The position numbers were made by a program, and so were the translations under genes. 64,000 nt of DNA, taken from a bacterium (GTDB taxonomy: Bacteria; Patescibacteriota; Minisyncoccia; Sungbacterales; HO2-52-23). Where the stretch lies: positions 602-64,601 of the forward strand of contig JAUYPE010000005.1 of NCBI GenBank assembly GCA_030697705.1. The letters are read 5' to 3'. This document shows, one piece after another, positions 1 to 64,000 of this stretch; the stretch's first letter is position 1; each line of letters begins with the position of its first letter. The notes under the pieces are model-generated. The model was not told where the DNA came from, did no database searches, and was given only the letters and a program-made list of their open reading frames with translations.

Positions 1-1310
1 AAGCGATGCGATTCGTCGCGCACGCGCTGAAAAAAAAACATGACCGCTGGCGGAAGGGTCGCTAATCGCACAGGCAAGACCTTTCCTTGAAGATATAACT
101 CCTCATCCCGTTTTGCGAGAGCGGAGAGATGGATTCGTGGATTCTCTCTGCGTAAAATGGAGCGCACGGCGCCAAGCTGCGGTCTGCCGCCGTCTATGAC
201 AAGCAGATCGGGCGTACCCCAATCAGAAATGTGATTCAGGCGGCGGCGCATGACCTCCTTATGCATGGCGACATCGTTTGCCTGGTGGACGGTTTTAATC
301 TTAAACTTTCGGTATTCTTTTTTTGCCGGCGTACCGTCTATGAAAACAACCATGGATCCCGTCGCATCCGTGCCGGAGATGTTTGAAATATCATACCCTT
401 CCACCCGGCGAATAGGGCTATTCGTCTTGAATAATGCTTGAATAACGGGCTGAATGGCGCTCCATTCCACGGCTGAATTTCGCCGCGTCCGGACATTTTG
501 ACGAATCGCAGGACGGTGGCGAAAGACATTCTCCACGCCAAAAAGAGCATCCCGCAGACGCGCCGCTTCCTCAAATTTTTCCACCGCGACCGCCGTGCGA
601 AGTTCACGCTTGAGTTCACGCAAAAGTTCATGTTTTTTCCCCGTGAGGATGGCTATGATATTTTTAATGTTCTCACGATAGCGCGTTCGTTCCTCATCGG
701 TCGGCACATGCCCTCGCCGAGGATCCAAACAGCAAAATCCGAGGCATCGTCCAATCTGCGCATTCAGGCAGAGGCGCTTATGCGGCGTCCCACAGGTACA
801 GTAGGGGAAGACGCGGCGCACCATCCGCACGACCGAGCGTATGGCATACGCGCTCGTGAAGGGACCAATAAGAGGATAATGCTGAATGCTGAATGCTGAA
901 TGCTGAATAACTGCAGAAGATCTTACTTTTTTATTCTGCATTTGACATTTGGCATTTGGCATTTCTCTTGCAGGCTGTCGGGTGAAAAAGAATTTAGGAA
1001 ACTCCTCATCCGTAACGCCAACATACAAGTAGTCGGGCTGGATGACGTTGAACTTCGGCAGGTGGCGCCGGATGAGCTCCGCCTCTAAAATGAGAGCTTC
1101 TATTTCAGAAGGCGTTTCAAGAAATTCCAAAGTCGTCGCCTCCGCCGTCAGATGGCGTTCTTTTTCGCTACCGTTTTTACGAAAATACGAAGTAACCCGC
1201 TTTTTAATATTTGCGGCTTTACCGACATAGATCAGCGTCCTCCCGCGGCGAAATAGGTACACGCCGGGCGTTGTTGGAGCGGCTATTGCCGTTTTGTGGA
1301 TAGTTGACAT
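1..1310 (-). CDS. uvrC: excinuclease ABC subunit C (UvrC); C-terminal part runs off window start; carries an in-frame ~20-aa insertion encoded by a 7-mer-repeat hairpin (878-966)
   Basis: Minus-strand translation from the ATG (rc of 1308-1310) gives MSTIHKTAIAAPTTPGVYLFRRGRTLIYVGKAANIKKRVTSYF (GIY-YIG motif). It continues through the Cys-rich region (FPYCTCGTPHKRLCLNAQIGRCLGFCC), the UVR domain (FEEAARLRD) and the RNaseH-like endonuclease domain (GYDISNISGTDATGSMVVF...DLLVIDGGRPQLGAV) to QRVRDESHRF at position 1, with no stop. It is absent from the ORF track only because no stop lies within the window. Confidence 0.9.
   Translation of the reverse strand, partial: MSTIHKTAIAAPTTPGVYLFRRGRTLIYVGKAANIKKRVTSYFRKNGSEKERHLTAEATTLEFLETPSEIEALILEAELIRRHLPKFNVIQPDYLYVGVTDEEFPKFFFTRQPAREMPNAKCQMQNKKVRSSAVIQHSAFSIQHYPLIGPFTSAYAIRSVVRMVRRVFPYCTCGTPHKRLCLNAQIGRCLGFCCLDPRRGHVPTDEERTRYRENIKNIIAILTGKKHELLRELKRELRTAVAVEKFEEAARLRDALFGVENVFRHRPAIRQNVRTRRNSAVEWSAIQPVIQALFKTNSPIRRVEGYDISNISGTDATGSMVVFIDGTPAKKEYRKFKIKTVHQANDVAMHKEVMRRRLNHISDWGTPDLLVIDGGRPQLGAVRSILRRENPRIHLSALAKRDEELYLQGKVLPVRLATLPPAVMFFFQRVRDESHR
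878..966. repeat. hairpin-forming heptanucleotide-repeat cassette inside uvrC: 4x AATGCTG (878-905), spacer, ~3.5x CATTTGR (939-966, rc CCAAATG); translated in-frame as ...AKCQMQNKKVRSSAVIQHSAFSIQH...
   Basis: Direct reading of the tandem 7-mers. The two arms are partly complementary (AATGCTG vs AATGCCA units). The insertion falls where E. coli UvrC has only the short variable loop HRGAKHAKGE. Confidence 0.7.
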
Positions 1311-1451
1311 TAAATAGTTATTATGCCATATTGAGTGTAGCACGTTCATATAAAAGTATAAACCCGCATGGCAGAGAGCAATAGAAATGGAAGATGATTG
1401 CGGAAGATGATTACCCAAAAAAGCCACCCAACGCTTCACCGCCGTGGGTGG

Positions 1452-1479
1452 TTGATTTTTGTTAAAAATACGCTATACT
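1452..1479 (+). promoter_or_regulatory. sigma70-like promoter for uvrA: TTGATT (1452-1457) - 16 nt - TATACT (1474-1479)
   Basis: Near-consensus hexamers. The -10 lies 12 nt upstream of the uvrA ATG at 1492, so the ORF-track TTG at 1459 is upstream of the likely TSS. Confidence 0.4.
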
Positions 1480-1491
1480 GAAGCGTTTACG

Positions 1492-4400
1492 ATGAAAAAA
1501 ACCACTAAGAAACCTACACTGCCCTCCGGCGAGATTATCAGCATCCGCGGGGCGCGGACGCACAATCTCAAAAACATTGATGTTGACATCCCCAAGGGAA
1601 AATTGGTCGTCATTACCGGTCTTTCTGGTTCTGGAAAGTCATCGCTCGCGTTTGATACGATCTACGCCGAGGCGGAACGGCGTTATGTGGAGTCGCTCTC
1701 AAGCTACGCTCGCCAATTCCTCGGTGTGCAGGAGAAGCCGGATGTTGAATCCATTGACGGCCTCTCGCCGGCTATTTCCATTGACCAAAAGTCCGTCTCG
1801 CGCAATCCCCGTTCCACGGTTGGCACCATTACCGAAATTTATGACTATTTGCGAATCCTCTTCGCACGGATTGGCCGCCCACACTGCCCGGAGTGCGGCG
1901 TACCGGTAGAGCGCCAGACGATTGAGCAGATGCTGGAGGAAATTCGCCATGCTCTGCGCGGCAAAGAAGAAACGCTCATTCTCGCCCCGCTCGCCTCGGG
2001 GAAAAAAGGCGAACATCGCGGGTTATTGGAGGAAGCGCGCCGTGCCGGTTTTATCCGTGCACGCCTGAATGGCGAGGTGCGTACGATAGAGGAGTGGATG
2101 TCCTTGCCCATTAAGAAGAATAAAAAACATTCGCTGGAGGTCGTGGTGGATCGTCTCACGGAGAGCGCCGCCATTGAGCCGGGGCGTATGCGCGATTCGG
2201 TAGAGACCGCGCTTAAAATCGGTAAAGGAGTGATGATTGCGGCAATAAAGGATAATGCTAAATTACAAATGCTCAATGCTGAAAAGGAGCGAGGCAAGCA
2301 CGTTGCTTCAGCATTCAGCATTCAGCATTCAGCATTGTTTGAAGACCTTCTTTTCTCCGAACGGTTTGCTTGCAAAATGTGCGGTAAGAATCTGCCCGAT
2401 AGTGAGCCACGGACATTTTCTTTCAATAGTCCCTATGGGGCTTGTCCGCACTGCACAGGACTTGGCGCAACGCTGGAAGCGGATCCTGATCTTGTCGTTC
2501 CCAATGAGAATCTTTCCATCGCGGAAGGTGCTGTCCGCCCCTGGGCGGGCGCCTCACATCGTGTCGGACGGCAGAGTTGGTACTGGTGGATTCTTGACGA
2601 CCTCGCAACGCGTCATGGCTTCTCGCTTAAAGTTCCCTTTAAAGATATTGCCGCGCACGCACGAGCATTGATTCTTTTCGGTGAGCCGGGTGCTCGTGTG
2701 AAGAATGGAGAATCAATGTCAGATTTGGGAGATGAACGCGAGGCGCAAATCCGCGCAACGCCGGGTGGTTTTGAAGGCGTCATTCCCAATCTCAAACGGC
2801 GTTGGAAAGAAACCGATTCCGAATTTACCCGCGCCGAAATTGAGAAGTATATGATTATTCGCACCTGTACGGCGTGCGCGGGGCACCGGCTGCGTCCCGA
2901 GGCGCTTGCCGTGCGCATCAACGGCGAGAATATCGCCGGTGTTGCCGACCGCACGGTGGAGCAGGCGGCCGCGTGGTTTGAGGGACTTGTTGATAAAAAA
3001 ACGGCGCTCTCTGCAATGGAATTGAAAATAGCCGCGCCCATTGCCAAAGAGATCGCCAAGCGGCTGACTTTTTTGCGGGATGTGGGGCTGGACTATCTTA
3101 CCCTCGCGCGCGAGTCAACCACGCTTTCGGGTGGCGAGGCGCAACGCATTCATCTTGCCACGCAAATCGGCTCACGCCTCACGGGAATTATCTATATTCT
3201 TGATGAACCGAGTATCGGTCTGCATCCGCGCGACAATGCGCAACTTATCACAACCCTCAAGCAACTGCGCGATCTCGGCAATACTGTTCTTGTTGTAGAG
3301 CACGATGCCGAAACGATGCTCGCGTCGGACTGGATTATTGATATCGGACCGGGCGCGGGGAGCCATGGCGGACGGATTATTTTTTCCGGTACGCCGGCGG
3401 CATTGCTCAACGCCAAAACATCAACCGCCGACTATCTTTCCGGCAGGAAAAAAATTGAGCGACCTAAGATTACGCGTCATTCCGAACGCAGTGAGGAATC
3501 CCGACAACATACGGGATCCCTCACTCATACCCAGGATGACCAACAAAAGAAAGGACGAGATGCGATACATTTTCTCACCATTTTCGGTGCCACGGAGCAC
3601 AATCTCAAAAATATCACCGTCCGCATGCCGCTCGGGCAATTCATCTGTATTACGGGTGTTTCCGGCTCCGGAAAGTCAACGCTCATCAACGATATTCTTG
3701 CCAAAGCGCTTCTGGCAAAATTGCACGGAGCGCATACCATTCCTGGCGCACACAAAAACATTACCGGCATTGAGCATCTCAACAAGGCGATCGTCGTTGA
3801 CCAGTCGCCCATCGGTCGTACCCCGCGTTCCAATCCTGCCACCTACACCGGTGCGTTCGGATTCATCCGTACGCTTTTTGCAAGCACGCCCGAAGCGCGG
3901 GCGCGCGGATATCTGCCCGGCCGTTTCAGCTTTAATGTCAGAGGCGGACGGTGCGAGGCGTGCGAGGGACAGGGCGTGAAAAAAATAGAGATGCACTTCC
4001 TTCCCGATGTGTATATTGAATGTGAAGAGTGCCGCGGCACGCGGTATAATCGCGAGGCATTAGAAATTCTGTATCGCGGTAAGACGATTGCGGAGGTCTT
4101 AAATATGCCGATTGAAGAGGCACTGGACTTTTTTGAGGCCGTTCCCGCCGTACAGACAAAATTGGCAACCATGGTGGAGGTGGGCTTAGGTTATATGCGA
4201 CTCGGCCAGCCGGCGCCGACGCTCTCGGGAGGTGAGGCGCAGCGCATCAAGCTTGCCACCGAACTCTCACGCCGTGATACCGGCGCGTCGCTTTATATTC
4301 TGGATGAGCCAACGACCGGACTCCACTTTGACGACATTAAAAAACTCTTGGGAGTTTTACACGCCCTGGTGGAAAAAGGCAATACCGTTCTCGTTATTGA

Positions 4401-4557
4401 GCACAATATGGATATCATCAAAAACGCCGACTGGATCATTGATCTTGGTCCCGAGGGAGGGGAGCGCGGCGGTACCCTTGTCGCCGAAGGAACTCCCGCC
4501 GATGTGGTGAAAGTAAAGCAGTCCTATACGGGACAATGGTTGATGAAAAGTTTATAG
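1492..4557 (+). CDS. uvrA: excinuclease ABC subunit A (UvrA), with an in-frame ~27-aa insertion encoded by a 7-mer-repeat hairpin (2250-2336)
   Basis: MKKTTKKPTLPSGEIISIRGARTHNLKNIDVDIPKGKLVVITGLSGSGKSSLAFDTIYAEAERRYVES; two ABC modules (GLSGSGKSS and GVSGSGKST Walker A; LSGGEAQRI signatures); zinc-finger Cys pairs. The whole 3.1-kb ORF is continuous. Confidence 0.95.
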   Translation: MKKTTKKPTLPSGEIISIRGARTHNLKNIDVDIPKGKLVVITGLSGSGKSSLAFDTIYAEAERRYVESLSSYARQFLGVQEKPDVESIDGLSPAISIDQKSVSRNPRSTVGTITEIYDYLRILFARIGRPHCPECGVPVERQTIEQMLEEIRHALRGKEETLILAPLASGKKGEHRGLLEEARRAGFIRARLNGEVRTIEEWMSLPIKKNKKHSLEVVVDRLTESAAIEPGRMRDSVETALKIGKGVMIAAIKDNAKLQMLNAEKERGKHVASAFSIQHSALFEDLLFSERFACKMCGKNLPDSEPRTFSFNSPYGACPHCTGLGATLEADPDLVVPNENLSIAEGAVRPWAGASHRVGRQSWYWWILDDLATRHGFSLKVPFKDIAAHARALILFGEPGARVKNGESMSDLGDEREAQIRATPGGFEGVIPNLKRRWKETDSEFTRAEIEKYMIIRTCTACAGHRLRPEALAVRINGENIAGVADRTVEQAAAWFEGLVDKKTALSAMELKIAAPIAKEIAKRLTFLRDVGLDYLTLARESTTLSGGEAQRIHLATQIGSRLTGIIYILDEPSIGLHPRDNAQLITTLKQLRDLGNTVLVVEHDAETMLASDWIIDIGPGAGSHGGRIIFSGTPAALLNAKTSTADYLSGRKKIERPKITRHSERSEESRQHTGSLTHTQDDQQKKGRDAIHFLTIFGATEHNLKNITVRMPLGQFICITGVSGSGKSTLINDILAKALLAKLHGAHTIPGAHKNITGIEHLNKAIVVDQSPIGRTPRSNPATYTGAFGFIRTLFASTPEARARGYLPGRFSFNVRGGRCEACEGQGVKKIEMHFLPDVYIECEECRGTRYNREALEILYRGKTIAEVLNMPIEEALDFFEAVPAVQTKLATMVEVGLGYMRLGQPAPTLSGGEAQRIKLATELSRRDTGASLYILDEPTTGLHFDDIKKLLGVLHALVEKGNTVLVIEHNMDIIKNADWIIDLGPEGGERGGTLVAEGTPADVVKVKQSYTGQWLMKSL
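2250..2336. repeat. hairpin-forming heptanucleotide-repeat cassette inside uvrA: left arm AATGCT units (2254-2283), 23-nt spacer, right arm 4x TTCAGCA (2307-2334); translated in-frame as KDNAKLQMLNAEKERGKHVASAFSIQHSAL
   Basis: Direct reading. The right arm is the reverse complement of the AATGCTG repeat also seen in uvrC. Alignment with E. coli UvrA places it where only the 6-aa loop MDGSVE exists (RIAE...MLFSE). Confidence 0.7.
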
Positions 4558-4620
4558 TTATGATAGTATCTACACAGTAAACTTCGGTTTAAGGCGAGTC
4601 CTATCACAAGGAGAAATCTG

Positions 4621-5145
4621 ATGGAAGTTACCAAGCTCTTTTTACAACTGCTAGAAACACAAGGATGGGTATCGTGGATCTCACATGGTGTTTGGGATGC
4701 CCATCAAGCAGGACTGCTTCCCGATGTTAGTGTTGGCGGGAATTGTCCGGAGAACCTCCGTCTTAAGCTCCAGCAGAATGTTCCCTATCCGACATTTTTT
4801 GAAGAGGATCAGTGGAATAGTGTTCTTGATTATTGTGGAATGAGAAGTGGAAACAGTACTGCCTATGTGAGCGATAGGACAAATACCTATTATATCAAGA
4901 GAGCGACAATCGCTTTCTTTGAAGACAAAGTGGGGTATGATGTGACTTGCAGAAAAGAACGGCGCAAGAATTTTCGGCGCTATGGGCTACCAGTTACTTC
5001 CATGCATGTTACTCACCTTATTGTAGGGTGTGCTCAATATACTGCGGCGCATTTTGCCGAGCTTCGCGACCAAATAATGCTGCGACTCAATCAGGGAGAT
5101 CCAGGAGATATAGTGAAAATAGCCAAGATACTGAAGATATCTTAA
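4621..5145 (+). CDS. hypothetical protein (174 aa), no recognisable domain
   Basis: Strong SD (AAGGAGAAATCTG-ATG). ORF MEVTKLFLQLLETQGWVSWISHG...; lower GC than flanks; convergent with the adjacent toxin-antitoxin pair. Confidence 0.55.
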   Translation: MEVTKLFLQLLETQGWVSWISHGVWDAHQAGLLPDVSVGGNCPENLRLKLQQNVPYPTFFEEDQWNSVLDYCGMRSGNSTAYVSDRTNTYYIKRATIAFFEDKVGYDVTCRKERRKNFRRYGLPVTSMHVTHLIVGCAQYTAAHFAELRDQIMLRLNQGDPGDIVKIAKILKIS

Positions 5146-5216
5146 AATCTCGGATTGTGTTCCCAGCCAACAAGGAGTTCTTGCCCCAAGCGGAGCTCCT
5201 TTTTATTTTGGGGATA

Positions 5217-5474
5217 TTAGCGGTAACTGTCTTTGCGATGGTCAACATCAAAAAAGATCACAACCTCCGGATTTTGGAGATAGAAAAAGGCGCGATAGCG
5301 CCGGGTAATCCGAAGAGAGAATACCCCTCCCGTGTCATGTAGCTTTTTACCGTGAAGCCGTGGGTCGCGTGGACTTTCCTCAAATCGTTCCAGTTGCACA
5401 TCACAGAGTTTCTGAATCTCTTTTGGCAGATTCCGATAGGCACGGTCAAAATCGACGGTACGAAAAACTTTCAT
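5217..5474 (-). CDS. type II toxin, RelE/ParE superfamily
   Basis: 85 aa: ...KKLHDTGGVFSLRITRRYRAFFYLQNPEVVIFFDVDHRKDSY matches the RelE/ParE core. The start overlaps the upstream gene's stop by 4 nt (ATGA). Confidence 0.8.
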   Translation of the reverse strand: MKVFRTVDFDRAYRNLPKEIQKLCDVQLERFEESPRDPRLHGKKLHDTGGVFSLRITRRYRAFFYLQNPEVVIFFDVDHRKDSYR

Positions 5475-5674
5475 ACGCCAACGGGCGGATATTCCTTGAG
5501 CGCTCGACGAAGCGAGTGGCGGATGCGCTTGGGATGTTCGTACTCCTCAAAATGATCTTCGGGTAGTACCAAAGTGACTTCACTGCGAAGGAGCCGAACT
5601 TCGCGCAGTAATGATTGAAGCATTTGGGCGTTTGACTGCTTATTTTTTACTTTCTGTATTTTAGTAGTAGTCAT
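5471..5674 (-). CDS. putative antitoxin partner of RelE/ParE toxin (67 aa from MTTTKIQ...)
   Basis: Small ORF immediately upstream with 4-nt start/stop overlap with the toxin gene. Sequence ...LQSLLREVRLLRSEVTLVLPEDHFEEYEHPKRIRHS; family not recognised. Confidence 0.55.
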   Translation of the reverse strand: MTTTKIQKVKNKQSNAQMLQSLLREVRLLRSEVTLVLPEDHFEEYEHPKRIRHSLRRALKEYPPVGV

Positions 5675-5744
5675 ATTCTGATTATAGTAAAAATCATAAT
5701 GTGCGTCAATCGCTTGACAGTGACAAGTAAGGGCGTTACCATGG

Positions 5745-5771
5745 TTAGCAGTCATAGGTCGAGAGTGCTAA
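5745..5771 (+). promoter_or_regulatory. CIRCE operator (HrcA binding site) TTAGCAGTC-N9-GAGTGCTAA upstream of groES
   Basis: Matches the consensus TTAGCACTC-N9-GAGTGCTAA with one mismatch, 40 nt upstream of the groES ATG. A TATAAT at 5790-5795 follows. Confidence 0.8.
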
Positions 5772-5810
5772 CCGACTGGCAATATATACTATAATTTTTA
5801 AGAAAAATTT

Positions 5811-7794
<1,984 letters not shown>

Positions 7795-7827
7795 CCGGTA
7801 CAGGTAGGAATGACAGAGTTCATAAAA

Positions 7828-7850
7828 CCCCGCGTCATGCGGGGTTTTAT
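7828..7850 (+). terminator. rho-independent terminator after groEL (CCCCGC-GTCAT-GCGGGG + TTTTAT)
   Basis: 6-bp GC stem, 5-nt loop, U-tail. Confidence 0.7.
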
Positions 7851-7856
7851 GATGAT

Positions 7857-8486
7857 GTGATAAAAACTTTCTTTGCCGCGATGGATGGTCTTGTGGATTG
7901 TGCAGATACCCGTGCGTATCGTATACTAGTTGCAATGGCGACGTTTTCTCTCCCCCAGATACAACAAACAAAGCTTCTGCAGGCGAGCGCCGAGCAGATC
8001 TGGGCGCATCCCACCTGGGACTTGATTCTTATTTTTGTCCTTTTCGGGGCGGGGCTCTTGTATGCTGTCACGGTGGGACGGCAAAAGATCTTCTCCACGA
8101 TTATCTACACCTATATCGCAATAGCGCTGTATAACGCCCTGCCTCTGCAAACGATTGCCGGATTTTTCCAGAAACAGAATGATTTTTTCGTGCGCGCCAG
8201 CGTCTTTCTGGGACTCCTGGTCATATTGACCGTGCTGCTCGGTCACGGGAAGCATAAAGGTTACGCGCGCATGGGTACCTGGTGGCAGGTATTTGTCTTG
8301 AGTTTTTTGCAGGTCGGTATGCTCATGCACATTATTCTCGGCTTTCTCCCGCACGAAAAAACGACTCTGCTTGCCCCGCTGACCAAATACGTGTTTGCCA
8401 ACCCGGGACTTGATATTTGGTGGCTTCTCGGGCCCATTATCGCACTTATCTTCATCCGCCGCCTCAACGCTCATCACGAGTGGTAG
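7857..8486 (+). CDS. hypothetical membrane protein (multi-TM)
   Basis: Hydrophobic segments throughout. Start uncertain (GTG 7857 or ATG 7881). Confidence 0.45.
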   Translation: MIKTFFAAMDGLVDCADTRAYRILVAMATFSLPQIQQTKLLQASAEQIWAHPTWDLILIFVLFGAGLLYAVTVGRQKIFSTIIYTYIAIALYNALPLQTIAGFFQKQNDFFVRASVFLGLLVILTVLLGHGKHKGYARMGTWWQVFVLSFLQVGMLMHIILGFLPHEKTTLLAPLTKYVFANPGLDIWWLLGPIIALIFIRRLNAHHEW

Positions 8487-8507
8487 CCCCCGTTTCACTT
8501 CCTTAAA

Positions 8508-9080
8508 TCACCTCGCTTGGATGCGGGGTTTTTTCTTTTTGCGCGCGACCATAAAAAACATGGGGAGGAAATTGCGCGGTTCAAGCTGGAGATCTATTTT
8601 CGCAAAATACTTCTTGAGCAGGGAACGCATGAGAAGTGAGTACTGATAGATGAGGAATATGCCGTCGGGTGCCAATGCCCGGGCGGTGTCGCGCACCACT
8701 CGCTCGCGTATGCGGGGCGGGAAAAAAGTAAACGGAATACTGGAGAGTACCGCGTCTATGCGAGGGACGCCTATTTTTTTGAGCGTGCGGGAGATGACGG
8801 TAACGTCGCCCGCTACGACGATGAGGCGCGGATCTTTGATAGTCCGAAGTTCGGCAAGAAACTTAGAATTGAGTTCAATAGCAACCACCTTCCCGCCAGC
8901 GGGAAGGTGCCGGAGCAGTTCGCGCGTTACTACTCCGTCGCCCGCGCCATACTCCACGATATATTTCCGTCCGGCGCCAAGTTCGCGCCGGATGCGGCGA
9001 ATGACAAAGCGCGAAGAGGGCGTAAATGCACCGACTTTATAGTCCGTAAGAGCAGTTTTTATATATTTTATTCCTCGCAT
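8508..9080 (-). CDS. class I SAM-dependent methyltransferase
   Basis: Motif I IVEYGAGDGVVT; post-I acidic residue; ~190 aa Rossmann fold. Confidence 0.7.
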   Translation of the reverse strand: MRGIKYIKTALTDYKVGAFTPSSRFVIRRIRRELGAGRKYIVEYGAGDGVVTRELLRHLPAGGKVVAIELNSKFLAELRTIKDPRLIVVAGDVTVISRTLKKIGVPRIDAVLSSIPFTFFPPRIRERVVRDTARALAPDGIFLIYQYSLLMRSLLKKYFAKIDLQLEPRNFLPMFFMVARKKKKPRIQAR

Positions 9081-9225
9081 AATACGAAAGCACCAATTAA
9101 AATACTTTTTCAGTGTATGCGATTATGGCGGAGAGGGCAAATGAGATATGCTTGCACGATAGAGGATTCCATGGAACGAATGATTGGAATTGTTTTTTAA
9201 CAAACTCAAAAAGGAGGGTGAGTTG

Positions 9226-10332
9226 ATGTATCAAGAATATATCAGTCCGTGGCTGGACAGGCGAGACTCGGAGACATGGCACAATCGCGCCAAAGATATC
9301 ATGCACGCGGCGGAGACGACACCGATGACGAGATTCGCACTGGAGCTCGTCGGAAACGGCGGGCGACGCTTCACCGATCCGCGCCTGCAGGTGGAATCTG
9401 CGGGAATTAAGTTTGATAATCCGCTTGTTGTTGCCGCAGGCTGGACCCCCGACGGTAAAGCGTGTCATGCGCTCTACCTGCTCGGTTTTGCGGGCGTTAC
9501 GGTCGGATCGGTACCGGAGTTCGGACAGCCGGGCAATCCGAAACCGCGCCAGTTTATGATCGGACATGGTGTCGCGCTCAACCGTAAGGGATTTGCCAAT
9601 CCGGGTATGAAAGCGGTGAGACGAATGATGAAGCGCTACGAGGGGAGTCGTATTCCCATCGGTATAAGCATTGGTAAAAATAAAGAGGTGTCCGACCGCG
9701 ATGCCCCTGCGGCATATGCGCGTGTCGCGACGTATCTTGCTCCCCTGGCGCGCTGGCTTGTTATCAACGTCTCTTCGCCCAACACGCCGGGACTACGGAA
9801 TCTCCAAGGCAAAGAGCTCCTGACTGATATTATGTGGAATGTTCAAGGTACCGTGCGACAGTCCATGAGTCGTTCGATTCCGATATTCATCAAGATAGAT
9901 CCCGACATGCCGCTCGCGGCGGTTGATGATGTTATGATGGTCGCAGTGGAAACGGGAGCTGCAGGAATCATCGCCGCGAATACGACGGTTGATGAAAGGA
10001 TTAAACGGAAGTACGGGGAACGCTGGGCGAGTGAGCCGGGAGGAGTGAGCGGATCGGATCCCGATTATCGGGATAAGGTGGATGAGAAGATCACGCACAT
10101 TTATCGGAGTGTTGGCAATGAGCTTGATGTCTGGGGTGTCGGCGGTATAGACAGTACGGCATCAGCCATCCGGAAGATCAAGCGTGGCGCGCGCATAGTA
10201 AAAATCCATACCGGTATCCGTACACTCGGTCCGCGCGTTGCCAGTATGATTAATCGCGGCATCGCCGACTATCTCACGCGAGAGGGGATAGCACGCGTGA
10301 CGGACTTAATCGGCACCGACCTCGCCGCATAA
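9226..10332 (+). CDS. pyrD: dihydroorotate dehydrogenase (class 2/quinone-type PyrD-like)
   Basis: SD AAGGAGGGTG then ATG 9226. Motifs NRKGFANPG, SIGKNK, INVSSPNTPGLR, GGI. Confidence 0.8.
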   Translation: MYQEYISPWLDRRDSETWHNRAKDIMHAAETTPMTRFALELVGNGGRRFTDPRLQVESAGIKFDNPLVVAAGWTPDGKACHALYLLGFAGVTVGSVPEFGQPGNPKPRQFMIGHGVALNRKGFANPGMKAVRRMMKRYEGSRIPIGISIGKNKEVSDRDAPAAYARVATYLAPLARWLVINVSSPNTPGLRNLQGKELLTDIMWNVQGTVRQSMSRSIPIFIKIDPDMPLAAVDDVMMVAVETGAAGIIAANTTVDERIKRKYGERWASEPGGVSGSDPDYRDKVDEKITHIYRSVGNELDVWGVGGIDSTASAIRKIKRGARIVKIHTGIRTLGPRVASMINRGIADYLTREGIARVTDLIGTDLAA

Positions 10333-10447
10333 CGGATAGTCCACGGAGGAGAAGATCGCGCCGCACTCATGCTATGAGATGCGGCGTTTTTAGTGCAGTG
10401 TCTTCTCTACCGTGAAAGAACATAATGAGGTACGCTGAAAGAAGATT

Positions 10448-12460
10448 ATGAAAATTACACCTTACGCTAAAAAGGACTTTCACTGGGCGCGATGGAAGCC
10501 GGAGGATATCCGTGCCGTCGTCCCCGCGATTCTTGCCGAAAAAAAACGCCGTTATGCTGAAATCAAAGCTATTCCCGATGCGGAACGGACATTTCAGAAT
10601 ACCGTTGCCGCTCTTGAGCGGGCGGGCTCGGATGTGAGCGACCGCATCCATTGCATTGATTTCTTGATGAATGTGAGTTCGGACGACGCGGTGCGCACCG
10701 CGGCGCATGAGGCGATCAATAAGCTTCGCGCAGAACTTATTGAGCTTGATTACGACAAAGGTATTTGGCGCGCGCTTGTCGCGTATGCAAAAAAACGGCG
10801 GGAGCGGCTTATCGGCGCGGATAAAAAACTTTTTCGCGACACCCTGCGCGACTATCGGCGCATGGGGTTCGTTTTGCCGCCGAAAAAATGCGCTCTCCTC
10901 AAAGAAAACACCAAAAAACTTGCTCAATGGGAAACGTCATTCCAAAAAAATATAAACGACCACTATGATGCGATGGCGCTCCCGCCCGCTGAAACGGACG
11001 GGCTTCCCGTCGCGTATCTTGCCGGACTCAAAAAAGATGCGCGAGGCAATTATCTTGTTTCGCTCGCCTATCCGGATTACTTTCCTTTTCTTCAAAACTC
11101 CCCGCACGAGAACCGACGGCGCGAGCTCATGGACAAATATCTGCATAAGGGCGGTGCGGCGAATATCAGGATTCTCAATAAAATGCTCGCCGTGCGGGAT
11201 AAAAATGCCAAACTGCTCGGCTACCAAAACCATGCGGCATTTCGGACGGAAATAAAAATGGCGAAAAAACCCGAAGCGGTTTTTTCTTTTTTGAACGGTC
11301 TTGTAAAAAAACTGGAAAAAGGAATGGTGCGGGAGCTCTCCGCGGTACGCGCACTGAAGCGCACGATGACAGGCGATTCGCGTGCAGCATTGTTCTACTA
11401 TGACATCGCGTCAAGCGCGGCATCGTACTACATGAACGAACTTAAAAAACAAACTCTCGCGCTTGATGACGAAGAGATTCGCGCCTATTTTCCTTTGAAC
11501 CGCGTTCTTGCCGGCATGTTCGGCATGTATGAAAGATTGCTTTCGGTGAAATTCATCCCGCTCTCCGGCTACCCACTTTGGCACAAAGACGCGATGCTTT
11601 ACGGCATACGCAATAAAAAGGAGAAGGGGAGTGGCATGTGCGCGTACTTCGCCATGGATATGTATCCGCGCGAAGGAAAGTATGGTCATGCCGCGGCATT
11701 TGAAATTTTCGGTGGCCGCGCAGAACAGAGCGGTAAAAATGAGAACTACCGCGCGCCATTTGCTGCACTTGTCTGTAATTTCCGCAAACCCACCAAACAG
11801 GCACCTTCGCTTTTGAGCCATAGCGAAGTAGAGACGCTTTTTCACGAGTTCGGTCACATTATGCATCAAACGCTGACGACCGCGCGCTGGGAATCGCAGT
11901 CCGGCTCCAACGCGGCGCAGGACTTCGTTGAAGCGCCCTCGCAGATGCTGGAGAATTGGGTGTGGGACGAGAGTATTCTTAGACGCCTCTCGGGACACTA
12001 TGAGAATAAAAATAGAAAGCTTCCCAAGCACCTTATCAAAAAACTTGCCATGGCAAAAAATTTCATGGCAAGCTACGATGCAACGCGCCAGTGCGCTCTT
12101 GCTTTGTTTGATATGCGCATTCATACCGAGCGCGTCAAAAAACCCGTTGCGGAACTATTCAGCGAAACCTTCCGCAAATTATTCGGTGCGGATATGCCGT
12201 ACGGTCATCTCTGGCCTGCGGGGTTCGGACACTTGGCGGGGTATGATGCCGGCTACTATGGGTATCTGTGGTCAAAAGTGTATGCGGCGGATATGTTCAC
12301 CCGCTTCGCCCGTACCGGATTATTAGACAAAAAAATGGGCATAGTGTACCGGAAAAATATTTTAGAGGTCGGGTCCAGCCGCGAAGAGCTTGCCTCCCTC
12401 ACCGCGTTCCTCGGCAGAAAACCCAATAATAAGGCATTTCTTAAAGCGCTGGGACTGTAA
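10448..12460 (+). CDS. M3 family zinc metallopeptidase (oligopeptidase A / Dcp-like)
   Basis: 670 aa with HEFGH (LFHEFGHIMHQ) zinc motif and M3-family length/organisation. Confidence 0.85.
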   Translation: MKITPYAKKDFHWARWKPEDIRAVVPAILAEKKRRYAEIKAIPDAERTFQNTVAALERAGSDVSDRIHCIDFLMNVSSDDAVRTAAHEAINKLRAELIELDYDKGIWRALVAYAKKRRERLIGADKKLFRDTLRDYRRMGFVLPPKKCALLKENTKKLAQWETSFQKNINDHYDAMALPPAETDGLPVAYLAGLKKDARGNYLVSLAYPDYFPFLQNSPHENRRRELMDKYLHKGGAANIRILNKMLAVRDKNAKLLGYQNHAAFRTEIKMAKKPEAVFSFLNGLVKKLEKGMVRELSAVRALKRTMTGDSRAALFYYDIASSAASYYMNELKKQTLALDDEEIRAYFPLNRVLAGMFGMYERLLSVKFIPLSGYPLWHKDAMLYGIRNKKEKGSGMCAYFAMDMYPREGKYGHAAAFEIFGGRAEQSGKNENYRAPFAALVCNFRKPTKQAPSLLSHSEVETLFHEFGHIMHQTLTTARWESQSGSNAAQDFVEAPSQMLENWVWDESILRRLSGHYENKNRKLPKHLIKKLAMAKNFMASYDATRQCALALFDMRIHTERVKKPVAELFSETFRKLFGADMPYGHLWPAGFGHLAGYDAGYYGYLWSKVYAADMFTRFARTGLLDKKMGIVYRKNILEVGSSREELASLTAFLGRKPNNKAFLKALGL

Positions 12461-12476
12461 GATATGGTGAATAAAA

Positions 12477-12504
12477 AACCATCCTCATTAATGAGGATGG
12501 TTGA
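12477..12504. terminator. hairpin terminator (AACCATCCTCAT-TA-ATGAGGATGGTT)
   Basis: 12-bp perfect stem after the peptidase stop. Confidence 0.55.
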
Positions 12505-12811
12505 AATCTGTCTTCCTTTGCAGAATATTATTTTTTCTGGCGAGCAACCCGTCGCCATGCCAGCCGCTCTGCGTGATCCAAGCGATCAAGCAGAAAGGTG
12601 AGATAAAAAGGAGCGTTATAGGTAAAATCTATGTGAATATTCATGATGCCTTGACTGGGAGGATTATGCTTAAGATCCTCTTTGATCATCTCAAGGGTGG
12701 TACTTCGCCGTCGTCCAATAACCTCATGATTCATCTCCTTCTCGGCGACACTCTAGATTCAGAACTGTACGAAGCGTAGTAAAAAATGCCGATACTGTCA
12801 ATGCGTGCGGG

Positions 12812-13177
12812 TTGCAGATAGCGGAGCAAATGCCGTATGCTTGGGGTATCAATGGATTCCCTATGGAAGCGCACAAGCCAAAAAAACTAGGAGAACTGCT
12901 GGCAACCGCGATCTGCGGGAACGGGATTTTGAGTTCAACGCTCTATGTCTCGGGGATTGCGATTATTTTTGCCGGTGTATGGGCGCCGCTCGTCATGCTC
13001 GTGGTCGCCGGCGTACTGTGGCTTTACAAAGTCGTGTATACCGAAGTGGTGGAAGCGTTACCGCTTAACGGTGGGGCGTACAATTGTCTCCTGAACGGTA
13101 CGTCAAAAACAATTGCCGCCGCCTACGGCACGCTTTATTTCGTCCGGAAGAAGATCAAAATCCGCCGTAACCGTTAG
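12812..13177 (+). pseudogene. N-terminal fragment (~120 aa) of an APC-family amino-acid permease; truncated
   Basis: KKLGELLATAICGNGILSSTLYVSGIAII...YTEVVEALPLNGGAYNCLLNGTSKTIAAAYG matches the APC TM1-3 consensus, but the ORF stops after 121 aa where ~450 aa would be expected. Confidence 0.55.
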
Positions 13178-13204
13178 GAAAAAAATAGTGCAGAATAACC
13201 TCTT

Positions 13205-14059
13205 ATGTCGTTTTTTATCCCGCTTCTTTCAGCCATATTTCAGGCCGGATCGTTGACTCTGGACAAGATCATCCTTTCATTTCGCCGCATGGGTTGGCGA
13301 GAGTATGTGGGCGTGAGTTTCCCGCTCTCGTTTCTTGTTGTTTTTGCACTTTTTCTCATAGTTCGGCCGCCGCTCACCCTTGCGCTCTTCAGTGGTGGGC
13401 TGGTCTGGCTCCTTGTCGCCTCCATCCTGCTCGCGGCGGGGAGTAATCTCTTTTTTTATTATGCGCTGGATCGCGATCGGCTTGCAGAGCTTGGTATCGC
13501 AGGCCTGCTCAACCGCATTCCGATTATTCTTTTTTCAAGCATATTCTTTGCCGATGAACGACGGTTCGGTATTCTTATCCCCGCGCTTATCGCCAGTACA
13601 GCCATCATTTGGTCCCACTGGGAGCGACATCATCTTAAAATGGCGCGCGGGACGATTATCTTTATCTTGTGGTCATTTCTTGCCGGACCGCTTCTGGCAA
13701 TGACTTCCAAAAGCATCCTCATCGTCATGCATCCCATCAGTTATGACCTCATCCGCACGGGCACCCTGGCGGTTATTTTCGGTCTCGCCTTCTTCCGTCA
13801 TGCGCGGTCTATTCCCCGTGCCGCTGTCCCGCTGCTCCTTGCAACGAACACGCTTACCTCGCTCTCTAATATCCTTTTTTTCTTCAGCTACCAACTTTCC
13901 GGCATTGTCTATACCTCGCTCCTCTTCTCGTTCGAGCCGCTCCTGGTACACTTCAGTGCCGTTTTTTTTCTTAAAGAACGTCTGCACTGGAAAAAATCGA
14001 TTGCTTTCGCCGTTGTCCTCCTCTCCATTCTCGCCGCGCAGTTCTATGGCGCACGCTAG
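13205..14059 (+). CDS. EamA/DMT-superfamily transporter
   Basis: 284 aa, ~10 TM segments, duplicated EamA-like halves. Confidence 0.7.
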   Translation: MSFFIPLLSAIFQAGSLTLDKIILSFRRMGWREYVGVSFPLSFLVVFALFLIVRPPLTLALFSGGLVWLLVASILLAAGSNLFFYYALDRDRLAELGIAGLLNRIPIILFSSIFFADERRFGILIPALIASTAIIWSHWERHHLKMARGTIIFILWSFLAGPLLAMTSKSILIVMHPISYDLIRTGTLAVIFGLAFFRHARSIPRAAVPLLLATNTLTSLSNILFFFSYQLSGIVYTSLLFSFEPLLVHFSAVFFLKERLHWKKSIAFAVVLLSILAAQFYGAR

Positions 14060-14064
14060 ACTCT

Positions 14065-14150
14065 GGGGATAACTTAACTATCCCCCTTGTGGGGATAACT
14101 TAACTATCCCCCTTGTGGGGATAACTTAACTATCCCCCTTGTGGGGATAA
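14065..14150. repeat. tandem array, 3.3 copies of 26-bp unit GGGGATAACTTAACTATCCCCCTTGT; each unit is internally palindromic (GGGGATA...TATCCCC)
   Basis: Exact repeats at 14065-14090, 14091-14116 and 14117-14142, plus a partial 14143-14150. No unique spacers, so not CRISPR. Confidence 0.9.
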
Positions 14151-14192
14151 GTGGTGCGAGACAGTGTTTGTCGCGCATGGTATTATTACGGG

Positions 14193-14456
14193 ATGAAGCC
14201 CGTCACGCTGGAAGTCCTCGCCTCGCCCGGATGCCACACCTGCAAGGCGTTTGAAGAATTTTGGCACACGATAGAGAAAGAATGGCCGAATGTTTTATTC
14301 ACGCACATTGAGGTAACAACACCCGAGGGTGTTGCGATGGCGGGAAAGTATATGATCTTCACCTCGCCGGGCATTATCCTTAATGGCGAATTGTTCGCCG
14401 CTGGCGGATTTGATAAAGAAAAGTTTTTGGCAAAAATTAAAGAACTTTCGCAATGA
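14193..14456 (+). CDS. thioredoxin-fold (glutaredoxin-like) protein with CxxC (SPGCHTC)
   Basis: MKPVTLEVLASPGCHTCKAFEEFWHTIEKEWPNV... Confidence 0.65.
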   Translation: MKPVTLEVLASPGCHTCKAFEEFWHTIEKEWPNVLFTHIEVTTPEGVAMAGKYMIFTSPGIILNGELFAAGGFDKEKFLAKIKELSQ

Positions 14457-14857
14457 AACTATCCTCCGCACGACTTCCCGAATGGTCGCTTCGGCTCGGA
14501 CTTGCCGCTACCTACCTCTATTCCGGGCTTGATCTGGTGCGTCATCCTACGGCATGGTACTGGGCATTGCGACCCTTGCCTGATTTTTTTCAGAGTATCA
14601 TACATACGGTCGGGACGGATCGCTATTTGCGATTGCAAGGCGCGAGTGAACTTGTGTTTGCCGCTGTTTTTCTTGCGTGGTTCCTGCCTTTAAAAATTGT
14701 CCGCATTGTTGCCGCTCTTACCGCACTTGAAATGCTCGCCATTCTCCTTATGGTGGGCACAAACGGCGAGACATTCCGCGATATCGGGATTTTGGGCGCT
14801 GCCGCCGGTCTTTTTTTTCTCATAAAAAAAACTACCAATGCAATGCCCTCAATGTAA
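14453..14857 (+). CDS. DoxX-family membrane protein
   Basis: 134 aa, 4 TM; LAATYLYSGLDLVRHP...; typical DoxX size and hydropathy. 4-nt overlap with the upstream thioredoxin-fold gene. Confidence 0.6.
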   Translation: MKLSSARLPEWSLRLGLAATYLYSGLDLVRHPTAWYWALRPLPDFFQSIIHTVGTDRYLRLQGASELVFAAVFLAWFLPLKIVRIVAALTALEMLAILLMVGTNGETFRDIGILGAAAGLFFLIKKTTNAMPSM

Positions 14858-15377
14858 CCAACCGCTTGAAACGAAGCACCACCAGGAGCTGGATCTTCAT
14901 CACTGCATACAATGCGGGGGGTTGTGGTTTTCTCATAACGAACTGTCCGAGGCGATTGCGAAGGAGGATCCCGTTTTACAATGGATTGCGACGGATATTT
15001 TCAGTGATCCTCAACGCTTTCAGGGGACGGTAAGCTCGTGTCGGTGTCCTGTGGACAAACTGCCCCTTCGCACGCTAACCTATGACGGAACTTCGGTGAA
15101 GGTGGATGTCTGCGCGCTGTGCAAAGGAATATGGTTGGACAAGGGTGAGTTTGAGAGCATTCGTGCAAAATTAAAAGAGCGAATCGCCGCAGAAGACCTC
15201 CCGAGCTTCATACGTTACTTCGGCAAAGAGATGGCGGAGGTGGTAACCGGAGAGAAGGGGATAGGGGAGGAGTTGGCGGACATTGGTGCTGTAGGGAAAT
15301 TATTGGAATACCGTATTCTTGCCGAGTGGCCAATTCTTGAGGATATCCTCTTCGTCGTGGAAGAAAATATTGGTTAA
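14838..15377 (+). CDS. zinc-ribbon protein with two zf-TFIIB-like CxxC...CxxC modules
   Basis: MQCPQCNQPLE...HHCIQCGGLWFSHNEL and CRCPVDKLP...VCALCKGIWLDKGEF. Confidence 0.55.
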   Translation: MQCPQCNQPLETKHHQELDLHHCIQCGGLWFSHNELSEAIAKEDPVLQWIATDIFSDPQRFQGTVSSCRCPVDKLPLRTLTYDGTSVKVDVCALCKGIWLDKGEFESIRAKLKERIAAEDLPSFIRYFGKEMAEVVTGEKGIGEELADIGAVGKLLEYRILAEWPILEDILFVVEENIG

Positions 15378-15414
15378 GTTAAGATGGCGTATAGCCACCG
15401 TACCTCAAAAAGCC

Positions 15415-17679
15415 ATGCCCGAACAAACACAAACTCCCGGAGCAAGGATCATACTTGCCGCGAGCGCGGTGGTGCTTCTTGCCGTCACGGTCATCGGGCT
15501 TGCATGGTTTTTTACGACGACGCTTGATGTGAATGATGCGGCGAGTGGACTTGAGCAGTCCGGTGCTACGATTGGATTGGGTTGGTTTATTTTTAGCTTT
15601 GCCGCAGGCCTCACGATGATCGTTTTGCCGTGTACACTTCCCCTTGCCTTCGTCATCGTCCCGCTCACGATGAGCAAGGGACCAAGAAAAGGTCTCGGTA
15701 TCGCGCTCTCTTTCGGTCTTGGTGTCGCCATCACCTTGAGCTTGTACGGCATTGCCGCCGCCACCATCGGTAAAGTCGCCATCGGCACACTGGGCGCCCC
15801 ACTAGAAGTCGTTAAAAACTGGCTCTACTTCGGTGCTGGTTCGTTTGCCTATCTCTTTGCGCTCGGCGGACTGGGGCTCATCAGCTTTCGCATGCCGAGC
15901 TACACTGGCTCGGCCCCCGCATTTATTCAGAAACAGCAGGATTATCTTAAAGCGCTTTTGCTCGGTCTTTTTCTCGGTAACGTCGGCGTGGGATGCCCGC
16001 ATCCGGCAACGCCGTTTATTCTGGGTCGCATCGCCGTCTCGGAAAGCATCACCTCCGGCTGGCTGCTTTTCTTCGTCCATGCCGTCGGACGCGTTATCCC
16101 GCTCTTGCTTCTCGCCGTGTTAGCACTTCTCGGCGTCAATGGCCTCTCGTGGCTCGTCACGCGCAAAGACAAGATAGAACGCGCCACGGGGTGGGGGATG
16201 GTCTTTGTCGCCGGATTTATTTTGATCCTTGGTCTCTTCAGCCATGACTGGTGGGTCAACTCCGGCCAACACACGCTCCTTGAGGAGATCACGCAAGAAC
16301 AATATTTCTTGGGAAAAATCATTAGGAACTTCAATTTCGCCGGTGTACCGCATCCGCATGGCATAGAAACGGGGACCGGTTTGTTCGGACTTCCTTTATG
16401 GCTTGGCAACTGGGCGCTTGCGGCGTTATGGATAGTGCCGTTGTGGTGGTATTATCAGCGCAAGAAAAAAACTATGGCGACGCTTTCTGAAGAAGATAAA
16501 AAATGCGAGGAGCGCATTTTGCCGTGGCGATTGTGGCTGAATGTATCACTCTCCGTGCTTATCGCCCTTGTCGTCATACGGGTTTTGCCGGATAGATTTT
16601 TGAATCAGTTTGGTTTTATAGACGCACCAATGGAGAATGTGCTCGTGCATGAAGACAAGCACGGGGAAGGTGGCGAACATAGTGCTGCTGTGTATCGCGA
16701 GGCAAAAGATGTGCAAATGGGATTAAGTTCTGATTGGTCTGATCTGACGTCCATTTTTGGACCCATTACGACCGGCTCCACTACGCCGCTCATATTTTTG
16801 ACGAGTGAGAAACCGGCTGGTGCGGTAATTTCATCCCCGGACTTAGAGAAAGAGCATACGAAGTATATGCATGTCATTGGTGTTCGTGATGATCTTAATG
16901 AATTTTTTCATGTTCATCCCGATGAAGATTATCCGGGAGAGTGGCTTGCGAGCCATATCTTTGCCAAACCCGGTCGCTACAAAATCTGGTCTGAAATAAG
17001 AAAAGACGGAACGAATTATGTATTTGGACAAGAGCCGATTGAGGTGACGGGCGAGGGCGATGTCGGGCAAGGTATTGAGCCGATATTTGTGAACACGACG
17101 ATTGCGGGAGATTATCTGGTTGAATTTCTTCACGATCCACTTATCGTGCAAAAACAAGAAGCGCATATTGGCTTTACTATTCGTGATGCGAAGGGAAGAG
17201 AGGTACCTCTTGAGCCGTATATTGCCGCCTCCATGCACTTGAATATCATCAAGAGCGACTGGAAGGAGGAGATTCATGTCCATCCTGAAGAAAATGGGCA
17301 CATGACGCAGAACTCCGGCTTGCCCACATTTATTTCGGTAGCCCTAGCCAATGCACAGGATGCGCATGATGATGATTCCTTTGATGATGATCACGAGGAT
17401 ATTCCTTTGCGCGAAAGCTCGGGTGCGGCGGAACAGGCGCAAGTCCATTTCACGGTGGCATTCCCCGAACCCGGTCTTTACAAGGCATTTGCACAGTTCC
17501 GTCCATCTGGGACAACTCTTTCTCCCGAGGAGGCGGTTGTCGCCAGTTTTTGGATCAAGGTGGAAGAAAAAGCCCCTTCCGCAAATCCTCGCGTTGTCCT
17601 TGCTCTTGCCTCGCTTGTCCTTATCGCATTGTTGTCCTGGGGTATAAAAAAATATCTGGAACCGACAAGTGCACCATGA
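15415..17679 (+). CDS. CcdA/DsbD_2-type transmembrane thiol-disulfide transporter fused to a large extracytoplasmic His-rich tandem-domain region (HVHPDEDY / HVHPEENGH)
   Basis: N-terminal TM domain with VLPCTLPLAFVIVPL and a second Cys region (GVGCPHPATPF). The C-terminal ~380 aa has two repeats each carrying MHxI/L...HVHP(D/E)E plus an acidic DAHDDDSFDDDHED stretch and a final TM anchor. Confidence 0.7.
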   Translation: MPEQTQTPGARIILAASAVVLLAVTVIGLAWFFTTTLDVNDAASGLEQSGATIGLGWFIFSFAAGLTMIVLPCTLPLAFVIVPLTMSKGPRKGLGIALSFGLGVAITLSLYGIAAATIGKVAIGTLGAPLEVVKNWLYFGAGSFAYLFALGGLGLISFRMPSYTGSAPAFIQKQQDYLKALLLGLFLGNVGVGCPHPATPFILGRIAVSESITSGWLLFFVHAVGRVIPLLLLAVLALLGVNGLSWLVTRKDKIERATGWGMVFVAGFILILGLFSHDWWVNSGQHTLLEEITQEQYFLGKIIRNFNFAGVPHPHGIETGTGLFGLPLWLGNWALAALWIVPLWWYYQRKKKTMATLSEEDKKCEERILPWRLWLNVSLSVLIALVVIRVLPDRFLNQFGFIDAPMENVLVHEDKHGEGGEHSAAVYREAKDVQMGLSSDWSDLTSIFGPITTGSTTPLIFLTSEKPAGAVISSPDLEKEHTKYMHVIGVRDDLNEFFHVHPDEDYPGEWLASHIFAKPGRYKIWSEIRKDGTNYVFGQEPIEVTGEGDVGQGIEPIFVNTTIAGDYLVEFLHDPLIVQKQEAHIGFTIRDAKGREVPLEPYIAASMHLNIIKSDWKEEIHVHPEENGHMTQNSGLPTFISVALANAQDAHDDDSFDDDHEDIPLRESSGAAEQAQVHFTVAFPEPGLYKAFAQFRPSGTTLSPEEAVVASFWIKVEEKAPSANPRVVLALASLVLIALLSWGIKKYLEPTSAP

Positions 17680-17682
17680 TCC

Positions 17683-17795
17683 TCCCTCTCTGTCATGCAG
17701 AGCGAAGCGACTGCCAGCAGGCGTCCCGTGAGGGAAGCATCCCGATACCTACAGGTATCTAACGGGATTCCTCGTTTCACTCGGAATGACGGGGG
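17683..17795. repeat. intergenic modular palindromic element, family 'GTCATTCCGAG...CGAGGAATCCCGT' (copy A; motif in minus orientation at 17763-17793 plus shared module GAGCGACTGCCAGYAGGCGTCCCGTGAGGGA)
   Basis: Sequence shared with copies at 21536-21610, 34786-34920, 50341-50482 and 31191-31312. Confidence 0.6.
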
Positions 17796-17801
17796 TTCTC
17801 T

Positions 17802-18239
17802 ATGAACAAATACATTATTCTCATCATCCTCGCCGTTGTTATTATAGGCGGAGGCATCGGCTACCGCGTCTATTTTTTGCCGGAAACATCGGTTCCCGTG
17901 ACGACAGGTAAGACCCGCGAGATTACGATTACCGCAAAAAGAGATGAGTGGCGTTTTGATCCTGAATTCGTGGAGGTTGACCGCGGCGACAAGGTAATCC
18001 TTCACATGGTGAATGAGGATGAGTACGACCACGGTATCGCGATTGACAAGTACGGCATCTCCCAGCGCATGCCGCCCAACGCCACCACGCATATTGAATT
18101 CGTCGCGACACAAGAAGGCGACTTTCCCCTTTACTGCTCGGTACCCTGCGGTGAGGGCGAGGTGGATGGAAAACATCGTGGGCATGTGGACATGGTGGGC
18201 AAGCTCCATGTCAGGAGTTTAATTTCCAACACACAATAA
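17802..18239 (+). CDS. cupredoxin-like (plastocyanin/azurin-fold) copper-binding protein, N-terminal TM anchor
   Basis: HMVNEDEYDHGIAI...FPLYCSVPCGEGEVDGKHRGHVDM gives an H...C...H...M ligand pattern. Confidence 0.65.
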   Translation: MNKYIILIILAVVIIGGGIGYRVYFLPETSVPVTTGKTREITITAKRDEWRFDPEFVEVDRGDKVILHMVNEDEYDHGIAIDKYGISQRMPPNATTHIEFVATQEGDFPLYCSVPCGEGEVDGKHRGHVDMVGKLHVRSLISNTQ

Positions 18240-18251
18240 AATCAAGGCGCC

Positions 18252-18551
18252 ATGATTTCATTTCTGAAACCGAATTTTACGAAGATCATATTGTCCCTTG
18301 CACTTTTCTTATTCATTCTGCCGGGTTTTGAGACGATTTGCGTCGATTTTGAATTTGGCGGATATTGTAGTCCTACAGTAGTTCCTCTCGGTGGCACTTT
18401 CTTTCTCATAAAAGTTGTGGGCCAAGAATTATCATATTTGATAGCACAGAAATGGTTTATGCGAGACATCCTTTATTTCCCCGTTGCCTCATATTTTTTC
18501 TCATGTGTAATTGTTTTTGTTGTGCAGAGGATAAGCACAAGAAAAAAATAA
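18252..18551 (+). CDS. small hydrophobic hypothetical protein (AT-rich ORF)
   Basis: 99-aa ORF with 2-3 TM segments; no SD evident. Confidence 0.3.
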   Translation: MISFLKPNFTKIILSLALFLFILPGFETICVDFEFGGYCSPTVVPLGGTFFLIKVVGQELSYLIAQKWFMRDILYFPVASYFFSCVIVFVVQRISTRKK

Positions 18552-18560
18552 TCTAAGTTT

Positions 18561-21059
18561 ATGACCAAACTCGTTCTTAAAGTAAAGGGGATGCACTGTG
18601 CCTCCTGCTCCACGCTTATTGATAAGCTGGTGGGGAGGGAGGCGGGTGTCGTCCAGATAAAAACAAACTACGGTGCGGAGAAAACCGCAATTGAGTTTGA
18701 TGAGACGAAAATTTCGCTTGAAAAAGTGGACGAGCTTTTGCATAAGCTCGGCTATGACTTGATCCGGCCGGATGAAAAGAGCTCCAGCGTGGAAGAGGAA
18801 GAAAAGAAAGAGGCGGCGCAGCTCGCCGCCGCGCGTCGTCGCGTCATCGCCAGTTTCGCGCTTGCCGCGCCCATTATCCTGTACTACATGCTCATCCACA
18901 TGTTCAATGTGTCGCATGTTCATGAGTTTTTCGATTTTCTCAATCAGAGACAGCCCATTTTTGTCGCCGGCGCTTCCGGTTTCGTCGCCTACGGCGCATT
19001 TTACACACAATATCTTTTCTGGATTATCGCCCAGCCCTTGCGGGTCATCGCAGGATTCTTTGTGGATGTTGCGAATCCGCCGTTTGAAATTGACCTCAAC
19101 TATATCTACTGGATTCTCTCCACGCCCATTCAATTCGTCATCGCCTGGCCCTTTTATCGCAACGCATTTACGGCGATCCGCGTCGGTTCGGCAAACATGG
19201 ATGTCCTCGTCGTTCTCGGGACCAGCGCGGCGTACTTTTACTCCATGGTGGGATTCCTGTTCTTTAATATAGACCATCCGTTTTGGGAGTCGTCAGCCGC
19301 GTTGTTGTCATTTATTCTTCTTGGTCGATATTTTGAACTCGTCTCTCGTGGGCGCGCCTCGGTGGCAATTAAAGAACTCTTGAAACTTGAAGCGAAAGAA
19401 GCGCATGTCATGCGTGACGGCGCGGAGATAACCGTACCTATTGATCAGATTAAAGCAGGGGAGACGGTTGTTGTGCGCCCCGGCGAGAAGATACCCGTTG
19501 ACGGCGTTATTCTTGAGGGCAAGACGCATTTGGATGAGAAGGTGGTTACCGGCGAGTCGTTTCCTGTTTCTAAAACCGTAGGCGATGAGGTCATCGGTGC
19601 GACGATTAATCAGGAAGGATTTTTGAAATTCAAAGCGACCAAGGTGGGGAAAGAGACGCTTCTATATCAAATTATTCAGATGGTAGAGGAGGCGCAGGCG
19701 ACGCGTGCGCCCATCCAGAATCTCGTAGACAAGATAAGCGAAATGTTCGTCCCCGCCGTTGTTATACTTTCCGTCATTACGTTCGTTATCTGGTTCTTCT
19801 TCCTTGCCTTTCCGTTTGAGGCATCGCTCCGTTTCATGATCGCGGTTCTCGTGATCTCCTGTCCGTGTGCCATGGGACTTGCCACGCCGACCGCGCTTAT
19901 TGTTGGCATTGGCCGAGCCGCAAAGTTCGGCATTATTTTGAAAGGCGGCGAGGCGCTGGAGAAGGCGTATAAAATCACCGCCATCGCGTTTGATAAAACA
20001 GGAACGCTCACCGAGGGTAAGCCCATCGTTACCGATTTCGTGCCTATCGGCAATTTCTTGCCGGAAAATCAAGTGCTTGCGCTCATCGCGGCGGCGGAAA
20101 AGGGTTCCGAGCATCCGCTCGCTCGTGCAATCATTGAGAAGGGGATGTCAGCGTCAAACAGCGCTCTTCCCGATGTGCAGAATTTTGAGGCCGTTGCGGG
20201 ACTCGGTATACAGGGCGCCGTTCTCGGGCATCAGATTGCTGTTGGCAACGCGGCATACATGCAGACGCTTGGCATTACCACCGACGAGCATGCCGCCGTT
20301 GTTAATAAACTTCAAAATGAGGCAAAAACGGTGGTGTATGCAGCGGCAAACCGCAAGCTCATTGCCCTCATCGCCATGCGTGATACGCTTAAGCCGTTTG
20401 CCCGCGAGGCAATCGTGGCACTCAAAAAAATCGGCAAGGAGATTATCATGATTACGGGAGACAATCCTAAAACAGCCGAAGCGATTAGTAAAGAAATAGG
20501 CATTGATCGCGTGCTCGCTCAAGTACTTCCCCAGCAAAAAGCCGAGGTCATCAAAAAACTCCAGAAAGAAGGCAAGGTCGTGGCAATGGTAGGGGATGGC
20601 ATCAACGACTCGCCCGCACTTGCGCAAGCGGATGTCGGCATCGCCGTCGGTTCGGGCACGGATGTGGCGGTGCAAACTGGTCAGATCGTCTTGGTCAAGG
20701 ACGACTTGCGGGATGTCGTGACCGCCATTCAACTCTCGGGCAAGACAATTACGAAGGTGTGGCAGAATCTCTTCTGGGCGTTTTTCTACAATGTCGTGGC
20801 AATTCCGATAGCGGGAGGGCTTCACTTCTTCATCACGCAAGCCGCTAGCGGCGCGCCCGCACACTGGGTCTTGAGTACGGTCGGGTTCTTTCAGAGTATC
20901 GGTCTCACCACGCTTGCCGCCATTTTCCTCAACTTCTCCCAAACCCCCCTGCGTCCCGAAATCGCCGGTTTCGCCATGGCATTCAGTTCCGTGTCGGTCG
21001 TCACCAACTCGCTGTTACTCCGAAGATACACGCCGCAAATGGAGAAAGGTAACCGGTAA
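18561..21059 (+). CDS. copA: copper-translocating P1B-type ATPase (CopA), N-terminal HMA domain
   Basis: GMHCASCS; CPC ([12 protein letters not shown]); DKTGTLT; [10 protein letters not shown]. Confidence 0.95.
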
Positions 21060-21068
21060 AATTATACG

Positions 21069-21305
21069 ATGAAAAGAAGATTACTACTTCTCATAACCAT
21101 AACGCTCATTATTTTTTTAGTTTTATGGTTACTTCTAGCCATACTGGGTGAAGCTTTGTGCATTACAAGCAATGAAGGTGATTACGCTTATTTTTCTCTT
21201 TACAGATTGGCTTATTGTTCATTACATGGACAGAAGTTCCTTCTCATAAGTTTGCTGTTGAGCAGTCTATTCTTTATTACAACCTTCACGATTCATAAAA
21301 AATAA
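21069..21305 (+). CDS. small hydrophobic hypothetical protein (AT-rich ORF)
   Basis: 78 aa, 2 TM; located between copA and copZ. Confidence 0.3.
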   Translation: MKRRLLLLITITLIIFLVLWLLLAILGEALCITSNEGDYAYFSLYRLAYCSLHGQKFLLISLLLSSLFFITTFTIHKK

Positions 21306-21308
21306 ACT

Positions 21309-21515
21309 ATGGAAAAAATAACGTTACATATAGAGGGAATGCACTGCGGGGCGTGTTCAATCGGGATTCAGATGCTAGTGTCGCAGATGGACGGAGCGGG
21401 TAAGGTGGAGGTGAGTTATGAGGGTAAAGAGGGAATATTTGAGTTTGATCCCGCCAAGACATCAAAAGAGGCGATTATTAAAGTCATCGCCGAGCTTGGG
21501 TATACGGCATCGTGA
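21309..21515 (+). CDS. copZ: copper chaperone CopZ (HMA domain)
   Basis: MEKITLHIEGMHCGACSIGIQ... Confidence 0.85.
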   Translation: MEKITLHIEGMHCGACSIGIQMLVSQMDGAGKVEVSYEGKEGIFEFDPAKTSKEAIIKVIAELGYTAS

Positions 21516-21535
21516 GAGATACTATCGCCACTCAC

Positions 21536-21610
21536 AGTCTGTCATTCCGAGCGTCCGCGAGGAATCCCGTAAGTTAACGAGATGTTTTGCCTGACGGATT
21601 AGCATGACGA
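21536..21610. repeat. intergenic element of the GTCATTCCGAG...CGAGGAATCCCGT family (copy B; motif in plus orientation at 21541-21570)
   Basis: GTCATTCCGAGCGTCCGCGAGGAATCCCGT. Confidence 0.55.
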
Positions 21611-21660
21611 CTAATAGCAAACCTTGCTTTACTGGCAGAGGAGTTGTATGATCTCCCCAT

Positions 21661-22218
21661 ATGAATCAACTCTACATCATCGGAGGTGTTGTCGTGCTCG
21701 CGATATTCTTTTTTATCGGTATTTATAACGGTCTCATCCGGCGGCGGAATCAAGCCGAGGAGGCGTGGTCGGACATTGAAGTCCAGCTCAAGCGCCGGTA
21801 CGATCTCATCCCCAATATCATAGAGACGGTGAAGGGATATGCGGGACACGAACGAGAAACACTGGATAGTGTCACCATGGCGCGCACGCAAGCGATGGGA
21901 GCCCAAACCGCTGATGAGCATGCCAAAGCGGAGAATGTCCTTGCCGGAACGCTCAAGACGCTTTTTGCCGTTTCGGAGAATTATCCCCAGCTCAAGGCGA
22001 ATGAGAATTTTCTGGAGCTTCAGCGTGAGCTCTCCGACACGGAAAACAAAATTCAGTCCGCGCGGCGCTTCTTCAATGGTGTCGTCCGCGATTACAATAT
22101 CGCTATCCAGTCCTTTCCCTCCAGCGTTGTTGCCGGTATGTTTGGCTTTACCCGCAAGGAACTTTTTGACTTGAGTGATACCGATGTGGCTCAACAGCCG
22201 GTAAAGGTTCAGTTTTGA
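21661..22218 (+). CDS. lemA: LemA-family membrane protein
   Basis: N-terminal TM; YNGLIRRRNQAEEAWSDIEVQLKRRYDLIPN...ENYPQLKANENF. Confidence 0.85.
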   Translation: MNQLYIIGGVVVLAIFFFIGIYNGLIRRRNQAEEAWSDIEVQLKRRYDLIPNIIETVKGYAGHERETLDSVTMARTQAMGAQTADEHAKAENVLAGTLKTLFAVSENYPQLKANENFLELQRELSDTENKIQSARRFFNGVVRDYNIAIQSFPSSVVAGMFGFTRKELFDLSDTDVAQQPVKVQF

Positions 22219-22221
22219 AGA

Positions 22222-22318
22222 AAGTGCTTAGTCCTTAGCCACTAGCGATGAGAGGAGAAAAGGAAAGAGAACTTCTCCTCTTGTCTCTGCTGATGGCTAA
22301 GCACTAACAACTAAGGAC
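22222..22318 (+). terminator. long imperfect hairpin (~40-bp arms) ending in TTTTT between lemA and htpX
   Basis: AGTGCTTAGTCCTTAGCCACTAGCGATGAGAGGAG pairs with CTCCTCTTGTCTCTGCTGATGGCTAAGCACTAACAACTAAGGACT, followed by a T-run. Confidence 0.5.
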
Positions 22319-22327
22319 TTTTTCGTA

Positions 22328-23245
22328 ATGACCCTCTACACGCAAAAATACGCGAATATCCGCAAGACGTGGCTTCTCATGACCATGTTTTTGGGCATGG
22401 TCATCGGAATTGGCTGGATCTTTAGTCGGGTCTATAACAACCCAAGCATTCTCGTATTTGCCGTGTTTTTGAGCATTGGAATCAATGTGGTGAGTTATTG
22501 GTTTTCGGACAAAATCGCGCTTGCTATTCACGGCGCCAAGCCGGTTGATCTCAAGCAACAGCCTGAAATCTATCGTATTCTTGAAAATCTTTCCATCGCC
22601 GCCGGTCTTCCTATGCCGAAGTTTTATATTATTCCTGACGCCGCACCCAACGCCTTCGCCACCGGTCGCAATCCCCAACATGCCGTAGTTGCCGTTACCG
22701 CGGGTCTGCTTGAGCGGCTTGACCGCTCGGAGTTGGAGGGAGTTCTTGCGCATGAGCTCTCACACATCGGCAATCGCGACATACTTCTTTCCACCGTCGC
22801 CGTTGTGCTTGCCGGACTCATCTCTATCGCCTCGGATATGTTTTTGCGTTCGCTCTGGTGGGGTGGGGGGCGGCGGAGTAATGATAGCGAGCGCGGTGGT
22901 GCCGGCATTCTCATTATTGTTGGTATTGCACTTTCTATTCTCGCACCGCTTTTTGCCACACTCATGCAACTTGCCATCTCGCGACGGCGTGAATTTTTAG
23001 CCGATTCCTCGGGCGCACTCCTTACGCGCTATCCTGAAGGTCTTGCTTCCGCACTCCGAAAAATCGCCGACTACCCCCAAAAAATGCGGAGCGCTACGAA
23101 TGCAACGGCACATCTTTTTTTTGAAAATCCTTTCGGTGCGGATCGTAAAAATTCGGGCAAGACCGCATGGCTCGTAAAATTATTCTCAACCCATCCCCCC
23201 GTTGAGGAACGCATTCGCGCGCTCCAGCAGGGGAGAGAGATATAA
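22328..23245 (+). CDS. htpX: zinc metalloprotease HtpX (M48)
   Basis: HELSHI motif; 4 TM; typical HtpX length. Confidence 0.9.
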   Translation: MTLYTQKYANIRKTWLLMTMFLGMVIGIGWIFSRVYNNPSILVFAVFLSIGINVVSYWFSDKIALAIHGAKPVDLKQQPEIYRILENLSIAAGLPMPKFYIIPDAAPNAFATGRNPQHAVVAVTAGLLERLDRSELEGVLAHELSHIGNRDILLSTVAVVLAGLISIASDMFLRSLWWGGGRRSNDSERGGAGILIIVGIALSILAPLFATLMQLAISRRREFLADSSGALLTRYPEGLASALRKIADYPQKMRSATNATAHLFFENPFGADRKNSGKTAWLVKLFSTHPPVEERIRALQQGREI

Positions 23246-23246
23246 T

Positions 23247-23265
23247 CAGGCATTTTTTTGCCTGG
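23247..23265 (+). terminator. hairpin CAGGCA-TTTTTTT-TGCCTG after htpX
   Basis: Direct reading. Confidence 0.5.
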
Positions 23266-23347
23266 CGAAACGGCAACTGTTTCCATAACAGATTTTTTTG
23301 GAAAAAGAACCTCTGTGGCACAGTCTGCGGGCCCCTTTTGAAGGGGC

Positions 23348-23376
23348 TTGACTTTTGATTGTCGTTCAGTTATAAT
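23348..23376 (+). promoter_or_regulatory. consensus sigma70 promoter TTGACT-17-TATAAT
   Basis: Perfect -10 and near-perfect -35 with 17-nt spacing, 65 nt upstream of the TauE/SafE gene. Confidence 0.5.
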
Positions 23377-23441
23377 AGACGGTAGAAAAGGAAAGTAATT
23401 TTACAAAACAATACGAACGACTAAACAAGCGGGAGGGACAC

Positions 23442-24311
23442 ATGACGGATCGTGCGGCCTCGCGTGATGGCCAAAATCTGATGGGTATAGGTTTTTTGAC
23501 CGGTGTGGTGAGTGCGTTGTTTGCCGCCGGCGGAGGACCGTTCTTCAGTATCGTCATGCAGTGGCGGTACAAACGTAGTATCAAAGAAATCAATGGCGCG
23601 GCACTCGCTCTGTTGGCAGGTGTTGCGTCAGTGAATCTTTCAGTCCGTTGGCTCATTGAGCCAAAGGACATCGCATTCGGCATCGGCATTGTGGCGCTGG
23701 TCTTCGGCCTTATTGGATCACAGTTTGGCAAATGGCTGGAAACGCGATGCAATACGCGCCAACTGGCAAAGGGGTTTGCGTTTCTTCTCATTATCGCAGG
23801 ATTGAGGATGATGAAGGTATGCATTTTTCCCGCGTTTCCAGTGCCGGAAATGCTTGTGTTTCCGATTGCAGGGGTAGTCGGATTCATCGCCGGAACAGCA
23901 TCCCAGCTCTTTGGGATGGGCGGAGGACTCGTCCTTGTTCCGGTCTTTGCGCTTTATGGGAGATTGTCGGCGAATGAGGCACTTGCCACTTCACTTTTTG
24001 CAAGCGTTCCCATGATGTTCTACGGCTCCAACCTTTATCATCGTGAGGGCAGAGTAAAAGGTGACGACATTCGTCAGCTTTTACTCCCGGGACTCGCAGG
24101 AGCGGCTGTCGGTGCATTTTTTTCGCGCCAGTTCATTCCCGATCAGATCCTCCAGACGGTGTTTGGAACCATTCTCATCGCATGCGCGATGAAGGCATTT
24201 GTTGAGTATTTACCGCAATTTAAAAAAGGGGTTGCCACGGCGGTAGTGGAATCATCACCCAAGCGGACGAAAGTACTGCCTAACCGGCCGCTTCGGCAAA
24301 ATTTTTTTTAG
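23442..24311 (+). CDS. TauE/SafE-family (sulfite exporter-like) membrane protein
   Basis: Two 4-TM halves with GGGxFxxP/VP motifs (AAGGGPFFSIVM; GMGGGLVLVPVFAL). Confidence 0.75.
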   Translation: MTDRAASRDGQNLMGIGFLTGVVSALFAAGGGPFFSIVMQWRYKRSIKEINGAALALLAGVASVNLSVRWLIEPKDIAFGIGIVALVFGLIGSQFGKWLETRCNTRQLAKGFAFLLIIAGLRMMKVCIFPAFPVPEMLVFPIAGVVGFIAGTASQLFGMGGGLVLVPVFALYGRLSANEALATSLFASVPMMFYGSNLYHREGRVKGDDIRQLLLPGLAGAAVGAFFSRQFIPDQILQTVFGTILIACAMKAFVEYLPQFKKGVATAVVESSPKRTKVLPNRPLRQNFF

Positions 24312-24330
24312 AAAGGAGATACAAATGAAA

Positions 24331-24365
24331 AGCACCCATCTGTCATTGCGACACGGGTGCTTTTT
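24331..24365 (+). terminator. hairpin AGCACCC-N16-GGGTGCT + TTTTT
   Basis: Direct reading. Lies inside a 15-codon SD-preceded mini-ORF (MKSTHLSLRHGCFFN). Confidence 0.55.
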
Positions 24366-24452
24366 CAATTAAAAAAATCGCACAAAGCCGCTCTGATCCT
24401 CCATGAGTGAGATACCTTGAGATTATACTAAAAATACGGTAGAGTATGACCC

Positions 24453-25334
24453 ATGCACTTCCTCATACGCATTCGCCAAAGCGTCTACGATCCCAAGTTT
24501 TATTTCACGCTCCGCTTCCGACCGCTCCGTACCGCCTTTTCATATTTCTACACCCTTCTCACGGGGCTTTCTTTTCTCGTCGCGCTCTCCGCACTTTTTA
24601 TTCTCGTCCCGCCTCTTACCTCTTTTATCCATCGCGCGCCCGGATATCTCAATGCTTTCTATCCCGACGGCCTCACGCTCACGATAAAAAACGGTACCAT
24701 CAGTACGAGCAAGCTGGAGTCGTATTCTTTTCCGCTTCCCAACGGGCTTAAAGAGAGCGCCGTCATTCCTCCGGATATTGACCGGCTTATTGCAATCAAT
24801 ACACGCGAGGATCGTCCCGTCGAGCATTTCCCTGAATACCGTACACTTCTCCTGGTTGGCAAAGACACACTTGCCTACCGCGATGAACGCGGCATCCAAA
24901 CGATACCGGCAAGCGAATTGCCCAACACGACCATCTCGCGCCAAAGTCTTGACCATGCTGTTGCGCGCCTTCAGTCATTTCTTCCTTTTCTCGCTCCCGC
25001 CGCCGTCCTTGCCGCGTTTCTCGCCTCATTCATACTCTTTAATTTCACTCTCCTCTTTCTTGCCGCCGGAGCGTTTGTTATTCTTATTTTTACAAAAATA
25101 AAACATGCACCGCTCACCTATCGTCAGAGCTATGCTATTGCCCTCCACGGCGCGACGCTTCCGCTTATCATGAGCGTTCTCCTGTGGTGCTTTACGTTCA
25201 TTCTCCTCCCGCCGATTTTTTTCACCCTCCTCTTTCTTGTCAGTATATTTTTTAATATGCAGTACGACATCAAAAAACCCGCCACCGCTCCCGCCACCGC
25301 AGAAAAATCAACCGAAACACCACCGAAAGAGTAA
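24453..25334 (+). CDS. DUF1189-family membrane protein
   Basis: 293 aa. N-terminal TM pair, central soluble region, C-terminal TM cluster. The DUF1189 family assignment is from memory. Confidence 0.55.
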   Translation: MHFLIRIRQSVYDPKFYFTLRFRPLRTAFSYFYTLLTGLSFLVALSALFILVPPLTSFIHRAPGYLNAFYPDGLTLTIKNGTISTSKLESYSFPLPNGLKESAVIPPDIDRLIAINTREDRPVEHFPEYRTLLLVGKDTLAYRDERGIQTIPASELPNTTISRQSLDHAVARLQSFLPFLAPAAVLAAFLASFILFNFTLLFLAAGAFVILIFTKIKHAPLTYRQSYAIALHGATLPLIMSVLLWCFTFILLPPIFFTLLFLVSIFFNMQYDIKKPATAPATAEKSTETPPKE

Positions 25335-25458
25335 TACTTGCGTTAAGGAGAGGTTACATAGGTGGTCTCGTGCGCACGATTGTTCCCGATTTGTCCAAGA
25401 TTCCGAGTTTTTAAGAACGAAGAAATCTTGGCTCACAAATCACAATCCCGTACAAACC

Positions 25459-25545
25459 GGAGGCGTCGCATAGTGGCCTAGTGCGCTCGCTTGGAAAGCG
25501 AGTAGACCTTAACCGGTCTCGGAGGTTCGAATCCTCCCGCCTCCG
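25459..25545 (+). tRNA. tRNA-Ser (anticodon GGA), 87 nt, long variable arm, discriminator G, no encoded CCA
   Basis: Acceptor GGAGGCG/CGCCTCC; anticodon stem CUCGC/GCGAG with loop UUGGAAA; variable arm AGACC-UUAACC-GGUCU; T-arm GGAGG-UUCGAAU-CCUCC. Confidence 0.9.
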
Positions 25546-25612
25546 GTTTGTACGGGAGAAAGCGTGTCTTAGGTTTTAGATACCTGTCAATACACTCATT
25601 TTATGTAGAATT

Positions 25613-25852
25613 ATGAAAGTGTGGAATTTTATAAAAACTCCAGAATTTTGGATAACCATAGTTTTAGTCCCGCTGATTAGTGGGCTTATTGTAAACTACT
25701 TTTCCAAAAAACCTACGGCGGTCGAGGAAACCGAAAATAATGGTGGGGACATAATTATCAAAGCAGGTGATGGGGGTCCTCATGGTAATGGTGGAAATGT
25801 TAATATTGGACCAGGGACATATAAAGCAGGCGATGTAATTCAGAAAAAATAG
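25613..25852 (+). CDS. small hypothetical protein: N-terminal TM helix + Gly-rich tail (GDGGPHGNGGNVNIGPGTYKAGD)
   Basis: AT-rich ORF, first gene after the tRNA. Confidence 0.35.
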   Translation: MKVWNFIKTPEFWITIVLVPLISGLIVNYFSKKPTAVEETENNGGDIIIKAGDGGPHGNGGNVNIGPGTYKAGDVIQKK

Positions 25853-25893
25853 ACCCGACCCATATATCCCAAATTGACGATTCAATAGAAAAC

Positions 25894-26190
25894 ATGAAGA
25901 AAGAAAATATAATTATCTATCAGGCGAAAAACGGGGCGATAGAGCTTCGGGGGGATTTTAATCGGGACACTCTGTGGGCAACACAGGCGCAGATCGTTGA
26001 TCTTTTTGGTGTGGACCAGTCAGTGGTATCCCGCCATATTAAAAACATATTGAGGGACGGTGAAATTGAGGAAAAAAGCAATATGCAAAAAATGCACATT
26101 GCACATTCGGACAAGATTGCAGCGTCTTATTCTCTGGGTATCATCCTTGTAGTCGGATGTCAAGCCTATAAAAAAAGAATACCCGTATAA
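25894..26190 (+). pseudogene. N-terminal fragment of a RhuM-family protein (truncated at 98 aa)
   Basis: IIIYQAKNGAIELRGDFNRDTLWATQAQIVDLFGVDQSVVSRHIKNILRDGEIEEKSN matches the conserved RhuM N-terminus. Full-length members are ~330 aa. Confidence 0.5.
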
Positions 26191-26294
26191 CTATTTTTAT
26201 AAGCTGTGCGGTTGATCATAATGAACCTATAAAATCAATTGATCAAACATCTCAAGCCATTTTAAACGTCTTTTCAACATTTCTTTCAACATCT

Positions 26295-26786
26295 TTGATG
26301 CATATGGAAAATGGCGAAGAAAAATTTACAAAATGCAGAGAAGACGCAGAGAAGTACTATAAGATGCTTACCACGGTGTGGTGCCCTTATCTGCAGGACA
26401 GCGTTCATTTCAATGTCGAAGGATTTGAGCATTTGCTTTTTAAGTCGTGGAACAAAAACAGAACTCAAATAGAACAATATACACGCTTGCGCTTGCTTCG
26501 TTTTGCACCCGAGATAATTTCTAAATCTCATACCTTGCAAGAGTATGATGAGCGATCCATCCTCGTCCGGCAAAAAATAAATTCCCGATGGGAGCGGCGA
26601 ATGAAAAACGTTCAATACTATATCTTTGTTGCTATTATAAAATCCGTGCGCTTGAAGATCGTCGTTAAGGAAATTGAGGGTGGTAACAAATTTTTCTATA
26701 GTTTATATCCCTCATGGAGAATTGAGGAGCAGACGAATGGCAATAAGAAAAAAGTGTTTTACTCGGGTAATCCGGAGGAGGATTGA
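26295..26786 (+). CDS. hypothetical protein (163 aa), AT-rich, no recognisable domain
   Basis: ORF only. Confidence 0.35.
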   Translation: MMHMENGEEKFTKCREDAEKYYKMLTTVWCPYLQDSVHFNVEGFEHLLFKSWNKNRTQIEQYTRLRLLRFAPEIISKSHTLQEYDERSILVRQKINSRWERRMKNVQYYIFVAIIKSVRLKIVVKEIEGGNKFFYSLYPSWRIEEQTNGNKKKVFYSGNPEED

Positions 26787-27091
26787 AATCAAAAACACCG
26801 CTTTCGCGGTGGCTTTGATGGTACTTGGCTACGGTTTATGAATTGACCGTGAGAGGACCAAAGTCCTCACAAGCACCGCGCTTATAGTAGTCCTTTGGGA
26901 GGAAAAAGTCAAAAGTTGTCCACAGGGGTGGGTGGGGGGTCAGTAGATGCCGCCCACTATGTCCATCTTTGAATTTAGATTATAGATATTCCCTATGTCT
27001 ATGAGAGCAGTACAGCGTTTGAGTTGTTGCATTTTTTGCAACAGCTGAGATAGACAGAAAAAATTACTCGTATAGCTCACTATAAAACATC

Positions 27092-27853
27092 ATGTCCCAG
27101 TATTACAACGCACAGCGGGTGAGGGGGTTGTATGATCCGCATGCGGCTGAGCCGTTTAAATTGTCGCGGTCAAAAATCGATCTTTTTTTGGAGTGCCCGC
27201 GGTGTTTTTATTTTGACCGGCGATTAGGTGTGGGAAGGCCGCCGGGATTTCCTTTTGCCTTGAACTCTGCAGTAGACCATCTCCTCAAACAAGAGTTTGA
27301 TATTCACCGCGCGAAGGGGAGCAAGCATCCATTGATTGAGGAGTACGGTGTTGACGCGCGCCCGGTTCCGCATGAGGATCTTGAAAAATGGCGGCATAAC
27401 TTTACGGGTGTTCAGTATCTGCACCAACCCACGAATTTTCTCGTATTCGGTGCGATTGACGATCTGTGGCAAAATGCGGCGGGGGAGTATATCGTTGTGG
27501 ATTATAAGGCGACGGCGAAAAACGAAGCAATCACGGAGCTTAATAAAACATGGCACGGTGGCTACAAGCGCCAGATGGAGGTGTATCAATGGCTTCTGCG
27601 CCGCAACGGCTATCATGTATCCAATACAGGTTATTTCGTCTATTGCAACGGGAAAACCGACCGCGAGGCGTTTGATGCCAAGCTTGAGTTTGACGTTACG
27701 CTGATCGGTTACAACGGAAACGACTCGTGGGTGGAAGGTACGCTTGCCAAAGTGCATATGTGTCTGAACACGGATGCCATCCCCGATGCCAATCCCGAGT
27801 GCGATTATTGCGCCTATGTCCGGACGATCAACGCACAGGCGAGAGGTCAATAA
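27092..27853 (+). CDS. PD-(D/E)XK nuclease, Cas4/RecB-like with Fe-S cysteines (orphan; no cas genes in window)
   Basis: N-terminal Cys (ECPRCFYF); catalytic VVDYKA (D-x-K); QxxxY (KRQMEVYQWLL); C-terminal Cys triad C-x12-CDYC. Confidence 0.65.
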   Translation: MSQYYNAQRVRGLYDPHAAEPFKLSRSKIDLFLECPRCFYFDRRLGVGRPPGFPFALNSAVDHLLKQEFDIHRAKGSKHPLIEEYGVDARPVPHEDLEKWRHNFTGVQYLHQPTNFLVFGAIDDLWQNAAGEYIVVDYKATAKNEAITELNKTWHGGYKRQMEVYQWLLRRNGYHVSNTGYFVYCNGKTDREAFDAKLEFDVTLIGYNGNDSWVEGTLAKVHMCLNTDAIPDANPECDYCAYVRTINAQARGQ

Positions 27854-28044
27854 AATAATAATACCCGTATCCGGAGGAGGAACTTTTGAAACAGTCGGAC
27901 GGACAAAGGAAAACGTCGGAAATAAAAAACCGTCCCCCCTTTTTTTAAAAAAAGGGAGAGACGGCATAGTTTGCACGAGCGCGCTTGACCGGCTACCGGG
28001 CCACTGTCTTTCGAAGATCCCTACCCGGCTTGTCGGACAGACCG

Positions 28045-28275
28045 TCAATACCGGATTCTAAAAAACGCTTTATCCATTTGTATATGATTTCTACCCATAT
28101 TCAGCGTACGGGCAATATCGGTGATTGATCGTTTTTCTACGGCGAAGAGAAGAATAATACGCCCCCTCTTGACGCGACGGGTGGGAGCTGTACGGGAGCG
28201 CACAAGTGAGCCTAGTTCCTTCTTCTCCTCGGGTGTTAAAGAAATCTTGAGCGCCGTTTTCAGTCCTTGCGTCAT
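28045..28275 (-). pseudogene. transposase N-terminal HTH fragment (IS630/Tc1-like), remnant
   Basis: LTPEEKKELGSLVRSRTAPTRRVKRGRIILLFAVEKRSITDIARTLNMGRNHIQ is a typical IS630-type HTH; only 76 aa, with no DDE domain following. Confidence 0.45.
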
Positions 28276-28411
28276 ACCCTTCTCCTCTGATAAAATAGGG
28301 AAAGAAATAGGAGCTCGTTCACGAGAACCTTACTATTCTTTATCACCTATCTATTGTGTTGTCAAACAGGATATTTCCGTCTTGAAGAATTCGTTTTAAA
28401 AAAATGTTTTA

Positions 28412-28885
28412 TTGATGCGCCTTAAACCCATGCCACATCTCCATGAATTAATTGATTTTACGGTGGCGGCGTTTGTAGTGTATGACCGCCGCGTTGTTTT
28501 GGTTTTTCACAAAAAACTGCAGAAGTGGCTCCCGCTCGGCGGGCATATTGAGCTTGACGAAGATCCCGAACAGGCGCTTTTTCGCGAGGTTCGGGAAGAA
28601 AGCGGACTGGAAATCGAGGTCATGGCGGAGAAGCCCAACGTTTCCTTTGCGGGAAAGAAATTCCTCTACCCGCCGAGCTTTTTGGATATCCATCCCATTA
28701 CCGCAACGCACCGCCACATCGGACTGGTGTATTTTGCTCGTGCACAATCGGATCGTCTTGTCCTTGCCGTCGACGAACATGACGCTATTCGTTGGTTTAC
28801 GGAAAGCGAGCTTGCCGATCCCGTATTCAACGTACCCGACGATATCCGGTTTTATGCCCGTGAGGCGCTACAGCGCGTCAAGTGA
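28412..28885 (+). CDS. NUDIX hydrolase
   Basis: Nudix box GGHIELDEDPEQALFREVREESGL. Confidence 0.8.
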   Translation: MMRLKPMPHLHELIDFTVAAFVVYDRRVVLVFHKKLQKWLPLGGHIELDEDPEQALFREVREESGLEIEVMAEKPNVSFAGKKFLYPPSFLDIHPITATHRHIGLVYFARAQSDRLVLAVDEHDAIRWFTESELADPVFNVPDDIRFYAREALQRVK

Positions 28886-29000
28886 AAAAATAATACTGGA
28901 AAAATTAAAAGCGGGGGATATGATTCGTATCGGCGCACCCTCGCGGTTATTGGCGCGGATCGTATCGGAAGTGCGTGTAATTATAGTCACTCGTACGCTC

Positions 29001-31025
29001 CTATCCTTCTTTCTCATCCACTTCCTCGGTATTCTCCAAGGATTCGTCTTTCTCACTTTCCCGCTCGTCGCGCTCCTCGTCGTTTAAGAATCCGCCCGCC
29101 TGAATGCTCCAAAGCTTTTGGTAGAGTCCGCCGTGCCGGAGCAATTCCTGATGTGTTCCGTCGGCGACCAGGGTGCCGTCTTCCAGAACGACAATGCGAT
29201 CCATTCTCATAATAGTGGAGAGGCGATGAGCGATAACGACGACCGTCTTGCCGCGCATGAGTTCAGCGAGCGCATCTTGAATAAGCGTCTCCGATTCGGA
29301 ATCCAAGCTTGAGGTTGCCTCATCCAATACGAGGATAGGTGCGTTCTTAAGTATGGCACGGGCAATCGCCACGCGCTGGCGCTCGCCGCCGGAGAGTTTG
29401 ACACCCCGCTCGCCGACGAACGTCTCATAACCTTCGGGAAGGCGGGCGATGAACTCATGGCAGTGCGCGCGTCGCGCCGCATCCATAATCTCTTCGTCAC
29501 TCGCCTCGCGGCGGCCATAGCGGATATTTTCTTTGAGCGAACGGTGAAAGAGTACCGGTTCTTGGGGCACGAACGAGACGGTATTGCGTACACTCTCCTG
29601 CGTAACGGCGGCGATATCTTGTCCGTCAATCTCAATCCTGCCGTGGGGGATATTGTAGAGGCGGAGGAGCAGTTTTGTCACCGTTGACTTGCCAGCACCC
29701 GACGGACCGACAAGGGCGACTTTCTCTCCCGCGCGAATCGTGAATGTAAAATGCTCAAGCACGGGGCGCTCGGCGTGGAAATAAAAATCAACATCCCGAA
29801 ACGCAATCTCGCCCGCGCCGACGACAAGTGCTTGAGCGTGCGGTGCATCGGCAACCTCGTGCGGCGTCTCCAGCATGCCGACCATCTCGCTTGCGTCGGC
29901 GAACGCATCGTAAAACCTTCGCAATTCGCGGTTGATGCTGATAAGCCGGTCAATCGTTATGATCAGGTATGACTGAATAAGAACAAAGTCGCCGATGGTG
30001 AGGAGTCCGCGCCGCCAAAATACCATGGCGCCGTACAACAGGGCGACATTGATGGCGATCATGAAGATGCCGAGTGCCGCCCAAATGAGCTCATCCGCAT
30101 TCCATGAGCGAATCGTCGCCGCACGCCAACGCTCCACGGCATCGCCCAGTCGCCGGCGTTCGTGCCGTGCACCGGAAAAAAATAAGATGCTCATGTGGTT
30201 TGCAATCGCGTCCGAGAGCGTGCCAGTGACTTTACTGTCCTCCTCGGCACGGGCGACGCGAAGCGGTTGGCGCAAACGCGAGACGAAAACTTGAAAGGCG
30301 ACGAAACAGACGACCCATACGCCGAACATGATGCCGAGGGTATGATTCCGCACAAAAAGAATGCTGACCGCGCCAGTGACATACAAGAATGTGGGAAAAA
30401 ACTGAAGCATGAAGCAGTCGAACATTCCCTCAAATGCGCGGACGAATTTATTGACGCGATGCACGAGCGAGCCGGTAAAATGCGAGATGAAAAAATTATA
30501 TGAATGGCCGACGAGATATTCAAACGCGGTTGCAAAAAGATCCGCCATGACATGCGACTCCAGATGCACAATACTGAACGTCTGTATGCGCCGCGCCGCC
30601 CAGCCGGCAAGCGAGATGAGGGCAATCGTGCCGATAATCACAACCAATTCGTATCCCATGGTCGCATTCGGTGTGCGGCTTGCGAGGATATCGAAAAAAC
30701 GCCGCAAATAAAGCGGTGAAGCCAAATCGGCTACCTGTAGAGCGATTGAGCCAGAAAGGAGCGAGAAAAATAGCCATGGATACTTGCGTGTATGGCGATA
30801 ATAAACTTTGAACACCGACCCTGCACCGCTTTTATAGCGAGGTGATAGCATACGGCGGAGCATAGCACATTTTGATGGTATGTATGTAATGGTTGGTAGC
30901 CGCATCCCGATCAGGAAAAGAATGACGAGAAAAATTAATTTTGAACGCCAGCCGACTGCGTCTTGACAGGGGAATAGGGATTGGAGTACACTAGGGGCAC
31001 TGAAGGAAAGGGTGTCATGGGACAT
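29001..31025 (-). CDS. ABC exporter, fused permease + ATPase (MsbA-like), acidic C-terminal tail
   Basis: 6-TM N-domain; Walker A GPSGAGKST; LSGGERQRVAIARA; Walker B ILVLDEATSSLD. Confidence 0.9.
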   Translation of the reverse strand: MSHDTLSFSAPSVLQSLFPCQDAVGWRSKLIFLVILFLIGMRLPTITYIPSKCAMLRRMLSPRYKSGAGSVFKVYYRHTRKYPWLFFSLLSGSIALQVADLASPLYLRRFFDILASRTPNATMGYELVVIIGTIALISLAGWAARRIQTFSIVHLESHVMADLFATAFEYLVGHSYNFFISHFTGSLVHRVNKFVRAFEGMFDCFMLQFFPTFLYVTGAVSILFVRNHTLGIMFGVWVVCFVAFQVFVSRLRQPLRVARAEEDSKVTGTLSDAIANHMSILFFSGARHERRRLGDAVERWRAATIRSWNADELIWAALGIFMIAINVALLYGAMVFWRRGLLTIGDFVLIQSYLIITIDRLISINRELRRFYDAFADASEMVGMLETPHEVADAPHAQALVVGAGEIAFRDVDFYFHAERPVLEHFTFTIRAGEKVALVGPSGAGKSTVTKLLLRLYNIPHGRIEIDGQDIAAVTQESVRNTVSFVPQEPVLFHRSLKENIRYGRREASDEEIMDAARRAHCHEFIARLPEGYETFVGERGVKLSGGERQRVAIARAILKNAPILVLDEATSSLDSESETLIQDALAELMRGKTVVVIAHRLSTIMRMDRIVVLEDGTLVADGTHQELLRHGGLYQKLWSIQAGGFLNDEERDERESEKDESLENTEEVDEKEG

Positions 31026-31190
31026 CCATGCGGTTCTGGTGGGGTTAGGCGGTAACTATTCCGATAACTGAACCACTATTTGCGTACTTAGCCAGTAATC
31101 GCAAAATTTGTTTGTCACCCCTAGAAAGCATAGGGTTTTTGTTGTTTTATTTTTTTGGGGAAACAGTACAGTAGTATATTTTCATAGCGA

Positions 31191-31312
31191 TAATCATTGC
31201 GAGCGAGGCGATAAGGAAGCGATTCGGTACGCGTAGTTAAAAGCTATAGGTTGCTTCATCCCGCCACGCTACCGCTCGCGGCTAAGGGATCACTCGCTTC
31301 TCGCAATGATTA
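31191..31312. repeat. ~120-bp imperfect palindrome in the rpoB leader with terminal arms AATCATTGCGAGCGAGGCGATAAGG / CCCTTATCACTCGCTTCTCGCAATGATT; diverged member of the GTCATTCCGAG family
   Basis: Arm sequence ATCATTGCGAG-AAGCGAGTGATCCC vs family half-site GTCATTCCGAGTGAAGCGAGGAATCCC. Confidence 0.55.
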
Positions 31313-31431
31313 AAGAAGGCGAAAACATTGGTCGCAAGGGCGAAGAAGTACGCAGAGCAAAAGAGGTTGTTTATAAACCGTGACCAAAAGACCATTTTTC
31401 TCTCTCATTATCCACTAAACCAAAAGGCGCC

Positions 31432-34400
31432 ATGGAGAAAAAATACTTTTCACGCTATCGTTCGGCGTTGGTAGAGCTTCCGCCACTGGTGGAGGCGCAA
31501 GTCAATTCATACGCATGGTTTTTTACGCGGGGACTCCGCGAGCTTTTTGCCGAGGTCTCGCCGATTAAGGATTTCGGCGGTAGCGAACTCTTTTTGGAAT
31601 TTATTGATTTTTCCCTGGATGATCCGAAATACGACGAGTTCAAGGCCCGGGAGCTCAACGCTTCATTTGAAGCGCCGCTTCGCGTGCGTGCGCGTTTGAC
31701 CAATAAAAAAACGGGTGAGATAAAAGAACAAGAAATTTACCTTGGTGAATTTCCCATTATGACGCCGCGGGGGACTTTTATCGTCAACGGTGTGGAGCGT
31801 GTTGTCGTCTCGCAGCTCATTCGCTCTTCGGGCGTGTATTTTACGAGCTCCATGGCGCGCGGCAAGAAATACTTCGGTGCCAAAATCATTCCCAATCGCG
31901 GCGCATGGCTTGAATTTGAAACCGACGCCGACGGGGTATTGCAGGTAAAAATCGACCGCAAACGCAAGATTCCCGCGTCAGCCCTCTTGCGGGTTTTCGG
32001 CATGGAGAAAGATGAGGCGATTTTAGCCAAGATGCCGAATGCCATGATCGGTGACGTGAACGCCGTTGCCAAAACGCTTGAACGGGATCCGTCAAAAACG
32101 CGCGACGAGGCGTTCATTGAGATTTACAAGCGTATTCGTCCGGGCGACCTCGCAACGGTGGACAATGCGCGTACGCTTATCCAGTCGCTTTTCAGCTTTG
32201 ACCGGTATGATCTTGCCGAAGTGGGGCGGTATAAGTTTAACCAGCGATTGGGTCTTCCTTTGCCTGAGCATTTAGCGCACTCGTCGTTTGTGCACGGCGG
32301 GGAGGTGGTTGATGCCGAGGCGAAAGCCATACGAGCGGTGGGGACGCTCGACCGCTCAACACGTATCTTAAGCGCTGATGATATTTGCGCAGTGCTTGGT
32401 GAAATTGTGCGGTTAAACAATATCGGTGATGCGCCGGCAGACGACATTGACCACTTGGGCAACCGTCGCGTGCGCGGTGTGGGCGAGATGTTGCAAAACA
32501 AGCTTCGCATCGGCATGACGCGGATGGCGCGCATTATCCGCGACCGGATGTCCACGCTTGATCCCTTTACCATTACGCCGGCACAGCTCATTAACGCGCG
32601 GCCCTTTATGGCTTCGGTTAAAGAATTTTTCACCTCATCCCAGCTTTCGCAATTCATGGACCAGGTGAATCCGCTTTCAGAACTTGAACACAAGCGTCGT
32701 CTCTCGGCGATGGGACCGGGCGGACTTCAGCGCGAGCGCGCGGGCTTTGAGGTGCGCGACGTGCATCCTTCGCACTATGGTCGCATCTGTCCGATTGAAA
32801 CTCCGGAGGGTCCGAACATCGGTCTCGTCGGTCACTTGGCGTCGTATGCGCGATTGAACGAACTCGGTTTGATTGAAACGCCGTATATCGTCGTCAAGGA
32901 CGGGCGCGTGACGAAAGAAGTCAAATATCTGAATGCCGTTTCGGAAGTTAAACACAATATCGCCCATGCGGGCGTGGCAGTGGACGCACACGGCATGATC
33001 GTGGAGGATCGTGTGGAGGCGCGCATCGAGGGTAATCCCGGTATCGTGCGTCGCGAGGAGGTGCATTATATGGATGTTTCGTGCCAACAGCCCATTAGTA
33101 TCGCGACGAGCTTGATTCCCTTTCTTGAGCATGACGACGCGAATCGCGCACTGATGGGTTCTAACATGCAACGACAGGCGGTACCGTGTGTTCGCGCGCG
33201 TGCGCCGTTGGTGTCCACTGGCATTGAGTCTCGTGCGGCGCGGGATTCGGGGCGCGTTACCCTTGCCGAAGAAGAAGGTATTATTGAAGAAGTTGATCCG
33301 AATCACATTTCCATTAAAGAAAAATCAGGCAAGATGAAGGACTATCCCTTGGTATCGTTCTTGCGCACAAATGCGTTTACCGTTATCCGCCAGAAGCCGA
33401 TCGTGCGTCCCGGGCAGAAGGTGAAAAAGGGTGATGCGCTTGCCGACAGTTCATCCACCGACGGGGGTGATTTGGCGCTGGGGCAAAATATTCTCGTCGC
33501 GTTTTTGTCATGGTTCGGAAGCAACTACGAGGACGCGATCATCATCTCCGAGAAATTATTAAAAGACGACCGGTATACCTCAATCCACATTGAGGATTTT
33601 ACGATTGATGTACGCGATACGAAATTGGGTCCTGAAGTAACGACGCCCGATATTCCCAATGTCGGTGAGGAAAAGTTAAAAAATCTTGACGAAGACGGCG
33701 TCGTCGCCATCGGCGCGGAGGTGCGCTCGGGAGATATTCTTGTGGGAAAAATTTCGCCCAAAGGCGAGTCCGATCTCACGCCGGAAGAAAAACTCTTGCG
33801 CGCGATTTTCGGCGAAAAGGCGCGGGATGTCAAAGATACTTCTTTGCGCGTGCCACACGGTAAGCGCGGCCGTATTGTCGGTGTGCGCGTGTTTTCTCGC
33901 GAGCGGGGGGATAAACTGGACGCAGGCGTTATCAAGCAAATTCAGATTGATATTGCCCAGATGCGTAAAATTGCGGTAGGCGACAAGCTCGCGGGGCGCC
34001 ACGGCAACAAAGGCGTTATCGCAAAAATCTTGCCGGAAGAAGATATGCCCCATTTGGAGGATGGCACGCCGGTGGAGATGATTTTAAACCCTCTCGGTGT
34101 CGCTTCGCGTATGAACTTGGGGCAGATTCTTGAGACGCATCTTGGATGGGCGGCTAGTAAACTTGGCTATCGTGCGATTACGCCAGCGCTCGCGGGTGTC
34201 ATGGAGGAGGAAATCAAAAAAGAACTTGAACGTGCGGGGCTCCCCGGAGACGGCAAGGTCGCTCTTTACGACGGTAGAACAGGAGAGCGATTCGGAGAAA
34301 AAATTACTGTCGGCTACTCGTATATCATGAAGCTCATTCACCTTGTGGAGGACAAGATTCACATGCGCTCTATTGGGCCCTATTCGCTTATTACCCAACA

Positions 34401-34761
34401 GCCGCTCGGAGGCAAGGCGCAATTCGGCGGCCAGCGCTTCGGCGAGATGGAGGTCTGGGCGCTTGAGGGATACGGCGCGGCGTATACCTTGCAGGAAATG
34501 CTTACGATTAAGTCCGACGATGTGATGGGGCGTTCTTCAACCTACGAATCAATCATCAACGGCGAAAAAATCAAGACACCCAATATCCCCGCATCGTTTA
34601 ATGTCCTCGTGAATGAATTAAAAGGTCTTGCGTTCAAAGTTGAGTTGATGAAGACGGATGAGGCACTGGTCGAAGCCGAGGCGGAGGAGGAGGAGAGAAA
34701 ATCAAGACCCGCCGTCATACCGATGCAGAAGGTCGTGCGTGAGCGGGTGAAGATGGGATGA
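31432..34761 (+). CDS. rpoB: DNA-directed RNA polymerase subunit beta
   Basis: 1109 aa; conserved blocks ([30 protein letters not shown], etc.). Confidence 0.97.
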
Positions 34762-34785
34762 CCAACCCTGGGCTGGTCATCCCCG

Positions 34786-34920
34786 CGAAGGGGGATATCC
34801 AGTCATTCTGTATATATTGAACATTAGCGTGATTCCTCCCTCACGGGACGCCTACTGGCAGTCGCTCTGCTCGCCCGGACGACCCAGTCGGACGGGCTCG
34901 GAATGACGGCATGAGGAGGG
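34786..34920. repeat. intergenic element of the GTCATTCCGAG family between rpoB and rpoC (copy C; shares module GAGCGACTGCCAGTAGGCGTCCCGTGAGGGA with copy A)
   Basis: Degenerate plus-orientation half-site at 34802-34850 and minus-orientation half-site at 34894-34909. Confidence 0.6.
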
Positions 34921-34950
34921 GCAACTGCCTAAGTCCTACTCAAAATACCT

Positions 34951-37900
34951 ATGGAACAAACATCACTGACAGATTTTAACGCGATCGTACTGCGACTCGC
35001 CTCGCCCGAGGATATTTTGTCGTGGTCGCACGGCGAGGTGACGAAGCCGGATACGATTAACTATAGAACTGCCAAGCCGGAACGCGAAGGTTTGTTTGAC
35101 GAGAAGATATTCGGGCCTACCAAGGACTGGGAGTGCTACTGCGGAAAGTATCGCCGTATCCGGTATAAGGGAATCGTATGTGACAAGTGCGGCGTGGAGG
35201 TGACACGCGCCATCGTCCGCCGCGAGCGGATGGGGCATATTTCGCTTGCCGCGCCCGTTTCGCATATTTGGTTTTTGCGCGGCATTCCTTCGCGCATCGG
35301 TCTTATGCTTGACATGTCGGTTGGCGAGCTTGAGAAAGTGGTCTACTTCGCCGGCTATATTATTACGAAAATTGATGAAAGTGCACGCATTCAAAGTTTG
35401 GAAGAGATAGAGCGCGAGTTTAAATCAAAGGCGAAGGAACTTGACGGCAAGGAGCTTGAACAATTAAAAGAAGCAAAAGATAAGATCAAGGATGATTTGC
35501 GCGGATTGCGGCTTTATAGCGTTATCTCTGAAATAGAATACCACCGCCTTTCCAAAAAATTCGGCGAGGTATTTGAGGCGGCGATCGGTGCGGAGGCGAT
35601 TCGCAAGATTCTGGAAAACACAAATCTGGAGGAGCTCAGAAACCGCCTGGAACTGGAAATACAAAACCAATCGCCCATCGCTGAGAAAAAAACGGCGCGT
35701 CGCATTCAAATAATCAAAGGAATGATCAATGCCAATATCCGTCCGGAGTGGATGTTTCTGACGCACATTCCGATTATTCCTCCCGATCTGCGGCCGATGG
35801 TGCAACTGGACGGCGGGCGCTATGCGACCTCGGACTTAAACGATCTCTATCGCCGTGTTATTAATCGCAATAATCGCTTGAAGCGCTTAAATGAACTCCA
35901 CGCGCCGGAGGTTATTACGCGCAATGAAAAACGCATGTTGCAGGAGGCGGTGGACGCATTAAACGACAACTCCATTCGCCGCGGCTCATCTCCTGTCGCC
36001 TCGCAGGTACAGCGCCGACCGCTCAAGTCGCTTGCCGATATTCTCAAAGGCAAGCAGGGGCGCTTCCGTCAGAACTTACTTGGCAAGCGCGTGGACTACT
36101 CCGGGCGCTCGGTCATCGTCGTGGGACCTGATTTACAGCTTCACCAGTGCGGCATCCCAAAAAAAATGGCACTGGAATTATTCAAGCCATTCGTCATCCG
36201 TCGCCTTATTGAGCGCGAAATTGCGCATAATATCCGCGGTGCGGGCAAGATGATCGAGGATCAAGATCCGGTGGTATGGGAGAGTTTGGAGGAGGTTATT
36301 CAGGGCCGTTGCGTTCTACTCAACCGCGCTCCCACCCTTCACCGTCTGGGTATCCAGGCATTCCAGCCCGTGCTGATTGAAGGTGATGCTATTCAGATCC
36401 ACCCACTCGTATGTCCCGCATTTAACGCCGATTTTGACGGCGACCAGATGGCCGTTCACTTGCCGTTGACTGACGAAGCGCAACGCGAAGCGCATGAGAT
36501 TATGCTCTCGTCAAAAAATCTCCTCAAACCGGCAACGGGAGATCCCATTGTGGATCCGACCAAAGATATCGTACTCGGCTGTTATTATGCCACGCTCATC
36601 ACGGAGGGCGCAACGGGGGAGGGGAAGGTATTCGCTTCCAAGGAAGATGCTTTTCTGGCGCACGAGTGTGGCGTGGTGCATCTGCAGGCGCGGATTAAAG
36701 TCCGCGTGTCTAAGGCGAAACTTGCCGGCGAAATGGAGAAAAAATCAAAACGTGTTACTCTGGAAATGCCCAGAAATCTTGGGATGATTGAAACGACGGT
36801 CGGGCGCCTGCTCTTTAATCATGTGCTTCCCGTTGATTTTCCTTTTGTAAACCAACTGCTCAAGAGCCGTGATCTCGCAGAAATAGTAACGCGCATTATC
36901 AAGCGCTACGGCATCGCCGGCACGCCGCCGATTTTGGACAGTATTAAAAAATTCGGCTTCGCCTACGCGTCGTATTCAGGATTTTCGTGGGGCATGGACG
37001 ACCTGAACATTCCCACCGAGAAGCGCGGTCTTATTGATGAGGCGGAAAAAGAAGTTGAGACGATTCTTGACCAGTATGCGCGGGGACTGCTTACCGAGCG
37101 CGAGCGTTACGACCGCGTCGTGGAGGTGTGGGAGGAGGTGGTCAACAAAGTGACGAAGCTTGTTCCTAAGGTGCTTGATCCCAAGGGGCCGATTTTCAGC
37201 ATGGTTGACTCCCGTGCGCGCGGTTCATGGGGGCAAATTCGCCAGATGTCGGGCATGAAGGGACTGGTGGTAAATCCGGCAGGCCGCGTTATTGAACTGC
37301 CCGTGTTGTCTTCATACAAAGAGGGTTTAAATGTGCTTGAGTATTTCATCTCCACGCACGGTGCGCGTAAAGGAACGGCCGACACAGCGCTCCGCACATC
37401 AGCTGCAGGATATCTGACGCGCCGGCTGGTGGATGTGGCGCAGGACATGATTGTCATTGAAGGCGAATGTCGGACTAAAATGGGACTGGAACTCACACGC
37501 AAAGAATCGGAAGAAATCAACAAAACGCTCGGCGCGCGCGCCTTCAGCCGCGTGTTATTTGAGGATGCGAAAAATGCCAAGGGCGAGGTGGTGCTCAAAA
37601 AAGGCGAGGCGATAGACCATGAGAATGCGAAAAAAATTGAGGAGCACAAAATAGAACGGTTGGTTATTCGTTCGCCGATTACCTGCCGGAGTATTAAGGG
37701 CGTCTGCCAGCAGTGCTATGGCTATGATCTGGGCAATAATATGATCGTGCGTTTGGGCGAGGCGGTCGGCGTGGTTGCCGCGCAGGCGATTGGCGAGCCG
37801 GGCACCCAGCTCACCATGCGTACCTTCCACATGGGAGGCGTCGCCGGAGGGACCGATATTACTGGCGGCTTGCCACGTGTGGATGAACTCTTTGAGGTGC

Positions 37901-38595
37901 GTCCGCCAAAAGGTAAGGCGGTGATGAGTGATGTAAACGGCGAGATTATAGACATTGCGGAATCAGGTCGCGAAAAGACCCTAAAAATCGCGCTTGAGCC
38001 GGACGAGAAAAAAACGGGTACTGGCAAAGATAAAGATTCACTTGAAAAAGAAATTAAAATTCCCGCGGGTTTGGGTCTGCTTGTCGCGCGCGGGGCGAAA
38101 CTTACCAAAGGTATGATTCTTACCGAGGGTCATGCGGACTTGCGCGAGCTCTTCAAATATGCCGGCAAGGAGGTGGTTGAGCGGTATATTATCAAAGAAG
38201 TACAGAAGATTTATTCCTTGCAGGGCGCACCTATTCACGATAAGCATGTGGAGACGATCGTGCGCCAGATGTTCTCGCGTGTGAGGATAAAAGACACGGG
38301 AGAGACGAGCTTCAGTTCCGGAGAGGTGGTGGAGAAGCGCGACTTCCGCACCGAGAATCGCGCCGCCATTCGCGCCGGCAAGAAACCGGCGACGGCGGTT
38401 CAGTTACTGCTTGGCATCAGCCGCGTGGCGCTCTCAACCTCAAGCTTTCTTTCAGCCGCATCGTTTCAGGAGACGGCGCGCGTATTAATTGAAGCATCCA
38501 TACGTGGACGCAGAGACGAACTTCGTGGCCTGAAGGAAAATGTCATCATCGGTCGCCTTATCCCCGCCGGTACGGGATATCGGAAGGGGATGTAA
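34951..38595 (+). CDS. rpoC: DNA-directed RNA polymerase subunit beta'
   Basis: 1214 aa; NADFDGDQMAVH catalytic motif, zinc-binding Cys. Confidence 0.97.
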   Translation: MEQTSLTDFNAIVLRLASPEDILSWSHGEVTKPDTINYRTAKPEREGLFDEKIFGPTKDWECYCGKYRRIRYKGIVCDKCGVEVTRAIVRRERMGHISLAAPVSHIWFLRGIPSRIGLMLDMSVGELEKVVYFAGYIITKIDESARIQSLEEIEREFKSKAKELDGKELEQLKEAKDKIKDDLRGLRLYSVISEIEYHRLSKKFGEVFEAAIGAEAIRKILENTNLEELRNRLELEIQNQSPIAEKKTARRIQIIKGMINANIRPEWMFLTHIPIIPPDLRPMVQLDGGRYATSDLNDLYRRVINRNNRLKRLNELHAPEVITRNEKRMLQEAVDALNDNSIRRGSSPVASQVQRRPLKSLADILKGKQGRFRQNLLGKRVDYSGRSVIVVGPDLQLHQCGIPKKMALELFKPFVIRRLIEREIAHNIRGAGKMIEDQDPVVWESLEEVIQGRCVLLNRAPTLHRLGIQAFQPVLIEGDAIQIHPLVCPAFNADFDGDQMAVHLPLTDEAQREAHEIMLSSKNLLKPATGDPIVDPTKDIVLGCYYATLITEGATGEGKVFASKEDAFLAHECGVVHLQARIKVRVSKAKLAGEMEKKSKRVTLEMPRNLGMIETTVGRLLFNHVLPVDFPFVNQLLKSRDLAEIVTRIIKRYGIAGTPPILDSIKKFGFAYASYSGFSWGMDDLNIPTEKRGLIDEAEKEVETILDQYARGLLTERERYDRVVEVWEEVVNKVTKLVPKVLDPKGPIFSMVDSRARGSWGQIRQMSGMKGLVVNPAGRVIELPVLSSYKEGLNVLEYFISTHGARKGTADTALRTSAAGYLTRRLVDVAQDMIVIEGECRTKMGLELTRKESEEINKTLGARAFSRVLFEDAKNAKGEVVLKKGEAIDHENAKKIEEHKIERLVIRSPITCRSIKGVCQQCYGYDLGNNMIVRLGEAVGVVAAQAIGEPGTQLTMRTFHMGGVAGGTDITGGLPRVDELFEVRPPKGKAVMSDVNGEIIDIAESGREKTLKIALEPDEKKTGTGKDKDSLEKEIKIPAGLGLLVARGAKLTKGMILTEGHADLRELFKYAGKEVVERYIIKEVQKIYSLQGAPIHDKHVETIVRQMFSRVRIKDTGETSFSSGEVVEKRDFRTENRAAIRAGKKPATAVQLLLGISRVALSTSSFLSAASFQETARVLIEASIRGRRDELRGLKENVIIGRLIPAGTGYRKGM

Positions 38596-38635
38596 GCGTT
38601 TGACAGGTTTAAATAAGGCACTATACTGCTCTCAT

Positions 38636-38848
38636 ATGGTAGTGAAGATGACAATTGAGAAACTTGCCGAGATGACGCGTGATGAATTTGGACATGTGAG
38701 AGGAGAAACGAAAGAAATGGGGCGATTGTTAAATGAGAAAATGGATGGTGGATTCATGGCGGTACGGCGAGAGATGCAGGAAAACACTCGTGCCATCCTT
38801 GCCGGATTGTCCGCCCAAGGCGGATCCGCCTTTGGCGGAAAAGCGTAG
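38636..38848 (+). CDS. small hypothetical protein (~70 aa)
   Basis: ORF after rpoC; start at ATG 38636. Confidence 0.3.
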   Translation: MVVKMTIEKLAEMTRDEFGHVRGETKEMGRLLNEKMDGGFMAVRREMQENTRAILAGLSAQGGSAFGGKA

Positions 38849-39075
38849 AATATGTAAAACTCCGCATGCGGATTGACTCATTGGAAACACGGATGGGCAA
38901 AGTTGAGCGGTTGGGAAAAAGATAGGAATATACCGCAAGATATCTACATAAAACGGCTTATTAAAGCTGTTCTATGATGTACTATTGACATAATTTATTA
39001 TTAGTGCTATCCTCTTATTATTCGTTGGGCCTAAATTCACCCCTAGAATTTTTTTCTTAACAGGAGGAACTGGAC

Positions 39076-39402
39076 ATGGAGACAGGTGAGTTCTTTTTAG
39101 ACGAAGTGCGAGAAGCTATGCGGTTTGAAAGGGTAGGTGACGAGATCAAAGCCAAACAGATTGAGATGGAGATTTATGAGTATTTTCAAGAGAAGGATGA
39201 AGTGCTCGGCATGAGTGTCCTGAACTATTTTGATCCGGAATTGTCCGATCACGATAATTGTTCCGGATTTGTCGCGACTCTTGAAGATGATCGCGAGAAA
39301 TATGAGAGGATGCTTAATGGGGAGGAGGAGTGGGACAGATCTGATCCGGTTGACATGATTGACAGGATCAACAAGTGGCTTAGATTTTTTTCTGAGCGCT
39401 AG
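39076..39402 (+). CDS. hypothetical acidic protein (108 aa)
   Basis: Good SD (ACAGGAGGAACTGGAC-ATG); highly acidic; no recognised domain. Confidence 0.5.
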   Translation: METGEFFLDEVREAMRFERVGDEIKAKQIEMEIYEYFQEKDEVLGMSVLNYFDPELSDHDNCSGFVATLEDDREKYERMLNGEEEWDRSDPVDMIDRINKWLRFFSER

Positions 39403-39433
39403 GATAGTGTTCCATGCATAGCTCACAATCTTA

Positions 39434-39466
39434 AGCGGCAGTGCTTTTTGCACTCGCCGCTTTTTC
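39434..39466 (+). terminator. hairpin AGCGGCAGTGC-TTTTTG-CACTCGCCGCT + TTTTT
   Basis: Direct reading. Confidence 0.5.
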
Positions 39467-39495
39467 TTGCCACAAAATGCGGTTTCGCGTACAAT
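39467..39495 (+). promoter_or_regulatory. sigma70-like promoter TTGCCA-17-TACAAT, immediately upstream of ftsK (near-leaderless)
   Basis: Hexamers with 17-nt spacing; the ATG lies 8 nt after the -10. Confidence 0.4.
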
Positions 39496-39502
39496 AGAGG
39501 AC

Positions 39503-41665
39503 ATGGCGAGGAGAAAAAAGAATAGAGACAGAAGAAGGGAGCGAGGACGCGGTGCAAGGGAAGACGCCAGTATGCACCTCAACTTGGCGGTGCATCCGGA
39601 GGTGAAAAAAACGGTGCTCGCGATTTTGTTTTTTGTCGCCGCGCTTGTTTTTGCGTTAAGTTTTGTAGGGAAAGGCGGGACGGCTGGCGCAATGCTTTTT
39701 CGCGGGCTTGATTTTTTGCTCGGTCGCGGTTATTTCTTTGCGCCGTTGACCTGCTTGTTAGCAGGATTCTCACTTCTCTTTTCAGAAACGCCCAAGCTCG
39801 TGCGCGCGACGATGCTTGGGGCGCTTTTGTTTTTGCTCTCGTGCTTAAGCTTATTGCCGATTGTTTTCGGTCCTGGAACGGGCGGGGTGCTCGGCGGGCT
39901 TATTGGCGCGCCATTATTAAAGCTTTTTGATTTTTGGGTGAGTTTGATTATCGTGCTCGCCCTGCTCATAATTTCCCTACTTCTTACGCTTAATGTGCCT
40001 TTTTGGAAAGAACTTTTCGTGCGTGGGGAAGAGGAAGAAGATGAGGAAGAGGAACCGGCAACGGTCGGTGTGGCGGAGGCGGCGGCGATGGGCGTGAAGG
40101 GTGTAATGGATACTATTAAGAGTGCGCTGGAAAAAAATCAACCGGCGGCTGAAATGTCGGCGGCGGTCTTGGCGGCGAAAGAAAAAGATGACGAGGCGAC
40201 GATTGCGGTTCGCCGCGTTGCGAAAAAATTTGATTATAAAAAACCACCACTGGAATTACTCCAGAGCGATCGCGGCAAGCCGACCTCGGGTGATATCCGC
40301 GCCAATGCCAATATCATCAAGCGCACGCTGGAGAATTTCGGTATCAATGTGGAGATGGACGAGGTGAGTATCGGACCAACGCTCACGCAGTATACGCTGA
40401 AGCCAGCGGAGGGAGTGAAGCTCGCGCGCATTACGGCGCTGGGAAATGATCTTTCATTGGCGCTCGCCGCGCATCCCATACGGATAGAGGCGCCGATTCC
40501 GGGCAAGTCGCTCGTCGGTATTGAGGTGCCGAACCGCTCCATCGCGATGGTGGGGCTTCGCACGCTTCTGGAGTATCCGGCGTTTATTGACGCCACTCAG
40601 CCACTACTCATTACGCTCGGTCGCGATGTGACCGGTACGCCCGTTTTTGCCGATCTTGCAAAAATGCCCCACCTGCTCGTGAGCGGCGCGACTGGTTCGG
40701 GAAAGTCGGTGACGATTCATTCTATTATCACTTCGTTGCTCTACCACAATCCTCCCGAAATGCTCCGCTTTATTATGGTTGACCCGAAGCGCGTTGAGCT
40801 CTCGGTGTATAACGACATTCCCCATCTCCTCACGCCAGTTATTACCGATCCCAAAACAACGATTCAGGCGCTCAAATGGGCGGCAAAAGAGATGGATCGT
40901 CGTTACGGACTCCTCTCCGGTAAGAAGTGCCGCGATATCGGGGGCTATAATGCTATTGCATCCAAAGTATCAGACGAAGAAATTATTCCCTACATCATCG
41001 TGATGATTGACGAGCTCGCCGATCTCATGATGGCCTTTCCTCGTGAAATGGAATCCAGTATTATTCGCCTAGCGCAAATGGCGCGGGCGGTTGGGATTCA
41101 CCTGCTCGTTGCGACCCAGCGGCCTTCCGTGGATGTGATTACCGGCCTGATTAAGGCGAATATCACCTCGCGCATCGCTTTGCAGGTCTCCTCGCAAATC
41201 GATTCGCGCACGATTCTTGATATGGCGGGTGCGGAAAAACTGCTTGGCAACGGCGATATGCTTTTCCTTGCCGGGGACACATCCAAACCGCGCCGCATTC
41301 AGGGCGCGTATGTTTCAGAACAAGAGGTGAAGCGCGTTGTTGATTTCCTACGCGAAGAATCCGAAGCGGTTGAGTATAAAGAAGAAATTCTCACGACGAA
41401 AGTTGAGGATGAAAATAAAGGAGCGACCGGGCTCGACGATTTGAACGAAGATGATCCGCTGTATCAGGAGGCGGAGGCGCTTATCCGTGACGCAGGCAAG
41501 GCGTCTGCATCATATCTGCAGAGACGGCTCCGGGTCGGCTACGCGCGCGCGGCACGGATTCTTGACCTGCTTGAGAATAACGGCGTTATCGGTCCGGCGG
41601 ATGGCGCCAAGCCGCGCGAGGTGCTTACCCGGACGGCGGATAGCCGCGAAAACGATCTTATCTAG
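39503..41665 (+). CDS. ftsK: DNA translocase FtsK/SpoIIIE
   Basis: N-terminal TM segments; acidic linker; ATPase domain (VSGATGSGKS Walker A; HLLVATQRPSVDV); C-terminal gamma winged helix (RVGYARAARILDLLENNG). Start is ambiguous: 39503, or 39572 (MHLNL). Confidence 0.85.
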   Translation: MARRKKNRDRRRERGRGAREDASMHLNLAVHPEVKKTVLAILFFVAALVFALSFVGKGGTAGAMLFRGLDFLLGRGYFFAPLTCLLAGFSLLFSETPKLVRATMLGALLFLLSCLSLLPIVFGPGTGGVLGGLIGAPLLKLFDFWVSLIIVLALLIISLLLTLNVPFWKELFVRGEEEEDEEEEPATVGVAEAAAMGVKGVMDTIKSALEKNQPAAEMSAAVLAAKEKDDEATIAVRRVAKKFDYKKPPLELLQSDRGKPTSGDIRANANIIKRTLENFGINVEMDEVSIGPTLTQYTLKPAEGVKLARITALGNDLSLALAAHPIRIEAPIPGKSLVGIEVPNRSIAMVGLRTLLEYPAFIDATQPLLITLGRDVTGTPVFADLAKMPHLLVSGATGSGKSVTIHSIITSLLYHNPPEMLRFIMVDPKRVELSVYNDIPHLLTPVITDPKTTIQALKWAAKEMDRRYGLLSGKKCRDIGGYNAIASKVSDEEIIPYIIVMIDELADLMMAFPREMESSIIRLAQMARAVGIHLLVATQRPSVDVITGLIKANITSRIALQVSSQIDSRTILDMAGAEKLLGNGDMLFLAGDTSKPRRIQGAYVSEQEVKRVVDFLREESEAVEYKEEILTTKVEDENKGATGLDDLNEDDPLYQEAEALIRDAGKASASYLQRRLRVGYARAARILDLLENNGVIGPADGAKPREVLTRTADSRENDLI

Positions 41666-41701
41666 AAAAAATCAGTGGCGGGCGGGTAGTTTTTTGCTTT
41701 C

Positions 41702-42604
41702 ATGAATAATAATGCGCTGAAACGGACACACCGTGCTTCTTCGGTCAGTTCGGCGAAGCGGCACACTGGCGGACAGAAAGAGTTTGTCCGTGCGGCAAGC
41801 CATGTGAAGGTGCTGGGCGGGACACATGAAGAAATTGTCAGTGAGAAGGCGGGTTATCGCGCTGAAATGTCTGCCGACGGCGATTTTGCAGAAGATGTGC
41901 GACAAGCGGGTAACCGAGAGATCGTTTCTACTGATACTATGCCGGTCGATATGGCGTCAGAATCGCTCGGCGCGCTCTTGCGCACCATTCGGGAGCGACG
42001 CGGCATGAGCATTGACGAGCTTGCGCGCGAGGTGCATATTGCCGTCGCGTATGTTCGTGCGCTTGAAGAAGAGGACTATCGCGTATTTCCGGCAAAGGTA
42101 TACGCGGAAGGATTTTTGAAACGGGTGGCGCATGTGTTGATTCCCGAGGCGACGGAACAGTGCCTGGCTGTTTTGCGCGAGCATTGGGATCAAGAGATGG
42201 GGACGGGTATGAGTGCGGTTGCCACCACCCGGTCGCTCCGTGCATCGCATCGCGCACCTTTTGCCGTCACCCCGCACCGCATAGTGTTCGGCATTACGGG
42301 GATTTTTTTTGTCGGCGTGATGGTTTTCCTCGGTGTGCGGGTTGTTTCTTTTTTAAGTCCTCCACGGATTTTCTTGGAGAGTCCGCGTGAGGCGGAGACG
42401 GTATCCGTACCGCTTATCCGCGTCAAGGGACGCGTGAATCAGGAGGGGCGTTTGACAGTCAATAATCGTGAAGTTAGGATGGACGAGTCAGGAAATTTCA
42501 ATGAAGAAATTGAAGTCGGCGCAGGCACGAATACGCTTGCCTTTGTTGCGGAAAATAAGTTCGGCAGGCGGGCGGAAGTCGTGCGTCATGTGGTGGTAAA
42601 ATAA
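41702..42604 (+). CDS. RodZ-like protein (XRE-type HTH + TM + C-terminal DUF4115-like domain)
   Basis: HTH LGALLRTIRERRGMSIDELAREVHIAVAYVRALEE; single TM (IVFGITGIFFVGVMVF); C-terminal beta domain. True start probably an internal Met (~41939). Confidence 0.55.
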   Translation: MNNNALKRTHRASSVSSAKRHTGGQKEFVRAASHVKVLGGTHEEIVSEKAGYRAEMSADGDFAEDVRQAGNREIVSTDTMPVDMASESLGALLRTIRERRGMSIDELAREVHIAVAYVRALEEEDYRVFPAKVYAEGFLKRVAHVLIPEATEQCLAVLREHWDQEMGTGMSAVATTRSLRASHRAPFAVTPHRIVFGITGIFFVGVMVFLGVRVVSFLSPPRIFLESPREAETVSVPLIRVKGRVNQEGRLTVNNREVRMDESGNFNEEIEVGAGTNTLAFVAENKFGRRAEVVRHVVVK

Positions 42605-42658
42605 CGATTGGTGAAGAAAAACATTTTTTAATCAATCCATAGTGTTACTTCATTTCTT

Positions 42659-43675
42659 ATGGCAAAAGAAAAAATAAAAGACGGACGACTGGACAAGGTT
42701 AAAATGCTTGATGCGGCGATCAAGCAAATTCAAGAAAAGTACGGCGAGGGTGCAATTATGCGGCTCGGTGAGCACGACCGTGTGGATATTGATACCATCT
42801 CCACGGGTTCGTTTGCGTTAGACCACGCGCTCGGCGTTGGCGGTTTGCCACGGGGGCGCATCGTCGAACTCTTCGGACCGGAGTCAAGCGGCAAGACGAC
42901 TCTGGCGCTTCATGTCGTGCGCGAGGCACAAAAAAAAGGCGGTCTTGCGGCGTATGTAGATGCGGAGCACGCGATGGATCCCGAATACGCCAAGCATATC
43001 GGCGTGAATATTGACGAACTGCTTATCTCGCAGCCCGATACAGGCGAACAGGCGCTTGAAATCGTTGAGTCGCTGGTGCGTTCTCACGCCGTGGATGTCA
43101 TTGTTGTTGACTCCGTCGCCGCGCTCGTTCCCCGCGCGGAGATAGAAGGAGAGATGGGGCAACAGCATGTGGGACTTCAGGCGCGGCTGATGTCGCACGC
43201 GCTCCGCAAGCTCACCGCCATTGTCGCGCACTCCAATGTGATTATTATTTTCATCAACCAGCTCCGCATGCAAATTGGCATGATGTGGGGCAATCCCGAG
43301 ACGACGCCGGGAGGCAAGGCGCTGAAGTTCTACGCCTCGGTGCGCATAGACATCCGCCGCGCCGCACAAATTAAAAAAGGCGAGGAGATTATCGGCAATC
43401 GCGTAAAGGCAAAAATAGTCAAAAACAAAGTCGCCGCGCCGTTCCGTACCGCCGAGTTTGATATTTTTTACAATGTCGGCATTTCGTTTGAGGCGGAGGT
43501 TATCAATGCGGGCATCACCCACGGGCTTATTAAAAAAGCGGGTGCAAGTTTGAGTTATGATACGCTTCGCCTTGGTGTGGGCTTTGACGCCGCCAAGACC
43601 TACCTCAAAGAAAACCCGAAAGTATGCGAAGAGATCATGGAAAAGATACGAGAAAAGATGAAAGAGAGCTCATAA
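42659..43675 (+). CDS. recA: recombinase RecA
   Basis: GPESSGKTT Walker A; canonical RecA sequence throughout. Confidence 0.97.
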
Positions 43676-43819
43676 CGCTACTTTTTAAGACACACCCGCC
43701 GCACTCCTGCGGTGCGACGGGCTAAGGGTCGGAAGAAGTTTTGCACAGAGCGCAAGCCGAGCAACTTCTTCCTCCCATTGTCTTAAAAATCAGCGTTATT
43801 TTTTGGGAATATAAAAAGG

Positions 43820-43863
43820 AAAATAAAATGACTTTCCCTGCTTGTGGAAAGTCATTTTATTTT
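43820..43863. terminator. perfect 18-bp-stem hairpin AAAATAAAATGACTTTCC-N8-GGAAAGTCATTTTATTTT (bidirectional terminator between recA and rpsR)
   Basis: Direct reading. Confidence 0.7.
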
Positions 43864-43879
43864 GAGAGGTAATAATTTT

Positions 43880-44092
43880 CTATCGTGTGGTGAACGGTAC
43901 GAGGGCGAGAGAGCGGGCGCGTTTGATAGCGGTGGCAAGTTCGCGTTGGTGGGAGGCGCAGAGACCCGATTTCTTACGCGGGTAGATCTTGCCGCTCGCG
44001 CTCAAAAACTTACGGAGATTCTCCACATCTTTATAATTAGCGCCACTGCGGCTCGTCGTACAAAAAAAGCACTGTTTTTTATTCTCTTGCAT
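43880..44092 (-). CDS. rpsR: 30S ribosomal protein S18
   Basis: [53 protein letters not shown]. Confidence 0.9.
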
Positions 44093-44098
44093 ATTATG

Positions 44099-44259
44099 AG
44101 ACCCACTGCTTAATAACCTTTTCTACTCCGACCGTGCTTTTTCGGCTGCAAACAACTCATCGCTCGTCGATGAATACCTTGCATTCACCTCCTCGCGTTT
44201 CATTGTTTTCGCCCGAAAAAGCATGGTCTCGCTACGAAAAATTATTAAGCAGTGGGTCT
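44099..44259. repeat. 161-nt nested-hairpin element with perfect 18-bp terminal inverted repeats (AGACCCACTGCTTAATAA / TTATTAAGCAGTGGGTCT), wedged between ssb and rpsR; paralogous to 53065-53223
   Basis: Perfect outer IR plus an inner IR (CGACCGTGCTTTTTCGG / CCGAAAAAGCATGGTCTCG). Internal sequence blocks are shared with the dnaB-upstream copy. Confidence 0.6.
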
Positions 44260-44260
44260 A

Positions 44261-44788
44261 TTAAAAAGGTATATCTTTGACATCTATTTCTTCTCCGTCT
44301 TCCGGAAGCTCAATAATGGGCGGTTCTTCCTGTCCACCGCCGTCAGCGCGTGCCGACGGTTGATTCTGATTGTTCCGGTCGCGCGATGGCGTGCTGTTAT
44401 ATCGCTCTCCGCGCATCAGCGATGCTCCTTGCTCTTGTCCTCCGCCCATTATCGCTCCCGCCGGTCGCGGACCGAATTGAAATTCATCCACGACAATTTC
44501 AGTGCGGTAGTGTTTGACACCCTGTTGATCCTGCCATGAGCGCGTTTGCAGTCGCCCCTCAATAAACATACTGCTGCCTTTTTTCATGTACTGGGCGATG
44601 ACCTCGGCCTGTCGTCCCCATGCGACCAAATTATGGAATTCCACCTGGTCGCGCTTCTGCCCGCTCGCGTCGTTGAAGGTGCGATTGGTCGCAATCCCGA
44701 ACGTGCACACCGGCTGACCGCCGGGCGTTTGGCGAATTTCCGGGTCGCGTGTAAAATTGCCGAAAAGGAATACTTTGTTGAGGTTCAT
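44261..44788 (-). CDS. ssb: single-stranded DNA-binding protein
   Basis: OB fold (MNLNKVFLFGNFTRDPEIRQTPGG...), Gly/Gln-rich linker, C-terminal DIPF. Confidence 0.9.
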   Translation of the reverse strand: MNLNKVFLFGNFTRDPEIRQTPGGQPVCTFGIATNRTFNDASGQKRDQVEFHNLVAWGRQAEVIAQYMKKGSSMFIEGRLQTRSWQDQQGVKHYRTEIVVDEFQFGPRPAGAIMGGGQEQGASLMRGERYNSTPSRDRNNQNQPSARADGGGQEEPPIIELPEDGEEIDVKDIPF

Positions 44789-44873
44789 GGGGTTAGTTTG
44801 TAGTAAGTAGTTGGTAGGGGATAGAGGATGGTATCTTCGCTTTTCCTAAAACCTATCCACTAAAATCTACTCA

Positions 44874-45344
44874 CTATTTTCCTAATATCTCTTCCAATTT
44901 TTTATCCAACGCCTCTAGATCCAACTTGTCATCCGTCTTATCCGCCTCGCGGAGTATGACCAATGTTTGCTGTTGGGTGCGCGGCGGCATGGCGGGGCGA
45001 GCGATGGCGGCGTCAAAGGGCTTCATCTGGCGCAGCTTTTGCTTGTGCTCGTCCTGTTGGATAACCATAAACCGCAAAAGCTCCGGTATGGTTTGGAGTC
45101 GCTTTTCCAAACTCGCTATCTGCATCGGTTCGCACCGGAACGCTGTCCAGCCAAAATAAGCGTTCCGCTCTTTTTTGACCCGATATGCTAAGCGATACCG
45201 CGAGGGCTGTTCCGCATGCTGGATGAGCCCTTTGACCTCCTCAATCAAGTTATTGAGCTTGTGGGTATGCCCCAGTGCCTCCTCCTCGGGTATGGAGGGG
45301 GAGAGTAGGTAGGCAAGCTCATACGACCGTGGTTCTGATTCCAT
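44874..45344 (-). CDS. rpsF: 30S ribosomal protein S6 with C-terminal extension
   Basis: YELAYLLSPSIPEEE...YRLAYRVKKERNAYF...RFMVI. Confidence 0.8.
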   Translation of the reverse strand: MESEPRSYELAYLLSPSIPEEEALGHTHKLNNLIEEVKGLIQHAEQPSRYRLAYRVKKERNAYFGWTAFRCEPMQIASLEKRLQTIPELLRFMVIQQDEHKQKLRQMKPFDAAIARPAMPPRTQQQTLVILREADKTDDKLDLEALDKKLEEILGK

Positions 45345-45508
45345 AGTCCATTGATACTACAAAAAGGAACGGCTGTCCACAAGGTTGACAGAACCGTAAT
45401 TTCTTTTTATACTCTTACTTGAGTCGTTGTTATGTTATTCCGAATAATAGAGGTGCCCTCATGTTGCCATCGGATGAATTATAATTCGGTGGCATTTTTT
45501 TGTTTTTC

Positions 45509-46609
45509 TTAAACTCTAAACTCAACGACATCGCCGTCCTGGACGATATATTCTTTACCCTCTATGCGGAGTAGGCCGAGTTCGCGGGCACGGGCGTATG
45601 AGCCGGCTTCCAGTAGTTTTTTATAATGGATAACTTCGGCGCGGATAAATTTTTCCTCAAAGTCGGAGTGAATGGTGCGTCCCGCTTGCGGTGCGGTGGA
45701 GTCGGCACGAACCGTCCACGCCCGTGTCTCGTCCTCGCCCGTCGTCAAAAAAGTAATGAGTTCGAGTGTGTCGTATGCCGTGCGAATGAGCCGGTCGAGT
45801 CCGCTTTTTTCAAGACCGATACTCGCAAGATATTCTCGCCGTTCATCGTCGCCGAGCTCCGAAAGCTCCGCTTCTATTTTTGCGGAGACGGCAATCCATG
45901 GAGCCAAACCAATTTTTTGCTGAAGTTTTTCATCGGGTTGCCAATGGTGCTGGATTTGCCGTTCACTCACATTAAAGATATAGAGGATGGGTTTTGCCGT
46001 GAGGAGATTGAGCTCGCGATCAATGGTCGTCATCGTCTCGCGTTGGGACATTGAAAAATGTTCCAGGGCGGCGCGGGCGAGTAATCCTCTTTCCAATTCT
46101 TTTTGTAAAAACTCCAGCATTACGGCTATTTCTCCAGCTCCTTTCTTCTTCGCACGGGCATCGGTATGAGCCGTTGCCAGACGCCGCGTTATCGTCTCCA
46201 GATCTTTTAGGATAAGTTCATACTCGATAACTTCAATGTCTGAAACGGGGTCGGGTGTTTCGGAGACATGGATAATATCACCGTCCTCAAAAATGCGTAC
46301 GACCTCGGCGATAGCGTCCGTTTCGCGAATGTGCGTAAGAAATTTATTGCCAAGTCCCTCACCCTCCGCCGCACCCTTGACGAGTCCGGCGATATCCACG
46401 AACTCAATGACCGCCGGAACGACTTTCTGTGAATGCGACAGTGCGGTAAGTTGAGCAAGCCGCTCGTCGGGAACGGGAACGACACCCACATTGGGCTCAA
46501 TAGTGCAGAACGGATAATTTTGGATATCAACTTTCTGGCGCGTGAGGGCGCTGAAAAGGGTTGACTTTCCCACATTCGGCAAGCCAACTATGCCTATCTT
46601 TAAAGACAT
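45509..46609 (-). CDS. ychF: ribosome-binding ATPase YchF
   Basis: [23 protein letters not shown]; TGS C-terminal domain ([13 protein letters not shown]). Confidence 0.95.
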
Positions 46610-46742
46610 ATCGCGCCATGATATAACAAAAAAACACGAAGATCAATCGGTAGGCTGTTGACAAAAAAACGGGTAAGGATTACAAGTATAAGTATGTGTG
46701 TTGTCCGGAAAAAACGCGTGCGGGCAACACAAGAGGAGAGAG

Positions 46743-47531
46743 ATGATGAAGTGGATTGTTTCCGTAAGTATGGTTCTTTTTTTAGCGCTGTGGATCGCGT
46801 CTCCTGTGACTGCGGGGAGTGCCGTCACGGGATTGCCATCCCATGCGCAGATCACGGCGGCGCTTGAAAAGGCGTGTGCCAAGGGGGTTAATAACGGATC
46901 CATTTTCTCGCCGTGCGAGATGTGGGTCGGCGTGGTGCGTCTTGACGGGACAGTCGCCGTTGTCGCCAAGAACGGCCATGATCCCTGGAAGGGCAGTCGG
47001 GTCATCGCCATGCAGAAAGCGAATACCGGGCGTCTTTTCAGTAAAGATCGGGGATTAGCGCTTTCAACGGCGAACTTGTTCAGTGCCGTGCAGCCGGGAG
47101 GGAGTTTGTTCGGGTTGCAATTCAGCAACCCCATTGACACGCACACGGCGTATCGGGGACCTGCCACGCAGTATGGCACGCTAACCGACCCGGCAGTTGG
47201 TCGGCGCGTTGGAGGTGTAAATGTGTTCGGCGGAGGTCTGGCGTTGTATGATGCCAAGGGACGCATCATCGGCGGATTGGGTGTGAGTGGCGACAGTCCA
47301 TGCGCCGATCACAACATTGCGTGGCGTATCCGTCACGCGCTCGGTCTTGATCATGTCCCTGCGGGTGTTAACAAGGCCGGATACGGTGGAGCAGTGGCGC
47401 CGGTCACAGGTGATGACAACATCATCTATGGACCGGGAGGTTTTTCCCACGCTGAATGCGGATTCGGCGAAAAGACCGTTACCGATCTGCCCGCCGTCTC
47501 TCCAGTTCCGACCGCCACAGCTATGAAGTGA
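46743..47531 (+). CDS. secreted GlcG/HbpS-like (DUF336) heme-binding-fold protein
   Basis: Signal peptide; GGLGVSG motif characteristic of DUF336. Confidence 0.65.
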   Translation: MMKWIVSVSMVLFLALWIASPVTAGSAVTGLPSHAQITAALEKACAKGVNNGSIFSPCEMWVGVVRLDGTVAVVAKNGHDPWKGSRVIAMQKANTGRLFSKDRGLALSTANLFSAVQPGGSLFGLQFSNPIDTHTAYRGPATQYGTLTDPAVGRRVGGVNVFGGGLALYDAKGRIIGGLGVSGDSPCADHNIAWRIRHALGLDHVPAGVNKAGYGGAVAPVTGDDNIIYGPGGFSHAECGFGEKTVTDLPAVSPVPTATAMK

Positions 47532-47644
47532 AAAAACAACTACCCGCACGCGTTTTAACCAGACCACTTTGCATTCGTGCGGAGTGGTCGGTTCTTTTTA
47601 TAGGATTGTATCTGCAGGTGTTATAGTGATAAACTAGAAAAACT

Positions 47645-48451
47645 ATGAAAATTACCAATCTTAAAAAACTCAAACCAAAAGAGGCGATTGTCTTTGATCT
47701 TGACGGTACGGTTGCCCCGACCAAGGCGCCTATAGACGCGGAGATGGCGACGCTGATCACGCGCCTGCTTGCCGTGCAGAAGGTCGTCATTATCGGTGGC
47801 GGCAAATACGGTATTTTCAAGACCCAGTTCCTTCAGCAGTTAAAAGCTCCAAAACCTCTTCTGAAGAATCTTTTTCTCTTTCCCGCCACGGCAACCTCAT
47901 TTTATAAATATGACGCTGGCTGGAAAAATATCTACGCGCTCCATCTGACCACGGCAGAAAAAGAAAAAATCAAAACAGCGTTTCGCGATGTATTTGAAAA
48001 AACCGGTTATCACCATCCTCGAAAAGTATACGGCAAGGTAATTGAAGACCGCGGCACGCAGATTACGTTTTCGGCGCTGGGTCAGGATGTCGTCGCGGTG
48101 CTTGGGGCGAAACGGGGAGTTCCGTTGAAAGAAAAATGGTTGCATGAAAACCGCGCGGTCAAAATGAACATGGCAAGACACCTCGCCAAGCTTCTGCCGG
48201 ACTTGGAGGTGCACGCCGCAGGATTCACCTCCATCGATATAACCAAAAAAGGCATTGATAAGGCGTACGGTCTGGAACAAGTTAAAAAGCATCTGGGAGT
48301 GGAAATAAGAAGTATGCTTTTTGTGGGAGACGCAATCTTTCCCGGCGGCAACGACTACGCGGTCGTCAAAACGGGAGTGGATTATGTTCCCGTAAGCGGA
48401 CCAGCTCAAACGAAAACGATCATTCGTGCGCTCCTTGCCAAGGGGGAATAA
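47645..48451 (+). CDS. HAD-IIB hydrolase, phosphomannomutase (eukaryotic-PMM)-like
   Basis: FDLDGTV motif I; GGNDY motif IV; PMM-like cap. Confidence 0.7.
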   Translation: MKITNLKKLKPKEAIVFDLDGTVAPTKAPIDAEMATLITRLLAVQKVVIIGGGKYGIFKTQFLQQLKAPKPLLKNLFLFPATATSFYKYDAGWKNIYALHLTTAEKEKIKTAFRDVFEKTGYHHPRKVYGKVIEDRGTQITFSALGQDVVAVLGAKRGVPLKEKWLHENRAVKMNMARHLAKLLPDLEVHAAGFTSIDITKKGIDKAYGLEQVKKHLGVEIRSMLFVGDAIFPGGNDYAVVKTGVDYVPVSGPAQTKTIIRALLAKGE

Positions 48452-48813
48452 TGAAGATGAGCGAATGAGGTTATATTTGACTTTATTCACCTCTATGTTA
48501 TATTGGTCATCGTCGTGAGTATTGGTTGTTTTTGCAAGAAAGAAAAGAGGGGGTGCTCGTAATGGATACAATTCATACGACGAATAGTGTTGAAGGTGTA
48601 GAAATAGAACGCAAGTGGCGGCTGTTTCGCTTACCGCCGCGTGAAATTCTGGGAAAAGGGTATATGCGGTGCCAGGGGTACTTAATCGTGGAGTATCAAG
48701 GACCGCTTAAGCCGCTTATGACCATTTAAGTATAAGGGTTCTCAAGCATATTTTGCGGAGGAGCCCTTTTTATTTTGAGAATATTCGCGTGTGGTGTATG
48801 ATGCTTCGTATCC

Positions 48814-49899
48814 ATGAGTGTAGAATTTTTCATAATTGCCGTGGTGGTTGTAGCTGGATTCGTCGGCATTTTTTTCGTATTGGTGAAACGGACGGGGAGG
48901 CAGGAGGTCATACCGCAAAACAATGACACTCTTTTACTTTTGCAGAACCAGATAAATGAAATCGCTCGGGCGCTGGACGGGCGGATGGCGGAATCATCGC
49001 GTCTCATGCAAACACAATTTGGAACGATGCAGACCGCCATGCAGTCGCAGGTGGGAGCGAGCGCGCGAATCGTGCAGGAGGTGACGGAACGGCTGACCAA
49101 ATTAGACGAGACGAACCGGCAGGTTGTTGGTTTTGCCGATCAGCTCAAAAATTTGCAGGATATTTTGAAAAACCCCAAACAGCGAGGGATTTTAGGGGAA
49201 TATTTTTTGGAGACCTTGCTCAAAAATGTCATGCCGCCCGGGAGTTTTCAGATGCAATATGCCTTCCCCGACGGGCTCGTTGCGGACGCGGTTGTCTTCG
49301 TCAAAGAGAAAAAAATCTGCATTGATTCAAAATTTTCATTGGAAAATTATAATCGTATTCTAGTCGCCGGCGACGCTGTGGAGCGCGAGCGGTTGGAGCG
49401 GGTTTTTCGTGCTGACCTCAAAGACCGCATTGACGAAACGGCGAAATATGTAAAGCCGGATCAGGGGACGATGGATTTTGCATTTATGTTTATTCCCGCC
49501 GAGGCGATTTACTACGACCTTCTCGTCAATCAAGTCGGCGCGGTGAAGGTCAATACCCAGGACTTAATTCAGTACGCCTTTAAAGACAAGCATGTCATTA
49601 TCGTTTCGCCGACATCTTTTTTGGCATATTTGCAGACCGTTTTGCAGGGATTGCGGGCGTTGCAAATAGAGGAGTCAGCGAAAGAAATTCGCAAGAATGT
49701 GGAACAGCTCACGCGCCACATGAAAAGCTATGAGGAGTATTTTGGAAAAATTGGTACGCATCTTGGTACGACGGTTAATATGTACAACAACGCACGCAAG
49801 GAGTTCGGCAAAATTGACAAAGACATGCTCCGTATCACGGGGGAGGGAGTGGGCATGGAGCTTGAGGCTATTGAGGGTCCTGCCAACGAGGAGGGGTAG
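48814..49899 (+). CDS. rmuC: DNA recombination protein RmuC
   Basis: N-terminal TM; coiled-coil; KNPKQRGILGEYFLE; RmuC C-terminal domain. Confidence 0.85.
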   Translation: MSVEFFIIAVVVVAGFVGIFFVLVKRTGRQEVIPQNNDTLLLLQNQINEIARALDGRMAESSRLMQTQFGTMQTAMQSQVGASARIVQEVTERLTKLDETNRQVVGFADQLKNLQDILKNPKQRGILGEYFLETLLKNVMPPGSFQMQYAFPDGLVADAVVFVKEKKICIDSKFSLENYNRILVAGDAVERERLERVFRADLKDRIDETAKYVKPDQGTMDFAFMFIPAEAIYYDLLVNQVGAVKVNTQDLIQYAFKDKHVIIVSPTSFLAYLQTVLQGLRALQIEESAKEIRKNVEQLTRHMKSYEEYFGKIGTHLGTTVNMYNNARKEFGKIDKDMLRITGEGVGMELEAIEGPANEEG

Positions 49900-49955
49900 T
49901 TCCTAAAAAAAGCCATATTGCAAAAGAAAACAGTCCATGCTACCATCGAGAAACT

Positions 49956-50273
49956 ATGATACATCTCGCAGTTATTCATACGGGCGGGAAGCAATATGTT
50001 GTCTCGCCGGGGGACAAACTAAAGATAGCAAAGCTTGAGGGCGCCGAAGGGTCGGCGGTCATTTTTTCCGATGTTTTTTTGACGAGTAATGGGGAGAAAA
50101 CGGCCATCGGCACGCCAACCATTTTGGATGCACAAGTTGAGGCGACCATTCTCAAGCAAGCCCGTACGCGGAAAATGATCATCTCTAAATATCACAACAA
50201 AACGCGCTACCGCAAGCGCCAAGGACACCGCCAGCACTACACCGAGGTTGAGATTGGGAAGATAGTTGTATAA
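49956..50273 (+). CDS. rplU: 50S ribosomal protein L21 (no rpmA/L27 following)
   Basis: MIHLAVIHTGGKQYVVSPGDKLKIAKLEG... Confidence 0.9.
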   Translation: MIHLAVIHTGGKQYVVSPGDKLKIAKLEGAEGSAVIFSDVFLTSNGEKTAIGTPTILDAQVEATILKQARTRKMIISKYHNKTRYRKRQGHRQHYTEVEIGKIVV

Positions 50274-50277
50274 AAGG

Positions 50278-50303
50278 AGCCCACCTGTGGAGAGGTGGGC
50301 TCT
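50278..50303 (+). terminator. hairpin GAGCCCACCT-GTGGAG-AGGTGGGCTC after rplU
   Basis: 10-bp stem; weak U-tail. Confidence 0.5.
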
Positions 50304-50340
50304 TGGTGGAAGGCGAGCTTGGTGTTAGCAGGTAATATAG

Positions 50341-50482
50341 TTAGGACTTCCGCATTTGATTGTCATCCAGAGTCCGCCCAGGGCGGACGAAGGATCCCGT
50401 TAGATTTCAGTATACTGAATATTCACGGGATTCCTCGCTTCACTCGGAATGACGGATCAAGAGGCAAACGCGTAAGTCCTAA
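50341..50482. repeat. 142-bp palindromic element of the GTCATTCCGAG family (copy D): 13-bp terminal IRs TTAGGACTTCCGC/GCGTAAGTCCTAA, two opposed half-sites around central palindrome TTCAGTATACTGAA
   Basis: Right half rc = GTCATTCCGAGTGAAGCGAGGAATCCCGT. Left half = GTCATCCAGAGT..CGAAGGATCCCGT with an embedded CCGCCCAGGGCGG palindrome. Confidence 0.65.
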
Positions 50483-50877
50483 TTGATACCAATACCGAAC
50501 ACCTCACGCAAGTCCTGCAGGGTTGTCACGAACCGGAGCTCCTTAAGCTGGTATGGCTGGTCATTGGAGCCGAGCTGATAACCCCATTGATGCCCATTGC
50601 TGAAGGGAACATATCCATCCCATCCGGAACGAGAACTTTCAAGTATCAGATGCTTCCCCGTTTCTACGAGACACCTTAGGTTTTCATAGTTTCCACTGAA
50701 GATCATTTTCTGCGAAAAATTGCGCTCCATGCTGTCTTTGGAGCAAAAAGTGAACACGCGACACCCTGCGGCAATGGGGTCTCCGCCAGCGCGTTTGACA
50801 AGAGCGTACCTATTGGCATGCTCTTCGGAGATGACTGCAGTTACGCCGTTGTTGGAGGACGAGAAAAAGCGAGCCAT
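50479..50877 (-). CDS. hypothetical protein (132 aa), downstream of recR
   Basis: ORF only. Confidence 0.4.
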   Translation of the reverse strand: MARFFSSSNNGVTAVISEEHANRYALVKRAGGDPIAAGCRVFTFCSKDSMERNFSQKMIFSGNYENLRCLVETGKHLILESSRSGWDGYVPFSNGHQWGYQLGSNDQPYQLKELRFVTTLQDLREVFGIGIN

Positions 50878-50943
50878 TAGCTTACTCCTTAGAGTTTGGG
50901 ATAGTGCTGTTTTTGGGAAAGGACTTGTGGGGATGATAGTATA

Positions 50944-51579
50944 CTATTTCCTATTTGTCAAGGCATTGGTGAGGGTGACCTCGTCGGCGTATTCAAGCTC
51001 GGCGCCGAGCGATAAGCCGCGGCCGAGGCGCGAAATGGTGAGATGCGGGTGTTTTTCTTTGAGCGGCGAGAGAATCCGTTCAATATACGTGGCGGTCGTG
51101 TCACCCTCGGCTGTAGAACCGGTGGCGAGAATGACCTCAATCGGTTTATCGTTTTTTTGTACGAGATCCTCAACGCGATTATAGAGCGCGCGCAGATGAA
51201 GGCGTTTGGGCGAGTCGGCATCAAGTGGTGAGATAACGCCACCGAGAATATGATAGGTGCCGTGGTAGGTGGCGAGCTTTTCAAGATTGTGGAGATCGGC
51301 TTCTTTTTCAACCACGGCAATTTGGCGGGCATCGCGCCGTTCGTCTTTACAGATGGCGCAAAGTTGCTTGTCTTCTTTTGTATAAAGCTCAAGGGAACGC
51401 CAGCATTGCGCGCATTCGCCGATATGCTCGCGCATGGTTCGTAACGACTCCGCAATATCATCGGCAACGCCTTGCCGGTCTTTCAATAAAAAAAAAGCTA
51501 ACCGCGTGGCTTGGCGCGGCCCGATCCCCGGCAAGTGCGTCAGCGCATCTATTAATTCTTGTATGGGCTTGGGGTACAT
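50944..51579 (-). CDS. recR: recombination protein RecR
   Basis: HhH (LPGIGPRQATRLAFFLL); C4 zinc finger (CAQC...CAIC); Toprim. Confidence 0.95.
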   Translation of the reverse strand: MYPKPIQELIDALTHLPGIGPRQATRLAFFLLKDRQGVADDIAESLRTMREHIGECAQCWRSLELYTKEDKQLCAICKDERRDARQIAVVEKEADLHNLEKLATYHGTYHILGGVISPLDADSPKRLHLRALYNRVEDLVQKNDKPIEVILATGSTAEGDTTATYIERILSPLKEKHPHLTISRLGRGLSLGAELEYADEVTLTNALTNRK

Positions 51580-51594
51580 GAATGCTCCTGATCG

Positions 51595-53016
51595 CTACAG
51601 CGGCTCCTCAAAGTGTTTTTCAATCGGACGAAACGAAGCGCACTCTTCCTGAAAATACATCTCCATCTTGCCGGTGGGGCCGTTGCGGTGTTTCTCCACG
51701 CGGATCTCGGCGATATTTTTTTTGTCAGAATTCGGATCCGCCTTGTCGGGGCGATAAATAAACATGACGACATCGGCATCCTGTTCTATACTCCCACTTT
51801 CTCTCAAATCCGAGAGTTTGGGAATGGATGAGGGACGCATCTCAACGCCGCGCGAAAGCTGTGAGAGGGCGAGGACGGGCACGTTCAGCTCTTTTGCCAT
51901 GCCCTTTAATGAGCGCGAAATTTCCGAAACTTCTTGCACGCGTGACTCAAAGTTTGAAGAGTGGCCGCGAATAAGCTGGAGGTAATCAATAACGACGAGG
52001 CCGAGATTGTGCTCCGCCTGCAGGCGCCGCGCTTTGGCGCGAAGTTCAATAACCGACGGAGAAGGGGAGTCGTCGATGAAAATAGGCACATCGGAGAGCG
52101 ATGCCATCGCGGTCTGGATGCGCGTGAAGTCGTTGTCCGGTCCGTCGGCACGCAGATGTCCCGTGCGGAGCCGCCAAAGATCCACACTACCATGTGCGGC
52201 GATAAGGCGGTCAATGAGCTGGTCTTTAGACATTTCTAAACTGAAGAGTCCGACTGCGGTGCCGGCAAGTCCGACATTACGGGCAATATCAAGCGCGAGT
52301 GAGGTCTTACCCAAGCTTGGCCGTGCGGCAAGAACAACAAGGTCTGACTTCTGCAAGCCGCCGAGGATATTATCAAGGTCTTTAAATCCCGTGCTTATGC
52401 CGCGAAGCGCGTCCTTCTCGCGATGAATGCGGTCAATGCGCTCCCATGCTTCCTCCAACGCCTCGCGCACCGCGAAAAATTCCTGGCGCATGGAATCCTT
52501 AGCGATACTGAAAATTCTCTGCTCCGCCTGGTCAAGCAGTGCCTCCACATCGTCCGCCTCGCGGTAGCCGAGTTCCGCGATATAGCCGGAGGCGTCAATG
52601 AGATCGCGCAGAAGCCGCTTGCGGCGCACCAGTGTGGCATAATGGTCAACATTGCTTGCCGTGGGGACGGCATTGGCGAGTGTGGTGAGAAATGCTGATC
52701 CACCAATGCGCTCTAGTACTCCTTTTTCGCTTAATCTAGCCGATACGCTCAAGACATCAATAGGTTCGCGGTGATTGAAAAGGTCCAGCATCGCCTCAAA
52801 AATTTCGCGGTGGGCCGGTTTATAGAAATCGCGCGCGGCAATCGCGTCCGCGACACGAAAAATACCATCTTTGTCCAGCATAAGCGCGCCCAACACGGAA
52901 ATCTCCGCCTCAAGATTTTGCGGTGGCACGCGGAGGTGGCCGCCAATACCGGAAGATGATTTTTTTTGAACGGAAGGCATGCAGACATTATACAGCAGGT
53001 AATGCCATTGGTACAC
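51595..53016 (-). CDS. dnaB: replicative DNA helicase DnaB (true start probably MPSVQKK at 52980)
   Basis: N-terminal domain (PQNLEAEISVLGALML); Walker A LAARPSLGKTSLALD; H2-H4 motifs. Confidence 0.95.
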   Translation of the reverse strand: MYQWHYLLYNVCMPSVQKKSSSGIGGHLRVPPQNLEAEISVLGALMLDKDGIFRVADAIAARDFYKPAHREIFEAMLDLFNHREPIDVLSVSARLSEKGVLERIGGSAFLTTLANAVPTASNVDHYATLVRRKRLLRDLIDASGYIAELGYREADDVEALLDQAEQRIFSIAKDSMRQEFFAVREALEEAWERIDRIHREKDALRGISTGFKDLDNILGGLQKSDLVVLAARPSLGKTSLALDIARNVGLAGTAVGLFSLEMSKDQLIDRLIAAHGSVDLWRLRTGHLRADGPDNDFTRIQTAMASLSDVPIFIDDSPSPSVIELRAKARRLQAEHNLGLVVIDYLQLIRGHSSNFESRVQEVSEISRSLKGMAKELNVPVLALSQLSRGVEMRPSSIPKLSDLRESGSIEQDADVVMFIYRPDKADPNSDKKNIAEIRVEKHRNGPTGKMEMYFQEECASFRPIEKHFEEPL

Positions 53017-53064
53017 ATTGACAAAGATGTGCTTTTTGCGTTGCAGATAGTAGGGTGGTACATT

Positions 53065-53223
53065 AGACCTGTCCCCTTATAACCTTTCTACTGCAATGTT
53101 CACATTTCGGCTACGACTTTACAAAAATCTTGAAGCATATACAGCGTATATGTTGAAAGATTTTTGTTTTGTCTCGCTCGAAATCTGAACATCTCGTAAC
53201 GAAAATTATAAGGGGACAGGTCT
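53065..53223. repeat. 159-nt nested-hairpin element with perfect 18-bp terminal inverted repeats (AGACCTGTCCCCTTATAA / TTATAAGGGGACAGGTCT) immediately upstream of dnaB; paralog of 44099-44259
   Basis: Shares start CCTTTCTACT, TTTCGGCT, GTCTCGCT and CGAAAA blocks with the rpsR-upstream copy. Terminal stem sequences differ but remain perfectly paired in each. Confidence 0.6.
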
Positions 53224-53235
53224 ATTGAAAAAACT

Positions 53236-53355
53236 ATGGCGAAGAAAAAACAGCGCGCAGGAAAGAAATTTTTCCATGGCGATGATCTGACGAAAATCAA
53301 AGAGGATCGCCGGCGGCGTTCCAAAACGGAGCCGTGGGAGAAGAAAAAGCGCTGA
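53236..53355 (+). CDS. very small basic ORF (39 aa, MAKKKQRAGKKFFHGDDLTKIKEDRRRRSKTEPWEKKKR)
   Basis: ORF starts 13 nt after the element above; no SD. Confidence 0.25.
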   Translation: MAKKKQRAGKKFFHGDDLTKIKEDRRRRSKTEPWEKKKR

Positions 53356-53395
53356 TGGCAGGATCACGGCATCATGCGGCACTGATTTATTTTTT

Positions 53396-53638
53396 ATGAG
53401 AATTCATGTTCACGCGGTGCCGGGCGCGCGGAAAGAGGAGGTTGTAGAGATGACATCCGGCGAAAGCGGTTCCGGAGAGCGACTTTTCCGCGTTTCGGTG
53501 AAAGAACCGCCCGTGGCCGGACGGGCGAACCGGGCGATTATCAGCGCGCTTGCCGATTATTTCGGAGTCCCCGAGACGCGCGTGCGTATCGTGAGTGGTG
53601 CAATGAGCCGGAGGAAAATTATTGCGATAGAAGAGTGA
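53396..53638 (+). CDS. DUF167 (YggU-like) protein
   Basis: RANRAIISALADYFGVPETRVRIVSGAMSRRKIIAIE matches the DUF167 C-terminus. Confidence 0.65.
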   Translation: MRIHVHAVPGARKEEVVEMTSGESGSGERLFRVSVKEPPVAGRANRAIISALADYFGVPETRVRIVSGAMSRRKIIAIEE

Positions 53639-53664
53639 TGGTATATCGCGCGATGACGCGTCAA

Positions 53665-55047
53665 TCAGTCAATACTGCCAAGATCTTCGCGGTATAAAAC
53701 TTCGGAGCCGATTCCCGCAACGGGCGTGCCGGCACTTTTCGTTACGCGGAGAAGTTCTTCAAGTGTGGTAATGCCAGCCAATACTTTTGCCATGCCATCG
53801 CTCGCCATATCGCGGAAACCCGTTTCTTCGCACGCCGCTTTTATCACCTCCGCGCTCGCATGGGCGAGGATGAGATCGTGCACTTGCTTGTTGAGTTCCA
53901 CCATCTCAAAAATGCCGATACGGCCGAGGTACCCGGTGTTCATGCATCGCCGGCATCCCGTGCCGCTCTTAAGCTCCGTGCGGGCAAGCTCATCCGTGTC
54001 TTTGCCGAGGATGACAAGCGCTTTGAGAAGGTCGCGGTACTCGCTCATTTTTTTAATAATCGCCGGATCGGGTGTACGGGCGACCGTGCAGTGGGGGCAC
54101 ACGCGGCGCACGAGGCGTTGGGCGATGACGAGATTGACGATAGAAGCCGTAACGAAGTCGTCAATGCGCATTTCCAACAAACGCACAAAAGCCGAGGGAG
54201 CGTCATTGGTATGAAGCGTAGTGAAAACAAGATGACCGGTGAGCGCGGCATTGGCGGTGATGACGGCGGTCTCCGAATCCCGTATCTCACCGACCATCAT
54301 GACATCTGGATCCTGCCGCAACAGCGCGCGGAGCCCGTTGGCAAACGTAAGGCCGATGGCGGGATTGACCTGCATTTGCGTGACGCCGGCGAGCGAGTAT
54401 TCTATGGGGTCCTCAAGTGTGGAGACGTTGATATTTCCTTTGGGCAGGAGATTGATAAGACCGTAGAGTGTTGTCGTCTTGCCCGATCCCGTGGGTCCGG
54501 ACGAGACGATCATACCGAACGGCTTTTGGATGTTGCGCATGACAATTTCTTGATGCGCGGATGAAAAACCGAGCCGGTCAAGCGAAAAGTCGCGTAGCTC
54601 GTTGCTCTCCAGAATGCGGAGCACCGCTTTTTCGCCGTGAAGCGTGGGAATGGTTGATATGCGCAGAGACGATGCGGCGTAGCGATCAAGCTCAATGCGG
54701 CCGTTCTGCGGGCGGCGCGCCTCGTCTGTCTTCAGACTTGCAAGAATTTTAAGCCGTCCCATGATGGCAAGATAAATCTCGCGCGGCAGTTCAAGGAATG
54801 TGTGGAGCGCTCCATCCACGCGCAAGCGCACCGTCGCACCCTCGCGTGATGGTTCAATGTGGATATCGCTGGCGCGGCCCTCAATCGCATGCGCGATAAT
54901 GGCATCGGTCGTCTCAATTATGGTAAGATGCGTACCGAGATTGGGAATGGTATACACGGGTGCGATCATGTCGCCGTTCGCCGAAAAAAGATCGCGGGCG
55001 CTTGGCTGATCCTTGATGATTGTTTTAGCGATATTCGGAAGATTCAT
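53665..55047 (-). CDS. pilB: type II/IV secretion ATPase (PilB/GspE family), orphan
   Basis: Walker A SGPTGSGKTT; Asp box; His box; tetracysteine (CPHC...CRRC). Confidence 0.85.
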   Translation of the reverse strand: MNLPNIAKTIIKDQPSARDLFSANGDMIAPVYTIPNLGTHLTIIETTDAIIAHAIEGRASDIHIEPSREGATVRLRVDGALHTFLELPREIYLAIMGRLKILASLKTDEARRPQNGRIELDRYAASSLRISTIPTLHGEKAVLRILESNELRDFSLDRLGFSSAHQEIVMRNIQKPFGMIVSSGPTGSGKTTTLYGLINLLPKGNINVSTLEDPIEYSLAGVTQMQVNPAIGLTFANGLRALLRQDPDVMMVGEIRDSETAVITANAALTGHLVFTTLHTNDAPSAFVRLLEMRIDDFVTASIVNLVIAQRLVRRVCPHCTVARTPDPAIIKKMSEYRDLLKALVILGKDTDELARTELKSGTGCRRCMNTGYLGRIGIFEMVELNKQVHDLILAHASAEVIKAACEETGFRDMASDGMAKVLAGITTLEELLRVTKSAGTPVAGIGSEVLYREDLGSID

Positions 55048-55133
55048 GATGTTATTTTTTTAACGCGTAGATTCAGAGAGTACCATTAAAGTCCATATAA
55101 ATCAAACCGATCTCTCGGGCACTTCAAATAAGA

Positions 55134-55162
55134 TTGACTGTATACCCCCAGGGGGGTATACT
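55134..55162 (+). promoter_or_regulatory. promoter TTGACT-17-TATACT with embedded CsoR-type operator TATACCCCC-AG-GGGGGTATA (55141-55160)
   Basis: Perfect 9-bp inverted repeat with G/C tracts, typical of CsoR boxes, sitting between the -35 and -10 directly upstream of csoR. Confidence 0.6.
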
Positions 55163-55172
55163 TCTTTAATAT

Positions 55173-55448
55173 ATGCAATACATGGACGATAAAGATAAGA
55201 GCCGGATCGTTCAGCGGCTGAGCATTCTTGAGGGTCAAATTCGCGGCCTTCAAAAAATGGTTGAACATAATACTTATTGCGTTGATGTGATCACGCAGAC
55301 GTCCGCAGTCAAACAAGGGTTATCAAAGATTGAGGATTTATTGCTTGAAAATCACCTTGGGAGTTGCGTTCTTAATCAGATGAAATCAGGACAAACACGC
55401 AAGGTAAAAGAGGAAATCCTCAAGGTATATAAACTCAAGCGTAAATAA
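55173..55448 (+). CDS. csoR: CsoR/RcnR-family copper-sensing repressor
   Basis: YCVDVITQTSAVKQGLSKIEDLLLENHLGSC carries the C-H-C ligand pattern. Confidence 0.85.
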   Translation: MQYMDDKDKSRIVQRLSILEGQIRGLQKMVEHNTYCVDVITQTSAVKQGLSKIEDLLLENHLGSCVLNQMKSGQTRKVKEEILKVYKLKRK

Positions 55449-55449
55449 T

Positions 55450-57744
55450 ATGCATACGCAAATTTACAAGGTAAATGGAATGCACTGCGCCTCATGCTCC
55501 TCAATTATTGAGAAGACATTCAAGAAAATTGCGAGCGTGCAATCGGCAGAAGTAAATTATGGCACAGAAAAAGCAAAAATCTCTTTTGATCCATCAAAGA
55601 CAAATCCTCACGATCTTTCCAAGTATATCGAGCCGCTCGGCTATTCGCTAGAAGTTCCTACCACGGTCGAGGAAATGGGAACGTCCGAGAGTGATCATGC
55701 GGCGCATCTTGGTTTAAATCAGTCCAAGAAAGAAAAGCTTGCCGAGGTAGCTGACATGGGGACTAAAGTCATGGCGGCTATCCCTCTGGCGATTTTCAGT
55801 ATCCTTGTCATGGGCTGGGATATCCTCGCCCAATTTGGAATTGTTTCCGAAATGTCTACCGTTATATATAAATTCGTACATCATCTTTTGCCCATCTTTG
55901 CGACGTATGTGCTTTTTGTCGTAGGCAAGCCGTACCTCTTGGGTTTCTATCGCTTCCTTCGATACGGCAAAGCGAATATGGATACTCTCATTGGTATTGG
56001 TACATTTGTCGCTTTTCTTTACAGTTTCATTATCACTGCTTTCGAAGAACCGTTGCGTCAATTTATAAATGTTGAGCATACCTACTACGACGTTACTATT
56101 GTTGTCATAGCGTTCATAACGCTTGGCAAATATCTTGAAGCTAAGGCAAAAATTAAAACTGGAGACGCTATTGAGAAGCTTCTTAATCTGCAAGCTAAAA
56201 CAGCAATAGTAGTTCGAAACGGCAAAGAGCAAGAAATTTCTATAAATCAGGTAGTACACGGCAACCACATTGTTGTAAAACCTGGAGCCAGAATTCCGGT
56301 GGATGGGATCGTTTCCGACGGCTCATCGTTTGTTGACGAATCTATGGTTACCGGTGAGTCTATGCCGATTGAGAAAAATATCGGCGATACGGTTGTCGCC
56401 GGTACGATCAATACCACTGGCTCATTTACATTTAAAGCTACTAAGGTGGGTGCAGAAACATTACTTGCCCACATCATCAAAATGGTTGAGGACGCTCAAG
56501 GCAGTCGTGCTCCCATTCAGGCATTGGCTGATAGAATTTCGGCTGTATTCGTTCCCATTGTGATTGTCTTAGCGTTCCTTGCTCTTGGCGCATGGCTTTT
56601 ACTTGGCACGAGTGCATTTGGTTTCTCTCAAGCTCTTTCCTATGGCCTCGTGTCATTCGTCGGCATCCTTGTGATTGCATGTCCGTGTGCGCTTGGCCTT
56701 GCAACGCCGACAGCAATTATTGTGGGTGTTGGCAAGGGAGCAAAAGAAGGCATTTTGATCAAGGATGCCGCAACTCTCGAAAAACTTCACAAGGTTAATA
56801 CCGTGGTGGTTGACAAGACCGGAACTATAACCAAAGGAAAGCCGGAACTCGTACACATACAAAACATAGCCGATTTTTCCGATGAAAAAATAATTTCTAT
56901 TCTTGCTACATTAGAAAGTAAATCCGAACATCCAATTGCTCATGCTGTTTTAGAGTATGCAAAAGCCAAAGGCATTTCTCTCTTGCCTCTTTCTCACTTT
57001 GAGGTCGTTCAAGGCAAAGGACTGAAAGCAATAATTGAAAAAGTTGAATTCTTTGCTGGAAATACGAAATTGATATCTGATCTTAAACTACCTTTTGATT
57101 TGAAAAAAATCGAGGCAGAAACTCTACAGGGCAAAACGCCAGTCATTCTTGCGAATAAGGATAAAGTTCTTGGCGTGGTCATGGTGGCTGACGCAATTAA
57201 ATCCGAAACGATTGAAGCGATAAAAAATCTCCATAAGCTTGGCATTAAAGTCGTCATGCTCACCGGTGATCACAAAAATACAGCTCTTGCCATCGCCAAA
57301 GAAGTCGGAATCGACGACGTGGTAGCAGAGGTACTTCCAGACGACAAGCTCAACAAAATAAAAGAGTTGCAGAATCAGGGTCGCATTGTGGCCATGGCCG
57401 GTGACGGTATTAACGATGCTCCAGCTCTTGCACAAGCGGATGTCGGTATCGCTATGGAGACCGGTACCGATGTGGCGATTGAGACGGCCGGTATTACTCT
57501 TTTGCATGGCGATATTTCAAAGCTCGTGAAAGCGATTCGTCTTTCAAAGTTCATTATGCGAGGGATCAAACAAAATCTCTTTTGGGCGTTTATATATAAC
57601 ATAATCGGCATTCCACTCGCCGGAGGATTGTTTTATCCTATATTTGGCTGGCTCTTAAATCCCATCTTTGCCGGGCTTGCTATGGCATTCTCAAGCGTTT
57701 CGGTTGTCAGCAATTCATTACGGCTTAAAGCAAAGAAATTATAA
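55450..57744 (+). CDS. copA: copper-translocating P1B-type ATPase, second copy (lower GC than the 18.5-kb copy)
   Basis: GMHCASCS; CPC (IACPCALGLATP); DKTGTIT; GDGINDAPAL. Confidence 0.95.
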   Translation: MHTQIYKVNGMHCASCSSIIEKTFKKIASVQSAEVNYGTEKAKISFDPSKTNPHDLSKYIEPLGYSLEVPTTVEEMGTSESDHAAHLGLNQSKKEKLAEVADMGTKVMAAIPLAIFSILVMGWDILAQFGIVSEMSTVIYKFVHHLLPIFATYVLFVVGKPYLLGFYRFLRYGKANMDTLIGIGTFVAFLYSFIITAFEEPLRQFINVEHTYYDVTIVVIAFITLGKYLEAKAKIKTGDAIEKLLNLQAKTAIVVRNGKEQEISINQVVHGNHIVVKPGARIPVDGIVSDGSSFVDESMVTGESMPIEKNIGDTVVAGTINTTGSFTFKATKVGAETLLAHIIKMVEDAQGSRAPIQALADRISAVFVPIVIVLAFLALGAWLLLGTSAFGFSQALSYGLVSFVGILVIACPCALGLATPTAIIVGVGKGAKEGILIKDAATLEKLHKVNTVVVDKTGTITKGKPELVHIQNIADFSDEKIISILATLESKSEHPIAHAVLEYAKAKGISLLPLSHFEVVQGKGLKAIIEKVEFFAGNTKLISDLKLPFDLKKIEAETLQGKTPVILANKDKVLGVVMVADAIKSETIEAIKNLHKLGIKVVMLTGDHKNTALAIAKEVGIDDVVAEVLPDDKLNKIKELQNQGRIVAMAGDGINDAPALAQADVGIAMETGTDVAIETAGITLLHGDISKLVKAIRLSKFIMRGIKQNLFWAFIYNIIGIPLAGGLFYPIFGWLLNPIFAGLAMAFSSVSVVSNSLRLKAKKL

Positions 57745-58268
57745 TGAAAACCAAGCTTTTCACGTTGCTCATGGTAGTCAGCATGCCTTTCATCGCTTTC
57801 GCAAATGGAGGAGATCAACGCGTTGCAGATGGATATTTAGTAAATCTCTCTCGTGCCCCTTTTACGCCGATTGTCGGAGTCAAGACCGCACTACTTGCCT
57901 CATTCGTTGACCTTAAAACGGGAAATCTGATAAAAAATGATATTTTAGTTTCGATTCGAATAGCCGAAGGAAGAGGATCGAGGGCTTTTATCCACGAGAA
58001 AAAAGATATTCCGATACGAGGAGGAGTGCTGGAGTATTTGTACACATTCCAAAATCCAGGAATACATGAAATATTTTTTGACTTTAAACTTGTAAACGAT
58101 CCGGAACAGAAAGTTCACGAGTTGCCAGACTTTCTTTTAGACGTGCAAAAACCCACGTCTAAAAAAATGCTAGACAATAAGTCGTTTATCTTTGGTATTT
58201 GCGTCGGGATTGTGTCAGGTCTGATTATCGAATGGCTTTTGGGAAAAAGGCAGAATGTAAGGTTATGA
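57744..58268 (+). CDS. secreted protein with C-terminal TM anchor, function unknown (copper-cluster context)
   Basis: Signal peptide; beta-rich; C-terminal TM. Confidence 0.45.
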   Translation: MKTKLFTLLMVVSMPFIAFANGGDQRVADGYLVNLSRAPFTPIVGVKTALLASFVDLKTGNLIKNDILVSIRIAEGRGSRAFIHEKKDIPIRGGVLEYLYTFQNPGIHEIFFDFKLVNDPEQKVHELPDFLLDVQKPTSKKMLDNKSFIFGICVGIVSGLIIEWLLGKRQNVRL

Positions 58269-59299
58269 TCAACAAAAATCAAAAAACATACACATTCCAT
58301 GTTAACGGCATGCACTGCAATGCCTGTATCGTGCTCACAGAAAGTGAACTCACTGACGTGCTGGAGGTGATAAAAGCAAAATCATCACTTGCAAAGCATA
58401 GCGTCGAGGTAACCGGAGATTTTGGAGACAAAGAGCCAGAACATATTGCGAGATACTTAAGCGAGGTATTAAAACCGCACGGATATACTCTCTCGCTTGG
58501 GAAACAAAAACATGCAGTTAAGTGGTCTGACTTCAATCTCGCTTTACCAATTGCCGGAGGGTTTATTGCTCTATTCATCATTTTGCAAAAACTCGGAATA
58601 GTGAACTTGGTGAACACATCAGAAGTTAGTTACGATACTGCATTCGTTATCGGTCTTGTTGCCTCGGTTTCTACCTGTATGGCAGTGGTTGGGGGTCTAG
58701 TACTTTCAATGTCTGCAAACTTTGCCAAAGAAGGTGACAGGATACGACCGCAGGTGTTGTTCCATGTCGGCCGATTGGTTTCGTTTTTCATTCTTGGTGG
58801 CGTGATCGGAGCACTTGGTTCGGCATTCCAGCTCGGCTCAACAGGCACTTTTATTCTTAGCTTTATTATTGCCCTAGTACTGCTGATCCTCGGCATTAAT
58901 CTCCTTGATGTATTTCCGTGGGCAAAGAAACTCCAGCCGACTATGCCAAGTTTTATCGGTAAACGAGTGTATGGTCTTAAGAATGTAAACCATACGCTTA
59001 CGCCTCTCTTGGTGGGCGTTGCGACATTTTTCTTGCCCTGTGGCTTCACCCAGTCAATGCAAATTTATGCGCTGACCACCGGTAGTTTTTTGACTGGCGC
59101 GTTGATCATGGGTGTGTTTGCGCTTGGCACGCTCCCCGTACTTTCACTTTTAAGCTTCAGCTCGCTCGGCATTCATAAAAAAGCCCAATCGGGAGTATTC
59201 TTTAAGGCAACCGGGCTTGTTGTGTTGTTTTTCGGAATTTTTAATCTGATAAACAGCTTAGTCGCCGTCGGTATTATCCCACCGCTCTTCAGTTTTTAA
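58265..59299 (+). CDS. HMA domain fused to DsbD_2/CcdA-like polytopic membrane domain
   Basis: FHVNGMHCNACI HMA; TM Cys motifs (VSTCMAVVGG; FFLPCGFTQSM). Start overlaps the upstream stop (ATGA). Confidence 0.65.
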   Translation: MINKNQKTYTFHVNGMHCNACIVLTESELTDVLEVIKAKSSLAKHSVEVTGDFGDKEPEHIARYLSEVLKPHGYTLSLGKQKHAVKWSDFNLALPIAGGFIALFIILQKLGIVNLVNTSEVSYDTAFVIGLVASVSTCMAVVGGLVLSMSANFAKEGDRIRPQVLFHVGRLVSFFILGGVIGALGSAFQLGSTGTFILSFIIALVLLILGINLLDVFPWAKKLQPTMPSFIGKRVYGLKNVNHTLTPLLVGVATFFLPCGFTQSMQIYALTTGSFLTGALIMGVFALGTLPVLSLLSFSSLGIHKKAQSGVFFKATGLVVLFFGIFNLINSLVAVGIIPPLFSF

Positions 59300-59326
59300 G
59301 CGTCTTGTGATACCATACGAATACTC

Positions 59327-59722
59327 ATGAAAACTACCGCCCTATCCATAGCAATTACCGTAGTCCTTATCGGAGGAGCAATCATGCTCGTCAGAGGAAA
59401 TAAGGATTCAGACAACACTCGCTCGCAATCCGCGAATAATGTAAGTGTTGTTGGCAGCAAACAGGTTATTGAAATAAATGCTAAGGGCGGTTATGCGCCA
59501 AGAATCACGACTGCTAAAGCCGACACGCCTACGGTGATAAAACTAACGACTAACGGCACATTTGACTGTTCGTCTGCCGTACGCATTCCCGGTCTAGGCT
59601 ATCACAGTAATCTCCCGCCCTCCGGTGAGACCTTTGTAGAGGTACCTCCGCAAAAAGTTGGTACGACCGTGCAAGGACTCTGCGCTATGGCGATGTACAA
59701 CTTTACAGTAAATTTTAAATAG
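59327..59722 (+). CDS. secreted cupredoxin-like protein
   Basis: N-terminal anchor; beta domain with C...H...C...M-like ligands (FDCSSAV...GLCAMAMYNF). Confidence 0.45.
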   Translation: MKTTALSIAITVVLIGGAIMLVRGNKDSDNTRSQSANNVSVVGSKQVIEINAKGGYAPRITTAKADTPTVIKLTTNGTFDCSSAVRIPGLGYHSNLPPSGETFVEVPPQKVGTTVQGLCAMAMYNFTVNFK

Positions 59723-59749
59723 AATCCATCTCAAAAAATACCTCCCTCT

Positions 59750-60259
59750 ATGCCTGTGCGTCAAAAGATATTATTTCTCGGGGGAGCCGGACTTATCGCA
59801 CTCGGATTGCTTATTTTTTTCGCGAGTAAATTTTTTTCGGAGCGGCTCACTCCTATCGTTCCGTCAGTAACCATCCCAACACCGGCTTTCGAGCGTGGTA
59901 CATCCCCCGAAGTACTTCCGACTTCTTCACCAGCAGTGCGCGTTGTCCCGGATCAAGCGGATACTATTCCACGCACCCGTTATGACGGGAATTCCTTTAC
60001 TCCGCGCGTGCTGACGGTTGGCGACAAGGGTAGTGATGTACCCTGCGCGGTACGAGTTGAAAACACGAGCCGCGAGTCCCTCACCGTTCGTCTCGGTCCA
60101 GCACATGAAAATGAAGAACGTGGATTCTTGTATTCTCCCGTTCCTGCTGGTCAGTTCCTTCTCATTGATCCGCGTTACCACCTGCCATTGGTCTCGTTCT
60201 ATAGTCGTGAACATCCCGCAATAACGTTTGAGGTTCGGGTTGAAGGCACCTGCCGCTAG
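59750..60259 (+). CDS. hypothetical membrane-anchored extracytoplasmic protein
   Basis: ORF with N-terminal TM. Confidence 0.4.
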   Translation: MPVRQKILFLGGAGLIALGLLIFFASKFFSERLTPIVPSVTIPTPAFERGTSPEVLPTSSPAVRVVPDQADTIPRTRYDGNSFTPRVLTVGDKGSDVPCAVRVENTSRESLTVRLGPAHENEERGFLYSPVPAGQFLLIDPRYHLPLVSFYSREHPAITFEVRVEGTCR

Positions 60260-60305
60260 TGCTCAAAAAATACAATATGACTTATCCTAAGGAATAAAAA
60301 CTATT

Positions 60306-60969
60306 ATGACTACCATAACCATTCCCATCGCCTTTATCGCCGGGCTCGTGAGTTTTCTTGCACCCTGTGTTCTCCCGCTCATTCCGGGCTTTCTGTCTTA
60401 TCTTGCGGGATCTTCCGGTGCGAGTGGGGTGCCGCGGCGCAGAGAGGTGTTCTTGAATGCACTTTTTTTTGTTCTCGGTTTTTCCGTTGTCTTCACTCTG
60501 CTCGGTGTACTTTTGCAAACGATTCTCGCATCGGTGGCGTATGCGGCAACTGCATGGCTCTCGCGGATCGGCGGTACGTTGGTGATTTTTTTCGGACTCT
60601 ATTTAACGGGACTCATACATATCCCGTATCTTGAACGAGATCATAAGATGCGTTGGACTTGCTTTCGCGGTCGGTTGGACACCATGCGTGAGCGCCGCGC
60701 TTGGCGTGATACTTGGACTCGCGGCTGCGCACCCGGGTACCGCATTTATCCTTCTGCTCGCCTACGCGCTGGGTCTGGGTATCCCGTTGCTCGTCATGGG
60801 ACTTTTTGTCTCGCAGGCGGCCGCACTTATTGCACGGTATGGGCATATCGTGCATACTATCAATATTGTTTTTGGTATTATTCTCATCGGTCTCGGGATT
60901 CTTATCTTTACGCAAGAATCGGCGCTCATTGCGAATTTCAGCTTTCTTAATCGATGGCTTTTACAATAA
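60306..60969 (+). pseudogene. ccdA: cytochrome c biogenesis thiol-disulfide transporter CcdA, disrupted by a frameshift near 60625-60650
   Basis: Frame 0 (60306..) gives LAPCVLPLIPGFLSYL...LIHIPYLERDHK and then nonsense. Frame +1 (from 60631) gives IIRCVGLAFAVGWTPCVSAALGVILG...FTQES, the C-terminal CcdA half. The linker is shorter than in B. subtilis CcdA. Confidence 0.6.
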
Positions 60970-60991
60970 TTTTTAACCACATCTTACCTTC

Positions 60992-62179
60992 ATGTCGCGC
61001 ACACACATCATTCTTCTTATTATCGCGCTTGTCGTCATCAGTATTGCCATTCTGCTTATTGAACGGCGCAAGCCCATGTCGACGACGGCGGGAAGTGCGG
61101 AAATTCCTTTTAAAACTCTATCAACCGCGCAGATAGATGGAGAGCAAGGAAAATCACAGCATGAGACGGCGGCGCAGATTCAAGCAATTGTTGAAAAAAA
61201 AGCGGCGACGTATCCGCGCGCAAAAGAAATCGTTAATCCTTCGGGATTCATCAATGCACCCGACTCGCTCCATATCGCCGATCTCATCGGCAAGAAAATT
61301 ATTCTCGTTGATTTCTGGACCTACAGCTGTATCAATTGCCAGCGCACCTTGCCGTATCTGAACGAATGGTACAAAAAATATCGCGCCGCTGGACTGGAAA
61401 TCGTCAGCATACACACGCCGGAATTTGATTTTGAAAAGGATCGTGCCAATGTGGTGTCTGCCGTCAAAAAATACGGCATAGAGTATCCGGTGGTACAGGA
61501 CAACGACTATGCGACCTGGAGCGCGTACCAGAATCTTTACTGGCCGCACAAATATCTTATTGATACTGATGGCTTTATCGTCTATGACCACATCGGCGAG
61601 GGTAGTTATGAGGAGACGGAGCAGAAAATTCAAGAGCTTTTAGTGGAACTGCACGTGCGTCTTGGCGCAAAAGAAATGCCGGTACCCGCCATTACCACAC
61701 CGGCGGCGGCGATAGATGTCGCATTTGATAAAGTCGGTAGTCATGAGACGTATTTCGGTTCGGCGCGTAACGAATTTCTTGCCAACGGCGAGCGAAAAAA
61801 GAGTGGTACGCAAGTCCTTACCTTGCCGGACCAAACTGTACTGAATGCGCTTACTCTTGGAGGGACATGGGATTTCTCGCCCGAATTTGCGGAAAACAAA
61901 ACTGCCAACGCCCGAATCGTCTATCGTTATCATGCAAAGCGTGTGTATCTCGTAGCGAGCGGAGGAGCGGGCGTGGAGCTGGAAATCCTCCGTGATGGCA
62001 AGCTCCTCGGCAAAGCGGCGGGCAAAGATATTCGTGAAGCGGGCGGCATATCGCGCGTAACCATACGGGAGAGCCGTCTCTATGAACTTATCAGTGATCC
62101 GGACGGTTATGGTACGCACACGCTTGAAATTATCATGAAACAGCCCGGTCTCAAGGCGTTTGCTTTCACGTTCGGATAG
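60992..62179 (+). CDS. TlpA/ResA-like thiol-disulfide oxidoreductase (thioredoxin fold, WTYSCINCQ) with extra C-terminal domain
   Basis: N-terminal TM; WxxxCxxC motif; ~150-aa C-terminal beta domain. Confidence 0.7.
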   Translation: MSRTHIILLIIALVVISIAILLIERRKPMSTTAGSAEIPFKTLSTAQIDGEQGKSQHETAAQIQAIVEKKAATYPRAKEIVNPSGFINAPDSLHIADLIGKKIILVDFWTYSCINCQRTLPYLNEWYKKYRAAGLEIVSIHTPEFDFEKDRANVVSAVKKYGIEYPVVQDNDYATWSAYQNLYWPHKYLIDTDGFIVYDHIGEGSYEETEQKIQELLVELHVRLGAKEMPVPAITTPAAAIDVAFDKVGSHETYFGSARNEFLANGERKKSGTQVLTLPDQTVLNALTLGGTWDFSPEFAENKTANARIVYRYHAKRVYLVASGGAGVELEILRDGKLLGKAAGKDIREAGGISRVTIRESRLYELISDPDGYGTHTLEIIMKQPGLKAFAFTFG

Positions 62180-62401
62180 TTAATTCAATCACACCTCATG
62201 AGGGGATTCTCGGTTGAATAGACCCCGTAAGGCAGTTGCGGGGTATATTTTTTCGCGTTCATTGTAGAATAAAAAAGTGCGAAAAAAGGGCGTTACGAAA
62301 GGAGTAAATCATGACTTTTTGTGTGTGAGCCTTAAGCAAAAGAATGGCTTATTTATTGTGTTTTGATGCTGTCTTCTGATAAGGAGTGAGAATCGTAGCG
62401 C

Positions 62402-62429
62402 TTGACTTTCTCCCCCACGGTGATATACT
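62402..62429 (+). promoter_or_regulatory. promoter TTGACT-16-TATACT followed by ~210-nt untranslated leader before the Rpf-like gene
   Basis: Hexamers read directly. Confidence 0.35.
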
Positions 62430-62645
62430 TCTTGGCACATACCGCCATAGGGCGGTTTTATGGTGGAGGGGGTATAAATATGACTCTTCGGCGGTGCTAT
62501 GGCGTAACGACCATATTGCCGGCGGGAGTGATGGGGGCTGGGGCGATGATTCGAAGATATAGAACGATACTACCATTCAGGACGCACGAAATGACATCGG
62601 CCGGTTCTTCTAAGAGTTATTAGTATCTACCTTACGATTCTGTTA

Positions 62646-63062
62646 ATGGCGGTTGCGGCGGCATCGCCTCGTGCGGCGTATACAAGCCAGGCAGTCAGCA
62701 CACCCGCAGTCCAGGAGAGTGTTGTTATGTCGTTGGCATCAATCCCACTTCTTGAGGGGAATCGTACGCCTCCCGCGGAGGCAGTGCCCCAAGAGCCCGT
62801 TCCGGCAATCTTGGAACGGATTGCATGGTGTGAATCGCGTGGCCGACAGTTTGATAAGAATGGTGCGGTACTACGCGGTGTGGTGAACCCTGACGATATC
62901 GGGAAGTTCCAGATTAACGAGAAACATTGGGGCGCCGAGGCAAAACAGCTGGGGTTTAATCTTGCCTCCGAAGAGGGCAACCGAAAAATGGCAATGTCGC
63001 TTTTTGAGCGGTACGGTACGCGGCCATGGCACTGGAGCCAGTCATGCTGGGATAAAAATTAA
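62646..63062 (+). CDS. Rpf-like transglycosylase-domain protein (lysozyme-like)
   Basis: IAWCESRGRQFDKNG...GKFQINEKHW resembles the Rpf transglycosylase core (CESGG...GLfQ...W). Confidence 0.5.
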   Translation: MAVAAASPRAAYTSQAVSTPAVQESVVMSLASIPLLEGNRTPPAEAVPQEPVPAILERIAWCESRGRQFDKNGAVLRGVVNPDDIGKFQINEKHWGAEAKQLGFNLASEEGNRKMAMSLFERYGTRPWHWSQSCWDKN

Positions 63063-63231
63063 TCTGCGATTTTGTGCTACACAAAGAACATCCCGTACCG
63101 CTCTCTGAGCAGTGCGGGATGTTCTCGCTCATAGTACCTGTATTAAACATTGCGCGAGTCAATCGGTTCGGGTATCATCAAGAATATCAGTAAGGATTTT
63201 ATTATTATTCATTATCTCTTTTCTTAAACCT

Positions 63232-63966
63232 ATGAAAAGATTGCCGATAGTTCTGGGAGTGTCGGGAGTAGCGCTACTCGCTCTTTTATTCGTTGTTGGC
63301 AATAGGTCGTCTTCAAATCCTTCAACGGCTTCAACTCCGCCTGCCGAACAAGTTGCTCAAGATCAACAGGTACGTGAGAAAGTAATCGTTGATGCGAAGA
63401 GTGAGAGCGCGATGGCGGGCGCCGCAATGCCGTCCGAACCCGCCATGATGAAGGATGATTCCACAGCACACGCCGCATTAAAAAACAATATGCATCTTAT
63501 TACCCTTACGACAAATCTCGGTGTTATTAAATTCAAGACCTACGATACGGATGCTCCCAAGACAGTGGAGAACTTTGTCACTCTTGCTGGCAAGAAATTT
63601 TACGACGGCATTATTTTTCACCGTGTTATTAAGGGATTTATGATCCAAGGAGGAGATCCGACAGGAACCGGAACGGGGGGTCCCGGATATTCGTTCGCCG
63701 ATGAGCTTAATCCGGCAACCGAGTCGGGGAAGACCGGCTATAAGCGTGGCGTAGTCGCTATGGCGAACGCCGGACCCAATACCAACGGGAGCCAGTTCTT
63801 CATCATGCTCGCGGATACGCAGCTTCCATACAGCTATACGATTTTCGGTCATGTTGTTGAGGGTCAGGACATTGTGGATAAGATAGGCGCGACGCAAACC
63901 GGCTCGGGCGATCGTCCCGTCGCCGCAGTGACGATGCAAAGCGTGCGCGCGGAACTTCTGCCATGA
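63232..63966 (+). CDS. ppiB: peptidyl-prolyl cis-trans isomerase, cyclophilin type, secreted
   Basis: FHRVIKGFMIQGGDPTGTGTGGPGY...NGSQFFI. Confidence 0.9.
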   Translation: MKRLPIVLGVSGVALLALLFVVGNRSSSNPSTASTPPAEQVAQDQQVREKVIVDAKSESAMAGAAMPSEPAMMKDDSTAHAALKNNMHLITLTTNLGVIKFKTYDTDAPKTVENFVTLAGKKFYDGIIFHRVIKGFMIQGGDPTGTGTGGPGYSFADELNPATESGKTGYKRGVVAMANAGPNTNGSQFFIMLADTQLPYSYTIFGHVVEGQDIVDKIGATQTGSGDRPVAAVTMQSVRAELLP

Positions 63967-64000
63967 GATAGATGCTATGCCGCGCGATCAAAAAAGTGCA

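Follow-up and report, generated by a model that had tools for sequence, protein, structure and literature searches.

A 64-kb window (the whole stretch of DNA analysed here) from an uncultured Sungbacteria (CPR) bacterium contains one in-frame, hairpin-forming imperfect palindrome in each of uvrC and uvrA, 90-99 nt long and with arms made of tandem 7-mers (Table 1). These cassettes are probably local copies of a self-copying heptanucleotide hairpin repeat, similar to the Rickettsia palindromic elements (RPEs), that survives only in permissive protein loops. Since comparable inserts occupy these loops in related bacteria, the cassettes look like tolerated, fast-evolving repeat DNA rather than a switch.

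Table 1. Genes, cassettes and hairpins in the window
Feature	Position	Strand	Details
uvrC, 5´ part	1..1310	-	gene runs off window start; translation, P0121 match, synteny with L002
uvrC cassette	873..971	-	33 codons, 99 nt, UvrC aa 114-146; hairpin span ~869-970
Perfect array (AATGCTG)x4.4, 100%	878..908		Tandem Repeats Finder; 3´ arm in uvrC mRNA
uvrC hairpin loop	909..937		encodes QNKKVRSSA
Array (GCATTTG)x3.9, 90%	938..964		gene strand (CAAATGC)n, encodes MPNAKCQMQ
uvrA	1492..4557	+	1021 aa; PDB 2R6F match at E = 0
uvrA cassette 1	2248..2337	+	30 codons, 90 nt, UvrA aa 253-282; hairpin
Degenerate sense arm AATGCTA AATTACA AATGCTC AATGCTG AA	2254..2283	+	80% complementary to 2307-2336
uvrA hairpin loop	2284..2306	+	without similarity to uvrC loop
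Perfect array (TTCAGCA)x4.3, 100%	2307..2336	+	Tandem Repeats Finder; read as SAFSIQHSA
Second in-frame uvrA hairpin	3476..3540	+	linker between UvrA halves, aa 661-689; GTCAT...ATGAC family
Intergenic hairpin, period-7 arms AGTGCTT AGTCCTT AGCCACT / CTAAGCA CTAACAA CTAAGGA	22217..22310		-43.3 kcal/mol

Heptanucleotide hairpins lie in frame in uvrC and uvrA

The uvrC start codon (ATG, 1310-1308) agrees with the start in relatives, and the NCBI protein P0121, which begins 13 codons upstream (1349), has the Pfam domains GIY-YIG, UvrC_M, UVR and UvrC_RNaseH_dom. P0121 and a second NCBI protein, P0001, are 100% identical to the window translations, and an independent Logan assembly (L001) matches the window over 14,093 nt with no differences, which excludes an assembly artefact. 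Tandem Repeats Finder called three period-7 arrays here (878-908, 938-964 and 2307-2336). A search for AATGCTGAATGCTG allowing at most two mismatches gave 7 matches in the window, every one within the uvrC or the uvrA cassette; 0.67 matches are expected by chance, and 7 were reached in none of 100 shuffles. On the + strand, the uvrC cassette folds at -41.5 kcal/mol (z -6.0) and is the top GC-corrected folding outlier of the entire window, while its mRNA strand folds at -29.7 kcal/mol (z -4.4); uvrA cassette 1 folds at -33.9 kcal/mol (z -3.9). Repeat calls, folding and translation thus confirm the preliminary description of real palindromic in-frame inserts in both genes. Its statement that such cassettes occur nowhere else in the 64 kb is correct for AATGCTG as the unit, for which no third cassette was found in the window, but not for the architecture, which recurs with another unit in an intergenic period-7 hairpin (22217-22310).

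The perfect array of uvrA (2307-2336) is an exact 30-nt reverse complement of 878-907 in uvrC, 1399 nt away, and on the + strand the two cassettes are direct relative to each other. Because (AATGCTG)n holds TGA in every one of its three frames, both genes read the perfect array as CAGCATT (QHSAFSI), the only translatable form; in uvrC, 878-908 gives VIQHSAFSIQH. UvrC residues 114-146 (window 873-971) are AREMPNAKCQMQNKKVRSSAVIQHSAFSIQHYP, and UvrA residues 253-282 (window 2248-2337) are KDNAKLQMLNAEKERGKHVASAFSIQHSAL. The opposite arm has been recoded without stops: uvrC uses (CAAATGC)n, whereas uvrA has point changes. In uvrC, (CAAATGC)n at 938-964 is a stop-free stand-in for the complementary arm and pairs with 878-908 via G·U pairs, on the + strand only; a perfectly complementary arm, built in silico, places a stop at UvrC aa 123. 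In the uvrA sense arm (2254-2283) the in-frame TGA has been removed, and the ideal arm in silico gives a stop at aa 259. The similarity of the UvrA and UvrC peptides, previously singled out as noteworthy, follows from the palindrome and its single open strand and requires no biological explanation. The two cassettes have their arms in common and unrelated loops.

uvrA cassette 1 sits at the tip of a beta-hairpin, directly ahead of the FACxxC zinc-module motif, where UvrA of Geobacillus stearothermophilus (2R6F) has 6 residues versus 34 in the window UvrA. AlphaFold places the cassette between strands 247-253 and 283-289, with pLDDT means of 81, 66, 49 and 79 for 10-residue blocks across UvrA 251-290. 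The uvrC insert, flanked by two beta strands and located beyond the end of all solved UvrC GIY-YIG domain structures, has pLDDT below 50 and is without secondary structure. The earlier claim that these sites are only short loops in E. coli agrees, for UvrA, with the 2R6F structure, and the AlphaFold check proposed with it put the inserts in low-confidence or disordered loops.

Period-7 inserts recur in the same loops across Parcubacteria

In the closest relatives (77-85% identity), the same UvrA and UvrC sites are filled by different inserts. In L002 (85% identical), the uvrA cassette-1 site is occupied by a different hairpin, of the GTCAT...ATGAC family, and the uvrC site by an unrelated 24-aa insert. 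A three-way DNA alignment of the uvrC inserts of the window, L002 and L330 (76-81% nucleotide identity) showed the A-rich centre of the hairpin loop (909-937) to be their sole common part. The heptamer sequences of the cassettes are absent from L002, L330 and 120 homologues, although in uvrC the two closest relatives have an older insert at this site; the suggested comparison with orthologues found the closest ones without the cassette sequences.

Across about 120 Sungbacteria and Parcubacteria orthologues, the host loops are hypervariable. In 120 homologues, the length of UvrC loop 1 varies between 6 and 48 aa, and the self-match of its residues peaks at a shift of 7; in the DNA of loops of at least 14 aa the period-7 self-match is 0.458 versus approximately 0.25 at periods outside 6-8. 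Many orthologues are without any insert, and the inserts of different lineages have units, lengths and peptides that bear no relation to one another. Hairpins with heptamer arms of other units were found in L128 (uvrC loop 1), L139 (uvrA site 1), L136 and L137; hairpins with z ≤ -3 hold 12 of the 31 arrays (~40%), and the majority of the relatives' arrays are either 2.6-3.6 units long or degenerate. At 80 unbiased Parcubacteria loci, the density of perfect period-7 arrays exceeded that of 392 kb of flanking DNA from the same loci 12-fold in uvrC and 6-fold in uvrA, and period-4 arrays showed no enrichment in either gene over these flanks. Loop tolerance alone may not account for this density. 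The sense strands of uvrA and uvrC hold one common cyclic unit in the window and, independently, in L137. Beyond the nucleotide-excision repair (NER) genes, period-7 arrays were found in an alanine racemase and an NTP_transf_2 protein. The feature is thus not special to the source genome: period-7, often hairpin-forming inserts occupy the same UvrC and UvrA loops across Parcubacteria.

Arrays and hairpins of the (AATGCTG)n unit were also found in many phyla, mostly in intergenic DNA. In these other phyla, 35 of 128 AATGCTG-unit arrays have an inverted partner within 200 nt, and IQHSAFSIQ is encoded in frame in a LeuRS, an aldehyde dehydrogenase, an AddA-like helicase-nuclease and a kinase-cyclase.

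Origin of the cassettes

The survey shows that compact Parcubacteria genomes retain the arrays mainly at sites where they can be translated harmlessly into flexible surface loops. The permissive sites here are three UvrC loops and two UvrA loops, with the frame intact and only the stop-free CAGCATT in sense. We propose that arrays gain and lose units through replication slippage and are copied between nearby sites by what could be template switching, ectopic conversion or an unknown insertion process. Given the loop centre common to relatives, the uvrC insert appears to predate the lineage, its arms having presumably been remodelled into heptamer arrays. The uvrA cassette would be a recent gain or replacement, and copying within the genome would account for the array that it has in common with uvrC. 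The encoded peptides probably have no function of their own, and NER would stay on.

Alternatively, a discrete mobile element of the MITE or RPE kind might have transposed whole into uvrC and uvrA and lost its stops later. The 30-nt perfect identity connecting the two sites points in this direction, as do the occurrence of one unit at several sites in L137, the lack of the AATGCTG unit in the closest relative, the intergenic and in-frame copies of another palindrome family in the source genome, and the similar left flanks, with CAATAA(G)AGGAT ahead of the first unit in both cassettes. However, some of this flank is native to the genes, encoding LIG in uvrC and AI in uvrA, the cassette loops are unrelated, neither terminal repeats beyond the arrays nor target duplications were seen in either cassette, and the 64 kb yielded no further copy. 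A fresh perfect palindrome would bring stops in all frames, and the uvrC cassette was not inserted whole, its centre being homologous to the older inserts of relatives, making this origin unlikely. If instead the hairpins were functional cis elements (RNA structures controlling uvrA and uvrC expression) or useful flexible protein loops, selection would keep the inserts in the repair genes. The enrichment at the unbiased loci, the recurrent use of identical loops and the strong folding z-scores are in line with such a role, which we nevertheless consider very unlikely given the unrelated units, lengths and peptides across lineages, the many insert-free orthologues, the significant hairpins for only ~40% of arrays and the disordered or low-confidence modelled inserts. 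In addition, the antisense strand of uvrC folds into a stronger hairpin than the mRNA strand does, and the hairpins matched no Rfam family.

The preliminary description further proposed contingency loci, in which slippage by one or two units toggles UvrA or UvrC and modulates repair and mutation rate. Such a switch is possible in principle because a change of one or two units, in silico, truncates both UvrA (at aa 279-398) and UvrC (at aa 122-187), while a change of three units keeps the frame. The arrays are perfect and lie within ORFs, their unit length is no multiple of 3, NER genes are enriched in them, and heptanucleotide phase variation is known from the H. influenzae hmwA promoters, where (ATCTTTC)n varies between isolates from 13 to 24 units (PMC8262952). 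The cassettes resemble hmwA in having a 7-nt unit whose change in length could in principle alter expression, but they have only 4.3-4.4 units, inside ORFs, and most of the relatives' arrays are similarly short or degenerate. None of 121 uvrA and uvrC gene instances, which together carry 26 perfect arrays in the deduplicated set, is frameshifted; the absence of an OFF allele among them argues against a switch, as do the agreement of the window, Logan and NCBI versions on the in-frame repeat count and the arrays in other housekeeping proteins. The exact flank-plus-unit pattern had no matches in JGI metagenomes. Loss of NER is not known to cause a strong spontaneous mutator phenotype, which also counts against the idea. 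The contingency-locus claim is thus unsupported by these tests, and we regard it as highly improbable.

It is quite improbable, too, that Parcubacteria NER genes are specific, selected hosts of heptamer-hairpin repeats beyond mere tolerance. Pointers to selected hosts are the 6-12-fold period-7 enrichment and the fact that uvrA and uvrC, which are divergent neighbours, have a unit in common in each of two unrelated genomes. Both might stem from a cis-regulatory structure in RNA or DNA, or from rare, reversible inactivation of repair, either by slippage or by inversion across 878-907 / 2307-2336. These perfect inverted arrays flank the shared promoter and the 5´ halves of uvrA and uvrC, and an in silico inversion between them breaks both genes.

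Relationship to known repeats

The analogy with RPEs drawn in the preliminary description is apt. Like RPEs and intragenic MITEs such as the Coxiella QMITE, which are short hairpin repeats found intergenically and in frame in unrelated housekeeping genes, at fold-compatible positions and absent from orthologues (reviewed in PMC10969869), the cassettes are hairpins (90 and 99 nt, z -3.9 to -6.0) at in-frame permissive sites with the ORF preserved, and their heptamers are absent from orthologues. RPEs form ~150-bp families with conserved sequence and encoded peptide (PMC10969869), whereas the cassettes have simple heptamer arms, non-conserved loops, lineage-specific units and a structure that partly evolved in place. 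Between the two copies in 64 kb conservation extends to the arms only, not to a whole element with defined ends or target duplication. A sequence relationship is not expected.

Earlier work has already reported heptanucleotide repeats in which one of the strands is filled with stops (PMC4679880; PMC2700814). They include TAACTGA repeats in Beggiatoaceae, Cyanobacteria and Bacteroidetes (MacGregor 2015, PMC4679880), MTYCTGA and GGGACCG repeats in Geobacter metallireducens (PMC2700814) and, as cited in PMC4679880, the "long simple sequence repeats" of Mrazek et al. 2007. The cassette arrays share with these the perfect 7-nt tandem units (4.4 and 4.3 copies here, at least 3 being required), the scattered distribution over phyla, the strong preference for period 7 and the contrast between one strand with stops in three frames and another that is open. 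Because of these stops, ORF copies always lie in the open orientation, as both do here. Most of the previously reported repeats form direct arrays between genes, with no predicted folding, whereas both arrays here are intragenic and hairpin-paired, within conserved repair proteins, and their unit is AATGCTG (ATG-C-TGA), not TAACTGA.

If the proposed origin is correct, 7-nt slippage repeats can form hairpins, copy themselves between sites and reshape the surface loops of conserved proteins. This would be a second route, beside Rickettsia-type palindromic elements, from selfish or neutral repeat DNA to protein sequence, and one that works in very compact CPR genomes with little intergenic space. 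It would also offer a handle on why heptanucleotide repeats, the AATGCTG unit included, are scattered over distant phyla; a true link between repeat instability and repair genes would be notable. Annotators should bear in mind that "hypothetical" peptides (QHSAFSI and NSKFKIQ, for example) and differences in length between orthologues often derive from repeats of this kind.

Other hairpins in the window

The intergenic hairpin at 22217-22310 has the same architecture as the uvrC and uvrA cassettes with a different unit. The second in-frame uvrA hairpin (3476-3540; AlphaFold pLDDT below 50) is unrelated to cassette 1 and belongs to a palindrome family with three intergenic copies and this one in-frame copy in the window. 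The family looks like a REP type, REPs being small multi-copy palindromes that are extragenic by definition and without tandem units. The 3476-3540 copy shows that palindromic repeats of the source genome do land in UvrA loops.

Heptamer hairpins in uvrC and uvrA

Tandem Repeats Finder detected three period-7 arrays in the uvrC-uvrA region of this Candidatus Sungbacteria (Parcubacteria, CPR) bacterium (see table), and a long hairpin was predicted at each of the two cassette sites, bearing out the preliminary description of tandem-heptamer, palindromic, in-frame inserts in both genes. The uvrC site folds at -41.5 kcal/mol (z -6.0) as the + strand and at -29.7 kcal/mol (z -4.4) as the mRNA strand, and the uvrA site at -33.9 kcal/mol (z -3.9). 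The top GC-corrected + strand folding outlier of the window, by a sliding-window scan, was the uvrC cassette. The 14-mer AATGCTGAATGCTG, with up to two mismatches, occurs seven times in the window (0.67 expected by chance; 0 of 100 shuffles reached seven), and all seven occurrences lie within the two cassettes; for the AATGCTG unit, this agrees with the earlier claim that such cassettes occur nowhere else in the 64 kb. Since the window agrees at every base with the independent Logan assembly of run SRR13727529 over 14,093 nt, and UvrA and UvrC are 100% identical to their NCBI entries (P0001 and P0121), the cassette sequence is no assembly artefact.

The array stretches 878-907 and 2307-2336 are perfect reverse complements over 30 nt and are separated by 1399 nt. 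Recombination across them yielded out-of-frame fusions in silico, and no assembly carried the inverted arrangement of the uvrA-uvrC region; such an inversion has a low probability. The left flank CAATAA(G)AGGAT, shared by the two cassettes and considered as a target site, was set aside as not firm evidence because part of it is coding sequence that is native and conserved, and because it has only two copies.

Positions of the genes, inserts and repeats (window coordinates unless a locus is named)
Feature	Position	Strand	Remarks
uvrC	from 1310, beyond window start	-	Pfam GIY-YIG, UvrC_M, UVR, UvrC_RNaseH_dom
uvrA	1492-4557	+	1021 aa; matches UvrA of PDB 2R6F, E = 0
uvrC insert	873-971	-	UvrC aa 114-146
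uvrA insert	2248-2337	+	UvrA aa 253-282
(AATGCTG)x4.4 array	878-908		100% identity
(GCATTTG)x3.9 array	938-964		90% identity
(TTCAGCA)x4.3 array	2307-2336		100% identity
GTCAT...ATGAC copies, intergenic	17692-17790, 21541-21608, 50362-50453
GTCAT...ATGAC copy, in frame in UvrA inter-half linker	3476-3540		aa 661-689, TRHSERSEESRQ...; fold z -4.6
Intergenic hairpin, period-7 arms	22217-22310		-43 kcal/mol; between two divergent ORFs
ParE-like toxin ORF and upstream partner ORF	5217-5755		between uvrA and groES
26-nt tandem repeat x3.3	14064-14150		TGGGGATAACTTAACTATCCCCCTTG
~170-nt imperfect palindromes	44094-44264, 53061-53227		82-nt arms, 72-73% complementary
tRNA-Ser(GGA)	25458-25546		inverted repeat 25446-25465 / 25538-25557
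In-frame heptamer-arm hairpin	L128, uvrC loop 1		unit AATACTA
In-frame heptamer-arm hairpin	L139, uvrA site 1		unit GTCGTCA
In-frame heptamer-arm hairpin	L136, uvrC loop 1
In-frame heptamer-arm hairpin	L137, alanine racemase		unit TTCATAA
Heptamer sites in uvrA linker / uvrC loops / alanine racemase	L137: 509-540, 4846-4864, 5665-5681, 8670-8689
IQHSAFSIQ host proteins	L041, L036, L103, L083		AddA/UvrD-like helicase-nuclease, LeuRS, aldehyde dehydrogenase, Ser/Thr kinase-cyclase

The inserts lie in loops and are kept free of stop codons

The uvrC insert lies C-terminal of the GIY-YIG domain, outside the region of any solved structure; in the AlphaFold model, it has pLDDT <50 and no secondary structure and is flanked by two strands. 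The uvrA insert is immediately N-terminal of the FACxxC motif, at a site aligned to have 34 residues versus 6 in Geobacillus stearothermophilus 2R6F. It was modelled between strands 247-253 and 283-289, with 10-residue block means of pLDDT falling from 81 to 49 across it, in line with the earlier suggestion that the inserts form tolerated loops. We also noted that UvrC of this clade (the window and P0121-P0240) is short, about 425-490 aa, terminating after the RNase H-like endonuclease domain, and that the helix-hairpin-helix domain is absent from its Pfam matches.

Both cassettes are in direct orientation on the + strand and the two genes are divergent, so that the perfect array is read on the CAGCATT strand in each gene. 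This reading is forced, because the opposite strand, (AATGCTG)n, has TGA in all three frames (NAEC*MLNAEC*); (CAGCATT)n is open in all three and always translates as QHSAFSI. The likeness of the UvrC and UvrA insert peptides, previously remarked upon, thus holds but requires no explanation of its own, CAGCATT being the sole open strand. In uvrC, the arm in the AATGCTG sense is replaced by another amplified unit, CAAATGC, which is stop-free (MPNAKCQM) and pairs with the partner arm via G.U only and on the antisense strand only, while the corresponding uvrA arm is stop-free through point changes (AATGCTA AATTACA AATGCTC AATGCTG). Perfectly complementary arms would end translation at residue 123 of UvrC and residue 259 of UvrA, so that both genes have been kept open by selection.

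Insert turnover and a period-7 signal across Parcubacteria

The close relative L002 is syntenic, with UvrA 85% identical to that of the window, and has a strong hairpin of another family at the uvrA site (CATTCCGAACGCAGTGAGGAATCCCG, -55 kcal/mol) and a non-folding 24-aa insert, unrelated to the window cassette, at the uvrC site. The uvrC genes of the window, L002 and a second close relative, L330, share 76-81% nucleotide identity, and all three carry an insert at the cassette position with only an A-rich centre in common, from which we infer that the uvrC insert is older than the three lineages and had its arms remodelled in the window lineage. A conserved ancestral insert, the alternative that the preliminary description had raised, was not found, in that the heptamer sequence is not shared, but L002 and L330 do carry other inserts at the uvrC site. 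The loops vary widely in length (UvrA site 1, 4-59 aa, and inter-half linker, 11-53 aa, in 120 UvrA homologues; UvrC loop 1, 6-48 aa, in 120 UvrC homologues), and insert peptide types recurring in homologues are HSERSEES, VIPAKAGIQ and HSNILKNVG, with heptad types including NSKFKIQ and NAKLKMQ.

We then sampled 80 Parcubacteria uvrC loci from metagenomes, retrieved by peptide patterns outside the loops. For UvrC loops of at least 14 aa, nucleotide self-match was 0.458 at period 7 and ~0.25 at other periods, those of 6-8 excepted (0.35 and 0.33), and amino acid self-match in 68 long UvrC loops was highest at shift 7 (0.16 versus 0.04-0.095). In-frame heptamer-arm hairpins built of other units were found at four further loci (see table), hairpins with z -3 or lower surround ~12 of 31 arrays, and arrays also occupy two more UvrC loops and the UvrA linker. 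When perfect period-7 arrays with 2.5 or more copies were counted across the 80 unbiased loci, there were 16 in 102.8 kb of uvrC (12.2 times the rest, Fisher p 8e-8), five in 61.1 kb of uvrA (6.4 times, p 0.006) and five in 392 kb of remaining sequence, though the arrays are confined to about five sites and the events may thus lack independence. Period-4 arrays showed no similar excess in uvrC and uvrA. One metagenome contig, L203, appeared as a frameshift candidate; it has a tandem duplication of the uvrC 5´ region (4780-5120), real or misassembled, which is not array-linked.

Sharing of units within genomes and the nature of the cassettes

Both genes are present in 34 loci, four of which have arrays in both, and in two of these four the sense strands of the two genes carry an identical cyclic unit (CAGCATT in the window and CCAAATC in L137, contig Ga0075937_110 of another Parcubacteria genome, where it recurs at three sites, the uvrA linker and two uvrC loops). 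Given roughly 2,300 cyclic heptamer classes by our own estimate, the same unit in both genes by chance is very unlikely, and the sharing shows that arrays were transferred between sites of one genome. The TTCATAA unit of the L137 alanine racemase hairpin is related to CCAAATC.

The best-supported reading is that the cassettes are a heptanucleotide hairpin repeat that copies itself and is tolerated in permissive loops, its arrays perhaps generated by slippage and template switching. This reading draws on their observed anatomy, stop avoidance, loop location and turnover, together with clade-wide recurrence, intragenomic unit sharing and lack of alleles with out-of-frame array lengths. The cassettes behave like heptanucleotide simple-sequence repeats, but arrays of that family are typically intergenic and unstructured and the cassettes are neither. 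They likewise behave like Rickettsia palindromic elements but lack the whole-element conservation that defines these, and we consider it unlikely that a discrete element was transposed into uvrC and uvrA. Rfam gave no RNA family match at the cassettes; a function as a cis element or protein loop is improbable in our judgement, and the inserts probably have none.

Still less probable is a contingency switch, in which changes in unit number would turn the genes on and off, as had been proposed. Simulated gain or loss of one or two units would truncate the proteins, yet none of 121 uvrA/uvrC gene instances had two-frame matches at an array, which argues against frequent phase variation. A metagenome scan with the uvrA flank and last unit (CAGCATTGTTTGAAGACCTTC), aimed at variants with other unit numbers, gave no match at all.

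The unit in other phyla

A genome-collection scan found (AATGCTG)3 at more than 120 loci, with the matches listed falling in Acidobacteriota, Lentisphaerota, Verrucomicrobiota, Planctomycetota, Chloroflexota, Bacteroidota, Gemmatimonadota and Cyanobacteria. No CPR locus is among the matches listed (at least 120), which has no bearing on further copies in the window genome. Among these listed matches, arrays are mostly located beside the ends of genes, and for 35 of 128 an inverted (CAGCATT)n partner lies no more than 200 nt away. Period-7 arrays at these loci number 223, and no other period between 4 and 12 gives more than 10. At retrieved loci L004-L123, many units follow the pattern NNN-C/T-TGA, in which NNN is frequently a start codon (ATGCTGA, GTGCTGA, TTGCTGA, ATGTTGA, ATGATGA), and arrays often start either at the upstream gene's stop codon or a few bases ahead of a start codon. 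In viral contigs, 15 stretches of the AATGCTG unit were found, compared to one for a permuted control and 107 for TAACTGA. A single 40-kb contig classed as viral, IMGVR_UViG_3300028840_003139 (L208, L210, L215, L216, L218), has (AATGCTG) arrays of at least three units each at 12 or more distinct places.

The peptide IQHSAFSIQ, here translated from (CAGCATT)2-3, occurs in frame in four proteins of other phyla with Pfam support around the insert (see table). The helicase-nuclease among them also contains INAECRVQNAERKSTFNMQHTTFN, a further segment that resembles a complete cassette lacking its stop. A (SAFSIQH)6 peptide search, with an E-value threshold too strict for inserts of 2-3 heptads, gave only 21 matches, all to ORFs that are 35-72 aa long and lack domains. 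Published work describes heptanucleotide repeats in which one strand is filled with stop codons and "reverse" copies are occasionally found inside genes (PMC4679880), Geobacter heptanucleotide elements of four or five units (PMC2700814) and in-frame palindromic elements in Rickettsia and Coxiella (PMC10969869). Outside subscription journals, we found no published account of these cassettes or of heptamer-arm hairpins in CPR proteins.

Other repeats in the window

A second palindrome family, GTCAT...ATGAC (core CATTCCGAG...GGAATCCCG), has four copies in the window. The copy in the UvrA linker provides a separate line of evidence that this genome's palindromic repeats settle in UvrA loops; L002 has the family not in the linker but at the other UvrA site, that of the cassette. 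The arms of the intergenic period-7 hairpin contain TAG-bearing units (AGTGCTT AGTCCTT AGCCACT / CTAAGCA CTAACAA CTAAGGA).

We also noted two related ~170-nt palindromes, MITE-like in appearance, between predicted ORFs, and a perfect 26-nt tandem repeat, every unit a small palindrome, directly following an ORF that ends at 14059. Downstream of uvrA is a small ORF with a weak Pfam match to ParE-like toxins and an upstream partner ORF, a pair not present in the syntenic L002. The only tRNA found in a scan of the window, tRNA-Ser(GGA), is within a perfect 20-nt inverted repeat, such that leader-trailer pairing would lengthen the acceptor stem by ~12 bp.

Follow-up and report, generated by a model that had tools for sequence, protein, structure and literature searches.

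Hairpin repeats in a CPR bacterium that very probably belong to the Ssn-associated, CGTC-tagged family

Described hairpin repeats and their recognition proteins

The GTAG-tagged REPs of REPIN-RAYT systems were reportedly described by Bertels and Rainey in 2011, Nunvar in 2010 and Ton-Hoang in 2012. The repeats studied here follow the same logic: inverted pairs of short hairpins are scattered over intergenic regions and recognised on ssDNA, and hairpins bracket the gene of their own recognition protein. However, in REPIN-RAYT systems that protein has the HUH/Y1 fold rather than the GIY-YIG fold and the tag is GTAG rather than YGTC. REPIN-RAYT systems are also described as mostly inherited vertically (10.1101/2022.05.22.493013), whereas near-identical half-sites are common to several phyla in the present case.

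A second group, the CGTC-tagged REPs (Di Nocera et al. 2013, BMC Genomics 14:522, PMC3733652), includes Neisseria dRS3 and Rickettsia RPE-4 and RPE-6. Its members carry an unpaired CGTC, TGTC or CCTC tag, complementary A and T at stem positions 1 and 2, stems of 8-9 perfect bp that close loops of 4-5 nt, and a CCA-like 3-nt tail. They are mostly dimers, are known from five phyla, mainly from Alphaproteobacteria, and have intragenic copies in DNA-repair genes such as uvrA. That survey found no associated enzyme, stated that the repeats 'lack a dedicated transposase' and noted that bulged members may have evaded its search.

The third system comprises the NTS/SRM hairpins and the Ssn nucleases (Chenal et al. 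2025, Nat Commun 16:2388, PMC11893778). Four Ssn proteins have been purified, three of them from Neisseria species and the fourth from Wolbachia pipientis, and each cleaves ssDNA close to its own hairpin. For SsnA of N. meningitidis, binding is confined to ssDNA and to the tagged strand of its hairpin, and cleavage falls a few nucleotides 5' of the tag; this SsnA is the sole Ssn tested on RNA, and it neither bound nor cut RNA or dsDNA. The GTC tag and the post-stem C are critical for cleavage and binding, and the C directly after the palindrome is the most critical position for SsnA binding (PMC11893778).

Repeats of the 64-kb window and their half-site

The whole 64-kb stretch of Sungbacteria DNA that was analysed (the window) holds six inverted-dimer elements and one solo half-site (Table 1). 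A first-pass annotation had listed five copies, all of which were found again at nearly the same places; the dimer within uvrA and the solo half-site had been missed. Its description of a modular, dispersed palindromic family is borne out by motif counts and shared modules. The exact GTCATTCCGAG motif occurs four times (at 17780, 34897 and 50443 on the minus strand and 21541 on the plus strand) and the exact CGAGGAATCCCGT motif three times; with up to two mismatches, CGAGGAATCCCGT was seen eight times against 2.1 expected, a count reached by none of 100 shuffles. A 48-nt module, 85% complementary, is common to dimers A and C, and CCCGTTAGAT with a small palindrome is present in both A and D. 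A covariance model trained on 88 half-sites from other genomes, run over the whole window with filters off, gave the matches listed in Table 1 and no further strong-scoring copy. By this model, half of all arms in the window are decayed.

Table 1 Repeat elements of the window, covariance-model matches and DNA folding
Feature	Position	Strand	Location	Covariance score	DNA fold z-score
uvrA dimer	3476-3540		in frame, uvrA linker before the second ATPase domain		-3.5
Covariance match	3475-3502	+		41.4 bits, E=1.7e-8	
Dimer A	17692-17790		between DsbD-like membrane protein gene and cupredoxin gene		-4.0 (-21.1 kcal/mol)
Covariance match	17764-17791	-		35.8 bits, E=4.9e-7	
Dimer B	21541-21608		between HMA (copZ-like) gene and lemA		+0.5
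Covariance match	21540-21568	+		37.4 bits, E=1.8e-7	
rpoB-leader dimer, diverged	31193-31310		upstream of rpoB		-1.8
Solo NTS-like half-site GTCATCCCCGCGAAGGGGGATATCCAG	34776-34802	+	start of rpoB-rpoC spacer		
Dimer C	34802-34907, with right-hand module to 34938		rpoB-rpoC spacer		-2.2
Dimer D	core 50362-50453 in outer arms 50341-50482		downstream of rplU		-5.2 (-30.1 kcal/mol)
Covariance match	50361-50398	+		17.2 bits, E=0.033	
Covariance match	50427-50454	-		39.4 bits, E=5.4e-8	

The elements differ in how much of each arm survives. The uvrA dimer has an intact left half-site (3476-3503, the 41.4-bit match) and a degenerate right arm (3513-3540, 11.8 bits). It adds about 22 residues, within ITRHSERSEESRQHTGSLTHTQDDQQKK, to an uninterrupted ORF (1459-4557); alignment with Geobacillus UvrA 2r6f covers the sequence on both sides of the insert and leaves a gap where the insert lies. 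Dimer A retains an intact right half-site (minus strand), and its left arm has an enlarged module, GAGCGACTGCCAGCAGGCGTCCCGTGAGGGA, at the tip; one contig from Logan, belonging to the same organism, terminates within this dimer. Dimer B retains an intact left half-site, GTCATTCCGAGCGTCCGCGAGGAATCCCG (the 37.4-bit match), beside a decayed right arm of 8.7 bits, and as a whole element it folds no better than shuffles. Both arms of the rpoB-leader dimer read ATCATTGCGAG..., with the tag ATC in place of GTC and a 60-nt spacer, and this element was not detected by the 28-nt covariance model; the ATTGC/GCAAT stem type is the commonest adjoining Ssn genes in other genomes. The solo half-site has a near-identical intact copy, GTCATCCCCGCGAAGGCGGGGATCCAG, in the relative L202. 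Dimer C combines a remnant left arm (GTCATTCTG...) with a long-tipped right arm that reads GTCATTCCGAG on the minus strand, and its extra right-hand module, with TAAGTCCTA at its end, is also present in D. The core of dimer D consists of a left half-site with a GC-hairpin tip (the 17.2-bit match) and an intact right half-site (the 39.4-bit match) that shares 97% identity with the right half-site of A across 31 nt. This core is nested inside outer arms, TTAGGACTT...AAGTCCTAA. The outer inverted repeat is perfect over 9 bp and matches at 12 of 14 positions, in place of the clean 13-bp terminal repeat proposed earlier for copy D.

Each half-site reads as an unpaired directional YGTC tag, then a hairpin whose stem begins with AT, then a C directly after the stem. 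The stem of the window subtype is ATTCC, a tandem G.A mismatch and GC, under a GNA-type or longer tip, and the half-sites are paired in inverted orientation with tags outward, as gene-less REPIN-like dimers of 65-140 nt. A CGTC or TGTC tag stands ahead of the stem in most decayed arms as well as in all four intact half-sites. All four intact half-sites have ATTCC...GGAAT followed by C, and in the covariance model these four retain the GTC tag and the post-stem C. Among 88 28-mers, G2, T3 and C4 are invariant, but the collecting search demanded GTCAT; the column-26 C is invariant, but selection demanded C there; and the A5/T25 and T6/A24 pairs are invariant, but the search demanded GTCAT and a complementary stem. 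The inner pair was not imposed by selection, and it covaries, being GC in 59 sequences, AU in 27 and unpaired in one. Stem types likewise stay complementary between loci (ATTGC/GCAAT, ATTCT/AGAAT, ATCCT/AGGAT, ATCCC/GGGAT, ATTCC/GGAAT and ATGCT/AGCAT). There are nine stem positions, of which 6 and 7 are G.A/A.G in 75 of the 88 sequences. The window repeats share tag, AT-first stem, short tail, dimers and intragenic uvrA copies with the CGTC-tagged REPs; however, their stem is broken by G.A pairs, the loop is either 3 nt or much longer (tips of 3 to >40 nt) and, in place of CCA, the tail reads CCC or CTC.

Hairpins in many phyla and beside GIY-YIG genes

The half-site is not confined to one lineage. 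In its exact form (22 specified bases) it was found at no fewer than 120 loci in more than ten phyla, among them Acidobacteriota, Verrucomicrobiota, Chloroflexota, Bacillota, Bacteroidota, Gemmatimonadota, Proteobacteria and CPR groups (Uhrbacteria, Gracilibacteria). When ORFs of at least 70 aa were compared over 120 motif-anchored loci, GIY-YIG was the only repeat-linked family; it lies between or beside half-sites at four loci (L114, L109, L118 and L068) and matches Pfam PF01541. Inverted hairpins flank a GIY-YIG gene of about 95 aa in L114, L133, L135, L185, L192 and others. We also approached the association from the protein side, with 80 loci found via the GIY-YIG protein, 65 of which had enough flanking sequence. 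Correctly oriented hairpins were present on both sides in 34 of these 65 loci and on one side in 24, and hairpin density was 2.87 per kb near the GIY-YIG gene versus 0.39 per kb elsewhere. Compared with a 94-aa ORF of N. gonorrhoeae, the partner proteins show 44% and 43% identity (E = 2e-21 and 4e-25). This ORF is flanked by CCGTCATTCCCGCGCAGGCGGGAATCTAG and has the length given for SsnA in PMC11893778. On sequence similarity, the hairpin-flanked gene of about 95 aa is thus a homologue of Neisseria ssnA.

Because the hairpins flank a GIY-YIG gene whose product shows 43-44% identity to an SsnA orthologue, the family is one that has already been described, as CGTC-tagged REPs and as NTS/SRM. The first-pass annotation had not recognised it, and had held that a characterised REP/BIME-type element would speak against its reading; the repeats fit both the CGTC-tagged REP superfamily (PMC3733652) and the hairpins of Ssn genes (PMC11893778). 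Its suggestion of a protein-binding site gains from this identity, the hairpin type being the one beside genes of Ssn GIY-YIG nucleases (PMC11893778). As in the published system, there is a directional (H)GTC tag, an AT-first hairpin and a post-stem C, inverted copies bracket a single-domain GIY-YIG gene (about 94 aa), and Sungbacteria relatives also carry true NTS-like copies, TGTCATTCCCGCGCAGGCGGGAATCCAG being one example. The differences are the main window subtype, with its 5-bp outer stem, tandem G.A mismatch and GNA or longer tip; a CPR host, a group that the main text of PMC11893778 does not mention; and the local gene content, with no ssn gene seen by a profile search of the 64-kb window and of about 89 kb of sequence from four Sungbacteria relatives, L121 and L202-L206 being among the loci covered.

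The published SRM string, HGTCWYN(0-2)YYVSBRHN(0-5)WNVSBRGN(0-2)RNCYNB, had 0 matches in the window and matches 3 of the 80 Ssn-anchored loci. Among test sequences, all those of GAG type and ATTGC type fail it and the NTS consensus passes; NTS-like copies in L202 and L205, including the L202 counterpart of the solo half-site, match. Since the string is a search tool and not a definition, a mismatch marks a subtype, and membership stays open to the window copies. New here are a CPR bacterium as host of Ssn-type repeats, a subtype, with tandem G.A mismatch and GNA tip, that escapes the published string, and the turnover of insertions among Sungbacteria described below.

Taken together, it is very probable that the window elements are Ssn-related hairpins (SRM/NTS-like/CGTC-tagged REPs). 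The copies may be non-autonomous descendants of hairpin-bracketed ssn units that would have spread through an Ssn-dependent single-strand process, without target duplication, and that would now occupy places where insertion is tolerated, namely spacers between genes and flexible linkers in proteins. Here they most likely persist as passive passengers; were an ssn gene to lie elsewhere in this genome, intact half-sites would remain ssDNA cleavage sites.

Turnover among relatives and competing explanations

Comparison with other Sungbacteria indicates turnover of insertions between relatives, both in the rpoB-rpoC spacer and at two linkers of uvrA. In uvrA, one and the same subtype occupies site 2 here and site 1 in L202, a relative with 85% identity, the element here being 83% identical to L202 10781-10845 at that different site, and across 60 Sungbacteria UvrA proteins differing repeat-derived peptides are present or absent at the two linkers. 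Comparison with the corresponding sites of related genomes, as proposed in the first-pass annotation, gave a spacer between rpoB and rpoC of 189 nt here and an empty one of 18 nt in L204; in L205 and L206 it is 88 nt and holds other palindromes. L205 also carries a DDE transposase gene. Mobility would follow from such polymorphism among genomes 78-85% identical at the protein level. Target-site duplications were seen at none of the window copies nor at the L202 and L205 copies, an absence that is only suggestive because the comparisons yielded no clean empty/filled pair with conserved flanks. The earlier MITE-like reading holds in that the repeats behave as non-autonomous (MITE-/REPIN-like) DNA, without the target duplication, at any window copy, that goes with the terminal inverted repeats of a classical DDE-insertion-sequence MITE.

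This turnover bears on the possibility that the repeats serve the host, with Ssn cutting incoming or exposed ssDNA at them and modulating recombination or transformation near the flanked genes, so that copies are kept under selection. N. meningitidis SsnA does restrict transformation by NTS-bearing DNA, and the positions retained in the four intact window half-sites are those critical in that system (PMC11893778). However, no ssn was seen by profile search in the window or the relatives, half of the arms are decayed, and the presence and position of copies vary among close relatives, a pattern more in keeping with turnover than with conserved function. We therefore regard a host-serving role as unlikely.

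Far less probable is a role in RNA, as terminators, attenuators, mRNA stabilisers or a new structured RNA beside highly expressed genes. Three copies fold well (z -3.5 to -5.2), most copies lie between co-directional genes, and Di Nocera et al. argue for transcription of many REPs (PMC3733652). However, neither the window nor 12 autonomous loci gave an Rfam match at E <= 5, one copy is translated within uvrA, another lies between rpoB and rpoC, and rplU already has its own GC hairpin and T-rich stretch upstream of copy D; moreover, the conserved unpaired tag and the strand-specific G.A/GNA features mark the ssDNA site of a nuclease for which neither binding nor cutting of RNA was seen. These findings run against the structured-RNA, terminator or attenuator function that had been considered at first. 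A preference for highly expressed core genes, also proposed then, was not demonstrated, the neighbours being copper-resistance genes, lemA, recR-side genes, uvrA, rpoB/rpoC and rplU; intergenic location is simply insertion-tolerant space.

That the repeats are ordinary REPs/REPINs moved by a RAYT, an HUH tyrosine transposase, or MITEs that belong to a DDE insertion sequence, is hardly credible despite the REPIN-like inverted dimers and the DDE gene of L205, given that the tag is YGTC and not GTAG, that GIY-YIG (four loci) is the sole repeat-linked family among ORFs of at least 70 aa at the 120 motif-anchored loci, with hairpin flanks confirmed from the protein side, that no copy shows a target-site duplication and that Di Nocera et al. 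found no CGTC-flanked RAYT (PMC3733652).

With the Ssn-related reading, the repeats should be annotated as Ssn-type (CGTC-REP/SRM) hairpins rather than as new RNAs or MITEs. The data suggest that the published SRM pattern picks up too few members of a major class of hairpins beside ssn genes in environmental genomes and that the Ssn-type system extends to CPR bacteria, and the turnover between relatives seems to bear on how CGTC repeats spread. A wider proposal is more tentative, and we hold it to be possible rather than probable: the GAG-type hairpin, defined by its 5-bp AT-first stem, tandem G.A mismatch and GNA or expandable tip, would be a separate, very large specificity class among Ssn sites, largely missed by the SRM string, moving horizontally across more than ten phyla including CPR and still mobile in the form of REPIN-like dimers that have entered the UvrA linkers in frame more than once, and its Sungbacteria copies might persist without a resident ssn. 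GAG-type hairpin/Ssn pairs could be natural candidates for new ssDNA-cutting specificities. The 22-residue UvrA insert is likewise best labelled as repeat-derived. In architecture it resembles the Rickettsia palindromic elements, in-frame palindromic inserts of 20-30 residues that keep the frame in a flexible linker, although the lineage is different.

Repeat copies in the window

The first-pass annotation had described five copies of a modular palindromic family, and each of them was read in the sequence near the position assigned to it. We further found a sixth element (GTCATTCCGAACGCAGTGAGGAATCCCG-ACAACATA-CGGGATCCCTCACTCATACCCAGGATGAC), which lies inside uvrA, and a solo half-site (GTCATCCCCGCGAAGGGGGATATCCAG), both overlooked there. 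A half-site consists of a YGTC tag, a hairpin whose stem begins with AT, and a C, and the dimers are inverted pairs with the tags outward. Exactly four occurrences of GTCATTCCGAG and exactly three of CGAGGAATCCCGT are present in the window; when up to two mismatches were allowed, CGAGGAATCCCGT was found eight times against 2.1 expected, a number attained in 0 of 100 shuffles. The copies start with GTCAT and finish with ATGAC in all cases except the rpoB-leader copy (ATCAT and ATGAT). The shared modules reported earlier were recovered by the repeat finder, including a right arm common to A and D (97% identity over 31 nt), a 48-nt module common to A and C in inverted orientation (85%), and, common to A and D, the CCCGTTAGAT module together with its short palindrome.

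Positions of the repeats and associated features in the window. Fold z-scores are for elements folded as single-stranded DNA and compared with shuffles.
Feature	Position	Neighbours or context	Fold z-score
AATGCTG block	873-907	spacer 5' of uvrA	
uvrA ORF	1459-4557		
AATGCTG block	2249-2336	in frame, first uvrA linker hot spot	
uvrA copy	3476-3540	within uvrA	-3.5
26-nt tandem array	14064-14150	directly upstream of ORF beginning 14151	
Copy A	17692-17790	DsbD-like membrane protein / cupredoxin	-4.0
Copy B	21541-21608	HMA protein / LemA	+0.5 (right arm decayed)
tRNA-Ser(GGA)	25458-25546		
20-nt inverted repeat	25446-25465 and 25538-25557	brackets tRNA-Ser(GGA); region 25446-25557	
rpoB-leader copy	31193-31310	ABC transporter / RpoB	-1.8
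Solo half-site	34776-34802	immediately before copy C	
Copy C	34802-34938	RpoB / RpoC	-2.2
Extension in C	34908-34938	past ATGAC end	
~170-nt palindrome	44094-44264		
Copy D	50341-50482	L21 / small ORF adjoining recR	-5.2
Extension in D	50454-50482	past ATGAC end; outer inverted repeat with 50341-50361	
~170-nt palindrome	53061-53227		

A covariance model trained on 88 half-sites, all from other genomes, assigned 36-41 bits (E <= 5e-7) to four intact half-sites of the window and 17 bits to the left arm of D. The partner arms of the intact half-sites scored weakly, and no additional strong copies were detected in the window by this model, which was used instead of a looser scan (TCAT, 5-bp stem and complement) that proved non-discriminating (29 matches against 22.5 expected). 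Copies C and D also have ~30 nt in common past the ATGAC end, GG.A..A.GAGG..CAA..GC.TAAGTCCTA. Two arrangements would fit: a mobile unit that, in this subfamily, extends past the GTCAT...ATGAC core, or a core enclosed by a second palindromic element. In a separate short-read assembly of this organism, a contig (Logan SRR13727529_38120) breaks within copy A, at the equivalent of window position 17763, as expected of a dispersed repeat.

The window UvrA and RpoB have database entries at 100% identity, listed as Candidatus Sungbacteria bacterium and 'MAG: bacterium', respectively, and their named close relatives are mostly Sungbacteria or Parcubacteria. The neighbours of the copies gave no evidence of a preference for highly expressed genes beyond the insertion tolerance that is confined to intergenic spacers and linkers.

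A known kind of repeat and its GIY-YIG gene

With each species represented by one genome, a scan for GTCATTCCGAG-N4-12-CGAGGAATCCC found the exact half-site in at least 120 loci. Among the matches listed were Acidobacteriota, Verrucomicrobiota, Chloroflexota, Bacillota, Bacteroidota (including cultured Hymenobacter), Gemmatimonadota, Proteobacteria, Binatota, Planctomycetota and the CPR groups Uhrbacteria and Gracilibacteria; the half-site is not confined to one lineage. Its variable middle was mostly C-GNA-G(T) among these matches. On a Dehalococcoidia chromosome (OZ244885.1), the exact half-site occurs in regular arrays with 75-80 nt spacings and in 329-nt units carrying one inverted half-site pair each, which look like BIME-type clusters.

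The tag, the AT-first stem and the dimers, with a copy in uvrA, are those of the CGTC-tagged REPs (Di Nocera, De Gregorio and Rocco 2013, PMC3733652), in which the tag, CGTC or TGTC, is unpaired, stem positions 1-2 are A and T, the loop is short and the tail is 3 nt long. They are mostly dimers, have copies within uvrA, uvrB, recBCD and polA, include Neisseria dRS3 and Rickettsia RPE-4 and RPE-6, and are described as having 'no dedicated transposase' (PMC3733652). The oriented Neisseria repeat NTS (CGTCATTCCCGCGMAVGCGGGAATCYRG), generalised as SRM, flanks ssnA, which codes for a single-domain GIY-YIG protein of 94 aa (Chenal et al. 2025, PMC11893778). At least one SRM lies near 71% of ssnA homologues, and 42% have SRM on both sides. 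Binding of SsnA to the hairpin occurs in ssDNA only, on the tagged strand only, and the cut falls a few nucleotides upstream; cleavage is sensitive to the GTC positions and binding to the C that follows the stem, and no activity was found on dsDNA or RNA (PMC11893778). N. meningitidis SsnA restricts transformation with DNA that carries NTS. The same authors likened the IS-like NTS-ssnA-NTS architecture to REP-RAYT and left the role in other bacteria open (PMC11893778). The window repeats are thus a real family, correctly spotted at first pass, of a known kind that CGTC-tagged REPs and Ssn sites account for. A literature search with the half-site strings themselves returned unrelated primer matches only.

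An all-against-all comparison revealed a small GIY-YIG protein as the sole repeat-linked family among ORFs of 70 aa or more in the matches listed. At one locus (L114), its ORF lies exactly in the dimer loop, in the order left half-site, ORF, right half-site. We indeed recovered the association from the protein side, where a profile built from three such proteins identified 549 confirmed relatives in metagenomes, the best 80 of which were kept. Of the 65 of these 80 loci with sufficient flanking sequence, 34 carry half-sites on both sides of the gene (forward upstream, reverse downstream), 24 carry one of these and 7 carry neither. Hairpin density was 2.87 per kb within ~300 nt of the gene, compared with 0.39 elsewhere. 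The stems also covary. These loci yielded 257 distinct GTCATnnnGAR sequences, collected with no complementarity criterion, and complementary changes were observed between loci (ATTGC/GCAAT, ATTCT/AGAAT, ATCCT/AGGAT, ATCCC/GGGAT, ATTCC/GGAAT, ATGCT/AGCAT and rarer types). In 88 distinct 28-mers, the inner pair, which is free of selection criteria, was G-C in 59, A-T in 27 and unpaired in 1, and the two positions outside it were tandem G.A/A.G in 75 and canonical pairs in 13.

The GIY-YIG family comprises 8,753 clusters (50% identity, E <= 1e-10). It is named in the sources only as 'GIY-YIG nuclease family protein', among solved structures its closest matches are UPF0213 proteins, themselves of unknown function, and no NCBIfam equivalog was found for it. 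A tblastn search with a Thermodesulfovibrio member matched two 2.17-Mb Neisseria gonorrhoeae chromosomes (NZ_CP119140.1 and NZ_CP119142.1) listed as plasmids in PLSDB, and it was because they had been filed in a plasmid collection that the ssnA orthologue was recovered. This 94-aa ORF has CCGTCATTCCCGCGCAGGCGGGAATCTAG at its flanks and is 44% identical to the L114 protein (E = 2e-21) and 43% identical to that of a second locus, L133 (E = 4e-25); GAG-type half-sites (5-bp stem beginning with AT, tandem G.A mismatch, GNA or longer tip) flank both genes. The idea that the GIY-YIG partner is an undescribed 'missing transposase' of the repeats was dropped, since the Ssn system has already been published (PMC11893778). 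Many ssn genes adjoin tandem stutter arrays of 20-23-nt period, whose units contain the tag and 5' arm only (L197 2402-2470 and 2816-2975; L188 2781-2845; L174 2146-2400; L169 1854-2450; L207 9500-9990). A unit such as GTCATCCTGAGcgaagcactaat is repeated up to seven times, and one complete hairpin closes the array. The main text of PMC11893778 makes no mention of these arrays, which may be a footprint of the repeat-copying process.

In contrast to the repeats that the published degenerate SRM string detects, the window's main subtype, the GAG-type, is invisible to that search tool. Against a chance expectation of 0.23, the string has 0 matches in the window. The NTS consensus fits it, every tested GAG-type and ATTGC-type half-site was rejected, and hairpins matched it in only 3 of 80 Ssn-anchored loci (best 80 of 549). 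The string does match NTS-like copies in Sungbacteria relatives, five in L202 and one in L205, so that the classical NTS type and the type with the G.A mismatch both occur in Sungbacteria. What is new is modest: a CPR host, a hairpin subtype beyond the published search pattern, and two UvrA linker hot spots with turnover.

Insertions in uvrA and the rpoB-rpoC spacer

The uvrA ORF is open throughout and spans the sixth element. Geobacillus UvrA (2r6f) aligns on either side of the element, with a ~22-residue gap within ITRHSERSEESRQHTGSLTHTQDDQQKK, in the linker preceding the second ATPase domain; this copy is translated as part of UvrA. An alignment of 60 Sungbacteria UvrA proteins revealed two linker hot spots, at which repeat-derived peptides (RH[SPA]ERSE[EAG]S..., VIPAKAGIQ..., KHSNILKNVGM... 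and ...PRND) differ by relative or are absent. The closest relative, contig L202 (85% protein identity), shares gene order with window 1-12587, where the nucleotide identity is 82-86%. Its uvrA contains the window's element subtype (83% identity overall, left half identical across 28 nt) at the other hot spot, and its second hot spot is occupied by a different family member, GTCATCCCCGCGAAGGCGGGGATCCAG...GGCGGGAATGAC.

The rpoB-rpoC spacer varies similarly: it is 189 nt in the window, with the solo half-site and copy C, 18 nt and empty in L204, 88 nt with another family member in L205, and 88 nt with an unrelated palindrome in L206. No target-site duplication was visible at the uvrA or rpoB-rpoC sites of the window and relatives. 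Read from these alignments, the differences represent insertion turnover among relatives, as mobile DNA predicts, rather than an observed transposition event.

The first uvrA linker hot spot of the window also contains a palindromic block of a separate repeat family (heptamer AATGCTG), which adds ~27 residues (DNAKLQMLNAEKERGKHVASAFSIQHSAL). A second such block precedes uvrA, and L202 has neither.

Possible origin and role, and other repeats

The anatomy of the repeats, their wide distribution, their association with an Ssn-family gene, the stem covariation and the turnover among relatives were established here, and Ssn action on such hairpins in ssDNA is taken from the literature (PMC11893778). 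We infer that the copies in the window, which contain no gene, derive from units that carried ssn; these copies would have dispersed through a single-strand mechanism that depends on Ssn and makes no target duplication, and would be mostly passive in this genome. A search of the window and of ~89 kb from four relatives yielded no ssn gene. Restriction of ssDNA or another role at host level, by analogy with Neisseria, is possible, although our data gave it no specific support. An RNA-level role, including the structured-RNA reading raised at first pass, is unlikely, because Rfam scans of the elements returned nothing (window, gathering threshold and E <= 5; 12 autonomous loci, E <= 1), one copy is translated, and one lies between rpoB and rpoC.

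Besides these hairpins, the window contains two ~170-nt palindromes with 82-nt arms that are 72-73% complementary. They have internal motifs in common (...TAACCTTTTCTAC...CGAAA...), and probably represent another MITE-like family; a similar core, GAAGCATATAC(A/T)GCGTATATGTTGAAA, is found 5' of rpoB in relative L206. The inverted repeat bracketing tRNA-Ser(GGA) is perfect and lengthens the acceptor stem by ~12 bp into the leader and trailer, giving an unusual precursor helix. The perfect tandem array has a 26-nt unit (TGGGGATAACTTAACTATCCCCCTTG), with three 35-nt copies spaced 26 nt, and each unit contains a small palindrome, GGGGATA...TATCCCC.

Follow-up and report, generated by a model that had tools for sequence, protein, structure and literature searches.

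An AT-rich patch downstream of a rearranged tRNA-Ser gene in a Sungbacterales genome, with a probable protein-sRNA module

The 25.4-28.3 kb interval of the window (the whole stretch of DNA analysed, 64 kb) appears not to be a single element. It is better explained as a 1.4-kb AT-rich variable patch flanked by a rearranged tRNA-Ser locus on one side and resident core genes on the other, such that the tRNA, dead gene remnants, a module of the protein ORF163 with a small RNA, and a resident nuclease are separate parts; for this explanation as a whole, all parts taken jointly, we estimate a probability of about 60%. Within the patch, ORF163 and the sRNA probably form an undescribed protein-sRNA module that is selfish and toxin-antitoxin-like, a function that we infer from sequence.

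Composition, gene order and the resident nuclease

The segment between positions 25558 and 26925 has a GC content of 39.6%, compared to 50.4% for the 64-kb window and 51.0% for the nuclease gene. Thus, the drop in GC content that the first-pass annotation described downstream of the tRNA is real but narrower than described, being limited to this segment. The open reading frames that it reported at 25613, 25894, 26295, 27092 and 28045 are all present; those in and next to the patch, other than ORF163, are as follows.

25613..25852, plus strand: 79-aa singleton ORF, hydrophobic at the N-terminus and Gly-rich in its tail (from the ORF list; cluster of one member)
25894..26190, plus strand: RhuM-like N-terminal fragment, apparently dead (PADLOC PDC-S05/PDC-S23, E down to 1e-23)
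27092..27853, plus strand: stand-alone RecB/Cas4-fold PD-(D/E)XK nuclease, apparently a resident conserved gene (PF12705, E = 4.3e-13; GC 51%; Foldseek)
28045..28275, minus strand: truncated transposase-type HTH gene, 76 aa (weak HTH_23 match)

The 79-aa ORF has no match in Pfam, NCBIfam, PHROG or PADLOC and is unrelated to the 84-aa ORF found at the same place in the sister genome (L001). The 98-aa ORF at 25894 matches only the N-terminal 90-96 residues (model positions 1-96) of the ~330-aa PDC-S05/PDC-S23 models, in agreement with its earlier description as a truncated RhuM-family gene; it lacks a match to the RhuM domain PF13310, falls short of a full-length ~330-aa RhuM, bears the GenBank name 'virulence protein' and has the same truncation in L001. 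The HTH gene at 28045 had been called an IS630-like remnant. Its orthologue in L001 is intact (97 aa; matches to HTH_23, HTH_28, HTH_29, HTH_32 and LZ_Tnp_IS481), and relative to L001 the window has a 2-nt gap inside the gene, at 'CATTTG--TATATG'. The transposase-type HTH is therefore upheld, but a DDE domain, on which an IS630-type assignment would depend, was found neither in the 76-aa nor in the 97-aa protein. Both the RhuM N-terminal fragment and the HTH gene may be regarded as dead remnants.

In the nuclease, the PF12705 score exceeds the cut-off, and the motifs and the fold of the PD-(D/E)XK superfamily are both present: six cysteines as well as D123/D124, D137-Y-K139 and Q161...Y165 are invariant in an alignment of 30 sequences (A2), and the fold model matches AdnA, Cas4, MGME1 and EXO5 with a Foldseek probability of 1.00. 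The likeness to the nuclease domains of Cas4, AddB, AdnA, EXO5 and MGME1 lies in the common PD-(D/E)XK core and in cysteines at both domain ends; unlike these, the window nuclease is stand-alone, without a helicase partner, and scores below both Cas4 cut-offs (31.5 bits vs 65 for TIGR00372 of NCBIfam, 15.3 vs 22.7 for PF01930 of Pfam). Across 83 loci carrying the nuclease no neighbour cluster recurs, so a conserved cas partner is unlikely, and a repeat scan of the window from 24 to 30 kb revealed no tandem array; nor did any CRISPR or cas context come to light in the neighbourhoods inspected. Homologues comprise more than 8000 protein clusters at 74-89% identity, and homologues occur in at least 592 species genomes. 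Judged from sequence comparison, the nuclease is an ordinary, widely conserved resident gene and not a partner of ORF163; it would be a DNA-end-processing enzyme that sits next to the module by happenstance.

These results bear on the first-pass reading, in which the interval would be a decayed tRNA-targeting integrative element or defence islet, and ORF163 together with an orphan Fe-S Cas4/RecB-like nuclease would form an undescribed two-protein system. Several observations are in its favour: the low-GC patch adjoins the tRNA on the downstream side, the RhuM-like fragment matches PADLOC candidate-defence models and is accompanied by a transposase-type HTH remnant, 4 of 80 other loci have RhuM-like ORFs in the vicinity of the nuclease, and in one of these 80 (L074) a distant ORF163 relative lies directly upstream of the nuclease. 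However, the ORFs at 18.5-38.6 kb encode a P-type ATPase, LemA, HtpX, TauE, DUF1189, NUDIX, an ABC transporter, RpoB and RpoC in addition to the patch genes, with no integrase or recombinase among them, and the search for a direct repeat of the tRNA 3' end, extended to the whole 64 kb, yielded no second copy of its 22 nt at up to 3 mismatches; given these two absences, a tRNA-targeted island is not supported, although an AT-rich patch with decayed genes does exist. Likewise, the RecB/Cas4 fold and the six invariant cysteines of the nuclease stand, but a gene with native GC that is present in at least 592 species among unrelated neighbours is hardly an orphan defence gene. The proposed pairing is not supported either: in L001 and the 80 other loci, an ORF163 homologue lies beside the nuclease only in L001 and, weakly, in L074, nine other ORF163 sites have no nuclease alongside, and one Sungbacteria MAG carries the two on different contigs (L004, L014). 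The same gene order in relatives at normal GC, together with conservation of the nuclease as a single-copy gene across the lineage, had been named as the findings that would count against an islet. Gene order in L001, the sole relative with sequence downstream of the tRNA (the contigs of two further relatives stop at the DUF1189 gene), is identical to that of the window and the nuclease is broadly conserved, whereas the GC content of the patch is not normal. Taken together, this reading is already largely refuted and, in our estimate, highly improbable.

The tRNA-Ser gene and its extended helix

The tRNA locus comprises the following features.

25347..25382, plus strand: probable relic of the tRNA-Ser 5' half (27/35 aligned bases match tRNA positions 1-35)
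25446..25457, plus strand: 5' arm of an inverted repeat on the leader side, TCCCGTACAAAC, perfect complement of 25546-25557
25459..25545, plus strand: tRNA-Ser(GGA) (Rfam RF00005, 55.8 bits; ARAGORN; CCA not encoded; 87/87 identical to the L001 tRNA)
25546..25557, plus strand: 3' arm of the inverted repeat on the trailer side, GTTTGTACGGGA, perfect complement of 25446-25457

The two 12-mers previously reported to flank the tRNA are indeed located at these positions, and neither has a further copy in the 64-kb window, one mismatch allowed. The repeat is perfect, as claimed, but extends the acceptor stem by 13 rather than 12 bp: C25458 pairs with the discriminator G25545 (ARAGORN places the tRNA at 25458-25546, Rfam at 25459-25545), so that the full perfect helix consists of 20 bp, 25446-25465 with 25538-25557, i.e. 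the 7-bp acceptor stem and 13 extra pairs. The precursor including this helix folds at -76.3 kcal/mol (z = -7.1). The chance probability of a perfect 12-bp extension in exact register is ~6e-8, and the inverted repeat is not due to chance. The identical tRNA of L001 lacks the extended helix, and comparable leader-trailer pairing in 29 other tRNAs from 84 related loci does not exceed 4 bp; the helix is lineage-specific, peculiar to this one genome among those compared.

Upstream of the helix, the putative relic starts 13 nt past the DUF1189 stop codon, the same offset as that of the intact tRNA in L001, and a fraction of 0.0005 of 2000 shuffled sequences score as high as its best local alignment (25357-25382); the relic escapes detection by the Rfam tRNA model. 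The functional tRNA-Ser copy is located 112 nt downstream of the relic position. The presence of a decayed 5' half at the ancestral position implies that the locus was rearranged: the ancestral copy right after the DUF1189 gene would have decayed to this relic, leaving the copy downstream as the functional one, and the 13-bp leader-trailer helix would be a by-product of the local rearrangement that is simply removed in precursor maturation. The most economical route may be a template switch during replication that started from the palindrome already present in the acceptor stem. Template switching that homogenises the arms of inverted repeats is an established bacterial mutational route (PMC5941160, PMC7202029), and a single quasipalindrome template switch lengthens a short, imperfect inverted repeat and makes it perfect, with sharply defined ends (PMC7202029, PMC5941160, PMC8604942), which matches a lineage-specific 13-bp extension of the acceptor-stem palindrome. 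The described cases, however, are mostly corrections of a few bases inside a quasipalindrome that was already there, whereas here 12-13 new paired bases would have arisen across a 72-nt spacer; no intermediate is observed, and the comparison rests on one sister genome.

Alternatively, the extension could be a selected precursor-processing or regulatory helix, e.g. a site at which RNase III enters to release the tRNA from a long DUF1189 read-through transcript made by the rearrangement. Between the DUF1189 stop codon and the tRNA there is no suitable promoter, which makes a 124-nt leader likely, and a 20-bp helix approaches the length of an RNase III substrate. Furthermore, the helix is perfect next to a relic that has diverged by 23%; were both equally old, 24 unmutated arm positions would be expected only ~0.2% of the time (0.77^24 ~0.002), hence the helix is either young or under selection, and selection would favour a functional helix. 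Against this, the helix is missing from L001, which has an identical tRNA, and from the 29 other tRNAs; it is a single instance in which covariation cannot be assessed; and a leader-trailer duplex normally hinders RNase P. We consider a selected helix unlikely. Of the two origins originally suggested, a precursor-processing structure or a scar, the scar of a rearrangement fits better than a conserved processing signal, given the lack of the helix in the other tRNAs and the relic at the ancestral position.

ORF163 and the predicted convergent sRNA

The predicted module consists of the following features.

26304..26786, plus strand: ORF163, protein component of the module, basic and stand-alone, with a distant likeness to LPD3 (Pfam LPD3, fold model)
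26791..26811, no strand assigned: predicted sRNA terminator, hairpin CACCGCTTTCGCGGTG, with an A-run on the 5' side of the plus strand (a T-run on the minus strand), possibly bidirectional (minus-strand terminator scan; single-sequence fold)
26817..26880, minus strand: core of the unannotated Y-shaped sRNA, with closing stem P1 and hairpins P2 and P3 (RNAalifold on 11 loci)
26884..26912, minus strand: sigma-70-type sRNA promoter, TTGACT, 17 nt, TACTAT (promoter scan)
26916..26924, plus strand: DnaA-box-like 9-mer TTGTCCACA just upstream of the sRNA promoter (TTATCCACA with at most one mismatch)

The 163-aa ORF listed at 26295 exists, but its start is most likely the ATG at 26304, giving 160 aa. 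Compared to Pfam LPD3 (PF18798), the protein scores 23.6 bits (E = 6.4e-5), below the cut-off of 27, over nearly the whole model, and several homologues carry a precomputed PF18798 match. The protein is basic (pI 9.2), and its fold model, a confident alpha+beta structure, matches an LPD3 segment of a phage polyvalent protein with a probability of 0.92 and a TM of 0.43; no fold match was found in the PDB and no PADLOC model matched. ORF163 thus appears to be a distant relative, rather than a confirmed member, of LPD3, a domain of the polyvalent proteins of phages and conjugative elements (Iyer et al. 2017, PMC5512222), with which it has in common weak sequence and fold similarity and conflict-type contexts. 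Unlike LPD3, ORF163 is stand-alone and not part of a giant multidomain protein. The passages of that description consulted here assign LPD3 no function and mention no RNA partner (Iyer et al. 2017, PMC5512222). The ORF163 family comprises 1128 clusters, now annotated as 'hypothetical'; its members are all basic and have G, H, R, Q and P as invariant residues.

In each of the 11 independent loci the sRNA comes after the ORF163 stop codon, even in L074, whose protein has an identity of only 29%. Its core is ~65 nt long and the predicted transcript in the window ~90 nt. Compensatory changes were observed in 14 of the 23 pairs across the 11 loci, and single-sequence folds agree with the consensus; 91.7% of the cells are paired, compared to 33-51% when the partners are slid, and none of 500 shuffles reached the observed value. 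The covariance model retrieves the window copy at 79.1 bits (E = 2e-22) and, in 1.45 Mb, matches only beside ORF163 homologues. No Rfam 15 family reaches its gathering score, and permissive scans gave at most 17.5 bits (terminator-type noise) against cut-offs of 40-60. The suspicion that an undescribed system is centred on ORF163 was therefore right in its choice of protein and wrong in that of the partner, which is the sRNA, present in 11/11 loci, and not the nuclease.

Upstream of the sRNA, a -35 box TTGAC(A/T) is found at one fixed offset in 10 of the 11 loci, and one turn closer in L074, with a TAnnnT-like -10 element downstream. Within 70 nt upstream, TTATCCACA with at most one mismatch is present in 7 of the 11 loci, compared to 2.9% of random 70-nt windows, although in three different placements or orientations among the loci. 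The sRNA, with its own predicted promoter and terminator, is convergent with ORF163, and the terminator abuts the ORF163 stop codon. The P3 loop has no specific complementarity to the start region of its own ORF.

Since the structure directly follows the stop codon at every locus, it could also be read as part of the ORF163 mRNA, a 3'-UTR or terminator element on the plus strand, instead of a separate antisense gene, the more so as in some loci this mRNA must cross the structure to reach the next gene. The choice of strand, however, is indicated by 32 G-U cells vs 3 A-C cells on the minus strand, the conserved -35 and -10 elements, and the U-tract. Read on the plus strand, the 32 G-U cells become A-C and pairing falls from 91.7% to 80.2%; the -35 box, at a nearly constant distance in all 11 loci, belongs to the minus strand, and the U-tract follows the structure on that strand only. 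A 3'-UTR element accordingly seems very doubtful.

Distribution of the proposed module and likeness to known systems

As envisaged here, the module is a compact two-gene unit in which a dedicated sigma-70 promoter, usually with a DnaA-box-like site, would drive transcription of the Y-shaped sRNA in the direction of the ORF163 3' end, and the sRNA would restrain or partner the basic, possibly RNA-cleaving, ORF163 protein. Its occurrence appears sporadic, at unrelated sites and often within operons: ORF163 homologues were found between mod and res, between dnaK and dnaJ, after grpE, after rplL, before pheT, between rluA and porA, and beside serine recombinases. The segment 26152-27151 is 94-99% identical to L001, compared to 83-84% for core genes, suggesting that the module copies have diverged much less than the sequence around them. 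Searches of phage, plasmid and IMG/VR collections did not recover the module. No empty insertion site was recovered, so the case for mobility rests on the scattered contexts and on this jump in identity.

Conceivably, ORF163 and the sRNA could instead be a vertically inherited host regulatory pair, e.g. a DnaA-controlled RNA chaperone or regulator, neither selfish nor mobile. Such a pair would be consistent with the DnaA-box-like site at the sRNA promoter in 7/11 loci, with two loci inside the hrcA-grpE-dnaK-dnaJ operon, with the same direction of ORF163 and both neighbours in 9/11 loci (and of ORF163 and the sole visible neighbour in L095), and with the lack of copies in the phage and plasmid collections searched. 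It is at odds with the sporadic distribution (~205 clusters at 90% identity, where a comparable search gave more than 8000 for the nuclease), the different site in each genus sampled, the 96-99% identity of the module to L001 inside flanks of 83-84%, and the copies that split a type III mod-res pair or lie beside serine recombinases. A vertically inherited pair is, in our view, quite unlikely.

The selfish, toxin-antitoxin-like module resembles convergent type I toxin-antitoxin loci such as par of pAD1 (Fst mRNA / RNA II) and B. subtilis txpA/RatA and bsrG/SR4, in which the protein and small RNA genes converge on a single terminator, which they may share; the RNA has a promoter of its own that looks constitutive, and the modules are sporadic and selfish. 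The toxins of these loci, however, are hydrophobic peptides of less than 60 aa, whereas ORF163 is a basic soluble protein of 160 aa (pI 9.2), and pure antisense RNAs do not need a covarying three-way-junction fold like that of the module sRNA. In loci with a separate terminator, moreover, overlap with the mRNA may be minimal, unlike in par, txpA and bsrG; there the transcripts may overlap only at the hairpin, which makes a simple antisense mechanism less convincing. In SymE/SymR and RalR/RalA, whose type I toxins are soluble nucleases, a small RNA from the same locus controls a soluble toxin directed at nucleic acids, as would hold for the module, but SymR overlaps the 5' end of its target, and neither SymE nor RalR has a sequence or fold relationship to ORF163. 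As in the type III systems ToxIN and CptIN, a structured RNA could neutralise the protein by direct binding, to which a conserved RNA fold and a basic protein would fit; type III antitoxins, however, are tandem repeats located upstream on the same strand and processed by the toxin, whereas the module has a single convergent RNA unit, without tandem repeats, downstream on the opposite strand.

More speculatively, and with little likelihood in our estimate, ORF163 and the sRNA might represent an unrecognised class of minimal ribonucleoprotein selfish elements in ultra-small (CPR) bacteria, in which an LPD3-like 160-aa protein uses or is gated by a 65-nt RNA whose expression is tied to DnaA, and which spreads into essential operons without a recognisable transposase or integrase.

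The tRNA hairpin and the nuclease are of minor importance, the former as a one-off rearrangement scar and the latter as an ordinary conserved gene. What matters more is that ~1100 clusters of 'hypothetical' proteins appear to come with a dedicated structured RNA that is new to Rfam, in a module lodged inside operons (such as dnaK-dnaJ, mod-res and the pheS-pheT region). If the module is indeed a toxin-antitoxin or RNA-dependent conflict system, it would be a compact and easily synthesised pair (~650 bp) for experiment, would provide the first functional handle on the LPD3 domain of phage and plasmid polyvalent proteins, and, for CPR bacteria, in which very few such modules have been catalogued, would contribute one that is RNA-controlled.

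The tRNA-Ser locus and its closest relative

The proteins of this region have homologues in CPR/Patescibacteria MAGs, and a partial DUF1189 protein with 100% identity carries the label Candidatus Sungbacteria. Of the relatives with usable sequence, the nearest is L001, a groundwater contig of a sister genome, where LemA, HtpX, TauE, DUF1189, tRNA-Ser, a small ORF, a RhuM fragment, ORF163 (the small ORF first annotated at 26295), a RecB/Cas4-fold nuclease gene, an HTH gene, NUDIX and an ABC transporter follow each other in the same order as in the window; at the DNA level, core genes share 83-84% identity. L001 also carries, between its NUDIX and ABC transporter genes, a 208-aa HAD hydrolase gene (11846-12472) that is missing from the window, where these two genes are 115 nt apart (28886-29000). 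A metagenome scan for the exact tRNA sequence recovered only one other public contig, namely, L001. DUF1189 homologues numbered only three; two new contigs (L097 and L098), independent assemblies of relatives, end at or inside this gene, just before the tRNA region, possibly because strains differ within the variable patch.

Elements of the extended tRNA helix
25446-25457: 5' arm, TCCCGTACAAAC, perfect complement of the 3' arm
25459-25545: tRNA-Ser(GGA) (Rfam, 55.8 bits; ARAGORN)
25546-25557: 3' arm, GTTTGTACGGGA, perfect complement of the 5' arm

The 12-bp perfect inverted repeat reported around the tRNA in the first-pass annotation is present as described, with perfectly complementary arms. 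The discriminator G25545 pairs with C25458, adding one pair to the arms, and therefore, the repeat finder reports one unbroken 20-bp inverted repeat (25446-25465 with 25538-25557) that consists of the 7-bp acceptor stem and 13 additional pairs. The precursor fold containing this helix has an energy of -76.3 kcal/mol (z = -7.1 vs. shuffles), and the chance of a perfect 12-bp extension in exact register is about 6e-8. No further copy of the arm 12-mer was detected in the 64-kb window with up to one mismatch allowed; with neither a second copy nor a target-site duplication, the reading of the arms as a MITE was rejected. A possible outer inverted repeat (25391-25414 / 25633-25656; 20/24 matches, one gap) is borderline, scoring 26 vs. 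a shuffled maximum of 24.

The tRNA is identical in the window and L001 (87/87), both flanks are unrelated, and complementarity between leader and trailer is absent in L001. Among 29 other tRNAs in 84 related, mostly CPR loci, pairing beyond the acceptor stem extends to at most 4 bp, and an extended stem as a general CPR habit was accordingly rejected. Thus, such a helix is not characteristic of the lineage, nor has it been conserved at this site. The L001 tRNA starts 13 nt past the DUF1189 stop codon, whereas in the window, this distance is 124 nt, and the spacer opens, exactly 13 nt past the stop, with a relic, GGAGAGGTTACATAGGTGGTCTCGTGCGCACGATTG, that matches 27/35 bases of tRNA positions 1-35. 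The score of its best local segment was matched by a fraction of 0.0005 of 2000 shuffles; because the tRNA covariance model run on this sequence gave no match, we consider it only the probable decayed 5' half of an ancestral tRNA-Ser copy. It follows that the locus was rearranged in the window lineage, with the working tRNA now 112 nt downstream.

A template switch on a palindrome yields a perfect helix with sharp ends (PMC7202029, PMC5941160, PMC8604942), and such a switch during replication, seeded on an existing palindrome, could have produced the perfect, sharp-ended helix around the tRNA. Were the arms of the same age as the 23%-diverged relic, the probability of 24 unmutated arm positions would be about 0.2%; hence, the helix is either young or maintained by selection. 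The intact arms would fit a selected processing structure, such as one that lets RNase III enter the long read-through leader, but such a structure has no counterpart in L001, with its identical tRNA, or in the 29 other tRNAs, and we regard it as a less probable but live alternative. The hairpin around tRNA-Ser is real, but it is a local oddity.

The AT-rich patch and the nuclease gene

The drop in GC content first annotated downstream of the tRNA is real but limited to 25558-26925, where GC is 39.6% (window, 50.4%); in the nuclease gene, it stands at 51.0%, the native level. The tRNA-targeted integrative element proposed for this region is not supported: no integrase was found in 18.5-38.6 kb, and a search with the 22-nt tRNA 3' end at up to 3 mismatches gave no further copy, downstream or elsewhere in the window. 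Three ORFs are dead pieces, and two of these had been correctly recognized as a truncated RhuM-family gene and a transposase HTH remnant.

Dead pieces
25613: 79-aa ORF, a singleton
25894: RhuM-like ORF, matching only the first 90-96 positions of the ~330-aa RhuM-like PADLOC models
28045: HTH ORF, a truncated form of a 97-aa transposase-type HTH protein

The RhuM fragment shows the same truncation in L001, a transposase catalytic domain is absent in both the window and L001, and no family was found for the 79-aa ORF, whose position in L001 is taken by an unrelated ORF of 84 aa. A direct repeat of 21 nt, ATAAAA(A/T)AA(G/T)AATACCCGTAT (26168-26188 / 27850-27870), brackets ORF163, the small RNA described below and the nuclease; its two sites match at only 13/21 positions in L001, so it is probably due to chance and was rejected as a cassette border.

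The nuclease (27092-27853, plus strand) matches PF12705 (E = 4.3e-13), and in an alignment of 30 sequences, the D123/D124, D137-Y-K139 and Q161...Y165 motifs and six cysteines are invariant; its structure model (pLDDT 81) resembles AdnA, Cas4, MGME1 and EXO5. It is a true PD-(D/E)XK enzyme, as first annotated; it scores below the cut-offs of the Cas4 models. More than 8000 homologous clusters (74-89% identity) were found, and relatives occur in the genomes of at least 592 species, mostly CPR, along with some Nitrospiraceae, Chromatiales and others. The gene is usually tightly packed among co-directional genes; all-against-all clustering of 1380 ORFs revealed no recurrent neighbour, and a conserved neighbourhood was rejected, the neighbours varying by locus. 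Carriage was not detected in phages, and a single plasmid match was found (47% identity). The suggestion that ORF163 and the nuclease form a system, and hence co-occur, is refuted: in a tblastn search of 84 loci, the nuclease has an ORF163 homologue next to it in no locus other than L001 and, as a weak match, L074, and in one Sungbacteria MAG, the two homologues are on separate contigs (L004 and L014). Given its breadth, variable neighbours, native GC content and lack of linkage to ORF163, the nuclease is a resident conserved gene, neither a defence orphan nor a partner of ORF163.

Across L005-L084, nuclease identity is nearly flat, 73-80%, to MAGs carrying the labels of widely differing CPR phyla; for genomes of Nitrospiraceae, Chromatiales, Deltaproteobacteria, Scalindua and Omnitrophota, it is 65-72%. 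Either the protein is under extreme constraint or its gene is often transferred horizontally. In Parcubacteria GW2011_GWA2_36_10 (L029, 9037-18493), the homologue lies amid four RhuM-N-terminal-like ORFs. In L010, L017, L023 and L028, a local synteny block lies downstream of the nuclease: a tRNA-Ser on the minus strand and two small genes common to these loci, at a similar distance of about 5 kb. A 274-aa ORF (27224-28048, minus strand) covering most of the nuclease gene is almost certainly spurious because the plus-strand gene is so conserved.

ORF163 and a convergent small RNA

ORF163 encodes 160 aa from the ATG at 26304 (pI 9.2). The family includes about 205 close clusters and, by profile search, 1128 clusters, all of stand-alone proteins of ~150-165 aa that are uniformly basic (pI 9.05-10.3), with G40, H43, R53, Q79 and P136 invariant. 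ORF163 is a relative of LPD3, with a score under the threshold; the structure model (pLDDT 86) matches nothing in the PDB but shows a resemblance, with probability 0.92, to an LPD3 segment from a phage polyvalent protein; LPD3 is a domain with no assigned function (PMC5512222).

ORF163 homologues occupy unrelated sites. They separate mod from res (type III), dnaK from dnaJ, or a pseudouridine synthase gene from porA; others follow grpE, rplJ-rplL or clpB, or adjoin serine recombinases. Another site is immediately ahead of pheT, where pheS and an unknown 814-aa gene lie upstream.

The 814-aa ORF (L094, 2447-4891; no Pfam match), located between pheS and the ORF163 homologue, is a second insertion within the pheS-pheT pair.

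Directly past the stop codon of the ORF163 homologue, a motif of ~65 nt is present in 11/11 independent loci and, read on the opposite strand, has the predicted parts of a complete small gene, convergent with ORF163.

Predicted elements of the small RNA gene
26796-26811: terminator hairpin
26817-26880, minus strand: core
26884-26912, minus strand: promoter (TTGACT, 17 nt, TACTAT)
26916-26924, plus strand: DnaA-box-like site

The -35 box, TTGAC(A/T), is at the same offset in 10/11 loci and one turn closer in L074, with a TAnnnT-like -10 box 16-17 nt past it. The RNA is Y-shaped, with a 12-bp closing stem and two hairpins, a fold recovered by RNAalifold. In 4 loci, a U-tract immediately follows the closing stem and ends the RNA; the end is a separate hairpin with a U-tract in the window, L004, L074, L089, L093 and L094, and a hairpin with a shorter U-run in L086. 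Covariation gives this predicted structure strong support: compensatory changes are found in 14/23 pairs, 91.7% of the paired cells are complementary vs. 33-51% with partners slid, and none of 500 shuffles equalled the observed values. The strand is fixed by 32 G-U vs. 3 A-C cells. All matches of the covariance model (window and 90 loci, 1.45 Mb) are beside ORF163 homologues (E from 1e-15 to 1e-26), including L074, where the protein is only 29% identical. Rfam 15 contains no comparable family, and the identification with a known RNA family was rejected.

A DnaA-box-like sequence, TTATCCACA (up to one mismatch), occurs within 70 nt upstream of the RNA in 7/11 loci (window, L004, L088, L089, L093, L094 and L096) vs. 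2.9% of background windows, in three placements or orientations, i.e. upstream of the -35 box either way round or inside the spacer, which suggests control by DnaA. Complementarity of the P3 loop to its own ORF start region is no better than to those of other loci, and specific pairing between them was rejected.

Possible exchange and mechanism of the module

A 1-kb block (26152-27151) spanning ORF163, the small RNA and the region upstream of the nuclease is 94-99% identical to L001 (9075-10060), whereas the flanking core genes are 83-84% identical, a pattern that points to a putative recent exchange; the scattered sites, sporadic distribution and low GC content agree with this. No phage or plasmid carriage of ORF163 or the RNA motif was found, nor any empty site, vehicle or recombinase for the module. 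On balance, we lean towards a selfish or mobile module.

The closest known architecture is that of convergent type I toxin-antitoxin loci, where a protein gene and a small RNA gene likewise face each other across a terminator. The module might work in such a manner, though we consider a toxin-antitoxin-like mechanism less likely than not; for a basic 160-aa protein and a covarying three-way-junction RNA, a protein-RNA partnership is a better fit than plain antisense pairing. The expectation of an undescribed system at the 26295 ORF was thus correct as to the place, with a small RNA, not the nuclease, as the partner. We estimate the probability that this protein-RNA pair exists at about 0.9. 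The window holds an undescribed protein-sRNA module, which deserves follow-up.
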